In this document: positions 1 through 64,000 of the stretch, in pieces
Numbering within the stretch: position 1 is the stretch's first letter
Layout of the letters: every line of letters begins with the position of its first letter
Origin: Squalus acanthias
Lineage: Eukaryota
Reading direction: 5' to 3'
NCBI GenBank assembly: GCA_030390025.1
Contig: CM059431.1
Location: forward strand, 133,674,001-133,738,000
DNA: 64,000 nt
Position numbers and translations under genes: made by a program
The notes under the pieces: generated by a model
What the model saw: the letters and a program-made list of their open reading frames with translations, nothing else
Database searches by the model: none
What the model was told of the DNA's origin: nothing

Positions 1-882
1 GCAAGGAGGGAAAGAAGAGAACTTTGAGTGAGAGTGATGGAATGAGTGTAAGGAACGGATGGGTTACATCTGTAGAGGGTGGCTATGAGGGAGTGGGGTG
101 ACATTGTCAAATGGCCTCCTTCTGTGGTGTTACTTGCTATGCTTGCATTAGGATGAGGGTGAGTGTCAGTGATGGTTAGCCAGATGGGGATGTGAGTAGG
201 TGCATAGACAGAGAGGGATGGGTGGACATGCAAGGTATGTTGGTGTGAGGAGTGATGTGCAGGAGTAGTCTTGGGAAGGCAGAGTGATGGGGATGTGGTG
301 ACAGGCACATCAGGATGTAGGTGAGTGTGGCATTGCACTCACCTTTCCTGACCTCATGAGATCATTGAATCTCTTGCGGCACTGGATCCACATCCTCCAC
401 ACCACATCCCTGCTGTTGACCTCCTCTGTGATCTGCAACCATGCTGTTTTGGTTTCTTTGGGTAGTCTTTTATGCCTATAAGTAGGGAAGAGGACCTCCG
501 TGTGGCTGTCACTGCCTTCACCAGAACATCGAGGAATGCATCACTAAACCTTGGTGCTGCCCTCTGCCTTTGTCCATCCACGAGTGACACTTTTTTCACC
601 TTGGTAATAGTGGCCAGGGCTCTGCAAATGACCATCCACACTCCTTCATCAACTTTCAAATGAGATGTGTGCAAGGCTGCTTTAAATATCGGCGCTGGAA
701 ACGGGTCATCGATGACGTTATCAGACCTGCTCCATTTTTAGGACCTGGAAATGCACGAGTCTTTCAATTGGGGCCATTAAGTTAAGATCGCACTGAACAA
801 CACGCTGCTCAGAACATCACGTTCCCGACGCGCTACGCGCCCTGCATGCACAAAACCCGTCTCCAAGGTAAAGATTCCGGCC
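1..882 (-). mobile_element. Terminal part of a PIF/Harbinger element with Myb/SANT-like first exon (~343-655)
   Basis: Minus frame RAAPRFSDAFLDVLVKAVTATRR...(W)...RFNDL ends at AAG|GTGAGT donor (337-343); TIR-like AAGATTCCGGCC at 871-882. Confidence 0.7.
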
Positions 883-899
883 TTTGTATTTTACTGCGA

Positions 900-1065
900 A
901 CCACAACCCCACAACCAAGCTATTATTGCCCAGACCTTAACTGTCCTTATCTCTTCTGGAGATCTCCCCCTTCCACCCCCAGTGCCTCCAACCTCATAGT
1001 TCTCTAACCCCTTATAGCTCTCTACTGCCTCCCCAAGATACGCAAATGGCACAGTCCTGGTAGAC
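900..1065 (+). mobile_element. Degenerate Penelope-like RT fragment
   Basis: CTCTACTGCCTCCCCAAGATACGCAAA (LYCLPKIRK) followed by CCTGGTAGA (PGR), matching FYCLPKIHK...PGRP in the ORF at 24120. Confidence 0.55.
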
Positions 1066-1158
1066 TTTTAATGCTCTCAGGGAAACTAGGGATGGGCAAT
1101 AAATATAACCTTATCAGCGTTACCCACATCCCTCGAACAAATATATGTTAAAAAAATG

Positions 1159-1720
1159 GGCCAGATTTTGCTCTCAGTGGCAAGACCTTCTATGGTGGCA
1201 CTGGAACTTACTGTAAATTCGAGAGCCAAAAAGTGCAGCACCCTCAAAGGGCATCTGGGCCCTGTGTGAACAGGGCAAGCACCTGTGTATCACCTTAACC
1301 AATCAGGCTGAAGAATCGTTAATGAGCAGCGCAGAGTCTGAACCAGGAAGCGTCAGTTAGAATATTTAATTAAATGTCAAATAAGGTACAGAAAGCAAAA
1401 TAGAGAGGGGAAAAGATTTGGTTAAAGGAGAGAGCTAAAAGGTGACAGAAAGAAAAAGTAAAAAAAATACATTTTTATTTAAATTTTGTAACTTTTTAAA
1501 ATCTCCTACACTAAACAAAATCTGAAGGAATGAGACTCCATACTTGTAAAAGTGAATTTTCAGGGCTGAGTTTAGTTCGTATCTATGACGTAAGTATAGC
1601 AACATTACACCGTTCAATTTATCTGAATGAGGAGCCAGATGGCGAGATGACATTTTTGGTGGGCTTTGAGGAATGTCATATCTTCTGGATTTCTGCTTTT
1701 AACTGTGCACGTGCAATCGT
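1159..1720. mobile_element. Non-autonomous DNA transposon fragment (Harbinger-like TIR), same family as 50106-50667
   Basis: Starts GGCCAGATTTTG; shares GGGCATCTGGG..GTGAACAGGGCAAGCAC and AGGTACAGAAAG with the 50.2-kb copy. Confidence 0.6.
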
Positions 1721-2004
1721 TCCTCCTTTGTGTAGTCTCTGCCCAGCTACATCTATCATTTGTCTGATGCTTTCTGCCTCTTTAACAATTTCAGATTCTC
1801 CAGTCCCAATCGTCTACTTTTCACTATGGACATATGGTCCCTCCACACCTCCATCCATCACCTGTGGGTCGTTCAATTCTTCCTTGAACAATAATCCAAT
1901 CAGTCCCAATCCATCACCAACCTCCACCACCTGGCTGAGCTTATTCTCATCTTTAAACATCTTATTTAGAAGCCGTTAGCTTCTAGCAATTTATTAGACA
2001 ATGA

Positions 2005-2295
2005 GAGGTGCCTGGAACTTCCATGGGGTTCTTCTGATCTACTGCCATAACTTTGGCAGAAAGAAAGAAGACTTGCATTTATATAGTGCCTTTCATGACC
2101 TCAGGACATCCCAAAACACTTTACAGTCAATTTTAGAAGTGCAGTCTCTGTTGTAATGTATGAGGTTGGCAGAACACCTGGAGAAGTTGTGTAAAGTGCT
2201 AAATAATGTTACACTGCTTCTCCAGAGTTTCTGCCAGAATCTCACCAAAGTTATGGAGGGTGATAAAGAGAGAACCCCGCAGGTATTCTCTCCCA
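2005..2295. mobile_element. Palindromic MITE interrupted by a DeuSINE 3' tail (~2065-2160)
   Basis: GGGGTTCTT...CCATAACTTTGG is mirrored by CCAAAGTTATGG...GAACCCC; the insert matches the SINE tail at 9811-9900. Confidence 0.55.
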
Positions 2296-2564
2296 GGCAA
2301 TCAGGAGAGAGAGAGAGAGAGTCTCTAAATAGTACCTGATAATTACATGTTGACAGTTAAAAACTGTTAACATTCTAATTAGTGAAATCTTATAAGCACT
2401 TTTGAGACAGAGAGAGAAACCAACAAACAAGTTAAATTTTGAACATTCTAATTATCACCTGTGTTTTGCTGATAGTTAGCAATTAGAATATTTACAATTT
2501 CTTACAGCAATGCAAGAGTGAGATATGGATAGAAACAGTCATAGAGATATACATTCCAGGAACA

Positions 2565-3490
2565 ACAATATCAATTTGCATTTATGTGGTGCCTTTAATG
2601 TAGTACAACGTCCCAAGGTGTTTCACAGGAGCGTTAGCAAACAAAATTTGACACCGAGCCACATAAAGAGATATTAGGACAGATGACAAAGAGGTGGATT
2701 TTAAGGAACATCTTAAAGGAGGAGAGAGAGCTAGAGAGGCAGAGAGGTTTAGGGAGGGAATTCCAGAGCTCAGGGCCTAGGCAGCTGAAGGCACGGCCGC
2801 CAATGGTGGAGTGATTAAAATCGGGGATGCGCAAGAGGCCAGAATTAGAGGAACACAGAGATCTCAGAGGGTTGTCAAGCTGGAGGAGGTTACAGAGATA
2901 GGGAGGGGCGAGGCCATGGAGGGATTTGAAAACAAGCATGAGAATTTTAAATTGAGGCATCGCCAGACCAGGAGTCAATGTAGGTCAGCGAGCACAGGGG
3001 TGATGGATGACTGGGACTAGGTGCGAGTGAGGATATGAGCAGCAGAGTTTTGGGTGAGCTCAAGTTTATGAAGGGTGGAAGATTGGATGCCAGCCAGGAG
3101 AGCATTGGAATAGTCTGGTAGTAACAAAGGGGTGAATGAGGGTTTCAGCAGCAGATAAGCTGAGGCAGGGTCAGAGACGAGCAATGTTATGGAGGTGGAA
3201 GTAGGTGGTCTTGGTGATGGAACGAATATGTGGTCGAAAGCTCATCTCAGGGACAAATAGGATGCCAAGGTTGCGAATGGTCTGGTTCAACCTCAGTCAA
3301 TGCCCAGGGAGGGGGATGGAGTCAATGGCTAGGGAACCAAGTTTTTGGAGGGAACCGAAGACAATGGCTTCAGTCTTCCCAATATTTATTTGGAGGAAAT
3401 TTCTGGTCATCCAGTACTGGATGTCGGTCAAGCAGTGTAACAAATCAGAAGCAGTGGAGAGGTCACGAGAGGTGATGGTGAGGTAGAGCC
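2565..3490 (-). mobile_element. L2 LINE 3' portion
   Basis: Minus frames CLTDIQYWMTRNFLQINIGKTE and FKILMLVFKSLHGLAPPYL...GGRAFSCLGPELWNSLP are typical L2 RT C-terminal motifs. Confidence 0.85.
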
Positions 3491-4939
3491 CAAAAAACAT
3501 CAAATTTGGTGTTTATAGTGACCCTTTAGCAACTTACAAACCAGTACTGACAGTCATGGGATCTCTCTAACCAGTGCAGTCAGACCCATGCCCTGCCCAA
3601 AGCTACTTCACTGCTGACAGAAGGAGAGCCATACCTTATGTTCCAGTTGTGCTAAATCACAGTTTCACTTTCCACAGTTAGGCCAAACCCTAGGTTTCCC
3701 CTCCACAATACTGCCAGATCAAATGATCCACCATGCTGCCACACTGCAGCAACCCCACTGTCATACACCAGGGCCTCCATCCCAATTCTGCCAAACCTTA
3801 GAATGATTTTCCAGAGCTACCAAAGCACAGGACTTCCTTGAAGTACAGCTAAACCCCATTCCCCTCCCCAATATTGCCAAACAATGGATATCTACCTCCA
3901 ATTGATGCAATTTGCAAACCATCTTGCTCTGTCTTCTCAGCTTTCAAATGGTAAGGGACAAAAATTAAATACATAGGTAAAAGAATATATAAACAAAATA
4001 AAGGCCACTGGTTTACAGTTTTCACGGAATAATGTTGAGTTGTGTTACTGATGCACCAAAGCACTGGTAAACATTCAAGAAAAGCATTAAATAAAAATAG
4101 AATTCAGTTCCTGACAATGTTCTGCACCACATGGCAGAACAGCCCGACTGAAAAATACCGAATCCCCTGACTCCGAGTGAGCAACGCCACGGGAGATCTA
4201 CTAGTATTTTCAATATCCTAAATGACTATCGAAGGATTACAGTGAATAATACAATCTCAGGGTTCAGTTATTGAACTTTATGGACATGGGGATCCGTGGA
4301 CTGCTACTGCTTTATAATCCACCATTAGGCAAAGTCTTTTCAGAAGATTAGATTGACGAACTATTTCTTTCAATTTGCTGGCAGGCCTATCTATAACTTA
4401 TTCAATCAGTATTTTCAGAAAATGTAGCCTTCAATATATGCATTAACATTCATTCGTTTTTGTTCACCTCGTATGCCGCCACATCCTCTGTAAATTCATC
4501 TAGATTCAATATTATGCCCTATCTGGTAAGATATATAAGTTTGTGTACACCGTCGATGTTGTTTTCCTGGATGTATCTCTAACAGCTTTGTAAACTTTTA
4601 GTCTGTTTCGGAAGGGTATTGGTCGCCTGTGGTACTTACGATATTTAAAGGTGTTGAACAGAGTGTGACTGTCCTGTGACGTAAGGTAACTGGCCCCAGC
4701 ACAGATTTCAAGTTTCAGCAAAGTTCAGTTTCACTCAGTCCTAAAGAAACTGAGGATACGATTCACATCCTCCTTACAGGAACAAGAGCAACGGATCGCT
4801 CAGTTTAGAGGGCTGGTTTTAACCTCTCCAAAACGTAGTATATTGAATGATACACGTATAGATAATCTGATGAACTAGAATTAAGTTGTTTTAAATCATA
4901 AGTAGTAAACTATACTATTACCAATCGAAAATCCTAAAG

Positions 4940-5159
4940 ATGGCGAATATGACAATTGAAATCGTTGCCTTCATATTATCCGTATCTGGATTTATTTTGG
5001 TGTCTTCGACGTTGCCCACAGACTATTGGAAGGTGTCTTCCATCGACGGTACAGTTATCACCACTGCCACTTTCTGGGCTAATCTCTGGAAAACTTGTGT
5101 GACAGATTCCACTGGAGTCTCCAACTGCAAAGACTTCCCATCCATGCTGGCACTCGATG
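4940..5159 (+). CDS. cldn10: Claudin-10 (10b-type) coding exon 1
   Basis: MANMTIEIVAFILSVSGFILVSSTLPTDYWKVSSIDGTVITTATFWANLWKTCVTDSTGVSNCKDFPSMLALD closely matches claudin-10b TM1/ECL1 (W...NLW..C...C); ends GAT G|GTTCGT, a phase-1 donor at 5160. Confidence 0.95.
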
Positions 5160-7647
5160 GTTCGTGATTTTAACAATTAATCAGTCTAATGAATCCTTTC
5201 CTGGTCCTTTACCGCCTCTCCTTGCCATTTCCCCCTCTGTCCCTGCAGCAGGTGTAATGTTATCGGGCAGATTCCTTTCTTATACTTTCTGATTCTATTG
5301 TTCATTCAATTCCTGTCAATTTATGTGCACGTTGCAGTCTTGCGTTGACTAAACAGAATAATTTATCACCACCTGATTGTGGACATTTTAAAAGGAAGAG
5401 ATTTTATCCAGCAATTTATTTTTTGCCTAAGAATCATTGAATAATCTTAAAAACGATGCAGAAAATTCTGAAATTACAGAGGAGGTCCGTCGGCATCTGA
5501 ATTAAAAAGATGGGTAAGTATTTGCGTTTTAGACCCTTCAAAACTTTGCATCCCAAACCGCAACCTATTTTTTCTCAGATGCTTACGAACCTGCCGTAAA
5601 GATCCAGGGATGTGCAGATTTCCGGTAATTGCCGCCCCCTCCACCCACCCTAAATCTTAATTTCTTTGCTTCATTATTTCCTAGAAAGTAAAGTGCAGCT
5701 ATATGCTTTAACCCGGCTGCAGGTCTGTCCTTAATTTGGGATTCTAGTTCGGGAATGTCATAAAACCTTTTAGTCCAGATTTCATTATTATCACATGTTT
5801 TATTCTTTTTCTTTTTCTAATTTCCTTGTATTCCACTCAATCTAGTTTTACACAAACACTCACTTATTCACACGCATCCTGTTTTACAATACTTATCCAC
5901 CTGTCGCAAGACACCACCCTGATGCGATCAATTCCGTTTTGCCTCAAAAGCCAATTTTAACAAGGACTTGACTTAAGTAAAAAAAACACAATATATTGAG
6001 AACGCTAAGCTGGGCAGCTAAAACGACCCTAAACAGGTCTAAAATAACCATTAGTGTAGTCGCTAATATATTCCACTTCATCGCTTTACTGTTTACCTCT
6101 GCTCTTCCAACTCTGTTATATTGTAAGAAATGACTGGTATTATTCTCTATGTCCTTCTTATTTGAAACGACTCTTATTTTTCCTGTCTTTTATTCCTATT
6201 CCGCCTGTTGATCTCCCTTTAACTTTTATATTTTTCCATTCATTTATTTTTTCACGAAGCTGTTTAATATAACGCTGGCCCCTCATTCCCCTTTCCTACT
6301 GCCTCTGCTGTTTTTCTTGTTTCAATTATACTTCTTTCCTTTAGCTCCGTCTTTATTTCAGTTCGAATGTCAGTATTTCTGGTCTGAGTGTATTTTACAA
6401 TCTTACAAATTTTGAAGAAATCTTTCTGATACTTTCCTTTTAAGATCACCCTCCTTGTTTTTCCGCTAGTAGCGAGTAAGAATCTGCACACTTGCGCAAC
6501 CTCCTGGCCAATACTAAATTGCTGAAACCCTGGCCGCGGTGAGCAGCTCGGCATATGAGGCTATTCGAAAGCCAAACGCAAAAGAACTGTTCAGAGTTGG
6601 CCTTACACCCCCCTCTCCTCAGAGGGACCTTTCGTTCTGGGCTTCGATTTATGCTCATCTGAAATGTCACTTCATTAATGGTGATCTGGATGTTTTGCAT
6701 CTCTATGAGATCGCTATAATGAAATACTGCGGCGTTCTGTTCACCCCGTCATTCTCCGGGGACTGCAAGCCTTTTTGTTTAGGTGGAAGTACCTTGTTAA
6801 TGTTATCCTACCCACTTTCCTTGTTCAGTACCATTACTGTTGTACGGGTTTCAATATAGAGGAAAGGGATCACGAGAATCATGAGATTTGCCTGTCAGTG
6901 CAACTCCCTGTCCGAGCAGGACAACATGTTTGTAGAACACAGACAAGCTTTGTCCTTTCAAACAAAATAATTTCCATATCGACAACTATATTGTTCTAGT
7001 TTGCACACAAACTAAGAGTGGGGAAGAACTTAACCGTCTGTTGGGTCACTGCCAATAAATAGTATTCGATACATTTGCTGTACCGGTGCTTTTCTTGTAC
7101 TGTTTCAGTAATGGCCTGAGTCAAAATAATCCCATCCAGGTCTTTTCTTGCTTTTAGTCATCCCCTCGACCGATCTGGCCACACAGCTGATTGAATTCTT
7201 AATGTTTGAAATTGTTTTGAAACCGACAGCAAGATGAGGGAAATTAATTTGTTGTGACAAATATTGAAATAGGAAGATTTTCTCTGCTTGATATGGGAAG
7301 CCAAATCGTAAATACATTCTTCAACACGTTTACGATTTCGCCAAACATAGCGCACCGAGTAAAGGTGTCACTTTCTGATCAGACCCTGCTGTAATCAGAA
7401 GTATTCCTGTGAAAGTTGGATTGTACTTTTATTGATTTATATATAATGCATATTGATTTATCTTAATATGAATTTGGATATGTAGCTACTCGAGGGAAGT
7501 GTGGAATGTGGATAAAAGTTTCAGCAAGACCTCGAAACATATTTACCACTGAACTCTTGTCGCCCTTTTCATCCAGGTTAAATTAATCTCGAGTCATGTG
7601 AGGGGCGTTTACTTTTTCAGCTCATTAAACGGTTCTCTCTTCTGAAG

Positions 7648-7657
7648 ATGTGTGTGT

Positions 7658-7688
<31 letters not shown>

Positions 7689-7694
7689 GTGGGG
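7648..7694. repeat. (TG)n microsatellite followed by poly-G
   Basis: Directly visible. Confidence 0.95.
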
Positions 7695-9810
7695 TAGACT
7701 TCTAGAGATTGCGACAGATTTTAAGCATCAGATAACCGCTTGTATTTTTAGTAAAATTCGCAACCTATATACAGATCTGACAAATGAATACCGAAACGCC
7801 TCGCTAAAGGCAAATGTAATCAAACAAGCGCCCTCTCCCTACTGCTGTATCAGAATAGCTATGTTTTTATGGTCGAGTGTGATTATAACTTTTTCCCGTC
7901 ACTAGCTATTGGATATAACAAAATATGAAAGAACAGATATTTTAATTTTACATTTTATAATATTTTGAAGAAAATTAAGAAATTATATATTTGCATTACA
8001 TTTTAAGGGGTGGAGTTCTTACAGTTAAAAAGGCACCAAGTCATTTTAATAATATTTTGAAGAATTTATTAGAACTGAGAGAATGAAACGGCAATACTTA
8101 TGGTAAGAAAATGAACTTACTTCTGGTTTCAGATAAAAATTATACGTTTCTAAACTTTCCAGATTTCACATGACTTCTAAAATATGACAAAAGCTCATTA
8201 GTATCAGTGACTGTAGTATTCCGATCACCGTCTGAAGAGAACGTTTTTCTAATTTTTACATCTAAGGGGGTTAACAGTCCTATTTGGTAAGAAGTCTTGG
8301 TTCATACATTGAGGCATCGATTTCACGGTAAACGTTCACAAACATCAATGTCAGAGCAACACATATTTAGCAGCTAACTGTATATGAGAAAATATGGAAA
8401 GTGATAGCAATATTTGTCCATGTATATTGGAGAACTAGATTAGACACTTCAACATATAGATGGTATGTACCTAGATACATTAAATAGATTATATATTATA
8501 GAATATGTTACGTGATATAGATAGTGAAATCAACAGATAGATTAAAATGTGATGGTATTGTTACGTTGCAGTTTCTAATATTTAACTTGAAACTATTTCG
8601 AGGCTGGTTGAGCAGTGCTATAACCCCTGCTGACTGACCTGATTAAAGCGAGTTTGCAACCTGATTGTGAAACCCTGATGACTTATGTGCTCGCATGACT
8701 GACGAAGTCCTTTACTTTATCCTTACAGTATTCTAGGGTTATCCAGTTTGTTTTTATTTGTGTAAATATTCAACGAATTTCCCTGGAAACGTCGTCGTAA
8801 ATCTAAACTTCTGTGAGCTCTGAGGTATTTTTATTTCATGGTTGAGCAGGTTAAAGTGTTAATTAGCTACAAATGCTGACAATAAATCTAATCTGTGTAA
8901 AATTATGCCTTCCGGTTTTATATAACCTGTTTTAATAGTTTACCTTCTATGAGAATGATTGCTTCACGTCTCAATGAGCAGCAAATTGAAAAATATTGGT
9001 AAATTGAACATTAGCGCTGGTAGCTGTGTAGGATGTAATGCCCTCTCTAATTGTATTATCAGAAAGAAAAAGTTTGTTGGTCTATTGTTGATATATATAA
9101 TGCATTTTTGCGACCTTTAGAATATATTCCATTTGTGTGTGTTTGCATAAGACTTGGATGTAATTGTAATTAAATGTGCGATGCCTATGGTGGATTTCAT
9201 AAATATACTGGATATGTTTTAGAATCCAATACATATAATACTAAAATCGTGTTGTTATCTGATTCAAAGTGACAAGAAGAGCAGTTTAAATATCTACACC
9301 AAATTCAATCTGGTTGTTTGACCAGCATTGTTTTAAAGAAAATTATATTAAACTATATTCATTTCCTTACAATGTGGTATTTACATGTAACAATAAATTG
9401 AATGCTACTGCAAAATGCAGCTATTGATTTCCAAATAAATTAAAAGGTATTATTTTAGGAATTAAAACTTGTATACCTAACCCTGAAACAAACAACAATA
9501 TAAGCCACTAGTATAGGTATCTTTGAAGAGTGGGCGAGCGCCAGACCAGACGTTCTTGATACATCAAGTTCACAGAATCACAGAATTGACATGACATACT
9601 CTGTTAAAACTACGATTATTGAACTTGAGCAAAAAAGTATCCTTTAAAATACATATAATCCACTTATTATTTATAATTAAGTTTTCATAGAATTATAGAA
9701 TCTTACAGCACAGAAGGAGGCCATTCGGCCCACCGTGTCTCTTTGAAAGAGCTGTCCAATTTAATCCCACAGCCCAGCTTTTTCCCCATAACCCTGCAAA
9801 TTAGTCCTCT

Positions 9811-10265
9811 TGCATTCATATAGCGCCTTTCATGACCTCAGGGTGTCCCAAAGGGCTTTATAGCCAATGAAATACTTTTGAAGTGTAGTCACTGTTGTAA
9901 TATAGGAAACGCGACAGCCAAAATTGCGCACAGCAAGTTACCACAAACAGCAATGTGATAATGACCAGATAATCTGTTTTTGTGATGTTGATTGAGGGAT
10001 AAATATTGGCCAGGACACCGGGGATAACGCCCCTGCTCTTCTTCAAAATAGTGCCAAGGGATCTTTTACGTCCACCTGAGAGAGCAGATGGGACCTCGGT
10101 TTAACGTCTCATCCGATAGACAACACTTCCGACAGTGCAGCACTCCTTCAGTACTGCACTGGAGTGACAACCTAGATTTTTGTGCTCAAGTCTCTGGAAT
10201 GGGACTTGAACCCACAGCATTCTGACTCACAGGCGAGAGGGGTACCAACTGAGCCACAGCTGTCA
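9811..10265 (-). mobile_element. tRNA-derived DeuSINE (SacSINE1/AmnSINE-like)
   Basis: Minus strand: A box TGGCTCAGTTGG, B box GGTTCAAGTCCC, Deu-domain-like core (GTAAAAGATCCC..GGCAC...GAAGAGCAGGG...CCTGGCCAATATTTATCCCTCAA), L2-like tail ending AATGCAAG. Confidence 0.8.
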
Positions 10266-10270
10266 CTAGG

Positions 10271-11139
10271 GGCTGGATTTTACTTACAGAGACGAATTGG
10301 GGGTGGCACTGCTGCCATCCGGGTTCTAGTCCCACCCCCAGCGACGTCTGACGAATAGACGCTATTTTACCTTGATTGGCCTTGTTAAGCCCACCCTGCA
10401 GGCTTGCCGGCCAATTAAGGGAAAGCCAGTGTCAGATGACATCAGTTGATGACACTTCATCTGCCGGTTTTCTTAAAGGCATATGCACCACACTTGTTTG
10501 ACAGATGAATTGTCAGTGTTTGACAGCATTGAGGTGCTGTCAAACACTGACAATCACTGTACACAGGTGAGCCCTTGTACCCAGGCACTCCAATTACCTT
10601 CTCCTTAGGATAAAACAGATGGCAGCTGCAGCTGAGATTGCAGAAGCCATCTGTCACTTCTCCCGATGAGATGAGGCTACACAAACACTTCACAGCTTGT
10701 CACCTGCAGAAACATCTAACCACATTAAAAATGACTTTCCCAACATGTCCTTACCTCTGATACTAACCATTGTCCCATTGCATCCTTCACACCACTTCTG
10801 CGGCTGTCATCCAAACACCAACATTACAACAGACCCACAGCACGCCTCACTTACCCTGGCAGGGGTTCCCCGATGCCGGGAAGCCCACAGCAGCAGTCGA
10901 AAAATTGGGAAAAGCCTCTTAACTGCCTGTTAACTATATGTTAACAGGTGGTTAAGTGGCTATAATCCTCTTCCTGCCACTAGGAGTCGGGTCCCTGCCC
11001 AAATCGGGGACCTGACTTCCAGGAAGATTGGTTGGAGGCGGGTTGGGAGCGGGTTCAGGGACCCGCTCCCATTTTTTTGGACTTTCCCAGCAGTCCCGCC
11101 TCCAAACCCACCTCCTCAGGGCTGGCAAAAATCCAGCCC
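10271..11139. mobile_element. Non-autonomous Harbinger-type element
   Basis: TIRs GGGCTGGATTT / AAATCCAGCCC, TAG beside both ends; internal blocks are the reverse complement of parts of 43928-45887. Confidence 0.75.
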
Positions 11140-12156
11140 TAGATGTCCAATTGCCTTTTGAAATTTTCTATGGAATCTACTTCCACCACCCTTTCAGGTA
11201 GTCTGTTTCAGATCTTAATCCTCTCAGTGAAAAAAAATTCTCCTAATTTCCCCTCTACTTCTTTTGCCAATTATTTTAAATCTTTGACCTCTGGTTACTG
11301 ACCCACTTGCCAGAGGAAACAGTTTCTCCCTACTTGCTCTATCAAAAACCCTCAAAATTTTGAATATGTCTATTATGTCTCCCTTAAGCATCTCTGCTCT
11401 AAGGAGAACATTTCCAGCTTCTCCAATCTCTCCACATAACTAATGTCCCTTATCCTGGGTATCATCTTGGTAAACCTCCTCTGTACCCTCTCCAAGGCCT
11501 TGACATCCTTCCTAAAGTGTGATGCCCAGAATTGGACACAATGCTCCAGCTGAGACCTAACCAGTGATTTGTAAAGGCATGACTTCCTTGATTTTTTTAT
11601 TCAATCCCCCCATTTACAAAGCCAAGTATCCTATACGCTTTCTTAACTACCTTATCAACATGCCCTGCCACCTTCAAAGATTTGTGAATGTGCACCCCAG
11701 GTCCCTCTGTTCTTGCACCCCCTCAAAATGGTACCATTTGGATTATACAGCCTCTCTGTGTTGTTCCTCCCAAAGTGCATCACTTTACACTTATCCACAT
11801 TAAATTTCATCTGCCACATGTCTGCCCAGTTCACCAGTCTATCTATGTCCTCCTGAAGTCTGCTACTATTCTCCTCACTATTTACTCCATTGCCAAGTTT
11901 TGTATCATCCACAAACTTCAAAATTGTACTCCCTATACTGAAGTCCAGGTCATTTATATGTAACAAGAAAAGCAATGGTCCTAATACTGATCCCTGAGGG
12001 ACTCCACTGCATACTTCTCTCCAGTCAGAAAAACATCCATTCACCCCTACTCTCTGCCTGCTATCCCTTAGCCAATTACGTACCCAAGTTACCGCCGTAC
12101 CTTTAATCCCATGTGCTTCTATTTTCGGAATACATCTGTTATGTGGTACTTTATCA

Positions 12157-12681
12157 CAGGGATTCTCAACTGGGGCTCTACGGCTCCCTAGGGATCCGCA
12201 AGAAGGTTTCAAGCAGCCCACGCTACGGGAGCTTTGAGTGCATCGAAGATCTGTCTGAGGGTGAGTGAGGCCTGGGGCCCGGATGCGAGGGCCTCCAGGT
12301 ACCATCAAGTGGGTGGAAAGTTATCTCTGTTTGTGTTGAGGGGCCAAGGGCTAATGAACTTTGACAGTTGCTAATTGCAACCATGTGAGATGAAACCGCA
12401 TCCCTCCCCCTCAAACAACCCCTTCTCCCCCCCCTTTCCCCCCACCTTCGTCTGCCCCTCCCCCTTTCTCCCCCACCACCTTCTTCCCCCACCACCTTCT
12501 TCCCCTCACCCCCTTCTCCTGCCACACCCTTTTCTCACCCCCCACACCTCCTTCTCACCCCCCACACCCCCTTCTCCCCCCATACCCCCCCCCCCAGCCC
12601 CTTCTCCCCCACCACAGGGGTCTGTGGAATTTTTATAACACAGGAGGGGAGCTTCAGAAGAAAAAAGGTTGAGAATCCCTG
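12157..12681. mobile_element. hAT (Charlie-like) MITE, 525 bp
   Basis: Perfect 14-bp TIR CAGGGATTCTCAAC / GTTGAGAATCCCTG; perfect 8-bp TSD CTTTATCA at 12149-12156 and 12682-12689; splits a CR1 RT motif. Confidence 0.92.
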
Positions 12682-14285
12682 CTTTATCAAATGCCTTTTG
12701 AAGTCCATATATACAACATCTACTGCACTTCCTTCATCAACCCTCACTGTTATGTTATCAAAGAATTCAATCAGGTTAGGCAGGCATGATATGCTTTAAA
12801 AAACATGCTGGCTATCCCTTATCAACCCAAGTGAGAATAAATTTTGTCCTTGACAATGGTCTCTTCTGAATAGGAGTGTAACATTTACAATCCTCCAGTC
12901 CTCTGGCACCACTCCCATATCTAAGGAGGATTGAAAGATTGTAGTTAGAGCTTCTGCTATCTCCACCCTTGCTTCCCTCAGCAAACTAGGATGCAACCCA
13001 ACTGGACCAGGTGTCTTGTTAACTTTGAGTGATGCCAACATATTTAGCAACTCATTTATATATCTTTTTATCCTATCCAATATCTCTACCTCTACTGTGA
13101 CATTAACTTCATCCTCTTTTTTTGTGAAGACAGATGTAAAGTACATAAGAATTAGAAGGAGGAGTGGGCCATACGACCCCTTGAGCCTGCTCCACCATTC
13201 AATAAGATCATGGCTGATCTTCGACCTCAACTCCCCTTTCCTGCCCAATCTCCATATCCCTTGATTCCCCTAGAATCCAAAAATCTATCTATCTCAGCCT
13301 TGAATATACTCAACGACTGAGCATCCACAGCACTTTGGGGTAGAGAATTCCAAAGATTCACAAACCTCTGAGTGAAGAAATTCCTCCTCATCTCAGTCTT
13401 AAATGGCTGACCCCTTATCCTGAGACTCTGACCCCTAGTTCTAGACTCTCCAGCCAGGGGAAACAACCTCTCGGCATCTACCCTGTCAATCCCCTTCAGA
13501 TCAGCTCTCATTCTTTTAAACTCCAGAGAGTATAGGCCCAACCTGCTCAACCTCTGCTCACAGGACAACCCTTTCATCCCAGGGATCAATCTAGTGAACC
13601 TTCATTGCACCGCCTCTGAGGAAAGTATATCCTTCCTCAGATAAGGAGACCAAAACTGTGCACAGTACTCCAGGTGTGGTCTCCCCAAAGCCCTGTACAA
13701 TTGTAGCAAGACTTCCTTACTCTTGTACTCCAACTCCCTTGCAATAAAGGCCAATATGCCATTTGCCTTCCTAATTGCTTGCTGTACCTGCATGCTAACT
13801 CTCTGTGTTTCCCGTGCGAGGACACCTAAATCTCTGTGAACATCAACATTTAATAGTTTCTCACCATTTAAAAAAATATTCTGTTTTCTTATTCTTCCAA
13901 CCAAAGTGAATAACCTCACATTTCCACACATTATACTCCATCTGCCACCTCAGTGCCCACTCACTTAGTCTATCTATATCCCTTTGCAGGCTCTTTATGT
14001 TCTCCTCACAGCTTACTTTTCCACCTAGCTTTGTACCATCAGCAAACTTGGATACATTATACACGATCTCTTCATCTAAGTCATTAATATAAATTGTAAA
14101 TACCTGAGGCCCAAGCACTGATCCTAGCAGCACCCCACTAGTTACAGCCTGTCAACCTGAAAATGATCTGTTTTCTGTCCCTTAACCAATCCTCCATCCA
14201 TGCTGTACCCCCAATTTCTTCACTCAGACGTTTGTGAATCTTTGGAATTCTCTACCCCATATTACCCCCAACCCCATGAGCCCAT

Positions 14286-15058
14286 GGGGTAAAAATTGAG
14301 TCGCGCCCCATTTGGGGCGCTAACCTCGCCGGGGCGCGACTTTTAGCGCCCCGAAAAAATTAGCGGCCCCGCGCCGGAACTTCAGTGGTTGCGCCCCAAG
14401 AGGGAAGCGGGGCGCCACTGGAAGCACCCCGCATCCCTCTTGGGGCGCTGCGAGGGAATATCCTGGCGCTACGTGCCGCAGCGCCAGGTGCTGCGGCACG
14501 TCGCGCCGCGGTATTGCAGGCCTTCCTCCCCTTCTTAAAGGGGAGGGACCCTGCGCAGCGCGAACTGGGGCCCAGCTGGGCCCCCAGGGATCGGGAGTGC
14601 CGGCAAAAGAGCCCGGCACTCAAGAGAAGTGCCGGGCTCTTGGAGCGCAGCTGCCACTTCACGGTGGGGGGGCTTCACGGGGGCCGGGGACAGCAACGGG
14701 GGCAGGTGCTGGCAGGCGGCCAGCAACAAAAATGGCCGCCTGCCACCTCCCCTTTAAATATCGCCGCCCCGGCCGCACGTACGCCTCCCTGAACCCGTCG
14801 GACATAGCGTCTGGCGGTAAATCAGGGGGTGCGACTGAAGATCGCGGCTGGAGCGCGAGCGGGGTGCTGCGCACGGCGATGATGTCATCGCCGGCGGCGC
14901 AGCGCCACAGGGCGCTACCGGCTGGCGCCGCCGCTAACCTCCCGCTGAATTTTACGGGAGGCGTGGGCGGCGCTGCGCCCGGGCGTTAGCTGCTTTACGC
15001 CCCATTAGCGCCCTCTTAAGGCGCTAACGGGAGGCGCAAGCAGCTGAATTTTTCCCCC
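14286..15058. mobile_element. GC/CpG-rich Harbinger-type MITE
   Basis: TIRs GGGGTAAAAATTGAG / CTGAATTTTTCCCCC; 3-bp flanks CAT/CTT; CR1 sequence rejoins across it. Confidence 0.85.
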
Positions 15059-15239
15059 CTTATCTTGCATAACAACCTTTTATGTGGCACCTTATCGAAT
15101 GCCTTTTGGAAATCCAAATATACTACATCCACTGATTCTCCTTTATCTACCCTACTAGTTACATCCTCAAAAACTCTAATAAATTTGTTAAACACGATTT
15201 CCCTTTCATAAAACCATGTTGATTCTGCCTAAACATATT

Positions 15240-16120
15240 GGGGGAAAAATTCAGTTGGTTGCGCCTCCCGTTAGCGCCTTAAGAGGGTGCTAATGGGGCG
15301 CCAAGCAACTAGTGCCCGGGCGCGGCAATGTTTGCGCCGCTCGCGAAATTAACTAGACATTTTGCGGCGGCGCTAAACAGTACCACCACGATCTCCTGCA
15401 GATCGTGACGTCAGTCGAGTGCGCAACGCCCCTGGAGCGGATATTGAGTGGCGCCCCCTGCCTTACCGCCTGCCGCTAGCAACGACAGGTTGAGGGGAGC
15501 GTTTTGCAGTCAGGAAGGGACTGGAGGAGCGCTATTGAAAGGCGACCGCTTCCTGCCTTTTTTTGTTGGCGACATTTTTGAACCACGCATTCTGAGAGAG
15601 ACAGAGAGAGAGAGACTTCTGGAGAGATTCAACGCTGTGTGAAGGAGTTTTGGGTACTGAGCAGCACTTTGCAGGTTCATTTTGATTTGCCCTTCCTTGT
15701 ATCGATTTGGAAGAGACTGTGGGGGCTGCACTCTGAGCTCTTTCCCTGGGCCTCTCCATTGTTCTTTCCAGCAGATTTGATGTACAGGTCTCTCCAGGCC
15801 GAGATTCAAGGCTGCAATGAGCAGGATGTGGATGGAAAGCAAGATCAACCCTCCCCTTTAAGAACTGGCCAGGGCCATTGTATCTGTGTTCCATTGCTGA
15901 CTGACATCACATGAGCTTCGCCAGCGCTCTGAGTTAGCGCCTCGCTCCACGGCCTTTGCGCCTTAAGACAGATGTGTAGCGCCTGATTTAGCGCTCCAAT
16001 CACCTCCAAGGGCGATAAAAGTGAAGTTTGCAGTCGGAGGCGATAATTAGCGCCAGGCGCTAATCTTTGTGCCCGGCCGATAATTGCGCCCCAAACGGGG
16101 CGATACTGAATTTTTCCCCC
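15240..16120. mobile_element. Harbinger-type MITE, 881 bp (copy 1)
   Basis: Perfect 15-bp TIR GGGGGAAAAATTCAG / CTGAATTTTTCCCCC; 3-bp TSD ATT/ATT; highly similar copy at 41224-42115. Confidence 0.92.
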
Positions 16121-17881
16121 ATTATGATTTTCTAAATGCCCTGTTACCTCTTCCTTAATAATTGATTCCAGCATTTACCCGACAACTAATGTCAGGCTCT
16201 CTGGCCTGTTTTCTCTCTCCCTCCCTTGAATAGCGGGGTTACATTTGCTACCTTCCAATCTGCGGGGACCATTCTAGAGTCTAGAGATTTTTGGAAGATC
16301 ACAACCAATGCCATTATCTCTGCAGCCACCTCTTTTAGAACCCTAGGATGTAGGCCATCAGCTCCAGGGGATTTGTCGTCTTTTAGTCCCATTAGTTTCT
16401 CAAGTACTTTTTCTCTACTGATCTAAATTACTTTAAGTTCCTCACTCTCATTAGCCCCTTGGTTCCCCACTATTATTGGTATGCTCTTTGTGTCTTCTAC
16501 TGTGAAAACCGATACAGAAGTATTAATTCAGTACCTCAGTCATGCTCACTGCCTCCACAAAAAAATGTCCTTCTTTGTCCCTAATCGGCCCCACCATTCC
16601 CTTAACTATCCTTTTACTTCTTATATATTTATACAGGATTTTGGGGTTTTCTTTTATGTTACTCGCTAAACTTTTCTCATATTCTCTCTTTGCCCTTCTT
16701 ATATCCTTTTTCAGTTGCCTCCTGCACTCTATGTATTCTGCCTGGTTTTCTACTGTCTTCAGTACCTGACATTTATCATAAACTCCTTTTTCTGTTTTAT
16801 TTTAATCCCTATTTCCTTTGTCACCATGGAGCTCCTGCTTTGGATGCCCTATCTTTCCAACTTGTGGTAATATGCTTGGTTTGTACCTGAACTTTCTCCA
16901 CCTTGAAGACCTGCCATTGCTCATTTACTGTTTTCCTGGCCAATCTTTGTTTCCAGTCGACCTGTGCTAGATCCCTTCTCAAATCACTGAAATTGGCTCT
17001 CTTCCAGTTGGGTATTTTCACCTTTTATTTTTCTTTATCCCTTTCTGTAACTACTTTAAACCTAATTATATTATGTTCACTATTACCCAGATGTTCTCCC
17101 ACTGAAAGAATAGATTCAGCACTGCTTCCTTCGTCGTTGGGCTAGAAACATACTGATTAAGAAAGTTCTCCTGTACACATTTTAGGAATTCTTCAACCTC
17201 CTTGGCATTTACACTGTTTTCCCCCCAGTCTATATTAGGGTAATTGAAGTCCCCTACTGTTACTGCTCTATTATTTTTACATTTCTCCGAAATTTGCCTA
17301 CAGATTTGTTCTTCTATCTCCTTCTCACTATTTGGGAGTCTATAGTAAACACCCAGCAATGTAACAGCTTCTTTTCTGTTCCTTAACTCCAACCAAATAG
17401 ATTGAGTCTTTGAACCCTTTAGTATATCGCCCCTCTGTACAGCTGTAATATTATCCTTAATTAATACTGCCACCCCCTTTTTTTTCCTTCCCTATTCCTC
17501 CTGAATATATTGTAGCCAGGAATGTTTAGTTCCCATTACTGCCCATGCCAGGTTTCCGTTATAGCCACGTGGCAATTTGTACCTGCAGCCCTTCAACCTT
17601 ATTTGTGAAACTCCTCACATTAACACACATGTATTCCAATACCATGCTAATCTGCTTTGCTTTTTTCCTCCATCTAATTCCTATTCTTTCTACACTATTC
17701 TTTATTCTTTTGCTGTTTGTCCCTCCTAGTTTTCTATGCAACTTGTCTCTCCTCTTTGCTGCTACGTCCTGGTTCCCTCCCCCTGCCAAATTAGTTTAAA
17801 CCTTCCCGCAATGACATCGGTTCCAGCCCTGTTCAGTTGCAACTCATCGGCTTGTACAGGTCCCTCCTGCCCCAGAACTGG

Positions 17882-19657
17882 TGTAGGGGGTAGTGTGTGG
17901 GGTCAGCCTTCACCTCTGACTCAGTGAGCGGTTCGAATTGCTCCCACGCCCCTGGTTCTGGACTTTGGACTTATTTAGGGGTTGTGAATAAAGATGCAGT
18001 AGACAACAGGTTCTGATGAAAGAATGTTGACTTTATTAAAAGAACAAGGTAACAAACTTAAAACACAGTTAGATGCTTACACACAGGTTGGGGAACACAC
18101 GGTACAGGCGAGGGAGAATGACAATATACAAAAACCCTTATCCCTCCCAATCCCACTGTCTAGCTAGGTTTCAATTCCAAAGGATCAGGGATAATGCTCA
18201 CCAATGACAGTTCTTGACAGTTGAGGTATTTTGCGATTTCGGGGTTCACTGAGGTTTTTGGTTGTTGGGGCCTGCCGTACCCCGGACGTGGTAGAAGACT
18301 CCAGCTGCACTCCAGGTCAGTTTGGGTTTGTCCGCAGATGCGGTAAGGTGTGTAATGGATTTTATCAGGTAAGTACCTGATTTTTCTCCCTTAGAGGTAG
18401 GGTTTAGAGTTTTTTTAACGGAAAATCTTACCCAGGTTTGTAGAGTGTAAACTTGCGTGTCTTCGGTTTTTCCCTGGTGTTGGTCTGGTTCTTGGTCGTG
18501 GTTGCCTGGTGGTTGGTTGTTGCGTGGGGCCTTGGTTTCCGTGGGACTTTTGAGTGTCGGTTCACCTCGTGGAGCCCTTGGTGGCTCTGGTTGTTGGTTT
18601 GTTGCATTGGAGACCTGTCGGGGCGGTACCTCCTGGAGCTGGACCGGGGATTGAGCGATGCTGACTCGCTCCCAGCTTCCAGTGGCCTTGGCTAGTACCT
18701 ACTAGAGCTGGACCATATGTTGAGCGATGCCGACTTGTTCCCAGCTCGTGGTCTCAGTTCTAGCCCTTGCCTGGCCTTGTCTGTCCCTGCCTCCAATCTC
18801 ACCTCGGGTCTGCCTCATGGCCTTGTTGCTTCTTTCCTCCTCCTGCTCGTGTCGTGTGGCTTGTAGTGTCTTGCTGGAACTAACTGGAACTAACTTTCTT
18901 GGGGGATTAGGCCCCTAATTATACTGTTCAGGCCCTTTGTTTTTTTCGCGCCAAAATCCCTTTACTAAATCGGTTTCATGTTGAAGTGATTTAGGTTTCA
19001 GTTGAGGCCTGTTTATTCCATTGTCTTAGGTTTTGGCGGGCTTGTTAAGTTTTGATGATTTTAACTTGGTGTTAAACTGTCCTGATGGCTTCCAATGTCT
19101 CCCATTTAGGCAGGGCCTTTATCTACGCGCCAAATCTTGTCCCTTTTGTCTTAGGTTTTTGGCGGGCTTGTTAATCTGTCCCTGTAGATACTTGGTTGAT
19201 TGGTTTTTGATGAAGTAATGGGTGTACTAGATGTTTTATTGTTTTCAGGCTTCTAGCATCCTGTTTGGGCCTGGGAATTTCAAAAGGGGTCTTGGATTAT
19301 TCATATTTGGATGTGTATGTGAGGTTTTGGGTTTGTCTCTTCCTCCTTGGTTGGATTGCAGTGCAAACAATTCCCAGACAGCTTGACTGGGCCCCAATAG
19401 CCAAAAGCTGTCCACTGCCTCGCCACACCCCTCCGCAGCCTGTCTTGTGTCTGTGAAAGGTGTTTTTCCCAACAGTAATATCCAAAAGTCATTTTCCTCA
19501 GGGTTTTTCATCCCTGATCTTTAAAATGTCCAAAACTGAGGTTTTTACCTCAAATCACTTCACTCAGGTCCCATCATCCCAAATTTGTATGAAAAATCCA
19601 AAAATCACCCCCTTTAGGGTTGTGTTCGAGTTTCTGGGGGATTTTGCGAAGCCTACA
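17882..19657 (-). mobile_element. Solo LTR, 1776 bp
   Basis: Termini TGTAGG...CCTACA; 4-bp TSD CTGG (17878-17881, 19658-19661); flanking CR1 rejoins; minus-strand AATAAA at 18032-18037. Confidence 0.85.
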
Positions 19658-21724
19658 CTGGTCCCATTGGCCCAGGAATCTGAAGCCCTCCCTCCTGCCA
19701 ACTTCTCCAGCCATGCATTGACCTGCACTGTATTCACTAACACGTGGCACTGGGAGTAATCCAAAATTACCACCTTTGCGGTCCTATTCTTTAATCTTTT
19801 TCTTAGCTCCTGAAACTGTGCCTGCAGGACTTCAACCCTTTTACTATCTATGTCATTGGTTCCAACATGGACCACGACTTCTGTCTGTTTCCCTTCCCCT
19901 GTTCAGTGATCTCCTTAGCGTATCATTAGGGTAAACTACATACCTTCACACATCTATTTATTTATCCAGTTGGTACTTTTCCTACGTGGTTAGTTGTGAT
20001 TTGTCTCTATAAATGAATCACCTACACCTGTGAATAAATAATAAAAAAACTGTAATGTACAATACAGTTTCAGGGCCACTGATTTACAATCATTGAATAA
20101 GACAAGTTGGATTTTTATTATACAGTTTTGTGATATTTTTGAGCTTGAATTCTGTGATTATGTGTATATTTGCTTGGAAACCTTAAATAATGCCAAGTAA
20201 ATGTTCATTTAACTATGTAATTAATTTTATCTTTACATTTTTTAAAGCCCAGGATACAGTGGAGGGAAGATTTTCTGGGTTGCAGGTTGATATGAAATAG
20301 TAGGACCTGCATTTAGCAGTACTTCTGAGTGAGAAGAACATATGGGTTGGTAGCGTTGGGAGGGTAGTTCTGACATTTGGTATCATAGGAATGTGGGGGA
20401 AGGGTGCGAGGCTATGGGTGAACTGGGAGGAGATGGCAAGATGTGGGAACATTCGGAAGGTGTACAAGAGTTTGGAGTGGGAAGGGGATATGAGTGGGAA
20501 AGATGGGAGGAGGGGTTGCAGGATGCTGCTGAAAAAGGTGCGATAATAGAGACTTTCTCAGAGGTGTCAACAGCGGAGAGTAGAGGGAGAAGCATGGGTG
20601 CTCAACATGGTGGGAACTGGAATGGCGAAAAGCAGCAGGAGAGACAGGCTGGGGTGAGTGCAGGTGCTGACGGCAATGGTGCGGTGAGATGTGGGGGTTA
20701 GGTAAGGATTATTGAGGTGTGTGGGTTTGGAGCAAAGAGTGAGCAGGTTAAAGCAAAATGAATTATCTTACTCAAGTGTAGAAAATTATTTTCCCTGCGG
20801 TAACCTGGGGAAATCTGTATAATTTACAATAATGCTGATTTTAATTTTAAATAATATAGGTTTCTCCAGGTCAGTAATGGGTAAACTCCTTTAAGAAGTC
20901 CACCCCCATTGTTTTCCACCCCCTTTCCCCTCCCCACTGCAACTGATCCCTGAACCCTTATCCAATGTGACCTGAAGAAAGTTAAATGGGTTCCCAGCAT
21001 TGACCAGACACATGCTTTTGTCATTGTAGTGGGGCATTGGGACTGAAGGCTGGAGATTGGGGTCTGGTCATCTGGTCATAGGTAGGTAGGAGCCTGGAGT
21101 AGCAGAGAAGGCAGCAGTTGCAAGAGCAAGGGAAGGGCCTGGCAGCATCTGTCCAGAGGCCAAATTTTCGCAGCTCCAAGGTGATTGTGTTGTGGATGGC
21201 AGTGCCACGTGCCACCTATCTTGGAGATAGAGTTGGGAAGTCTCAGGGATAAGTATGCAGCAGCACCACCTACCTTTGAGCCCAAGTGAAAGAACTCAAT
21301 CAGACAATCAACATAAAAATCACACATATATCTAAAATACACAGCCAGTTCTGTATAAATTGATTTTTCTTACTCATAGAATGGCCTGTTAGTGTTGTCA
21401 ATCTGTGGAAAACCTTTTCTCAGAGAAGGCTACTTCTGGATTGCCATTTGGAGCACTCTGCTGGAGGTTGAATTATTGGGTTGGACACTGGTGGACATAT
21501 TTTTTCTGTAAAGGCTTGGGTTTCTTGTGAATGGCTGCTGTCCATGTCAATCATAGCAAACCCATTACCTCCTTATTTTGGCTGCAGAGTGCAGTTAACA
21601 ATTCTTCCTTTCTGATTTAAATGAGCATCCACAAAGCTTGCTGTTTGTAAGCCATGCCCCCAGCAGTGCAGTGATGCAATAGTCTGAAAGCCTCAGAGGT
21701 AACAGACTGATCACAATTGCAGTG

Positions 21725-21990
21725 CTGCACACAGTTCTGGTCATTGTACTTCAGCAAACATGCCGAACAGAGTAACAAAAGTTATACCTATATTAAAGCA
21801 TCTGAACAATGAGAAGAGGTTGAAGAGCCTGGGATGGTTACATTGGAGAAGAGAAGGCTTATGGAAAATATTCTTCAGATATTCAAGATCCTTAATAGAA
21901 TAGATATTATTGAGCTCCAATTATATGTTTGAAATAGCCACAAACTCTAGGGCTAGAAGAGGGAAGGTGTACAAAGAATTCAGATTAACT
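21725..21990 (+). mobile_element. Old CR1 3' fragment
   Basis: CAGTTCTGGTCA and TTGGAGAAGAGAAGGCTT...TTCAAGATC match CR1 C-terminal motifs. Confidence 0.55.
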
Positions 21991-22208
21991 ACTTTACATG
22001 AAGGATGGTTGAAAAAACAAATGAAATGAGGAAAGACACTCAATGTATGTCTCTCTGTTTCTCTGCATTTCTATGTCTGATAGCTGTTAGCAATTAGAAC
22101 GTTTATATTTTCTAATTCTCAACACCACACACAATCATTAGGGTTGGTTGCTTCACAATTCATTTTTTGGGGAAAAATTAACTCAATTACAATGAGGAAT
22201 TATATTTA

Positions 22209-22985
22209 GGGGGAAATGTAACCCCCAAGAACGGGCTGGAGAGGGGCGGGGGTGGGTTAAAATTTCAAAAATCTGAAACCCAACCCCAACTTCTGTTTTT
22301 GTGGAGGCTGCTTGGCAGGGGGGGGGGGGGGGGTGGGGTGGGGGTGGGGGTGGGGTTGGGGTGGGGGTGGGGTGGGGTGGGGGTGGGGGCGGCGGCAGAG
22401 GCAGAGGCAGGTCCGTAAGTTAAATATTTTAATGAGGCTGTATGCCTCAAGTTTTAAATTTAAGTGCTGTGGGCCAGATTTCCCAGGGCTCGGGAAACCC
22501 GGCAGCTGAAGGGAGGTGAGAAAGGTCGGATCCAACCTTTTCAGCACTGCTTGTGGGCCAAGAGGAGCAGGAGTGCTTCCCCCCAGCTCTCTAAGCTAAC
22601 TTGCTTCCCTCCCCGCAATTGGACCCCCTTGCGATCGGACCTCCGATCCACAATCAGACCCCCGACCTTGCATCCATGATCTCATCCCCGGCCTTGCATC
22701 CACAATCTCCCCCCGGGTTTTTGATCTCACCCCTGGCCTTTCCGATCTACCCCGATCTCCTCCTTTGCCTCCACGATCTCTCCCGCCGTCCCTCCCTCCT
22801 TCCTCTCCGCTCCCAGGCGCCTTCCCGCACTGGGAAATGGAGATTTTTTTTAAAAATGAGGTCCTGCTGTTAAATTCGACAGGACGTCCAGGTTTCCAGC
22901 ATTTCCGGGTTTCCTGGTCACTATGACCAGCCCCCCTCCCCCAAGCACCCCACTCTCTCCCCGCCTCCCTATAAATATCAGGGCC
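22209..22985. mobile_element. Non-autonomous DNA element containing a (GGGGT)n tract and a CCCGATC-like minisatellite
   Basis: Left arm GGGTTAAAATT resembles the arms at 23600 and 63430; ends AAATATCAGGGCC; core CTTGTGGGCCA.GAGGAGCAGGAGT recurs at ~46304. Confidence 0.55.
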
Positions 22986-23834
22986 TTTGTCTCTCTTTGA
23001 GCTTAATGCAAATCCTGACCTTGAGAGAATGAAAAAAAAAGCTAGACCAGGCATGTAAACAGTAGTCCCTTTATAACTTACACAGTCTCTCTGTCTAAAA
23101 AAACACAAGCCACACCCAATATTTATTTTACCTGAATAAATATTTTGAAATGTATCCTCTAACTTTTCTTCAAAAAAAATTTGAAAAACTTTTGTGCAGA
23201 AGTTGCTAAAAGTTAAAGAAAAATCTTCTACCAGTACAGCTGACTGAATGGTACTGAAGCATCCTGGAAAGTTAGATACACAGCACATGCTCAAACGGCA
23301 GAATCCAAATTCAGCTCAAAGAGTCACATATCAGCAGGTTGCCTAAGGGTAACATTTTTACTGACTCGTTCAAGGAACTTGTTTTGACAACCAGGCATGT
23401 ACTGATTTTCCCCCCACTGATATTATTTTTATATTAATATTTATTAACCGGTAATTAAATATGGTTAGGGATCGCAAGCAGTTCGTGAGACAAACCTATG
23501 ACAACCTTTCTTCATTCCGTTTTATATATTTATACTGTTCAGCATAAATTCATCAATCAAATTAAAGCCAACCTGGACACTGGGGAGCGTGTGGGTTTAG
23601 GTGTGGGTGAGGGGTTAAATTTGTCGAAAATGTCAGCGCATCCAGAAGCTGGCTCCAACACATCGACTTCTGGGCGTAACTCGGGCGAGTTCGGCTGTGT
23701 GTGCGTAACCCCCTCCAGAGAGGCGGGTTAGCAATTTGAATATTTAAATCAGTGTATTGTAACAATATGTTAACCTGCATTTAAATTTAACGCCGCTTGC
23801 ATGGGTTTCATGGGCTTCCTAAAACTTCCTAAAA

Positions 23835-25713
23835 AAGACAGTCCAGAATGTCACCCGAGCACAACGCAACGCCATCCACGCTCTCAAGACCAACCGCAAC
23901 ATTGTCATCAAACCAGCGGACAAAGGAGGAGCCATCGTCATACAGAACAGAACGGACTATTGTAAAGAAGCATACCGACAACTGGACAACCAGGAACACT
24001 ACAGACAGCTACCCGCAGATCCGACCAAAGAACACACCCGCCAACTCAATAGACTGATCAAGACCTTCGATCCAGACCTTCAAAACATCCTACGCGCTCT
24101 CATCCCACGTAATCCCCGCGTGGGAGACTTCTACTGCCTCCCAAAGATACACAAAGCCAACACACCCGGACGTCCTATCGTATCAGGCAATGGAACCCTG
24201 TGTGAGAACCTCTCTGGATACGTCGAGGGCATTCTGAAACCCATCGTACAGGGAACCCCCAGCTTCTGTCGCGACACTACAGACTTCTTACAGAAACTCA
24301 GCACCCACGGACCAGTTGAACCAGGAACACTCCTTGCCACGATGGACGTATCGGCACTCTACACCAGTATCCCCCACGATGACGGCATCGCTGCAACAGC
24401 CTCAGTACTCAACATCAACAACAGCCAATCTCCAGACGCCATCCTACAACTCATCCGCTTCATCCTTGACCACAATGTCTTCACCTTCGACAACCATTTT
24501 TTTACCCAAACACACGGAACAGCCATGGGGACCAAATTCGCACCCCAATACGCCAACATCTTCATGCACAAGTTCGAGCAAGACTTCTTCGCTGCACAAG
24601 ACCTCCAGCCAACGCTGTATACCAGATACATCGACGACATTTTCTTCCTTTGGACCCATGGCGAAGGATCACTGAAAAGACTACACGATAACATAAACAT
24701 GTTCCATCCCACCATCAAACTCACCATGGACTACTCCTCAGAATCAGTCTCATTCCTGGACACACGAATCTCCATCAAAGACGGACACCTCAGCACTTCA
24801 CTCTACCGCAAGCCCACGGACAACCTCACGATGCTCCACTTCTCCAGCTTCCACCCTAACCATGTTAAAGAAGCCATCCCCTATGGACAAGCCCTGCGAA
24901 TACACAGGATCTGCTCAGACGAGGAGGAACGCGATGGACACCTACGGACGCTGAAAAACGCCCTCGTAAGAACGGGATATGACGCTCGACTCATCGATCG
25001 ACAGTTCCGACGGGCCACAGCGAAAAATCGCATAGACCTCCTCAGAAGGCAAACACGGGACACAACCAACAGGGTACCCTACGTCGTCCAGTACTTCCCC
25101 GGAGCGGAGAAACTACGCCATGTTCTTCGCAGCCTTCAACATGTCATCGATGACGACAAACACCTCGCTAAGGCCATCCCCACGCCTCCACTACTTGCCT
25201 TCAAACAGCCGCCTAACCTCAGAAGTACCATCGTTCGCAGCAAATTACCCAGCTTTCAGGATAACAGCGACCACGACACCACACAACCCTGCCATGGCAA
25301 ACTCTGCAAGACATGCCAGATCATCAACACAGATACCACCATCACACGTGAGGACACTACCCACCAGGTACATGGTACATACTCATGTGACTCGGCCAAC
25401 GTTGTCTACCTCATACGTTGCAGGAAAGAATGCACCGCGGCATGGTACATCGGCGAGACCATGCAGACACTGAGACAACGTATGAACGAGCACCGCGCAA
25501 CAATCGCCAGGCAGGATTGTTACCTCCCAGTCGGGGAACACTTCAGCAGTCAAGGACATTCAGCCTCGGATCTGCGGGTAAGCGTTCTCCAAGGCAACCT
25601 TAGAAACACACGGACAACGCAAAATCATCGAGCAGAAACTGATAGCCAAGTTCCGCACTCATGAAGACGGTCTCAATCGGGATCTTGGGTTTATGTCACG
25701 ATACATGACGTGA
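23835..25713 (+). pseudogene. Penelope-like RT/GIY-YIG endonuclease ORF (open from the truncation point; one frameshift near 25613)
   Basis: IKPADKGG, FYCLPKIHK..PGRPIVS, DVSALYTSIP, GTAMG, RYIDD, FLD, YRKPT; Cys-rich linker CHGKLCKTC; VVYLIRC...WYIGET; the shifted frame completes EQKLI...GLNRDLGFMSRYMT*. Confidence 0.92.
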
Positions 25714-26046
25714 TCCGGACTCGAGTCGTCGTTAGCTTGTTCACAGATGTGATTCCCAGTAAAAAAAGTAAAAATTTTCCCAGTAAAAAAGTAAAAAAAT
25801 GTTAAAGCTTTTCGTTTTACATACAGACGGCAGCTTTTGACACGTTAGAACCCCTGCGACTACACCTCATTGTCTCAGTTGTATCTTGCTATGTCTTTGA
25901 TGTGGTACCTTCCTGGCTGACTTAATTAACTTTATCACACCTCGGCAGATAGTCAGGATGATTTAATTTATTGGTCTGCAATTGTAAAGTACACATTCTT
26001 TGTTTTCCATCTATATATGCTTTGGAGATTCTGTATCTAATTTACT

Positions 26047-26089
26047 TCACCTGAGGAAGGAGCAAATCGATAGCTCCGAAAGCTTGTGA
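26047..26089 (+). ncRNA. Minimal type-I hammerhead ribozyme
   Basis: Stem I TCAC/GTGA; core CTGAGGA; extra A; stem II GGAGC/GCTCC; GAAA; palindromic AGCT in place of stem III; predicted cleavage after 26085. Confidence 0.85.
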
Positions 26090-26232
26090 TTTCAAATAAA
26101 ACTGTTGGACTATAACCTGGTGTTGTGCGACCTCTCAATTTTTTCCTAAAACTCACCATTGAAACCAAGACGAGAAGAGATTAGCAATTCATGGAGCTCA
26201 TTAAAAGTCAGGCAAATAGATCAATAAATACT

Positions 26233-27342
26233 TGCCTAGAAATTTGAATAGGCCGGAAACCTGCCAGTAACAGCGCGGGCCAAGGCTAACCGGCTGCCCG
26301 CAAAAAGAGCGCAGGCAGCACCGGTATTTTGGTGCTACCTGCTAATTTACATGAGCGGAGTGGAGAATCTGTTGTGCAACACGCTCTTTCCGGAGCTAAC
26401 CTCAGCAGGAGGTGTGTGCTCCACCATGGTGCTGGAGGGGGAGGGGGATGGGGATGCACCATCTTGCAGCTCACAGTGACAGTGCTCTAGCCTGCATATC
26501 ACAAAGGGGAATCACTCCCTGGTGAGTGGCTCTTAAAGCACAGGCTCAGATCTGGAGGGACTGTGACTGGAAACGTCACATAAGACGGCAGAGATGTCCT
26601 TAAACCGTTGCATGAGACATCAATGGAAATAAATTTTTAAGAAAAGGGGAACATGAACTTTTGGTCAGGAGTTTATTGGTGTAAATGGTGCAGAGGAGAG
26701 TTTATTAAATTTTTAACAACAGCAGAATTTCAAAAAATCTTGTTGAGAATATGTTGTCAAGCCTTTTGAAAGCAGACTTCCAAACTTTGCATATCATTTT
26801 TTAGTTCCTAAACTAGAAAATCCCAATGTATAAAATTTAAGGAAATGCAACTTTGATATTTCCTGAGATTATTATAACAGTAGTACAGTACAGTTTATTT
26901 TAAAAGTATTTACCTCCTATACTGTTTGACTGACCGGGGGGGAGATTTGATGCATCTCATTGGAAGCAGTTTTCACTCCAATAGCTCTCCATAGTTACCA
27001 GTTATCTCAGCAGCTGTTTATTGTATGGGCTCTAGCTCACTGCCGCTTTCTCCCTCCTCTCTGCGCTGTCAACATCTGCATGCATGGGCGTGCTTTGGAG
27101 AGGGCGGTAAGAGGAGCAGCAAGCTCCAAAATGGATGAGCGTGAGTCAATTCGGGGTTGTACGCCAATTGAAGACACGCTCCTGCTAATTAAATACTTGC
27201 CGCGAGCACAGGCAACGGCAGTGCTGCCGAAAATGGCGGCGGCCGCGGGACCCACTGGAAGCAAATGGAAGTGAGGTCGGCTCCATTTTTTTCAACAAAA
27301 CAAGCCTTAACGGCCAGCGCTAACACCTCCAATTTCTAGGCC
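26233..27342. mobile_element. Non-autonomous Harbinger-type element nested in a larger Harbinger
   Basis: TIRs GCCTAGAAATT / AATTTCTAGGC. Confidence 0.6.
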
Positions 27343-27454
27343 ATTCAGTGCTCACAGCTACTTTCTTACCTCCTACTGGGAAAGGGTTTGTTGAAAGTAC
27401 TTGTGGTGAGAGGCTAATTTGTGCACTTTGGAGGTATTGAAGCTCAAGATCCAG

Positions 27455-28568
27455 ATGGCTGGTGCCATGGCTGCTTTAGATTGGACCTCGAACGAGGAGC
27501 AAGATGATGATTAGCAGCAGCAACATTCAGGTGTGGAGAGACCGGCAGGTGGTCAGCAGAGAGGGGGGGGCAGCAGAGGGGTCGAGCTCGCAGGAGGCAT
27601 TACCGTGTAACAGGATGTACAGGCAGAGGCTCAGCTTCCTTGACCTCTCAGAAGAGCAGTGCTTCCGGAGGCAGAGGGGCAGATGTTGTCGTGTCAGGTG
27701 GTGGCAGACATCTGCAGCCTTCTAGGAGAAGACCTGCTCCCTGCCGGACCTGGTGCCCATGTGGCTGTCAAAGTAACCACTGCCCTCAACTTTTTTGCCT
27801 CTGGATCCTTCCAGGGCACTACCGGAGACATATCCAGGATCTCCCAGTCAGTTGCAAAGAAATGCATAAGGCAGGCCACTGATGGATTGTTTGCCAGGGT
27901 CGACAATTATGTCAACTTCGCCTGTGATGACGCCAGTCAGAATGAACAGGTGTTCGGGTTTGCGGCTCTGGCTTGTCTTCCACAGATGCAGGGCATCACT
28001 GACTGCACACGTGTGGCAATCTGCCCACCCCTAGATCAACCAGGAGTATTCGTGAACCACAGGGCCTTTCACTCCATCAATATGCAGCTGCTGTGCAACA
28101 ACAAGAAAAAGTTTATGCAGGTGTGCACCAGATTCCCGGGGAGCTGCCATGATGCTTTCATCCTGCGGCAGTCCAAGCTCCACGACCTCTTTGGACCTGC
28201 AAGCAGAATTAAGGGGTGGCTGCTAGGAGACAAAGGATACCCCCCTTCAAACTTGGCTGACGACGCCCATGAGAAACCCAACCAATGAAGTCCAAGAGCA
28301 GTACAACAAAAATCATGTGACAACAAGATGTGTCAATGAGCAACCGATCGCCATGCTCAAGATGCACTTCAGGTGCCTGGACAGATCTGGAGGCATCCTT
28401 CAGTACTTGCCTGCATACAACATTGCACAGCAGCGAGGATTGGAGCTGCAGGAGGAAAAAGGCACTGAGCACACATCATCTGGGGACAAATCCAATGAAG
28501 AGGAGAAGAAAGATGGTGACCCCAACGCGGAATCAGCCGCTGCCTGGGTGCCTGGAATTCCCTTATAG
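27455..28568 (+). pseudogene. PIF/Harbinger DDE transposase (HARBI1-like), frameshifted
   Basis: KVTTALNFFASGSFQ, ISQS, GITDCTRVAI, FHSINMQLLC, RFPGSCHDAFIL, LLGDKGYP, YNKNHVTTR..EQ...LKMHFRCLD, spread over three frames. Confidence 0.9.
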
Positions 28569-29314
28569 CTGCAAGGCTCAGTTAGTCACTACCACTCAAA
28601 CAATCTAACAATCACCTGCAATGGCCACTATCACCCCCACCCCCCCCACCAAACCCACTGTCACAAAGCAGTCCTGTAACCAACCCCATTGCATATCCCC
28701 CCATTGGTCCCCATCAATTCATGCCTTCCCTTCATCAACAAGCATCTGAAAAGGCAAGTTGCCACCCGGCAACCAAGAATGGGCAAGAGAAGAAAGTGGT
28801 GTAAAGTAATACATTTTATGTGATTGTACTAAAGAATGGAAACTTAACAGCATAACATAGAAACATAGAAGATAGGAGCAGGAGTAGGCCATTTGGCCCC
28901 TTTTCCTACCACTCCCATGAGGTAGAGGCAGGCTGCTCAGATCCATGCTGTGACTGTCAAGATGTTCTTGGCCGATGACCTCTGGGTGTTGAAGCCTGAG
29001 GGCCCCGCCAAAGACTGCTCCATCTGCACCTGTGCAGGGGAAGACTCAGCCATCGGGGGAGGAGGCAGCATATCGGGTACCGGCTGAGTGGGGAGAGGGG
29101 CATCAGGTGAGAAGTGGGAGCATTTCGAGTGGAGTTCCCACTTCCAGGTCCCCTTTCACCATCATCCCTCTCATGGGCCAGCCACACTTCACTCCTACCA
29201 CTCTGCTGGAGAGCAGCTTGGTGCAGATCAGTGGCACTTGTAATGCCAAGGCTAAGGTTTCTGTAATCCTATTTAAGGCACCAGACATGTTGACATCCAG
29301 GGTCTCATAGCCAT

Positions 29315-29955
29315 GGCCAAGGCCTGCATGGTGCCCAGAATTGTCCACAATACTCTAGCTGAGGCCTAACCAGTGATCTGCCACTTCTCTTCTAGGAATG
29401 CCCACAGTGATTTGTAAAGTTCCAGCATGATCTCTTTCCTTTTATATTCTCTGCCTCTATTTATAAACCCAAGTAACCCATATGCTTTTTTACTACCTTA
29501 TTAACTTGCCCTGCCATCTATAAGGAATTGTGTACATGGACAACAAGGTCTCTCTGCTCATCTCCACTTTTCAAAATCGTGCCGTGCACTGTATACTGTC
29601 TTTCCATGTTAGTCCTCCCAAAGTGCATCACTTCACACTTCTCCACATTGAACTCCATCTGCCATGCTTCTGCCCATTTCACCATCCTGTCTATGTCATC
29701 CTGAAGCCTATCACTATCCTCATCACTATCTACTACATTGCCAAGTTTCGTATCGTCTGCAAACTTTATAATGCTACTCCTTACATCCTAGTCTAGGCCA
29801 TTTATAAAAATTGAAGAGTAATGGACCCAAAACTGACCACTGCAAACCACCTCCCAGTCTGAAAAACACTCATCCATCATCATCCTTAGCTTCCAGTCAA
29901 TGAGCCAATTCCATATCCATACCACCACTTTCCCCTTAATTTCCTGGGCTTCCAA
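29315..29955 (-). mobile_element. CR1 RT fragment
   Basis: Minus strand encodes KFADDTKLG and WQMEFNVEKCEVMHFG. Confidence 0.8.
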
Positions 29956-30607
29956 TGATTATCCTTTTCATTGAGAGCCCCCGGGATACAACATCTGTGT
30001 CCAGCTGAGCAGAGCTTGAAGAGGGCTGCATCCTCTGAGGCGGACTCTCCACAGCGCTCCCTACCACAGCTGTCTGCTCTTGCTCACTTGTGAACTGTGA
30101 GTCACATGGTGAAATCCCGACTAACTACTTAGCTGGACCCACCGAAGTGCGAGTATCTGCACTGGTGCATGGTAAGCAGGAGTCCTGTGATGGTGCACCC
30201 TCAGAAGGAATCAGCTCCACTGAGGATTCATCGTCCCAGAGGTCCATTGACTGCTGCTGTACACGTGAAGGCCCTGGTGGAGAAAAAAGATATAAATTAG
30301 TACTAGCAAGATAATAATGTTGCAACTTAACATTATGAAGATATTTCACTCGCTGCTGAAATCAAATCAACATGACTGAATGTTGTATGTCATTTGAGTT
30401 GCTGTTATTTAATTCTGTTACCAGGTAGCTGCGAGGTCCCAATCTCTCCATCTCCAATGGTCAGAGACACCGAAATGCCATTAATCTCCATCACTTCCTC
30501 CACTGCAGCTAGTAACTGCATGATCTGTGAAGGACCACCTCCGGTCCTCTCCCTGTCCCTAGGGTTCTGTGCTCTCTTCTTCAACGGGGGAAAGAATAGA
30601 CCTATGA

Positions 30608-31250
30608 AAAAAATGTATTCGTTCATGGGATGTGGGCGTCGCTGGCAATCCCAGCATTTATTCCCCATCCCTAATTGCCTTTGAGAAGGTGGCAGTGAGC
30701 CGCCTTCTTGAACCGCTGCAGTCCGTGTGGTGAAGGTACTCCCACAGTGCTGTTAGGGAGGGAGTTCCAGGATTTTGACCCAGCGACGATGAAGGAACGG
30801 CAATATACTTCCAAGTCAGGATGGTGTGTGACTTGGAGGGGAACTTGGAGGTGGTGGTGTTCCCATGCGTCTGCTGCCCTTGTCCTTCTAGGTGGTAGAG
30901 GTCGTGGGTTTGGGAGGTGCTGCCAAAGAAGCCTTGGCGAGTTGCTGCAGTGCATCTTGTAGATGGTACACACTGCAGCAACGGTGCACCGGTGGTGGAG
31001 GGAGTGAATGTTTAAGGTGGTGGATGGGGTGCCGATCAAGCGGGCTGCTTTGTCTTGGATGGTGTCGAGCTTCTTGAGTGTTGGAGCTGCACTCATCAGG
31101 CAAGTGGAGATTATTCCATCACACTCCTTACTTGTGCCTTGTAGATGGTGGAAAGGCTTTGGGGAGTCAGGAGGTGAGACACTTGCCACAGAATACCCAG
31201 CCTCTGACCTGTTCTTGTTGCCACAGTATTTGTGTGGCTGGTCCAGTGAC
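30608..31250 (-). mobile_element. 3' end of a second non-LTR retrotransposon (CR1/L2 group)
   Basis: IYKAQVRSVME...KKLDTIQDKAARLI...SWNSLP...FKKAAH; its tail GGGCAATTAGGGATGGG..ATAAATGCTGG recurs at ~1080 (+) and ~62440 (-). Confidence 0.8.
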
Positions 31251-32954
31251 TGTAATGGCACATGTTCACCCAATGGATGCAGTGCATTTGGTGAGGCTGA
31301 CTATCAGGGAGAGGCATCAAATTGCATAAAGATTAGGGTGAGTGACAGTGGTGGACGGATAGATGGGGATGTGAGGAAGTCCATAGAAAGAGAACAATGG
31401 GTGCACTTGCAAGGTAAGTGGTTGTGAGTAGTTATGTGATGGAGTAGGCTTGACAAGGCAGAGTGAGACGGCAGGGGAGTTGATCTGTACAACAGGATGT
31501 AGGTGAATGTGTAACTATACTCACCTTTCCTGACCCGGATAAGTCACTAAGGCGCTTCCTGCACTGAATCCAGGAGCATGCCATAATGCTCCTGGTGCTG
31601 ACCTCCTCAGCTACCTCCAGCCATGCCTTCTTTGTTGCAGCGGCAGATTTCTTCCGCCCATTGCTGGGGAAGAGTATCTCTCTCCAGCTCTGCACTAACC
31701 CCAGCAGTACATCAAGCGATGCATCGTTAAATCAAGGCGCATCCCGTGACCATGAATCCACGATGAAACTTCACCCTCTCTTTGTTCAAACTCCTAACCC
31801 CTCTAAATTCCATCTTTGGATTGGCCCTTTAAATACTGGAGTTGAGATCATGTCATGCGGGTCCACACCACACCTGCAAACCCAGAAGTAATTTTATAAT
31901 TAGGTGGCTGCGTTAAGATGCCACAGACCGACAGTTCTTCCAGGTTTCCCACTTGATATCGCACCCCACCGTTCTGAACGTGCCTCAGAGTTATTATTGG
32001 GGCCATTCTGTCCGTACATACTGCGACCCATCCCCATGTTATCAGTTCTTAGCCATTGCTCCTAAAGGTGTCCCTGTTAAATAACCTGTTGTTCCTTTCT
32101 GTGCCGGGCCCCGGTACCTTTGATGAGTAGCGCCGCTCTCGATCTGCCATTATTCTACTTACTTTCCAACAAATTGTGGTGCAGATTTTCCATTGGAGGA
32201 TTGGGGAGCATAACAGTCTAATTTATGACATTTGTTGCCAATATCACCATTGTGTTAAATTCCAGGCCTTTGACTGCTCGTGCGCTGCTTTTTCTATTTT
32301 GGTTGTGTTGGCTGTTGTAGCTGACGTTAAATTTTCCAAAAAATTATCTGGCTGAGGCTACAGTGCAATTGTGACCAGGGATTTCGGCAAAACTGTGGTT
32401 GGAATTCTGGGTTTGACAATTAGGATGCCATTGTGGCAGGAAGAGGAGGAGGAGCAGCAGCAGGATGAGTCCACAGACCTGCAGCTGCAGGGAGAAAAGG
32501 CAGAAGGAAGGAATCTCGCAGGAGCCCTTACCTTACTAGAGTGTGGAGGCCTGCAGTCTAGCAAGGAACAGTGTGTGAGGAGGTTCAGCTTTTCGAGGGA
32601 GGCAGTCACAGAGCTATGTTACCTGCTGCAGCACCAACTGCAGCCCAGCATCAGGTCACACTCGTCCTTGCTTGTTGTTCTGAAAGTGACTATGGCTTTA
32701 ATCTTTATGCCTCAGGGTCATTCCAGGCTGCAGTAGGTGACATTAGCAGCATTAGTCAATCTGTTGTGAATGCCTGTTTCAAGCAGGTGACAGATTTGTT
32801 CTTCACCAGAGCCAACAAGTTCCTCTTCTTCCCTACAGAGGCTGCAAATGAGGAAGATGGGACAAGCAAGGCCCACCTATCCTGCCATCTGCAAGAGCTC
32901 TTCAACAGCAGGTCATCCAGGAGTGCTTCAGCTAAATCATCCATATTCTCCTGC

Positions 32955-33160
32955 ATCAACAACAATAATTTGCATTTATATTGCTCCTTTAACGTAGTAA
33001 AAACAGCCCAAGGGGCTTCACAGGAACGATTATCAAACAAAATTTGACACTGATATTGGGACAGGTGGTCAAAAGCTTTATCAAAGAGGTAGGTTTTAAG
33101 GAGTGACTTAAAGGGGGAGAAAGATAAAGAGGCAGAGAGGTTTAGGGAGGGAATTTCAGA
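32955..33160 (-). mobile_element. L2 3' tail
   Basis: Matches 2565-2765. Confidence 0.8.
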
Positions 33161-33358
33161 GGTCAATGGGAAGCTGCAGCATACAAGTGACCACTCTATG
33201 GGGCACCAGATTGACATTCTGAGTGTGGGAGGGACAGAGTTCAGTCGCGAGAGGAAAATGGTCAAACACCTTAAGGGACACTTCCTCCAGCCTTGCCATC
33301 TGCCACACTTTGTGCTTTCTCTCCGCCAATTACATTGATGGCCACCTCCATCATTGGT

Positions 33359-33574
33359 CATGATGCGGAGATGCCGGTGTTGGACTGGGGTGGACAAAAA
33401 TGAGAAGTCGCACAACACCAGGTTATAGTCCAACAGTTTTATTTGAAATCACAAGCTTTCGGAGCGCTGCTCCTTCGTCGGGTGACCCGACGAAGGAGCA
33501 ACAGCTCCGAAAGCTTGTGATTTCAAATAAAACTGTTGGACTATAACCTGGTGTTGTGCGACTTCTCATTTTTG
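33359..33574. mobile_element. Fold-back insertion of two Penelope 3' ends with two hammerhead motifs
   Basis: Arms 33391-33483 and 33485-33578 are reverse complements except for loop II; 12-bp direct repeat TCCATCATTGGT at 33347-33358 and 33575-33586. Confidence 0.9.
33449..33485 (-). ncRNA. Hammerhead motif with U4C core variant (mirror copy on + at 33485-33520)
   Basis: Minus strand TCAC-CCGACGA-A-GGAGC-AGC-GCTCC-GAAA-GC-TT-GTGA. Confidence 0.7.
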
Positions 33575-33775
33575 TCCATCATTGGTGCCAGCTCTTGAAT
33601 TGCTGGTGGCTCTCCCTTGGTCCTTTTGATCTCTCTTCTTTTGGGCACCAGCTTGTCCTGCAAGAAGAGTGTTAGTGTGTGGCCTGTTGAAGGGGTGTGA
33701 AGATGTATGTGGTAGCTTAGCATAGATTACCTGGTGAGAGAAGTAGCAGGTGTTTGGAAGATGGTCCAGTAATGA

Positions 33776-35690
33776 TAAACATAAGAACATAAGAAATAGG
33801 AGTAGGAATAGGCCGATTGGCCCCTCGAGCCAACTCCGCCATTCGATAAGACCATGGCTGATCTTGGGCTCAAAGCCACTTCCCCGCCCGCTCCCCATAA
33901 CCCTTCACTCCCTTATCTTGCAAAAATCTGTCTATCTCCACCTTAAATGTATTTAATGACCCAGCCTCCACAGCTCTCGGGGGCAGAGAATTCCACAGAT
34001 TTACAACCCTCTGAGAGAAGAAATTCCTCCTCATCTCAGTTCTAAAAGGGTGACCCTTTATTCTAAAACTGTGCCCCCTAGTTCTAGATTTCCCCACGAG
34101 GGGAAACATCCTCTCTGCATTTACCTTGTCGAGCCCCCTCAGTATCTTATATGTTTCAATAAGATCACCTCTCATTCTTCTAAATTCCAAAGAGTATAGG
34201 CCTAGCCTGCTCAACCTTTCCTCATAAGTCAACCCCCTCATCTCTGGAATTAACCTAGTGAATCGTCTCTGAACTGCCTCCAATGCAAGTATATCCTTCC
34301 TTAAATTAGGAGACCAAAACTGTACGCAGTACTCGAGGTGTGGTCTCACCAATACTCTGTACAGTTGTAGCAGGACGTCCCTGTTTTTATACTCCAACCC
34401 CTTTGAAATAAAGGCCAACATTCCATTTGCCTTTTTGATTACTTGCATGCTGACATTTTGTGTTTCATGCACAAGGACCCCCAGGGCCCTCTGAACTGTA
34501 GCATTTTGTAATCTCTCTCCATTTAAATAATAATTTGCTTTTTTATTTTTCCTGCCAAAGTGTATAACCTTGCACTTTCCCACATTATACTCCATCTGCC
34601 AAATCTTTGCCCACTCACTTAGCCTGTCTATATCCCTTTGCAGATTCTTTGAATCCTCTGCACAACTTGCTTTCCCACCCATCTTTGTATCATCCGCAAA
34701 CTTGGCTACATTACACTCGGTCCCTTCATCCAAGTTATTAATGTAGGTTGTAAATAGTTGAGGCCCCAGCACCGATCCCTGTGGCACCCCACTAGTTACC
34801 GTTTGCCAACCGGAATATGACCCATTTATCCCGACTCTCTGCTTTCTGTTAGTTAGCCAATTCTCTATCCATGCTAATATATTACCCCCAATTCTGTGAG
34901 CTCTTATCTTATGCAGTAACCTTTTATGTGGCACCTTATCGAATACCTTCTGGAAATCCAAATACACCACATCTACTGGTTCACCTTTGTCCACCCTGCT
35001 CGTTACCTCCTCAAAGAACTCCAGCAAATTTGTTAAACATGATTTCCCTTTCATAAAACCATGCTGACTCTGCTTGACTGCATTATGATTTTCCAAATGC
35101 CCTGCTACTGCTTCCTTAATGAAGGACTCTAGCATTTTCCCAATGACAGATGTTAGGCTAACTGGTCTATAGTTTCCTGCTTTCTGTCTCCCTCCTTTCT
35201 TAAATAGGGGTGTTACATTTACGGTTTTCCAATCCGCTGGGACCTCTCCAGAGTCCAGGGAATTTTGGTATATTGCAACCAATGCATCCACTATCTCTGC
35301 AGCCACTTCTTTTAAGGCCCTGGGATGCAGGCCATCTGGTCCAGGGAACTTGTCGTCTTTTAGTCCCATTATTTTACCAAGTACTATTTCCCTAGTGATA
35401 GTGATTGTCTTTAGTTCCGCCCTCCCTGTGGCCCCTTGATTATCCATTTTTGGGATGTTGTTAGTGTCTTCTACCGTGAAGACAGATACAAAATATTTGT
35501 TCAGAGTCTCTGCCATTTCCCCGTTCTCCATTATTAATTCCCCAGTCTCATCCTTTAAGGGACCAACGTTTACTTTAGCTACCCTCTTCCTTTTTATATA
35601 TCTGTAGAAGCTCTTACTATCTGTTTTAATGTGTCTTGCCAGTTTTCTCTCTCAATTCATCTTCTCTCTCATTATTATTTTTTTAGTCAA
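33776..35690 (-). mobile_element. Young 5'-truncated CR1
   Basis: AACATAAG-type tail repeats at ~33778; uninterrupted RT frame. Confidence 0.92.
33870..35531 (-). CDS. CR1 ORF2 reverse transcriptase region, 553 aa open frame (no endonuclease)
   Basis: PGPDG, NYRPVSLTS, QHGF, YLDFQKVFDKVPH, GVPQGSVLGP, KFADDTK, RPHLEYC. Confidence 0.85.
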   Translation of the reverse strand: MENGEMAETLNKYFVSVFTVEDTNNIPKMDNQGATGRAELKTITITREIVLGKIMGLKDDKFPGPDGLHPRALKEVAAEIVDALVAIYQNSLDSGEVPADWKTVNVTPLFKKGGRQKAGNYRPVSLTSVIGKMLESFIKEAVAGHLENHNAVKQSQHGFMKGKSCLTNLLEFFEEVTSRVDKGEPVDVVYLDFQKVFDKVPHKRLLHKIRAHRIGGNILAWIENWLTNRKQRVGINGSYSGWQTVTSGVPQGSVLGPQLFTTYINNLDEGTECNVAKFADDTKMGGKASCAEDSKNLQRDIDRLSEWAKIWQMEYNVGKCKVIHFGRKNKKANYYLNGERLQNATVQRALGVLVHETQNVSMQVIKKANGMLAFISKGLEYKNRDVLLQLYRVLVRPHLEYCVQFWSPNLRKDILALEAVQRRFTRLIPEMRGLTYEERLSRLGLYSLEFRRMRGDLIETYKILRGLDKVNAERMFPLVGKSRTRGHSFRIKGHPFRTEMRRNFFSQRVVNLWNSLPPRAVEAGSLNTFKVEIDRFLQDKGVKGYGERAGKWL

Positions 35691-36414
35691 GAACATTAAC
35701 AGGTGCAGAGTGTGCAAGTGGAAGTAGAAGGAGATACATTGAAGTGTGTTTCATTGATTAGAGAGATAAAAAAATGGATGTGGAATGGTTTGTTAGTGCC
35801 AAGGCTACACCAGAGTGGTTAAGGGCTGCATAGATTATTTTTAAAAATGTGAATGAGAATCTTACATTAGCAGCTCTGTTCAGGTCATTGATTGTCTTCT
35901 TACATTGCTGCCAGGTTCATGATGTCAGACTCCTGGCATTCACGCGCTCTATTGCCTCTGTCCACTGTTGCAGGGCTATCTGGCGGGACAGTTTGCCCGT
36001 CTGCAGGAAACAACACCTCTTTCCTCCTGGTCACCTCATCCACCAAGACCTCCACCACACTGTCCGAGAAATGGGTAGCTCAAGTAACAGATATTTTGCT
36101 TGCAGCAGCAGTTCTGCTTTCACCAAAGGCACCATCAATATAAGAGATGCAGGCTGCCAATTACAAGCATGAGAACTGCTGACTATGCAAATGAGGCACA
36201 CTCCACCAAATAAATCCACTTTGCACCCATTTCAGGTGATTGTTGAAGATTTCCCCAGTGCAGTTTTGAATTTGTTTTATTGGACCAAAAAAGGTTGGGA
36301 GGTCATAATGCAAGTCTTTAACTGCTGAGAGGCATAGATAATATAGATATGAGCAGGTTATTTGACTTAGACTGTGAACAGGGAACTGTAGGTTATGGAG
36401 ATACAGAGATCTCT

Positions 36415-36720
36415 GCATTCCTGCAATTCTGGCCTCTTGTGCATCCCTGATTCCATCACCCCACCATTTGCGGCCATGCCTTCAGCTGCCTAGGCCCTAA
36501 GCTCAGGAATTCCCTTCCTAAATTTTTCTGCCTCTCTATCTCTCTCTCCTCCTTTAAGACACTCCTTAAAACCTACCTCTTTGACCAAGTTTTTGGTCAC
36601 CTGTCCTAATATCTCTTTATGTGGCTCGGTGTCAATTTTTGTCTGATAACAGATCTGTGAAGCGCGTTGGGGTGTTTTACTACGTTAAAGCTGCTATAGA
36701 AATGCCAGTTATTATTCTTG
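36415..36720 (+). mobile_element. L2 3' tail
   Basis: Reverse complement of 2570-2860. Confidence 0.8.
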
Positions 36721-37921
36721 CTGTTGTAGGTCACAGACTTAAAATTAGCAACCTCATGTGAGCCTAGGAATTCAAAGAAACCTTGTGATTCTTACAGAGC
36801 AGGGAAGATGTGAAATAGATTACAGCAAAAGTAGTTCATACTGTATCAATTGACACCTACACAAAGGAGCTTGATTAAGTATTTGATTGGGGACTGGATT
36901 GGAAGGGATAGTTGAAGGTACACACTGAAATAATCAAATAATCTCTGGGATGCAATGGTCCCTATATTCATGAGATAGAAGATGTTGTCAGTGGACAATA
37001 GTCGGCCCCAATGAAATAGGGAGTGAGGAAGGATGAATTTTCTGGAGTATTATTTAGTTACTTTTGGCATCTGGGAGTATTGATACAGAACTATCCAATC
37101 AACCAACAAACCAAAACCTCAACTAGAAAATAGGGATATCTGGAAAATAAGAATACAAAATGATTAAATGGAAACAAACACACACACACATGATCTCTGG
37201 CTTCACTTACCTAATAATATCAAATATATTGATTACCAAGAAAAGCTTTTCAACACTCAGTCCAGGAGGTCCTGCAAAATTGTATGGTGCATTCCAGAGC
37301 CTGAATGATACGACTGCAAACTGATCAATGCCATGGCAGCAGCTTCGATACATCGCTTTCAGCACCTCTTCCTTGCTCATATCCAAGAGGCATATTCAAT
37401 AATAGGAGTCAGCAATTTCCCAAATCATTCGTTTATGAAGGTGAATACAAATCTTTTACTATGATATTGCTCAGAAATTGATTCCTGCTTTCTTTTTAAC
37501 TGAGACAATGGCTGATTCCACTTGATAGTTCAATAATTCTATGGTCTAACGTCATCTGAATATTTTGATCTACTTCCTCCTGTTGTTGCAGAGGTAATCC
37601 TCAGTGGTTGATGAACTGGTGTAGTCTCTCAGCTAAGCATTTTTGATATAAAATTCTGTCCATCTAAAGTCTTCCAAAAAGCTGAAGAAAGCAAGTTGGC
37701 ATCTGTGAAGTAGATTTGTCACCTTTGTCAACTGCTGACTATTCAGTTATTGATTACTGCACTGGAACAATTCTAGTTAGTACCCAGACACAGCCAGCAT
37801 TACTTAGGTTTTCTACCCCAGCAGAAGAGAGATTGTCTTCAGTGAATCAAGTGAGCACTGGTAGCATTTGCTGACTTGACACCATTGTTTGAAGTTAGTG
37901 TTGGGCTCAACTGAAAGATTG

Positions 37922-40058
37922 GGGGGGGAAATTCATGTGCACCATGAGAATTGCCGGTGTCACCGGCAGCTCGAGTTAACGACCGCTGAACATGGCCACA
38001 GCGCTACCATTGAAAAATTCGCACTGGGGGTTGGCGATGTGGCGCACAGCGCAATCTTACCGTGCAAAGCCCTCCTGGTGGCATAAATGGAGGCCTCCGA
38101 CCCGAAGTTCCTGTCCACAGTCGGCGTTGCATCTTCTTACAGCCTCTGGGAGCGAGCCTGTGGAGTTCGCAAGGCATTGTGGGCAATTAAAGGGACTATG
38201 AATTAAAGGGGCTATGCATTCAAAACTAATAAAAATTAAAATTAAGTGAAAAAATACATTTTCAGCCCTTACTGCCTTTCAAAAAAAACCATAAACATTA
38301 AAAATAATTCCCAAATTGGAGTCTTCAGTTCTTAAAGCTGAATTGTTTTCCACATCTAAAAAAATGGGATAAGTGCTTCAGCACTAACACAAATGGCTCA
38401 GCAAGCCAGGGAAGGGGCACCCAGGGTCTCACACGCAGCACTCCAGCTTTGTGCAAGGGGTCAACACTGCAAGAAAAGTCCTCTACCCACAGGGGGCAGG
38501 AGGCCCTCCAGAAAGAACGATGTGGGACCAGATCACATGAATGCATCTTCAAAAGCCATCTCCTACCAACTGCACCACTAGCCTCAGACACTCCTCAATG
38601 CACGACAACCCCTCACCCCACACCACCACCCCCCCCCCCCACACACACCCACAATCACTTACCTACCAACAATCTGCACCAATCACAAGGCACATCTCCC
38701 ATTCCTAGCCTCACCTCATCCCCTTGGAGGAGACGGTGCAGGCCATTCTTGGCAGGGCCATGGTTGAGCCCTTGGCCAACAGCGGGGCTGAAAGGATATA
38801 AGATGCTGGTATCCTCATATGTTATCCTCCTTCTCGCATACACCTCTTGCTCTTCCGCCCTCCCCTCACCACAACTCCACCCTTGTGCCATCCTCATTTC
38901 ACACACCCAAGAAATGCAGCCTGCCCAGCCAGTGGTTGGCCAAGAAGAGGGAGAGGAGAGTGAAGAAGAAAAAGAACAAGATTAATTTGACACTCCCAGC
39001 CACCAGCTCCTTAAAGTCATCCAGCAAGGCCATTTGCAATGCCCCTACTGAAAGTCAGCAGTCTTCCACCAGCCATGCTGCAGCCACTGGGGTAGCACAG
39101 CGTGACATCAGTAGGATAGGCAAAGGCACACACAGGACAGTCACTAAGGGAATGATTTTTTGATGTCATCTTAGATGGATGGATAGATGTATAAAGTTGG
39201 ATTGGAAAGTTTGCTTTGTTGTGGCTTTTATTTCAACATTGTGGCTTAGAGGACGCTGTGATGGTCAGTAACTGAGGGAAGGTAAGGTGTGGGACAAATG
39301 TTGAAAGTGGAATTGGGCTTGTGGTCACTGGTACCACAGGTGGATGATTCCATCCCGGACATCTGGCCAGAAAGAGGCTGTCTGGGTTGCATCCTTCCTT
39401 CTGCTTCCTCCTCATCTGCTTCCTCCTCTTCAGCTTCCTCCTCCTTGGCTTCTTCCTCTTCTGTTTCTTTCTCTTCCCATGGTGAGCAGATGCTGTAAAT
39501 CTGAAATGACAACATAAAATGCTGGAAATACTCAGCTGATCAGGCAGCATCTCGACCTGAGACGTGAACTCTGTTTCTTGTTCCACGGACCTGCTAAGTA
39601 TTTGCAGCTTTTTCTGTCTTCTCAGAGGCCTTCCTTTACCATCTGAGGCCATGGAAGCATCCAGCAGCACTCCCTACACACTTAAAAAACTTTTAACATC
39701 TATTGCAGCAGCCTTCTACTTCAATAAAATTTAAAAAAACCCAGTCCAAAAGCTTAAATGAAAACTTACCTGAAAGATGTGTATGTCCCTTTAAGAGGTG
39801 CTGACAGCGTCTGTAAATCTACTTGCACGCTAGGTTTACCTACTTAGCGCTAAGGTTGAAGTTCACAGTGCTGACGTTAAGTTGGTGTGCACATCACCAT
39901 GCCGCCAGTTTTTTTTCAGGGCTCTACTTCGGAACGGCAATGCTACTGGGAGGTCGAAAATGGCAGACGCTGCGGGACCCGTCACCAGCTGGCGGAAGAC
40001 TGGCAGCCGCCACTTTCTTCACTTAGCACCACGCTAACGGGTAGGGAATTTCTCCCCC
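37922..40058. mobile_element. Internally deleted Harbinger-type element
   Basis: TIRs GGGGGGGAAATTC / GAATTTCTCCCCC; acidic transposase-like C-terminus on the minus strand at ~39330-39485. Confidence 0.65.
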
Positions 40059-40439
40059 TAAGTTTCTACAGAAGCACCTCTCCCTTGAATAGTGACAACA
40101 TTGCTGGTAATAAGCACCAGCTGTCATACAAAAAGTGCCTTTCTGGTTCTACAAGGGATACCTAATACGCATTCAGCCAGAAACAATGGCTTCATTCTTC
40201 AAGGATGGCTGCAAATGCATCCATTTCTTTTACAGTCTACATTCCCCCCAAGAAGAATAAGTTGGAATACATCATTTGGCCTGATTTAACTACAGAAGTC
40301 CAGTGCTGGTAATATATCAAGCTTGACATCTGCTATCCAAATTCAGAGTTCAGCTTTCAGTCTTTCCACCTTCTAATGTAAGCAGCCTATTCCCTCGGTA
40401 GGTCACAGGAGCTCACCATCTCCTCCTCCCCCTACATGT

Positions 40440-40876
40440 GGGCAACACGGTGGCATAGTGGTTAGCACTGGTGCCTCACAGCGCCAGAGACCCGGGTTCG
40501 AATCTGACCTCGGGTGACTGTCTGTGTGGAGTTTGCACATTCTCCCCGTGTCTGCGTGGGTTTCCTCCGGGTGCTCCGGTTTCCTCCCACAGTCCAAAAA
40601 TGTGTGGGTTAGGTTGATTTGGCTATGATAAATTGACCCTTAGTGTTAGGGGGGATTAAATATGTGGGGTTATGGGGATAGGATGGGATATGTTAGGGGG
40701 AATTAAATACGTGGGGTTACGGGGGTAGGGTGGGATATGTGTACTGTGGGGATTAAAGCAGGGACAGGGTACTGGATTTGGATGATCAGCCATGATCGTA
40801 TTGAATGGCGGAGCAGGCTCGACGGGCCGAATGGCCTACTCCTGCTCCTAGATTCTATGTTTCTATGTTTCTATGT
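40440..40876 (+). mobile_element. HE1-type V-SINE with CR1-derived tail
   Basis: A box TGGCATAGTGG, B box GGTTCGAATC; V-domain GTGTGGAGTTTGCACATTCTCCCCGTGTCTGCGTGGGTTTCCTCCGG; tail shared with the CR1 end at 60040-60127; TTCTATGT repeats. Confidence 0.9.
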
Positions 40877-41223
40877 GTGTCGATAAAGGACTGAACTAAC
40901 ATCAACCATATTAATTTCATTGTACCATTCCTAGATTTAAACACATTGTAGAGATAGTATTGTAGACAGAAATGAATTGACTCTTCCCCAGATTACTTGG
41001 TGTTTATGTTCAATGCTCATTAAAAATACTAGAAAAAGTTAGCTATTAACTGACCCTGGACACTTACTTTTTTTCATATTCACAAGGCATCTTCTCAGAA
41101 ATGATATGATACAATATATAAAACAAACTGAAATAAGGTTTATAGTAATTAGGCAGATAGCAGGATATTTTAATGGCACAGTGACTGGTAGTATAGCATC
41201 AATTTTGAGAAAATGGACATCTG

Positions 41224-42115
41224 GGGGGAAAAATTCAGTTGGTTGCGCCTCCCGTTAGCGCCTTAAGAGGGCGCTAATGGGGCGCAAAGCAACTAGCGCC
41301 CGGGCGCGGCAATGTTTGCGCCGCTCGCAAAATTAACTAGACATTTTGCGGCGGCGCTAAACACTACCACCACGATCTCCTGCGCCGGCAGATCGTGACA
41401 TCAGTCGAGTACGCAACGCCCCGGTAGCACCCTGGAGCGGATATTGAGTGGCACCCCCTGCGTTACCGCCTGCCGCTAGCAACGACAGGTTGAGGGGAGC
41501 GTTTTGCAGTCAGGAAGGGACTGGGGGAGCGCTATTTAAAGGCGACCGCTTCCTGCCTTTTATTGTTGGGGACATTTTTGAACCACGGATTCTGAGAGAG
41601 AGAGAGAGAGACTTCTGGAGAGATTCAATGCTGTGTGAAGGAGTTTTGGGTACTGAGCAGCACTTTGCAGGTTCATTTTGATTTGCCCTTCCTTGTATCG
41701 ATTTAGAAGAGACTTTGGGGGCTGCACTCTGAGCTCTTTCCCTGGCCTCTCCATTGTTCTTTCCAGCAGATTTGATGTACAGGTCTCTCCAGGCTGAGAT
41801 TCAAGGCTGCAATGAGCAGGATGTGGATGGAAAGCAAAATCAACCCTCCCCTTTAAGAACTGGCCGGCGCCATTGTGTGTGTGTTCCATTGCTGACTGAC
41901 ATCACATGAGCTTTGCCAGCGCTCTGAGGTAGCGCCTCGCTCCTCGGCCTTTGCGCCTTAAGACAGGTGTGAAGCGCCTGATTTAGCGCTCTAATCACCT
42001 CCAGGGTCGATAAAAGTCAAGTTTGCAGTCGGAGGCGATAATTAGCGCCAGGCGCTAATCTTTGCACCCGGCCGATAATTGCGCCACAAATGGCGCGATA
42101 CTGAATTTCTCCCCC
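41224..42115. mobile_element. Harbinger-type MITE (copy 2 of 15240-16120)
   Basis: Same TIRs and collinear body; flanks CTG/TTG. Confidence 0.92.
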
Positions 42116-42754
42116 TTGGACTTTGCTTCAGACAAAACAATAGCTGAGTGAAAATTTGTGCATTTTACATACTTCTATGTTGTTTATTAATTATTTATAG
42201 TCTAAAAGCAGTTTTCAACAGAACTAAAGTATCATAGATTGTAGAAAAGCTTAAAGTTTAATGAGTGCAAAACATTGTAGAGATATAATAATTCAACAAA
42301 TGCATTACAGAAATAAGCTACTACTTATAAAAAATCTTAGACACTAAGAAAAAGTCTGAACTATATTGTGTTACATAAGAAACCTCATTAATTATGAAAA
42401 TGCTAACCAATACATGTTCGCTAAATTTAAATTATATGTAGCAATTTCATTTTTCATTCGCCACTCAAACTTACATTTTATGGAGCCATCTGAATACCTC
42501 AATTGAATGATAGCTTTGGATCTTCAAAGAGCATAAAGAAATCCAAATGGGCTTAACCCAGGTGAATCCCTAATACAGTATTGCCAGATACTTACTTCAT
42601 TTCCTTCACCAGCTTCACATGTTAATGGTCAAAGGAGAATCTAAAGGAAAAGCTTACATTCATTCCTCCCACATTCTTTTTAATAGATATTCCTCAGGTT
42701 CTGAATTTAGTCCTCTCTTGTGGATAAGCACTTTTTTCTGCTTTTTACATGGAG

Positions 42755-43927
42755 CCACTAGAATGGACTTCAAACGGCGTTTGATAAAGTGTCACAAAAT
42801 AGGCTTGCCAGCAAAGTTGAAGCCCATGGAATAAAAGGGACAGTGGCAGCATGGATACGAAATTGGCTAAGTGACAGGAAACAGAGAGTAGTGGTGAACG
42901 GTTATTTATCAGACTGGAGGAAGGTACACAGTGGGGTTCCCCAGGGGTCGGTACTAGGACCACTGATATATATTAATAACATAGGCGTGGGTGTATAGGG
43001 CACAATTTCAAAATTTCCAGATGACACAAAACTTGGAAGTATAGTGAATAGTGAAGAGGATAGTGAATAGTGAAGAGGATAGTGATAGACTTCAAGAGGA
43101 CATAGACAGGCTGGTGGAATGGGCGGACACGTGGCAGATGAAATTTCACGCAGAAAAGTGCGAAGTGATACATTTTGGTAGGAAGAACGAGGAGATGCAA
43201 TATAAACTAAAGGGTACAGTTCTAAAGGGGGTGCTTGAACAGAGAGACCTGGGGGTATATGTACACAAATCATTGAAGGTGGCAGGGCAGGTTAAGAAAG
43301 CGATTAAAAAAGCATATGGGACCCTGGGCTTCGAGTACAAAAGCAAGAAATTTATGATGAACCTTTATAAAACATTGGTTCGGTCTCAACTGGAGTATTG
43401 TGTCCAATTCTGGGCACCGCACTTTAGGAAGGATGTAAAGGCCTTAGAGAGGGTGTAGAAAAGATTTACAAGAATGGTTCCAGGGATGAGGGACTTCAGT
43501 TATGTGGATAGACTAGAGAAGCTGAGGTTGTTCTCCTTAGAGCAGAGAAGGTTGAGAGGAGATTTGATAGAGGTGTTCAAAATCATGAAGGGTCTAAACA
43601 GAGTAGGTAGAGATTGGTGGAAGGGTCAAGGACCAGAGGACACAGATTTAAGGTGATTGGCAGAAGAACAAAAGGCGACATGAGGGAAAACTTTTTTACG
43701 CAGCGAGTGGTTAGGATCTGGAATTCACAGTCTGAAAGGGTGATGGAGGTAAATTCAATTATGGTTTTCAAAAGGGAATTGGATAAGTACCTGAAGGAAA
43801 AAAATTTGCAGGGCTATGGGGAAAGGGCGGGTGAGTGGGACTAGCTAAAGTGCTCTTGCAGAGAGCCGGCACGGGCTCGATGGGCCAAATGGCCTCCCTC
43901 TGTGCTGTAATCATTCTATGATTCTAT
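42755..43927 (+). mobile_element. CR1 3' portion
   Basis: GVPQGSVLGP, WQMKF, QLEYCVQFWAP; the TTCTATGA tail continues at 45888 after a nested element. Confidence 0.9.
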
Positions 43928-45887
43928 GGCCGGAATTTTGCCAGTGCGCAGAGTGTGGGCTTGGAGGCGGGTCAGCTGTCAAAATAGCAAAGATTGACAG
44001 CGGGTAGGAAACCTGCTGTCAACCCGCCTCCACACGAGTCTCCCAGATGTCGGGTCTGTCAGCGGAGAACTGACCCGACACCAAGAGGCGGGGGATACGA
44101 TTGAGCTCATTAAATGGCTTGTTAACAGCCAATTTAATGGTATTTTGAGGCTTCCTTCCAATTTTACGTGCTCCCCCACGGGTTACCCACTGCTCGGGGA
44201 ACACGCCAGCTCACCCTGTCGTGAGTTGAGTCTGCTTTGATGTATCTGATAAGCTGACAGCTGCAGAAGTGGTGTAAAGGATGCAATGTTGCAGATGGTC
44301 AGTTTCAGAGCACAGAAAATGTTGGTTACTGCATTTGTAATACATATAGAGATTTCTTTAGCTTGCAAGTGTTTAGAGCCAACTGTATGTCCAGTGCCAC
44401 CTCATTGGAACAACCTCTCTCACCATTGACAGATCGCTTCTGTCACCTCACCTGCAGCTGCCATCTATTGCAGCAACACGGTGCCCTTGAAAAAATCAGA
44501 CCTTTGCCCTCTGAATCCTGAGCCTTCAGGACTTGAAAGACACTTTTGAGCTGTATGCAGTTTGGAAGTGTTTGGAGTAAACTCTCTATCCACTGTCACC
44601 TCCTTGGAGCAAGCTCTCTCACCATTGACAGATCGCTTCTGTCATCTCTACTTCAGCTGCCATCTATTCCAGCAACATTGGTGCCCTTGTAAAAATCTCA
44701 CCTTGGTCCTCTGAATCCCTCCACGATCAGCCCCAACACCAACATCACCAACAACAATACCAACCTTCTCCGCAATCACCTGATGCTGCACTGGACACAG
44801 GGCATCAGCCCCTGACAACATTGCTGCCCGGGAGGCCAGCGATGGCATCACCATGGCCAGATTTACTTCACTTGATGCTGTAAACACTGGCTGCCACATG
44901 ATGCGCCAGGTTGACACCATCCCACACCAGCACCGTAAAGCATCCCTATAATGTCCAAGCCATTCCATTCACACTCATCACTATAGCGGGAGGGGGGGGA
45001 GAGAGTTATGTCTCAACATTCACTGGAACTCAGTAAGACACTTCTCAAGCTGCGCACAGATCTGTCCAATAAGGGAGCAGTGTTAAAACTATAGATTTCA
45101 CTGTATGACAACACATTAGCAGAAACTTCACATGGACATTGGCTAAACCTCTCAAGTGCCTACCCTTGCGTGTTGTTAGTTGGTATGCTTGCAGTAGGAT
45201 GAGGGTGAGTGTGAGGGGTGGCTAGTGAGATGGGGAAGTGATAATGTAGATAGAGAGGGTGGGTAAAGGTGCAAGGTAAGTTGGTGTGAGTAAGGATGTG
45301 CAGGAGAAGGGTATGGAAGGCAGAGTAATGGGGATGTGTTGAGTGGCACAGCAGGGTGAGTTTGAGTGTGACTTTGCAGTAACGTTTCGTCATCCACTGA
45401 GATCATTGAAAGGTTGACGCCACTGCAGCCAGGGACCCCTGACAACATCCCTGCTTTTGCCCTCCTCTGCAATATTGGTGTCCTGGGGAGGTCTCTTCCG
45501 CCCTTGGAAGGGAAAAGAACTTCCCTGCGTGCTGTGACTCCTTCCATAAGCATATGGAGGGAGTCATTGGAGAGCCTGGGTGCAAGCGTCCACCTTTGTG
45601 CAATGTTTGTCAGTGTTTGCAGCACTCAATGCTGTGAAACACTGACAGAACAACTGTCAAACTCAATGTGGCCATGGTCCCTTTAAGGAAACCGGCTGAT
45701 GACGTGTCATCAAATGACGTCATTGGACCCGCTTCCTGTTAATTGGCCGGGAAGCCCGCAGGGCAGGCTTAACAGGGCCAATCAAGGGAAAATCCCTTTG
45801 ACAGAGCGGCTGCAACCGGGAGCGGGACCGGAACCCGGCAACCTGCTCTCCCGCCACTATCCCGACACCGCTGAGAAAATCCAGCAC
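43928..45887. mobile_element. Harbinger-type element with Myb/SANT remnant (-, ~45380-45605)
   Basis: Ends GGCCGGAATTTT / AAAATCCAGCAC; TSD TAT/TAT inside a CR1 tail; APRLSNDSLHMLMEGVTARREVLFP; internal ~104-bp duplication at 44415 and 44614. Confidence 0.8.
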
Positions 45888-45984
45888 TATGATTCTATAC
45901 TAGGAAAATGGTACATCTAAGGGCCAGAGGATTTACATCTAGAAATAGTATTTTATAGGTAAGCAAAATGGCTGATATTGACCT

Positions 45985-46275
45985 GTACCCTAACCTCGGT
46001 GATCGGTAAATTATTGAAAAAAATTCTGAGGGACAGTATTAATTATCATTTAGAAATGCACAGATTAATCAAGGACAATCAGCATGGATTTGTTAAGGGA
46101 AGGTCATGTCAGAGGAGGTAACAATGAGGGTCGATGAGGGTAGTGCGCTTGATGTAATCTACATGGATTTTGACAATGTCCCACATGGCAGGTTGGTCAG
46201 TAAAGTAAAAGCACATGGGATCCAAGGGATAGTGGCAAGTTGGATCGAAAATTGGCTCAGTGGCATGAAGCAGGT
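45985..46275 (+). mobile_element. CR1 RT fragment
   Basis: QHGFVKG and DVIYMDF..VPH motifs. Confidence 0.8.
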
Positions 46276-46759
46276 AAGAGGAGGTAAATGCATTTACAGC
46301 ACTTCTTGTGGGCCAGGAGGAGCAGGAGTTTTTATTCCAAACCCAACAAGCTTATCTGCTTCCCTTCCCTTCCCGTGATCGCCAACTCCTGCCAATCTCC
46401 CCCCATGATCACCTCTATACTCTCCCCTTCCCCACAATCTCTCTCCCCACCATGATCTGCCCACCCAACCATGATCTCTCCCCCTACCATTATGATCCCT
46501 CCCCCTGACCACGAGCCCCCTCTCGACCACAAGCACCGCCTCAACCAAGATCTCTCCCCTTGACTACAATCTCTCCCACCCGACCATGAGCCATCCCTTG
46601 GCCACAATTTCTTCCCACCCAACCATAATCCCTCCCTCCCTACCTGCTCACTGCTCCTTCGCTGCAGCCTTGTGCCACAGGCTTTCCCGCCCAATGGGCT
46701 GACTGTGAATTTCTGCAGGATGTCCAGGAATCCCGTACTTCCGTTTTTTTTGAGGGGCC

Positions 46760-46916
46760 TCTCATCTGAAAGACAGCACCTCCAACAGTGCAGCACTCCC
46801 TCAGTACTGCACTGGAGTGCCAGCCTAGATTTTTGTGCTCAAGTCCCTGGAATGGGACTTAGAACCCACTACCTTCTGACTTAGGGGCGAGGGTGCTATC
46901 AACTGAGCCACGGTTG
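46760..46916 (-). mobile_element. DeuSINE 5' part
   Basis: Matches 10105-10260. Confidence 0.8.
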
Positions 46917-48644
46917 ACACCAATGTATATAAACAGCATTGTATGTAAACAGCATTGTATATAAAATTCAGCCTAAACCCAGAAGAGCAGTGGCAGGACG
47001 GGTTCGAAGTTTTTCCTGATTAGGGGCCGCTGCAAAATATAGGGCATCATAAAATGCACTTGTGTAGCTCTTCATGTACTCACTATCAATCCTGAGGCAG
47101 AGGCGTACACAGGTAGGAAGGACTGTTATTCTACTAATTTCGGTAACACTGACAGGAAAATTTTACATGGGAAAGATTATTTCCCAGAGAGAACTCATAA
47201 TTCTTAAATTCTGAAGAAAATCCCCTTTTGAAAGTGAAAAGAGAATGGCCGATTGGTTCCTTGGGTATATGGGCTGAGCATTGCAACCACAGTTGATGAC
47301 ACCACTACCACAATCTTAATATAGGATCACAAAATAGATATTGTATGCATATGTGCATAGAAGAACATCAATAGGGCACACTATTGGTATTCCGAGGCAA
47401 CAGTTTCAATGCCTAGACCAATATGGACCAGAGACGGTCTATAATATAATTGTTGTATGCTGCACATTGTGTAGCATTGTGATCAACAAAGACCTCAACA
47501 TGCATTTGAATGAACAGTCGCTGAAAGCCATGGCCAAGGACCAAGAGCTGGCAGGCAGAGAGTTGCAAAAATAATTGATTGCCTCTTTCTTTCAAGAAGC
47601 TGTGGCTTTGGGCACAACTAATTTATAGTTGTGTACAGATTGCAAAACAATGTTAGCTTATGTGATCTTTTGTTGAATTGTATTTATACTTAAAGCATAA
47701 TGTGGTTTAAAGTGACTAAACTTAATTTCCTTAATTAATCTCTGTACATACGTACGCTACTTGTTTAGTGTGGTTGTCTATTGTGGTGCCCTGCAGTGAT
47801 GCATGCACATCCAAGTAAAAATAACTGATGGTGTCTACTGTTGAGTGATCCCTAGTGGGTGTAAAACGAGTGATGGGGAAATGGAAGCAAATCATGGAAA
47901 AGGCCGACTACTTCTATCTGTGACAATATCTGATGGATCAGCATCAATGCAAGCTGTATTCATAGCTGCTGCCACTGTGAGCTGTATGCTTTCACAGGTA
48001 CAGGTTCCTGTTATTTGGGTATGGGTTTGCACTTGCTCAGAACTGTCACTTGCTTGAGTGTCAGATTTGCTCTCACTGCACCCATAGGTACTTGGGGAGG
48101 TCATAACTTTCCAGGGTCCAAAGGTCAGTGTGAGCACAGAAATTTGACCAGCAAGATGTTTTAGCTACTTCTCCTTTGTGCATGTATAAAAATTTGCTCG
48201 TTCAAAAAACACGCAACCCGACTACTCTGAATAGGAGCTGCTATTTCCCGCAATAGTCAATCTCAATAAATGTAACACACTTTGCCTGCCATAGCTCATC
48301 TCCAGAATTAATTTTGTATTCTTGTGGCGGTCACTGAGATACAATTTCAGTGTGTCATATAACTACTACAAGCTCTTTTAATGCACTGTTTGCCATTGCT
48401 TTTGGGCTAGTGTATAAGAGACTTTGGGTTAGATTTTCAACCTGCCATCCAGGCGTAAAACTGGCACTGCGGATCAGCTGCCTGTCATAGAAACACTAGA
48501 TTTTTATTTCCATTGAAATCACATCTTAATTTTCTCCTCAAGTTACACTCCTCATAATATTATAGCATAGTACCATCCTACTTCTAACTGAATAATACAT
48601 TTCATCACTGAGAACTTAGATGCTTGTGTTGCTTTGTTTGTGAC

Positions 48645-49435
48645 CAGAGGTGCATTTTGGAAGGAGGAATAAAGAGGCCACAGACTCCTTGGAAAATAAG
48701 AATCTAAATGGGGTAGAGGAGCAAGGGAATCTAGGGGTACACATTCTCAAATTATTAAAAGTAGCAATGCAAGTTAACAAAGGCATAAAAATTCCAAACA
48801 AAGCACTGGGGTTCACTGCTAGAGGAATAGAATTGAAAAGCAGGTACATTATGATAAACTTGTATAGAACCTTAGTTAGATCATACGTGGAGTACTGTGT
48901 ACAGTTCTGGTTTCCATATTACAAAAAGGATATAGAGGCACTGGTGAAGGCTCAAAAAAGATTTACTGGAATGATACCAGAACTGAAAGGTTATTCATAT
49001 CAGGAAAGATTGAACAGGCTGGGGCTCTTTTCTCTCGAAAGAGAAGGCTGAGGGGTGACCGAAAGGAGGTCTTTAAAATTATGAAGGGATTTGATAGGGT
49101 AGATGTAGAGAAGACGTTTCCACTTGTGAGAGAGTCCAAATCTAGGACCATAAATATAACATATTCACTAATAAATCCAATAATAAATTGAGGAGAAACT
49201 TCTTTACCCAGAGAGTGGTTAGAATGTGGAACTTTCAACCGCATGGAGTAGTTGAGGCGAAGAGCATAGATGCCTTTAAGGGGAAGCTAGATAAGTACAT
49301 GAGGGAGAAAGGAATAGAAAGATATGCAGATAGGGTTAGATGAAGAAGGGAGGGAGGAGGCTCGTGTGGAGCATAAACTCCAGCACAGACTAGTTGGGCC
49401 AAATGGTCTGTTTCTGTGCTGTAAATTCTATGTAG
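48645..49435 (+). mobile_element. CR1 3' portion
   Basis: HFGRRN, LVRSYVEYCVQFWFP and CR1 tail. Confidence 0.88.
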
Positions 49436-49619
49436 AACATTGGGCAGGATCATCCAGGTTACAGTCTAAAAGATTGTGCACACAGCTTTTAGGCCAGTTT
49501 TAAACAATAGAAAATCTGTCTACCAATCTTTGTCATAGCAGTCAGCATCGAAATTCTGCTGCCAGAAAAATAAGACATTCGTTCAAAATTCACTTGTAAT
49601 ACTGTAATTGGAAATACTT

Positions 49620-51202
49620 GTCTTAAAGGCATTTGATAAAGTGCCACACAATAGACTTATTAGTAAAATTGAATCAAAGAATTAAAGGGCAGTGGCAGTG
49701 TGGATACAAAATTGGCAGTGAGATAGAAAGCAGGGAGTAGTGGTGAACGGTTGTTTTTTGGACTGGAGGAAAGTATACTGTGATGTCCCCCAGAGGTCGG
49801 AATTAGGACCACTGCTCTATTTGATATATATTAATGACATGGACTTGGGTATGAGGGGTATAATTTCAAAGTTTGCAGATGAGGAGGACAGTAGCAGACT
49901 TCAGGAGAACATTTTAAAAGGGTTGCAGGAACAGGGCGACCTGGGGCTTCACATACACAAATCTTGAAGGTGCCAAGACAAGTTGAGAAAGCTGTTAAAA
50001 AAAGCATACGGGATCCTTGGGCTTTATAAACAGAGGCATATTATAAAAGCAAGGAAGTTATGCTCAATCTTTATAAGTCACTGGTTAGACCTCAGCTAGA
50101 GTATTGGCCCAGATTTTGTGGTAGCAGGGCATCTATCCTTAGTTAGACTTGCCCTTGCACATTTAGGTTTTTACATTTTTTGCATGGCAAGTTTCTGAAA
50201 GTGCGATCTGGTAATGGCGCAGCAAGGGAAACAGGGCATCTGGGACTTGAGTGAACAGGGCAAGCACTGTATATCTCCTTAAACAGTCAGATTGAAGGGT
50301 TAAGAAATAAACAGAGAAACAACGGAGAAGGAAGTATATATTAGAGTGGGTGAATTCAATGCCAAATCAGGTACAGAAAGAGAAATAAAGAGAGGGAAAT
50401 AAATATTGGATTAAGAGAGAAAAAAAAAGACCGAAAAGTAAAGTAAACCGCACAAATACAGCAACTTCACACCATTCAATGCATTTCAATGGTAAGGCAG
50501 ACAGCGAAATATCGTTTTTGTAAAGTGAATGGCTGAGCGATGCAATTTGGACAGCAACTTTTGGGTATTAGCATTCAACCGTGCACCTGCCCCTCACTTG
50601 AATTTGCTGTACCTTTTATGCTTAAATAACAGCGAGCACCATTATTTTGACAGCAAAATTTGAACCAATGTGTCCAATTCTGGGCACCACACTTTAGAAA
50701 TAACGTCAAGGCCTTGGAGAGGGTGCAGAGGAGATTTACTAGAATGGTACCAGGGATGAGGGGTTTCAGTTATCTGGAAATATTGGAGAAGCTGGAGAGT
50801 GTTCTCATTGGAGCAGAGAAGGTTAAGGGGAGATTTAATAGAGGTGTTCAAAATTATGAGGGGTTTTGATAGAATAAATAGGGAGAAACTATTTCCACTG
50901 GCAGGAAGATCGATAGCTAAAGGGCACAGATTTTAAATAATTGGCAAAACAGTCAGGGGGAGGTGAGAAGAATTTTTTTTCTTCAGTGAGTTGTTATGAT
51001 CTGAAATGCATTCCCTGAAAAGGTGGTGACTGCAGATTCAATGCTAACTTTCAAAAAGGGAATTAGATCTCTATTTAAAAAGGAAACATTTGCAGGGCTA
51101 TGGGGAAAGAACAAGGGAGTAGAACTAATTGGATTACTCTTTCAGAGATCCAGCACAGACAAGATGGGCCGAATGGCCTCCTTCTGTGTTGTATGATTCT
51201 AT
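49620..51202 (+). mobile_element. CR1 3' portion split by a MITE
   Basis: KAFDKVPH onward; CAGCTAGAGTATT and GTGTCCAATTCTGG rejoin across 50106-50667. Confidence 0.85.
50106..50667. mobile_element. Harbinger-type MITE
   Basis: TIR GGCCCAGATTTTG / CAAAATTTGAACC; flanks ATT/AAT. Confidence 0.7.
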
Positions 51203-51274
51203 AATATCATAAATGAGCCATTTCATCTATTCAAAAAACTTCTCCCTCAAAGAACAGAAAATATAACTGAGTAC

Positions 51275-51438
51275 AGAGTGCTGATTGTAACCTTCAGCGG
51301 TGGTGAAAAAAAGGCGGTGACAGATTGGCTCTCCGTTATACATGGAGTCAATGGAAAGGAAAATTATCAAGGTATATAACAGGTGGATAATCCGCTACTG
51401 CCCATTTTCTGCCACCATCGAAAGTAAAAATCTGCTCT
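51275..51438. mobile_element. Short imperfect palindromic MITE (half copy at ~48426-48520)
   Basis: GGTGGTGAAAAAAAGGCGGTGACAGATT...GTTATA is mirrored by TATAAC...AATCCGCTACTGCCCATTTTCTGCCACC. Confidence 0.55.
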
Positions 51439-53129
51439 CTAATCTTATTGCTAGTTATACAATTTACCAAACTGAAAGGTTTAACTGTAAGCGCACAAAG
51501 GCAACCACATGTAACTGAAAATCATCAAAGCATTTAGTGCACTGTAGTTTTAAAATTTCAATAACACTTGAAGGCAGGCAAAACATTGAGTTCAGTAATA
51601 AAGGTTCGGTATGCAAGATCCAAATGTGGCCACTCAGGAGAATATTGACATGGATCCAATAAGTCCACCTGGTGGAACAAGGGCTTGGCCCATCATCTAG
51701 CTTCAGTGATTCTGGTAAGTTTTACATTTGTTTATCAAACCACCTCTTCAGAATTTCAGTCTAATTTTTTATCTATTCCCCATTGTACAATATCTGTTGC
51801 AATAATGTATAATGAAATTCCTTTAATGCATACATAATTGACTTGTTCCAATATCAAATCCATTGTCGTCCGTTGATTCCATACTTTTTTGATGTTCAAA
51901 TGGCTGAAAAATGTTGCTATGCTATAGCACTTGTTGCCCTTTGGCATTTTATGTATAGTGCAACATGAACTGAGTAAAACCATATTCTCCTTATATCTTC
52001 ACAGATGATTCATCAACATCTTCATCCTTCAGGTAGGAACAAGACCAATCAATTGGGATTTCAAAGGAAGAGGTGCCTGGTTAGCATGATGAATCTGGTA
52101 TAGCTGAGGAAGACTTGGGACACAGAAGCCATGCACTGAAATGCATTTAGGGAGAAGATCCTTCAGTACTTGGCTGAGCAGCAGTAGGCAATATTTCATA
52201 TGGAGGTATGGCCAGATAAGAGGGACACATTAGCCAGAGTGCACAGCTGATACCCTTTCATCTTCCTTACCACAATTCCCAGTGCACACAGGAGCAGTAC
52301 CTTCGCTCCAAATGTCAGAAACCATGTACATTTTGGGACACTGTGCAGTGTGGGTTCAATCAGGTGCATGGGGACATAAGTGCACTGTAAGATGTTTTGC
52401 AATCATTAGCTGTCACAGAATCACTCTGGTTTTAGCAATGCTGATCCAGTCCTTCTACTTACTATGCCAGAATACAGTTTTCAAGAATCAGCTGAAGGTC
52501 GTCTTGAGGAGAATATTGAGGAACAGCCTTTGCAACAACTTCTTGGGACACACCTAAAGGAGCACTAAAGCACTAATAGATTAAAGATAGATTACACACC
52601 TTTATGTGTAGTAGTCATCATTCCTTGAGATAAAATATTTGTAATATGCCACAGGTAAGGTTAGAATACATATAAGTCACTTTAAAGGCATTTTAACTAG
52701 AATCCATGTAATTTCCCTCTAGGCCATTTTTCATACATTTGTTGCAAAGATTCCTGTCCTTGCACTACTTTTAATATCATTTTTAGTCTTTGCTACTCCT
52801 GATATCATTCTCTTTCATCTCCTTTTAGGGAAGGACTTTGGTTGATGGAAGAGACTTCCAGAGGGAGAATGGTGACTGGAATTGGTTATCTGACATCCTT
52901 CCCCTGAACTTTGCTATTATCATTAGGGCACTTTCCAATGGGATTATTTCTACTTGGTGCTTGGTGTTGGTCTGAGCCATACAGTTATGATTCTACCCTG
53001 TCATGGAGACAACTGCCATTTCTGTTAACCTCTAACATATCTCTATTACAGTTACCTTTGGAATTAATCTGTTCTGTTACCTTGTCCCTCTGCTTTGTAG
53101 CTTCTGTCATGTGCTCCATTTAAAAGTGT

Positions 53130-53337
53130 CAGCATGCCACTTTCAACTTTGTATCAGAAAGTTGTGTAGTCAAGCCCCACTCCAGGAATTGACCACATAA
53201 TCTAGGCTGGCATTTGAGTCCAGTACAGAGGGGATGCTGCATTGTTAGATATGTTGCCTTTTTAATGAAATGTTAAACTGAGGCCCTTTCAGTTGAATGT
53301 AAAAGATCCCATGGCAGTATTCAAAGAAGAGCAGAGG
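53130..53337 (+). mobile_element. DeuSINE 5' half; the 3' half is at 56149-56346, split by a CR1
   Basis: ...AAGAAGAGCAGAGG resumes as CCTGGCCAACATTTATCCCTCAA after the CR1. Confidence 0.8.
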
Positions 53338-56148
53338 AATAGAATCATAGAATGGTTACAGCACAGAAGGAGGCCATTCGGCCCGTTGAGCCCATGCCGG
53401 CTCTGCAAGAGCACTTCAGCTCGTCTCATACCCCCGCCCTTTCCCCGTAGCCCTGCAATATTTTTTTCTTCATGTACTTATCCAATTCCCTTTTGAAAGC
53501 CACAATTGAATCTGCCTCCACCATCCTTTCAGGTATTGCATTCCAGCTCCTAACCACTCGCTGCATAAAAAAGTTTTTCCTCATGTCGCCTTTAGTTCTT
53601 CTGCCAATCACCTTAAATCTGTGTCCTCTGGTTCTCGACCCTTCCGCCAATGGGAACAGTTTCTCTCTCTCTACTCTGTCCAGACCACTCATGATTTTGA
53701 ACAACTCTATCAAATCTCCTCTCAACCTTCTCTGCTCTAAAGAGAATAACCCCAGCTTCTCCAGTCTATCCACGTAACTGAACTCCCTCATCCCTGGAAC
53801 CATTCTTGTAAATCTTTTCTGCACCCTCTCTAAGGCCTTCACATCCTTCCTAAAGTGCGGTGCCCAGAATTGGACACAATACTCCAGCTGAGGCAGATCC
53901 AGTGTTTTATAAAACTTCATCATAACTTCCTTGCTTTTGTACACTATACCTCTATTTATGAAGCTCAGGATCCCGTATGCTTTTTTAACCGCTTTCTCAA
54001 CCCGCCCTGCCACCTTTAATGATTTGTGCAAATATACCCCCAGGTCTCTCTGTTCATGCACCCCCTTCAGAATTGTACCCTTTACTTTATATTGCCTCTC
54101 CTCATTCTTCCTACGAAAATGTATCACTTCGCACTTTTCTGCGTTAAATTTTATCTGCCACAAGTCCGCCCATGCCACCAGCCTGTCTATGTTTTCTTGA
54201 AGTCTATCACTACCCTCCTCACTGTTGACTATACTTCCAAGTTTTGTGTCATCTGCAAATTTTGAAATTGTACCCTGTACACCCAAGTTCAAGTCATTAA
54301 TATATATCAAGAAAAGCAGTGGTCCCAGTACCGACCCCTGGGGAACACCACTGTATACCTTCCTCCAGTCTAAAAAACAACTGTTCACCACTACTCTGTT
54401 TCCTGTCACTTAACCAATTTCTTATCCATGCTGCCACTGTCCCTTTTATTCCATGGGCTTCAACTTTGCTGGAAAGCCTATTATGTGGCACTTTATCAAA
54501 CGCCTTTTGGAAGTCCATGTACATTACATCAACTGCATTGCCCTCATCAACCCTCTCTGTTACCTCATCAAAAAACTCAATCAAGTTAGTTAAACACGAT
54601 TTGCCTTTAACAAATCCATGCTGGCTTTCCTTAATTAATCCATACTTGTCCAAGTGACTGTTAATTTTGTCCCGGATTATCATTTCTAAAAGCTTCCCCA
54701 CTACTGAGGTTAAACTGACTGGCCTGTAGTTACTGGGTTTATCCTTACACCCTTTTTTGAACAAGGGTGTAACATTTGCAATTATCCAGTCCTCTGGCAC
54801 CAGCCCCGTATCCGAGGAGGATTGGAACATTATGGCCAGTCCCTCTGCAATTTCCACCTTAACTTCCCTCAGCATCCTAGGATGCATCCCATCCGGTCCT
54901 GGTGACTTATCTACTTTAAGTACAGCCAGCCTTTCTAGTACCTCCTCATTATCAATTTTTATCCCATCCAGTATCTCAACTACCTCCTCTTTCACTATGA
55001 CTTTGGCAGCATCTTCTTCCTTGGTAAAGACAGATGCAAAGTACTCATTTAGTACCTCAGCCATGCCCTCTGCCTCCATGCGTAGGTCTCCATTTTGGTC
55101 CCTAATCGGCCCCACCCCTCCTCTAACCACCCGTTTACTATTTATATGCCTATAGAAGACTTTTGGATTTCATTTTATGTTAGCTGTCAATCTACTCTCA
55201 TACTTTCTGTTTGCCCCTCTTATTTCCTTTTTCACTTCCCCTCTGAACTTTCTATATTCAGCCTGGTTCTCACTTGTATTCTCAGCCTGACATCTGACAT
55301 ATGCCCCCTTTTTCTGCTTCATCTTAATCTCTACCTCTTTCGTCATCCAGGGAGCTCTGACTTTGGTTGCCCTACCTTTCCCCTCGTGGGAATGTACGAC
55401 TGTACCCGAACCATCTCCTCTTTAAAGGCAGCCCGTTGTTCGATTACAGTTTTGCCTGCCAATCTTTGATTCCAATTTACCCGGGCCAGTTCCATTCTCA
55501 ACCCACTGAAATTGGCCTTCCTCCAATTAAGTATTTTTACTTGAGATTGCTCCCTGTCCTTTTCCATAGCTAATCTAAACCTTATGACACTGTGATCTCT
55601 AAATGTTTCCCTACTGACACTTGCTCTACTTGACCCACCTCATTTCCCAGAGCCAGATCCAGCAATGCCTTCTTCCTCGTTGGGCCAGAAGCGTACTGAT
55701 CAAGAAAGTTCTCCTGAACACTCATCAAAAATTCTTCCCTCTCTCTGCCCTTTACACTATTACTATCCCAGTCTATATTTGGATAATTGAAGTCCCCCAT
55801 TATCACTACTCTATCGTTCTTGCACCTCTCTGTAATTTCCCTGCAAATTTGCTCCTCTATATCCTTCCCACTAGTTGGCGGCCTATAGAATACACCTAGT
55901 AGTGTAATGGCACCTCTATTGTTTCTCAACTCTAACAAAATAAATTCTGTCCTTGACCCCTCCAGGACATCCTTTCTCTCCAGCACTGTAATATTCTCCT
56001 TAATCAATACTGCCACCCCACCTCCTTTCTTTCCTTCCCAATCTTTCCTGAACACCTTATATCCAGGAATATTTATTAGCCAATCCTACCCTTTTTTACA
56101 CCAGGTCTCTGTTATCGCCACAACATTATATTCCCATATGTCTATTTG
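53338..56148 (-). mobile_element. CR1 with most of ORF2 (APE endonuclease + RT), frameshifted
   Basis: EN: GGGVAVLIK, FYRPP, MGDFNYP, LLDL (55582-56055); RT frames 54297-55130 and 53426-54409; ATAGAATC tail. Confidence 0.93.
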
Positions 56149-57801
56149 CCTGGCCAACATTTATCCCTCAACTAGCATCACCAAAACAGACTATCTCATT
56201 GCTGTTTGTGGGAACTTTCTGTGTGCAAATTAGCTGCCATATTTGCATACAAATCAACAGTGACTACATTTTGCAAGTAATTTATTAGCTGTGAACTGCT
56301 TTAGGACATCCTAAGTATGTGTAAGGCACTATATAAATGCAAGTTCTTTTTTTATATTACTCACTGCATGTTGTTGGGATACTTCTATCTGAACTCTCTA
56401 ACAAAAATCGGCTCAAAGTGGGTGGGGGATCTGCTGCAACCTCCTAAACTCGATGACACAAGGTACGCCATTTTAAGGTAATGCTTCATTTCTACAGTAA
56501 GAGCAAGCTGTCAGTGCTACTTAGACTTGTAATTGGCAGCTTGCCCATTGGGGTTGGGCAGAAATCTAGCAAGGCTCCCATGATTTAAAGGTAGCCTGCA
56601 TCTCTTAAAGGGTAGGTGCCTTTAGTCTATGGTGAATGTCAGAGATGCTGTTGTAAAAAGAATGTCTACTGCTACAGCCCCCTGTTTCTCAGACAGTGCC
56701 ATAGAGGTTTTGGTGTTAGAGATAACCAGGAGGAAGGAGGTGTTGATCTCCGCAAAAAGGCACAGAGTGCCCTATCAGATAGCCCTGCAACAGTGGGCAG
56801 AGGTAACAGAGCATGTGAATGCCAGGGGTCTGGCAGAATGGATCTGGCAGCAATGTAGGAAGAAGTTCAATGACTTGACCAGAGCTGCTAAGGTAAGATT
56901 CCCAATCACAGCTTTTTTGCAATCTGCACAGCCCTGCATCACTCTACTGTAGCCCCAATATTAACAAGCCCTGCCACCTGCACTTTCTATCTCTCTCCAA
57001 TCACAGCAGCACACTTCAATTTACTTGTTCCTGCTTCCACTTGCACACACTGCACCTGCTCCTGCCCTCACAGTTACTGCTCCCTCTTCCACACACCTGC
57101 TACCTTTTTCTATTCACTAATCAAAGTATGCTAAGCTGCTACAGATGCCTTTACAATGGCATACCTCGTATCAACAGTCCACATATTAACACGGTCATAC
57201 TCTTCCTGCAGCACAAGCTGGTGTACAACAGAAGGGAGCAACTATCAATCCAGGAGCTCACATCAATGGAGGATTGGCAATAGCTGTTATCGGCAGAGGA
57301 AGAGCACAAAGTGTGGCAAATGATGAGGCTGAAGGAAGTGTCCCTGAAGGTGTTTGACCATTTTCCTCTCCTTTTCACTTGAGAATGAATTCTGCGCCTC
57401 ACACCCTCAGAATGACAACCAAATGGCCCATAGAACAGCCATTCATCTGCTGCAGTTTCTCATTACTGCTATGTGCTAACTCTTGTCCATCTCACCTTTT
57501 TCTAAGTCCTTTGTACATCCTGGGACCAGCTGCAGAAGAGGAAAAGGAAGGCAGCCCTCATAAAGAAGCACCATCACTCATTCTGACTCTTGCAAACGCC
57601 AGCGCAGTAATCAGCACTCTGCGTACTTTAGGTAATGAGTTTTAGGGTCTGAAACTGGGAGATTCCCCATGCACAGGAGAGGAGGAGCAAGGGCAGGGGA
57701 AAGGATGACACCTGACATACCTCTCCAGAGAGCGAGCTCACATCCTAGCTCTGCTGCAGAGGCACAGATGAGGGCTTCCAGGGCCCAGCCTTTAAAAGAA
57801 G

Positions 57802-58192
57802 GGATATCGGGTTCATGTCACGCTACAGAACGTGACTTGACATTGTTGTCTGTCTTTCCAGTTTTTAAAAAACAAACACAAAAAAAAACACAAAAAACAA
57901 ACCCCAAAAAAGACGGAGAGAGAGGAAGGGATATGGAGAGAGATCTGCTGCAGTCAGCAGCTTTTGACACGTTGGACCCCCTGGGACACATCTCATTGTC
58001 TTGGCTGTGCTCTTGGTGTGTCTTTGATGTAAGGAAAGATTGTATCTCTGCAGTATCTGTGTTTATATTCTATGAACTTTTGTAGATTCACTCATTATAA
58101 CCTTACCTGAAGAAGGGGCGATAGCTCCGAAAGCTTGTAATTTTAAATAAATCTGTTGGACTATAACCTGGTGTTGTGCGACTTCTCATATT
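57802..58192 (+). mobile_element. Short 3' copy of the Penelope family (last codons + 3' region)
   Basis: Aligns to 25680-26140; 11-bp direct repeat TTTAAAAGAAG at 57791-57801 and 58193-58203. Confidence 0.88.
58103..58140 (+). ncRNA. Minimal type-I hammerhead ribozyme
   Basis: TTAC-CTGAAGA-A-GGGGC-GATA-GCTCC-GAAA-GC-TT-GTAA; stem I covaries relative to the 26047 copy. Confidence 0.85.
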
Positions 58193-58924
58193 TTTAAAAG
58201 AAGACTGATAGGTGTGCACCAGTAATTGTTCAGTGCATTGGACGGCCTATTGAGGAGACTCAGTACCATGTTGGACAGTGTGTGAGGTTATCATATATAG
58301 ATTGAGGCAATGCAGCCTGTGGTGAGCCTCTATGAATGCTGCAGCAGGGCCCTCGATAGCAGAGCCATTGGTGACAGCTCTGACAGCTTCAATAAAAACT
58401 GAAACTGCTGCTATTCAGGCTCTGGACTTCAGCATCTCCACTGGCTTCCACAGTTTGCATCAAAGGATGGATAGGGGCTTCACTGCGAGTGCTGAGGCGC
58501 AGTCAAATGTGAGTGGCAGTGGCACAATGGGAGAGGCTGTTGCTGTCCTCTCTCAAGATGACATCACATCTGCCCCCCCCCCCCCCCCCCCCCCCCCGTG
58601 TCAACCCCTCAACAAATGCCCATCCAAGAAATGCAGCTGGGCTGAACTGCTTCCGAGCCAACCCTTCAACCAATATCCATCCTAGTGCCAGAAAGGCAGC
58701 TGGGTCCAGTAGTAGTTGAGATGCTGCAATGTGCTGCTGGGCCCTCTGAGGTCTGAGCTTCTTGAGGTCACTGACTACGGCCATCGCAAGTGCCCTCATC
58801 GGAAGCTCATTAACTTTCCATCTCCCACGCTGAAGCTCCTAGGGTCACACCACGTAGGAGGTCCAGAATAGGTAGGAGAGCATTAACGCGAGGCACTCGG
58901 GGCTTGCACCTTGGTGATCATTGG

Positions 58925-60127
58925 TTTATGGATGTGGCGTATTTGGACTTTCAAAAGGCTTTCGATAAGGTCCCACATAAGAGATTAGCGTGTAAAGTTA
59001 AGGCACATGGGATTGGGGGTAAGGTATTGACTTGGATAGAGAACTGGTTGGCGGACAGAAAGCAGAGAGTAGGAATTAATGGGTCTTTTTCCGAGTGGCA
59101 GGCAGTGACTAGTGGGGTACCGCAGGGATCGGTCCTTGGACCCCAGCTATTTACAATATACATTAATGATCTAGATAAGGGAATTAAATGTAATATCTCC
59201 AAGTTTGCAGATGACACAAAGCTGGGTGGGAGTGTGTGCTGCGAGGAGGATACCAAGAAACTCCAGGATGATTTGGACAGGTTGGGTGAGTGGGCAGAAG
59301 CGTGGCAGATGCAATATAACGTGGATAAATGCGAGGTTATCCACTTTGGTGTCAAAAACAGAAAGGCAGACTATTATCTGAATGGCAATAGATTGGGAGA
59401 AGGGGAAGTGCAATGAGACCTTGTGCACCAGTCGCTGAAGGTAAGCATGCAGGTGCAGCAGGCGGTGAAGAAGGCAAATGGTATGTTGGCCTTCATAGCG
59501 AAAGGGTTTGAGTATAGGAACAGGGATGTCCTGCTGCAGTTGTACAGGGCCTTGGTGAGACCACACCTTGAGTACTGTGTGCAGTTTTGGTCGCCTTATC
59601 TGAGGAAGGATGTTCTTGCCATGGAAGGAGTTCAGCAAAGATTCACAAGGCTGATACCTGGGATGGCAGGAATGACATATGAGGAGAGATTGGGTCGATT
59701 GGGCTTATACTCGCTGGAGTATAGAAGAATGAGAGGGGATCTCATCAAAACATATAAAATTCTGACAGGTCTGGACAAACTAGATGCAGGAAGATTATTC
59801 CCGATGGTCGGAGAGTCTAGAACCAGGGGTCATAATCTAAGAATAAGGGGTAAGCCATTTAGGACAGAAATGAGGAAGAATTTCTTCACCCAGAGAGTGG
59901 TGAACCTGTGGAATTCTCTACCACAGAAGGTAGTTGAGGCCAAGTCATTAAATATATTCAAGAATGAGTTAGATATATTTCTTAAAGCTAAAGGTATCAA
60001 GGGATATGGGGAGAAGGCAGGTACAGGGTACTGAGTTTGGATGATCAGCCATGATCTCATCGAATGGCGGAGCAGGCTCGAGGGGCCGAATGGCTTACTC
60101 CTGCTCCTATCTTCTATGTTTCTATGT
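58925..60127 (+). mobile_element. Young CR1 3' portion
   Basis: YLDFQKAFDKVPH, KFADDTK, RPHLEYC; TTCTATGT tail. Confidence 0.92.
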
Positions 60128-62026
60128 TTGATGCTCATTGTCAATTACAGTCTTTTACAAAATGCTTGGTGTGCAGAGTTTGTTTGGTGAGAATTTGTTG
60201 ACCAGGCAAAGTGATTTGACTGAAAGACCAGTGTTGGTGTTTGGGTTGAGTGCAGTCCTAAGGATAGTGGAAGGACTGGGACTGATGTTGGGAATGCCTA
60301 ATGGTGCAGGGGAACACGAATGATTTAGCCGAAGAGCCCCTGGTGACTAGCTATTGAAGAGCTCAGGCAGCTAGTAGGATAGGTGAGCCTTGCTCTTCTC
60401 ATCTTCCTGTTTTGTAACCTCCATAGGGAACGAGATGAAGTCATTGGTGCTGGTGAAGAGGGCATCTGCCATCTGCTTGACACAGACATTCACAGCAGAT
60501 TGACTAATGTTGCTAACATCACCTATTGCAGCCTGGAATGAATGCTGAAGTGGAAGGGTTGCTCAGGATGCTAATGATTTTCTCTATCAGGGCTCTGGTG
60601 TAGGCATGGCTTTGATTGTACCTCATCTTGGCATCTATATCTATGGGTGGGTTCTTGGCAGGTGCCATGAGCCACATCTGCAAAGGATAGCCCTTGTCTC
60701 CAAGTAGGCAGCCTCTGAATTGTGGTCTGGGAGAGGGGGTAATTGAGGACTGGCACAGGATGAAGGCATTCTGACTGTTGCCAGGATACTAGGCACAGAC
60801 CTGCATGATGCGCTACATGTCATTACACACCAGCCGCACGTTCAATGGAAGCTCTTCCTGCTCATGTATACTCGTTTAATGTCCGTTACAACAGCCAATA
60901 CAGCCAAAATAGCAAAAGCAGTGCACTTGGAGTCAAAATGAAAATGGTGATTTATCAGAGAACGGCTCATGATCCCTTTAGATAATGCTGGGAGTGTTGC
61001 CATCCTGACTGTTCCTGCCTATGATTTGTGTGTCTATTGTAGACCTGACGAATAGCATGCTAAATTTGTTGAAAATGGCATTTGGGTCCATAGCCAGGCA
61101 CAGGATCCTAATTTGCATGTATGAAATAGGCACCCACCAATTAAAAGCGGGCACGCTTCCAGCACGGAATGGAGTATCACGACCGCAACCCAGTTTTCTT
61201 GGTCCTAGTGCCCATTGATAATTGCTTCCTGCATATCTTCTTTCCAAGGCCTACTTAGGCCTATGTACTGCATTTAAATTTGTGTTTCATTATTGTTTTA
61301 ATAAGGCCAGCGTATGGCTCTGTGAAAACAGTTAATGCCCAATTTGAAAGTTTCTTTTTCCCCCAATAGTGTACGTTCATGTTTCATGTGTTCATGAGGT
61401 TCTATCTAAAACGCACCTGTAGACTTTTACGTTTGTCTTTTATATATTTCATATTACTATTGAATGTCAGCCCCTGTTACCTGCGTTATTAGCGGTGGCC
61501 GAGGTCCCCTGCTACCAGTATGCACTTCGAAAATTAGCCCCCTTGCATGACCTTAGTCTCTTGCAACTTCTCATTCACCTCTCTGTCAAGATAGCAAGTG
61601 CTGAGAATTCATACCCCCAATATTGGTTTCTTCTTGTGAGTGAAGCACTAATTCAGGAAAGCATGTAAATTTATAATCCTGATTTATATCCCCCTCTAAC
61701 TCAAAACTATGGAAGTGTTTCCTTCCCTTAGTCTTCCATTCCTCCGACAATCTACAGGCTTTTAAAATCCAAGTTTGGTATTGTGCAGTCACTATTTCTT
61801 GATTTAATATTCTTCTCTCCCACTGTGGTGCCTGCACTGTGGGCCTTGGCACTTCACACAAGTATCTCAATTAAAAATATGATTTGTCATTGCACATAAG
61901 AGAAAAAGTGTTTCACGTTATCATAAATTTGTTGTAAATACTAATTTCTAATGCAATAAATAACAAAAATCTAATATCTTAGTGAATGTTCAGAATTTGC
62001 TAATGTTTGGTTTCTTTCTTATCCAG

Positions 62027-62188
62027 CTTATATTCAGGTCTGCAGAGGTCTCATGATTGCTGCTGTTTGTCTGGGATTTTTTGGTTGCATACTTTCACTG
62101 GTGGGGATGAAGTGCACAAAAATTGGAGGCCCAGAAAGGATTAAAGGAAAAATTACCTTTTGCGCAGGAATGCTATTCATTCTTTCTG
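62027..62188 (+). CDS. cldn10: Claudin-10 coding exon 2 (162 nt)
   Basis: Polypyrimidine tract + ATCCAG| acceptor; reads (A)YIQVCRGLMIAAVCLGFFGCILSLVGMKCTKIGGPERIKGKITFCAGMLFILS(G), in phase with exon 1; donor G|GTAAGG at 62189. Confidence 0.95.
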
Positions 62189-62399
62189 GTAAGGAGGATC
62201 ACAAGTGTGTAAGAGGGGTCTATACAGTCCTCGGCTGGTTTTCACCGCACGTTTTACTCAGGATGCAATTCTAAAAAGGCAAAGGAACCAAGTTAGTCAC
62301 TTGACTTAGAACAAAATAAGGCCCATACTGTGCTGCCAATCATTCATAAATACACAATCCTGTGCAAAACCATACATTATGCATTCTCAAACTGCATTT

Positions 62400-63285
62400 T
62401 TAAAAATTCATTCTCAGAATGTGGGCTTCGATGGCAAGGCCAGCATTTATTGTCAATCCCTAGTTGCCTTTGAGAAGGTGGTGGTAGGACTTCTTGAACC
62501 GCTGTAGTGTTCTTTGTAGTGGTTTGATACATTGAATGGCTTGTTATGCGACTTCAGAGGGCTGTTAACATGTGTTGATGTGGCACTGGAGTCACATATA
62601 GGCCAGACAGAGTAAGGGTGGCAGGTTTCCTAAGAACATAAGAAAATAAAAAATAGGAGCAGGCGTAGGCCATTCAGCCCTTCGAGCCTGATCCGCTATT
62701 CAATAAGGTCATGGCTGATGGTTTACCTCAACTCCACCTTCCTGCAGTAAAGGACATTAATGACACAATAACAACTTGCATTTATATAGTGCCTTTCATG
62801 TAGTAAAACGTTCCAAGCTGCTTCACAGGAGTGTTATCAAACAAAATTTGACATTGAGCCACATAAGGAGATATTAAGACAGGTGACCTTGGTCAAAGAG
62901 GTAGGTTTTAAGGAACCTCTTAAAGGAGGAGAGAGAGGTAGAGAAGCGGAGAGGCTTAAGGAGGGAATACCAGGGCCTAGAGCCCAGACAGCTGAAGGCA
63001 CAGCAGCCAATGGTGGAGCGATTAAAATTGGAATTGCGCAAGAGGCCAGAATTGGTGCAGCGCAGAGATCTTGGAGGGTTGAAGGGCTGGTGGAGGTGAC
63101 AGAGATAAGGAGGAGCGAGGCGAGTTGGATTTCTACGACAATCCAAAAGTTTCATGGTCACTTTTATTGATACCAGCTGTTTATTACCAAACTTTTTAAA
63201 ACTGAATACAAATTCTCAAACTGCTATGGTGGGATTTGAACTCACATTCGCTGGATTATTAGTCCAGGCCCCCTGGATTACTAAT
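62400..63285 (-). mobile_element. SINE-like element sharing the tail of the 30608 LINE, interrupted by a CR1 tail (~62631-62745) and an L2 tail (~62765-63120)
   Basis: Minus-strand B-box-like GAGTTCAAATCCC at ~63231-63243; 62410-62505 matches 30620-30720. Confidence 0.6.
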
Positions 63286-63390
63286 ACAAAAGCAAAGTAC
63301 TGTGGATGCTGGAAATCTGAAATAAAAACAGAAAATGCTGGAAATACTCAGCTGTCAGGCAGCATCTGTGGAGGGAGAAACAGAGTTAAT

Positions 63391-64000
63391 GGGCTGGATT
63401 TTCATTGACCCATGGAGGCGGGTTTGGAGGCGTGTGGGGGGTTAAAATTGCGAAAACTGGCGAGTGGGCACAAGCCCGCCTCCACGCAATTTTCATTAAA
63501 TCGTGTCTGCTGGTCCTGACTCCGTCCCGCCTTTAAGAGGCGGGATAGGCTGTTAAGGCCCTTAACAAGCACTAAATTGGCTCTAGAATGCCATTTTGAA
63601 AGGCCTTTGTGATTTTAACCCTTGTTGTATGTGAAGCACGCCTGTTCTGAACCACGATTGTGAAACCTAGCGGGAGCACATTTGGATATGGATAGTTGAC
63701 GCTGGCTGACTGGCTGGCTGGCTATGGGGATGCATATATGGATGGCTATGTGGATGGATGTATATATGGATGGATGGAGAGGAGACATATCTGGGAGTGG
63801 TGGTGTAAAAATATCTGCGCGTAGACTTAGGGCTGCTGCTGCTCATTTTGCAGGTCCTCTCACAGCAAAGGCCTGGCAGTGTTTGAAGACCTTCAATGCA
63901 GCAGCAATGATGACATCATCAGAGGCGACTTTCAGACTGAAAACACTAATTGGGTCATGGGTTCCCACATGCTGGAACTCAATTGCCCAATTAGGTGAAA
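63391..64000. mobile_element. Left arm of a Harbinger-type element running off the window
   Basis: Begins with the TIR GGGCTGGATTTT, as at 10271. Confidence 0.7.

What the first reader, a model, noticed from the sequence alone, without database searches (positions are those of the whole stretch)
26047..58140. Two core-intact, covarying hammerhead ribozymes on the claudin-10 pre-mRNA strand within one intron
Seen: copies at 26047-26089 and 58103-58140 both keep CUGANGA, GAAA and UH. Their differences preserve structure: stem I TCAC/GTGA vs TTAC/GTAA (compensatory), stem II A-U to G-U, and variable N7 and loop II. Established: Penelope-like elements carry minimal type-I hammerheads whose palindromic stem III (here AGCU) works as a dimer. 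Inference: both lie in the sense orientation of a 57-kb intron, so one nascent transcript carries both partners and could cleave itself co-transcriptionally, linking a retroelement ribozyme to host splicing. The covariation may only reflect selection in the active element lineage.
Basis: partly seen in the sequence, partly recalled or inferred. Interest (0 to 1): 0.8.

Follow-up and report, generated by a model that had tools for sequence, protein, structure and literature searches.

The report
Retrotransposon hammerhead relics in claudin intron
The two small self-cutting RNA motifs are real, but they are the standard tail pieces of two separate, recent jumping-gene insertions of a very abundant known family, and nothing suggests they work together to cut the host gene's RNA.

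Summary
Both motifs are exactly as described and lie sense in a 56,867-nt claudin intron. Each is the 3' pseudo-LTR of its own 5'-truncated Penelope-like (PLE) insertion with an 11-bp target-site duplication. One pattern fitting both has 57,782 exact genomic matches. Two on one strand of 57 kb is therefore ordinary: 7% by Poisson, 18 of 192 strand-tiles empirically. An intact core is the norm (36,603 of 39,984 copies). The stem I 'covariation' separates subfamilies (36,603 C-G, 10,107 U-A, 502 mixed), and both motifs recur letter for letter elsewhere (2,308 and 324 matches). Site 2 is an empty pre-insertion site in 3 of 3 laid runs of related organisms; site 1 is 99.75% identical to another copy. 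A double hammerhead swaps stem I strands, so the heterodimer has a C-A mismatch at one junction. Published PLE hammerheads cleave weakly or only with the element's protein. Verdict: neutral relics of a known kind. Cleavage itself was not testable. The scan reported the same on four other loci.

The parts
4940..5159 (+). First coding exon in the window of a claudin gene (claudin-10b-like by recall)
5160..62026 (+). 56,867-nt GT-AG intron holding all the copies
23827..26142 (+). Insertion 1: 5'-truncated Penelope-like element (about 2.3 kb) between 11-bp target-site duplications at 23816-23826 and 26143-26153; 99.75% identical over 1,594 nt to locus L071
23823..25664 (+). Remnant PLE ORF, 613 aa stop to stop: DKG motif, YIDD reverse transcriptase (RVT_1), CX4CX2C linker, GIY-YIG-like motif; lacks its N-terminus; one-base frameshift near its 3' end not shared by three close copies
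26047..26089 (+). Minimal hammerhead, site 1 (stem I UCAC/GUGA, predicted cut 26085/26086); with 5 flanking nt it has 2,308 exact genomic matches
33359..33574 (.).
33449..33485 (-). Antisense hammerhead copy with U4 changed to C
33483..33520 (+). Third sense copy: U4 changed to C, stem I broken by a G-G mismatch at the inversion junction, and sequestered in the hairpin
57802..58192 (+). Insertion 2: about 0.4-kb 5'-truncated PLE end (last codons of the ORF, 3' region, pLTR) between 11-bp target-site duplications at 57791-57801 and 58193-58203; absent at the orthologous site in runs X12, X13, X15
58103..58140 (+). Minimal hammerhead, site 2 (stem I UUAC/GUAA, predicted cut 58136/58137); 324 exact genomic matches
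62027..62188 (+). Next claudin coding exon (162 nt)

Best explanation
Both motifs are passengers. Each is the minimal hammerhead carried in the pseudo-LTR of a Penelope-like retrotransposon (Neptune-type by its cysteine linker). Two different subfamilies inserted 5'-truncated copies independently and recently into a long claudin intron (shown: element anatomy, target-site duplications, copy numbers, empty site in relatives). The structure-preserving differences arose while the subfamilies were active, where two like copies in a tandem transcript, probably helped by the element's protein, form a double hammerhead (inferred from literature). At this locus each copy is single, has no like partner nearby, and most likely does not cut the pre-mRNA to any extent that matters (inferred).
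For: 57,782 exact matches to a pattern fitting both sites in 3.71 Gb, control 0. Expected 0.44 per strand per 56.9 kb, P(>=2)=0.073; 10 of 96 plus-strand and 8 of 96 minus-strand tiles hold >=2 among the first 100 listed matches. Core intact in 36,603 of 39,984 copies with site-1-type arms. Stem I pair: 36,603 C-G, 10,107 U-A, 341 U-G, 161 C-A. Exact recurrences 2,308 and 324. Target-site duplications at all three insertions. Site 1 is 99.75% identical to L071. Single contigs of X12, X13 and X15 skip 57791-58192 with 11 letters fitting either side. Heterodimer junction UCAC/GUAA has a C-A mismatch. PMC4209133: monomer inactive, dimers and trimers low activity. PMC11167929: a vertebrate PLE hammerhead shows no cleavage without protein, and no RNA-seq reads begin or end at its cut site. 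PMC2995048 and PMC10919898 report that slow intronic ribozymes leave splicing intact.
Against: No cleavage assay or raw-read data for these copies. Both cores are intact and stem II folds stably in short context (P>=0.96 with 20-nt flanks; about 0.4-0.8 with 60-nt flanks). The other heterodimer junction (UUAC/GUGA, one U-G wobble) is only about 1 kcal/mol worse than homodimer halves (-18.2 vs -19.7 and -18.8), so a half-active heterodimer cutting 26085/26086 is not excluded. The folding model also scores the homodimers as less stable than free monomers, so it cannot predict absolute activity. The empty-site test was run for site 2 only; site 1's youth rests on identity to one paralogue. The intact-core fraction is conditional on intact arms and so favours young copies.
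Confidence: 0.9

Rival explanations
1. The copies have no host function but are cut at a low rate in trans, by pairing with transcripts of their own abundant subfamily and with help from the PLE protein where the element is expressed; any effect on the host is a mild cost.
For: Site 1 has 2,308 identical twins, so a perfectly matched partner exists if any twin is transcribed. A PLE hammerhead is protein-assisted (PMC11167929). Tandem retrozymes are reported as under-represented in frog introns and exons (bioRxiv 10.64898/2026.07.22.740005).
Against: Only a 4-bp stem III and two 4-bp stems hold the dimer. No reads at the cut site were found for the lizard element. The same preprint still finds 42-44% of frog retrozymes in introns. 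Strand bias within introns could not be tested here.
Confidence: 0.07
2. One reading: sites 1 and 2 pair in cis on the nascent transcript as a heterodimeric double hammerhead and cut the intron co-transcriptionally, tuning claudin splicing.
For: Both sense, same intron, intact cores, shared AGCU palindrome. Site 2 lies 3.9 kb before the next exon. Intronic ribozymes that affect their host mRNA exist (CPEB3, PMC10919898). One of two junctions tolerates the pairing.
Against: 32 kb apart, rough effective concentration 26-210 nM (polymer estimate). C-A mismatch in the other junction; best fully formed heterodimer -14.9 vs -20.1 and -16.9 kcal/mol for the homodimers. Co-occurrence ordinary. Site 2 missing in relatives whose flanks are about 94-95% identical. 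The dimer could form only after site 2 is transcribed, shortly before the intron can be spliced (inference).
Confidence: 0.02
3. The motifs are chance look-alikes and not hammerheads.
For: Rfam finds no hammerhead family at either site.
Against: They sit in pLTRs of a PLE with RT and GIY-YIG motifs and show the traits listed for PLE minimal hammerheads in PMC4209133. Stem I stays Watson-Crick paired in 46,710 of 47,212 counted copies. That Rfam's models miss a form lacking helix III is my inference.
Confidence: 0.01

Closest known systems
Minimal hammerheads (min-HHR) in pLTRs of metazoan Penelope-like elements (Cervera and De la Pena 2014, PMC4209133)
   Same: [quoted passage not shown]
   Different: Helix II is 5 bp (7-8 bp in the schistosome families described). 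Copy number (>=57,782) exceeds the about 4,000 and 9,000 reported there for coelacanth and frog, though the search methods differ.
Neptune/Nematis-type EN+ PLEs (Craig et al. 2021, PMC8557442)
   Same: C-terminal GIY-YIG endonuclease, CX2-5CxxC linker upstream of it, DKG motif, inverted 5'-truncated copies, a short tail on one arm only.
   Different: Copies here are truncated and one is frameshifted; no tree was built, so Neptune versus Nematis is not resolved.
Anolis Poseidon element PAc hammerhead (PMC11167929)
   Same: Vertebrate PLE pLTR hammerhead with stems I and II.
   Different: Different PLE clade; its cleavage was measured (protein-assisted), these were not.
Domesticated intronic ribozymes: amniote RECK/CTCL hammerheads (reviewed in PMC6155905) and the CPEB3 HDV-like ribozyme (PMC10919898)
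   Same: Self-cleaving motif on the sense strand of a host intron.
   Different: Those are conserved at their loci across many species, and CPEB3 self-cleaves with a half-life of 2-3 min. These are multi-copy, lineage-specific, minimal dimer-type motifs inside recognisable insertions.

Membership tests
PLE minimal hammerhead (min-HHR) | Conserved core CUGANGA, GAAA, UH in type I order | tested here: met
   (H17 = U in both)
PLE minimal hammerhead (min-HHR) | Extra nucleotide between 9 and 10.1; G10.1-C11.1 pair | tested here: met
   feature list from PMC4209133
PLE minimal hammerhead (min-HHR) | Palindromic 15.2-16.2 with no stable helix III | tested here: met
   AGCU in both
PLE minimal hammerhead (min-HHR) | Located in the pLTR of a PLE | tested here: met
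   Site 1 follows an RT plus GIY-YIG-like ORF; site 2 shares three segments with that element's 3' region
PLE minimal hammerhead (min-HHR) | Self-cleavage as a dimer | not testable with these tools
   No assay; no raw reads were offered
Rfam hammerhead families (e.g. Hammerhead_1) | Match to the covariance model | tested here: not met
   no hammerhead family listed
Neptune/Nematis-type PLE | [quoted passage not shown] | tested here: met
   C-x4-C-x2-C at residue 490, GIY-YIG-like motif at 527; definition in PMC8557442. Pfam reported only RVT_1
Neptune/Nematis-type PLE | Placement in the clade on an RT tree | not tested
   No reference set was fetched
Domesticated intronic ribozyme | Conserved at the orthologous position in related species | tested here: not met
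Domesticated intronic ribozyme | Cleavage fast enough to compete with splicing; effect on host mRNA | not testable with these tools
   Only contigs available
Non-LTR retrozyme | Tandem array of at least two hammerhead-bearing units | tested here: not met
   No such array in the window; criterion from bioRxiv 10.64898/2026.07.22.740005

The most novel reading that the evidence does not exclude
With at least 57,782 mostly intact, recently spread minimal hammerheads, thousands of host pre-mRNAs in this genome carry sense copies. When the element is active, its RNA and protein could complete double hammerheads in trans on those introns (site 1 has 2,308 identical partners), imposing genome-wide, retroelement-driven intron scission. 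This would show as depletion of sense copies in introns and as cyclic-phosphate ends with host flanks. The cis heterodimer in this claudin intron is a narrower, less likely case (about 0.02).
Probability: 0.07. Interest if true: 0.6.

Novelty: new member of a known kind. Interest (0 to 1): 0.12.

Why it matters
As found, it matters little: another locus of a described class of retroelement ribozyme. The family is useful as material. Its size gives a clean genome-scale covariation table and enough copies to test whether sense-strand minimal hammerheads are selected against in introns, which bears on the open question of whether these ribozymes cleave in vivo. If locus-specific cleavage were found, it would show an early step by which retroelement hammerheads become host intronic ribozymes.

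Tried and rejected
Rfam scans: no hammerhead family; the listed weak matches (SscA, NiCo, ARRPOF, mir-879 and others) are far below their gathering scores and were rejected as chance, though the SscA alignment exposed the inverted pair. DNA similarity search of the own genome returned nothing; that search skips very common words, so it was replaced by pattern counts. RNA evidence: no RNA holder on record was listed and all 17 runs are contigs, so RNA ends could not be examined. Run X3 (RNA only by guess) covers both flanks of site 2 and bridges its left junction, but no contig spans the cut site with unique flanks; I draw nothing on expression or cleavage from it. Absolute dissociation constants from the folding model were rejected as meaningless because even homodimers score as unfavourable; only relative values are used. 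A motif-like string at 47211 (+) has a 3-bp stem II and no family similarity and was dropped. Comparing the two exon peptides with each other was uninformative. Lunse et al. (RNA Biol 14:1499) is not held; I saw only its title and citation in PMC6765202. PMC3365414 held nothing relevant. Not-in-print searches: hammerhead + Penelope + shark gave 4 papers, none by title or abstract on this family; claudin-10 + hammerhead ribozyme gave 0. Subscription papers are not searched, and the supplements of PMC4209133 and of the bioRxiv preprint, which I did not see, may list related cartilaginous-fish motifs.

Full report
Observation. Both motifs are present at the stated coordinates on the + strand. Each has a 4-bp stem I, CUGANGA, one unpaired A, a 5-bp stem II opened by G10.1-C11.1, GAAA, and the palindrome AGCU in place of helix III, followed by U17; the predicted cuts are 26085/26086 and 58136/58137. 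A claudin coding exon ends at 5159 and the next begins at 62027, with GT and AG ends, giving a 56,867-nt intron on the same strand. Pfam and PDB support a claudin (best match claudin-15); the name claudin-10 is recalled. The window is G000:C7, in a 3.71-Gb genome; that it is a shark is my recall and the wording of earlier notes, not a test. Rfam lists no hammerhead family at any site.

What the motifs sit in. Site 1 ends a 2.3-kb element whose ORF remnant (613 aa) matches RVT_1 and carries DKG, YIDD, a C-x4-C-x2-C linker and a GIY-YIG-like motif, the layout given for Neptune/Nematis PLEs in PMC8557442 (passages). The element is 5'-truncated, has no upstream pLTR, has a one-base frameshift not shared by three close copies, and lies between 11-bp target-site duplications. 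It is 99.75% identical over 1,594 nt to L071, the best of 80 loci compared. Site 2 ends a 0.4-kb fragment of a related subfamily, also between 11-bp duplications; its best match among 12 loci with the same motif is 96.0% over 402 columns. The inverted pair has a 12-bp duplication. These are three independent insertions.

Is the pairing more than chance? A pattern fitting both sites has 29,030 forward and 28,752 reverse exact matches; the reversed control has none. That gives 0.44 copies per strand in an intron of this length and P(two or more) = 0.073. Among the first 100 listed matches (5.5 Mb of C1), 10 of 96 plus-strand and 8 of 96 minus-strand tiles of 56.9 kb hold two or more. These are lower bounds, since only exact matches count. 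An intact core is also ordinary: with the core positions left free, 39,984 copies have site-1-type arms and 36,603 of them keep the full core; this ratio favours young copies.

Covariation. The stem I pair is C-G in 36,603 copies, U-A in 10,107, U-G in 341 and C-A in 161; independence would give about 16,171 mixed copies against 502 seen. The pairing is therefore real, but these counts are copies, not events, and may reflect very few changes in the active lineages. Site 1 with five flanking bases recurs exactly 2,308 times and site 2 exactly 324 times, so neither shows any change peculiar to this locus.

Conservation. I laid 57200-58560 on four of the 17 runs listed. In X12, X13 and X15 (three organisms, two studies, kind not on record but 2.0-2.7 Gb of contigs read) a single contig joins 57790 to 58193, skipping 402 bases with 11 letters fitting either side and 144-255 letters on the shorter side. 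The ends are TT..TT, not splice sites, so this is the empty pre-insertion site, in flanks about 94-95% identical. The fourth run, X3, nearly identical to the window, bridges the left junction and so carries the insertion. Site 2 is lineage-specific.

Mechanism. In a double hammerhead each core acts on the partner's cut site, so stem I forms between the 5' strand of one copy and the 3' strand of the other (structural reasoning). The heterodimer then has UCAC/GUAA with a C-A mismatch at one junction and UUAC/GUGA with a U-G wobble at the other. At 37 C the fully formed dimers score -20.1 and -16.9 kcal/mol for the homodimers and at best -14.9 for the heterodimer; a half-formed heterodimer scores -18.2 against -19.7 and -18.8. 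So the compensatory change works against partnership at one junction but does not exclude cutting at site 1. All dimers score above free monomers, so the model gives relative values only. A rough polymer estimate puts sites 32 kb apart at 26-210 nM effective concentration. In print, a schistosome min-HHR was inactive as a monomer and weak as dimer or trimer (PMC4209133, parts 1-2 of 4 read); a review calls PLE hammerhead rates very low even as dimers (PMC6765202, passages); the lizard PAc hammerhead cleaves only with protein and shows no RNA-seq ends at its cut site (PMC11167929, passages). Slow intronic ribozymes are reported to leave splicing intact, fast ones not (PMC2995048 and PMC10919898, passages citing Dye 2006 and Fong 2009). 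The best reading is inert relics (0.9); low-level protein-assisted cleavage in trans is the main alternative (0.07); the cis heterodimer is unlikely (0.02).

Comparison and novelty. The motifs meet every sequence criterion given for PLE minimal hammerheads and fail the conservation criterion for domesticated intronic ribozymes such as RECK, CTCL (PMC6155905, passages) or CPEB3. Intronic location is common for related elements: 42-44% of frog retrozymes overlap introns, although introns are under-represented after normalisation (bioRxiv 10.64898/2026.07.22.740005, passages). I found no paper on this family or locus in two targeted searches. Four earlier notes of this scan, one from this genome, reached the same reading on other loci; they are unchecked and add no independent support. 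Verdict: a new member of a known kind, interest 0.12. The one bolder reading left open concerns the whole family, not this gene.

Noticed in passing
window 33359-33574: Inverted pair of pLTR ends forms a near-perfect hairpin of about 95 bp on either strand (-173 kcal/mol for 33385-33585), a possible double-stranded RNA editing substrate in the pre-mRNA. Both arms carry U4 changed to C, a variant also seen at four places in the 100 listed.
   Followed up: partly
G000:C1, listings: Many family copies occur as minus-then-plus inverted pairs tens to thousands of bases apart; such pairs cannot form a same-strand double hammerhead. Matches the inverted 5'-truncated arrangement described for PLEs.
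   Followed up: no
G000, listing: The family has both C17 and U17 variants at the cleavage site; all four window copies have U17, which by recall is the slowest of the permitted nucleotides.
   Followed up: no
window 33870-35651 (-): 593-aa open reverse-transcriptase frame of a LINE-like element (RVT_1, E 3e-31), with many related fragments across the intron.
   Followed up: partly
window 27644-28288 (+): DDE_Tnp_4 (Harbinger-type by recall) transposase remnant (E 3e-15).
   Followed up: partly
window 57074-57464 and 33165-33351, 33631-33772: The flanks of insertions 2 and 3 belong to the same older repeat family (68-76% identity).
   Followed up: no
window 58120-58211 in runs X12, X13, X15: The relatives that lack insertion 2 hold very many contigs matching the pLTR end, so the element family is shared while the insertion is not.
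   Followed up: partly

Follow-up and report, generated by a model that had tools for sequence, protein, structure and literature searches.

The locus examined here raises the question of what a very short Penelope-derived fold-back is: an element that moves as a unit, or something that a longer element leaves behind when it integrates. It lies in Squalus acanthias DNA, in a 64,000-nucleotide stretch that we call the window, and consists of two opposed, hammerhead-bearing ends between direct repeats. The first-pass annotation had offered both readings, a minimal retrozyme-like element moving as its own family or a stereotyped Penelope integration product. The second is supported by the architecture itself, which recurs thousands of times with independent TSDs, and the first is contradicted by the centre, the arm ends and the ribozyme alleles, which are reset in each copy. 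The focal fold-back is neither a unit-moving family nor a retrozyme but probably a dead-end product. Taken by itself the locus is unremarkable, since the genome holds no fewer than 8,477 of this kind and their layout is known.

Layout of the focal insertion

We confirmed from the sequence a 216-bp head-to-head fold-back with a 12-bp TSD on each side (33347-33586; Table 1). The inverted repeat is indeed centred on G33484, which is unpaired, with perfect arms of 75 nt (33391-33465/33504-33578) and 16 nt (33468-33483/33485-33500). Over the 93/94-nt alignment the arms are 97.9% identical, the two halves differing only in hammerhead loop II. The element is asymmetric, its left arm being about 32 nt longer by the tail of the Penelope-like element (PLE), which reaches up to the parent start codon. 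The absence of coding sequence was borne out, the element being pLTR plus the first codon or two of the parent ORF only. The 12-bp direct repeat on either side is likewise present, with the correction that each end shows microhomology over 4 nt: the right arm reaches 4 nt into its TSD copy, and on the left the match to the parent continues for 4 nt of the TSD copy there. In the sense of the host gene, the short arm carries AATAAA at 33526-33531. The RNA fold predicted for the focal element has -195 kcal/mol (z -23.5), and none of 200 shuffles was as stable. The long double-stranded RNA hairpin proposed for the intron agrees with this predicted fold, and in the claudin pre-mRNA it stands as a prediction.

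Table 1. Features of the focal fold-back and of a coding copy of the same family (positions in the window)
Feature	Position	Strand	Description
TSD, left copy	33347-33358	.	TCCATCATTGGT; last 4 nt are microhomology and match the parent beyond the long arm; single copy in the empty allele
Long arm	33359-33485	-	parent pLTR from hammerhead helix I to the ORF start codon, tail included; 98% to L076 from the end of stem II onward
Tail	33359-33390	-	long arm only; ends 3-7 nt inside the parent ORF; tail described in the available text of PMC8557442 and PMC11167929
Minimal type I hammerhead, long arm	33449-33485	-	U4C, loop II AGC, helix I intact (4 bp), palindromic helix III
Head-to-head junction	33483-33485	.	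arms share 1 nt, A33485; placed by comparison with parent upstream sequence
Short arm	33485-33574	+	parent pLTR; ends 29-33 nt before the parent start codon
Truncated minimal hammerhead, short arm	33485-33520	+	U4C, loop II AACA, helix I 5′ strand cut to 2 nt
TSD, right copy	33575-33586	.	TCCATCATTGGT; first 4 nt also continue the short arm (microhomology)
5′-truncated coding copy, same family	23835-26146	+	98.2% to L076; RT, linker, endonuclease region, 3′ UTR, short-ended pLTR

Both arms carry the U4C core change (CCGACGA), with loop II AGC in one and AACA in the other, as first noted. The symmetry axis had been placed exactly at the 5′ edge of the ribozyme; instead, it cuts helix I. The minus-strand copy keeps the 5′ strand of helix I, and helices I and II form when this arm is folded alone, while the plus-strand copy keeps two of the four helix I pairs and its fold gives helix II and no helix I. 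Each strand does bear a motif, but one hammerhead per strand was an overstatement, since the copy in host sense has a damaged helix I and the long hairpin would lock up both copies. Cut sites are predicted between 33453 and 33452 (minus-strand copy) and between 33516 and 33517 (plus-strand copy). Neither arm has the conserved core CUGANGA...GAAA, both being U4C, and an Rfam scan of the window gave no hammerhead match at E<=1 (three weak, unrelated matches). The assignment is based on the motif sequence and on the description of minimal hammerheads in the available text of PMC4209133, with which the focal motif shares the extra base 9/10.1, G10.1-C11.1 and a palindromic helix III. U4C is known from a viroid hammerhead, with activity lowered in vitro (PMC3088659, available text). 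Cofolding of two arm copies gave no hammerhead dimer, a result that says little. The ribozyme is a passenger, and the arms span its cut site uncut.

Genomic setting and allele state

The intronic position was confirmed: the element lies between two plus-strand exons of the claudin family (about 4943-5160 and about 62000-62190, the latter 62027-62190), in an intron of about 57 kb that is mostly repeats. These exons, which we take to be claudin-10-like, were found by a Pfam scan of 150 reading frames, namely 148 of the 150 longest among 357 unmasked frames plus two that were added. The element sits inside an older repeat, of which a second copy at 57060-57470 (71% identity) has no insert. Decayed DDE_Tnp_4 transposase fragments, presumably Harbinger-type, were seen at 27644-28565, 32562-33047 and 60522-60788, the focal target lying just past one of them. 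A LINE reverse transcriptase open frame of 593 codons, which we take to be CR1/L2-type, occupies 33870-35651 on the minus strand, with relatives at 53426-55169 and 58814-60034.

Four sequencing runs were compared over 32900-33950. The empty site that the first-pass annotation had suggested looking for exists: a contig of run X9 (RNA by guess), with flanks of 179 and 231 letters, joins 33346 directly to 33575 and lacks the element and one TSD copy. This join alone could be a copying artefact at a hairpin. In DNA run X5, the listed piece of the contig also stops at 33346 and shares the X9 flank variants, with the same depth value (25.8) at the variant beyond the element; from the first piece of the contig, the flank variants and the depth, we infer that X5 DNA also carries the empty allele. 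A contig of DNA run X1 matches 33553-33786 without difference and supports the filled right junction, though under the 31-letter bridging rule. Since the empty allele exists, the insertion is recent and not an assembly artefact; it is still polymorphic. As to A-to-I editing, one A>G place was listed on the element (33406); it is also present in all three DNA runs, and reads of the whole family pile up here, so that it says nothing about editing.

An assembly fold-back artefact could be imagined from the fact that, among the pieces listed for the four runs over 32900-33950, no contig spans the whole element. Such an origin is scarcely credible: the arms are unequal in length and loop, the TSD fits the family norm, the empty allele removes exactly the element and one TSD copy, the X1 contig matches the filled junction and the paralogous repeat has no insert.

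The parent element

Sequence comparison identifies the focal arms as the pLTR of a 3.1-kb Neptune/Nematis-type PLE, of which the focal element is to be read as the shortest product. A search of the 3.71-Gb genome with an arm 34-mer gave 51,486 exact matches. One locus, L076, holds a full element, composed of an inverted 5′-truncated copy (2.9 kb), pLTR, ORF, 3′ UTR and an identical pLTR with tail and TSD. Its pLTRs are 141-bp identical direct repeats (a partial tandem), the upstream one also beginning about 15 nt 5′ of the hammerhead core, and its ORF runs for 848 codons before a frameshift near its end. An RVT_1 domain was found in this single ORF (E 2.2e-9), and an RT domain also in the window at 23823-25661. 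A GIY-YIG-like stretch was recognised by eye in the L076 translation, that of a frameshifted copy, for which Pfam gave no GIY-YIG match. A CX4CxxC linker was seen by eye in the L076 ORF and in the window copy; according to the available text of PMC8557442, a CX2-5CxxC linker between RT and EN defines the Neptune and Nematis clades, and by this definition it points to one of the two, an assignment by motif. A PDB sequence search with the parent ORF gave two weak RT matches (E 0.44 and 0.95) and was uninformative. Junctions of pLTR and ORF number 565 genome-wide, some of them in tandems at 3,137-3,142 bp spacing.

Four such junctions at 3,137-3,138 bp spacing form a full-length tandem array of the parent at C2:211213568-211223010. 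In the window, the coding copy of Table 1 is young, has no inverted arm and ends at the short site, and an older, more diverged 3′ end of the same family lies at 57951-58194 on the plus strand, with A at ribozyme N7.

The core change is found in the long copies as well. Filtering left 869 U4C arms; the first 100 of these include 69 that continue into the parent 3′ UTR (by eye), and at C1:103.54 Mb such an arm is followed by the ORF start and, 3.1 kb on, by a second pLTR. On these sequences, U4C is read as a trait of the parent subfamily, inherited from long copies and not specific to fold-backs. Helix I appears to covary between lineages, one variant of the 3′ strand occurring with a matching variant of the 5′ strand, which suggests selection on the fold despite core changes.

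The fold-back population

Genome-wide, we counted 8,477 hammerhead-centred fold-backs with opposed ribozymes 38-68 nt apart, and 3,638 with a narrower pattern, at many different junctions; all genome-wide numbers are exact-pattern counts and lower bounds. The detailed samples were taken from the start of contig C1 or as best matches to the query, and flanks were lacking for 17 of the 50 listed fold-backs. L019 (duplicate of L012), L061 (duplicate of L031) and L069 (unmatched by the script) were left out, and from L031-L060 only five short fold-backs, picked by eye, entered the arm-end, lineage, mismatch and TSD sets.

As for copies with the same centre, the sign of a family proposed at first, they exist in part: 161 share the focal junction, but on many allele backgrounds, and the exact focal arm combination occurs once among the first 100 listed. 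Its mirror image also occurs once among the first 100 of the 161. Spacing between opposed arms is a continuum of 65-3,467 bp. The first 100 matches of the 34-mer include 28 head-to-head pairs, 12 at 65-135 bp (the focal element has 114) and 16 at up to 3,467 bp, and one close tail-to-tail pair. Short units in head-to-tail order are rare, with 29 tail-to-ribozyme matches genome-wide against the 8,477 fold-backs.

The sole hint of a unit being recopied comes from L086 and L088 (C1:8770409 and C1:9678679, 0.9 Mb apart), which have the same junction and the same chimeric ribozyme pair with different TSDs. This junction is present in seven copies, two of them chimeric, and the ends of L086 and L088 differ.

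In the longer fold-backs L039/L040, L035/L036, L054/L055, L058/L059 and L076, arm lengths are similar (about 1,100/1,100; 155/165; 830/660; 3,280/2,900), as if both cDNAs had stopped together; L033/L034 is an exception.

Arm ends and the start pile-up

One long and one short arm were found in 66 of 66 fold-backs, with ends at -8 to +17 and -25 to -54 from the ATG. These two clusters lie 30-40 nt apart; both ends vary over about 10 nt, and short-arm ends gather at a site of their own. An exact TSD of at least 9 bp bounds 60 of the 66, and in 57 of these 60 it is 11-14 bp long (mode 12 bp), all being different; the TSDs are 71% AT. No flank carried along from another site was detected in the 60 TSD-bounded fold-backs. 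After the six without exact TSD and, for the microhomology mean, eight more had been dropped, short-end microhomology averaged 1.87 nt (n=52), compared with 0.71 in 500 shuffles (shuffle maximum 1.13).

Arm starts pile up just 5′ of helix I. By eye, the break falls no more than 11 nt 5′ of the core in 44 of the first 100 U4 AG-loop arms, a single modal base taking 15 of these 44, in a count where the last-place filter slightly under-counts fold-backs. The same interval holds the breaks of 31 of 100 U4C arms (by eye). In the G-at-N7 subfamily, however, only 11 of 100 arms reaching the pile-up base stop within 5 nt (by eye), which counts against a fixed start. The word that contains the modal base is initiator-like, and rotifer pLTRs have words of this kind (PMC3846280); the Penelope pLTR holds a start site (PMC8557442; available text in both cases). 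For these two reasons a transcription start is the likeliest cause, and the pile-up base is probably the RNA 5′ end, most likely the start of pLTR transcription.

Ribozyme cleavage was rejected as the source of the arm ends, the arms extending about 35 nt 5′ of the cut site, and stalling of RT on the ribozyme is an improbable source, since the enzyme would be expected to halt on the 3′ side of the ribozyme. An extra base derived from the cap, at the junctions, is left as a weak lead: C comes next at 11 of the 15 modal breaks, but the partner arm is rich in C, and at eight other breaks the next base is G.

Ribozyme alleles differing between arms

Scoring by eye found the two arms of an element to be unlike in stem II, loop II or N7 in 20 of 50 and 28 of 100 cases, and scoring by script in 18 of 61 (28-40%). 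The script set is a biased one, as best matches to the query are part of it; five of 66 elements with unreadable stems were dropped from it, and one outlier was kept outside the means. Random pairing across the position-ordered sample would give 76% mismatched arms. Some of the differences are linked alleles that are found on both arms of other elements. In the focal element, the loops are two changes apart and the other 91 aligned positions identical. Over 48 nt downstream of the ribozyme, mismatched and matched elements are equally alike (0.44 vs 0.50 differences), and the two arms are always of one downstream lineage (1.09 differences intra vs 3.17 inter), which disfavours free pairing from an RNA pool. 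In four long elements, none of 24 checkable arm differences is an allele of other copies, only private changes being seen, and these arms look single-sourced.

The allele-mismatched arms argue for two templates and against the published self-priming. As sources there remain two templates of one co-active lineage, a single tandem RNA with its two pLTRs, or template switching within the ribozyme.

Integration mechanism and alternatives

We consider it likely that the focal insertion is an independent, recent integration product of an autonomous Neptune/Nematis-type PLE, according to a model of priming on both strands. The GIY-YIG endonuclease of the element is the presumed agent that would cut the two strands about 12 nt apart, the offset observed as TSD. 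Each 3′ end would then prime reverse transcription on pLTR RNA, by analogy with the anole enzyme and possibly helped by pairing over 1-4 nt; priming at the start-codon site on one side and 30-40 nt upstream on the other would yield the long and the short arm, with the ends and microhomology that we observed. Synthesis of both cDNAs would end by run-off at a fixed 5′ terminus of the RNA, located a few bases before the hammerhead and a putative cause of the pile-up, and the cDNA ends would be trimmed and joined head to head by a presumed pathway that fits the variable junctions seen. The arms could derive from two RNA templates of one lineage, as a candidate origin for the mismatch in the focal element, and longer fold-backs would be the same reaction begun at a downstream pLTR. 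According to the available text of PMC11167929, the PLE protein of the anole cuts the two strands and extends both; it starts at two internal sites, by which the tail is defined, a dimeric form is predicted for it, and it still inserts a ribozyme-dead RNA. The same text reports no homology between target and start site in vitro, which counts against priming helped by pairing. More tentatively, and as something just short of an even call, fold-backs may record double priming on two separate RNAs, with a dimeric enzyme, two tail-defining sites in the 5′ pLTR, run-off at the transcription start and end joining, the templates possibly being exchanged at a dimeric hammerhead. If true, this would replace self-priming for Penelope inversions and explain why full-length copies need more-than-unit tandems.

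Self-priming was proposed for Penelope palindromes by Arkhipova et al. 2013 (PMC3846280, available text). A single strand would snap back to make the inverted copy, and arm differences would have arisen later or by RT error at loop II. It would agree with the matching ribozymes in 60-72% of fold-backs, the arms that always match downstream of the ribozyme, the long arms that differ by private changes only and the 4-nt self-complementary word used at some junctions. We nevertheless find it unlikely, as the focal loops are two changes apart in an insertion that is still polymorphic and otherwise identical at 91 positions, both loop alleles are widespread elsewhere, multi-site chimeras occur (e.g. 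L084 and C1:11851111) and the short-arm end clusters at its own site, which copy-back does not predict. Another possibility keeps a single RNA lineage and exchanges only the ribozyme module, by a template switch inside the hammerhead, for example at the dimer interface or the cut site. That differences are confined to the ribozyme, that the same loop alleles recur on several downstream lineages and that minimal hammerheads are thought to dimerise via palindromic helix III (PMC4209133, available text) would fit such a switch. It seems distinctly improbable, since no more than 2 of 18 mismatched elements show a difference at N17, the altered-helix-I lineage has four mismatched elements and all four retain the matching 5′ strand on both arms, and loop II may be hypervariable within lineages, PMC4209133 noting extreme variability in its available text. 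This switch is a variant of the two-template model and the two are non-exclusive; a crossover exactly at the cut site was unsupported when arms were compared by script.

Copying of the fold-back as a unit, by a non-autonomous element of the retrozyme, SINE or MITE kind, would account for 8,477 copies of like architecture, and PLE machinery is described as moving other sequences between pLTRs in trans (PMC3846280, available text). L086 and L088, two of the seven copies of one junction, share that junction and their chimeric arms with independent TSDs and also speak for it. Against it stand junctions that vary widely, the focal junction occurring on many allele backgrounds and the focal combination appearing once in the first 100 of 161, together with the variation of both ends, the continuous spacing, the lack of foreign flank in the 60 TSD-bounded cases and the rarity of tandem short units. 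Unit copying is accordingly very improbable, and for the focal copy it is already largely refuted.

Significance

The origin of inverted and tailed PLE insertions is stated as open in the available text of PMC8557442 and PMC11167929. Self-priming (PMC3846280, available text) predicts identical arms, and thousands of young, allele-marked fold-backs allow this to be tested by counting. The set also gives a sharp prediction for the existing in vitro system, and matters modestly as a data set. Through the fold-backs, the genome also contains thousands of hairpins that are near-perfect over 90 bp and bear a poly(A)-like signal, some of them intronic and still polymorphic.

Comparison with known systems

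An inverted 5′-truncated copy with a 30-40 bp tail and a TSD is known for endonuclease-bearing PLEs (PMC8557442, PMC3846280 and PMC8969392, available text). The focal family resembles these complex EN+ insertions in the head-to-head inverted pLTR, the tail at one end, the TSD, the palindrome at the junction and the occurrence of partial and full tandems. It differs in that both focal arms are reduced to the pLTR without ORF, in the thousands of copies, in the sharp stop 5′ of the hammerhead and in arms with different ribozyme alleles. The start pile-up and the allele-mismatched arms were not found in the available text of the literature searched, which excluded subscription journals, Repbase and supplements.

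Similarly to Anolis Poseidon PAc (PMC11167929, available text), the focal family has two tail-defining internal start sites near the pLTR-ORF junction and AT-rich targets, and ribozyme cleavage is dispensable in PAc. Unlike PAc, it belongs to a different clade, its ATG lies about 100 nt downstream of the ribozyme with start sites flanking the ATG, and target and RNA share short microhomology.

The focal motifs are like the minimal type I hammerheads described in 2014 by Cervera and de la Pena (PMC4209133) in the extra 9/10.1 base, G10.1-C11.1, the short helix I (formed in the minus-strand copy), the palindromic helix III and high variability, and unlike them in the U4C core change and in one copy being truncated in helix I. 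The available text of that paper also describes, for Schistosoma, pairs of such hammerheads that lie 100-700 bp from each other and on opposite strands. Finally, like non-LTR retrozymes as described in the available text of PMC7229834 and bioRxiv 10.64898/2026.07.22.740005, the focal element is non-coding, hammerhead-bearing and PLE-derived, with a large TSD; whereas retrozymes are head-to-tail tandems with canonical ribozymes and circular RNA, it is a single head-to-head unit whose ribozymes are minimal and damaged.
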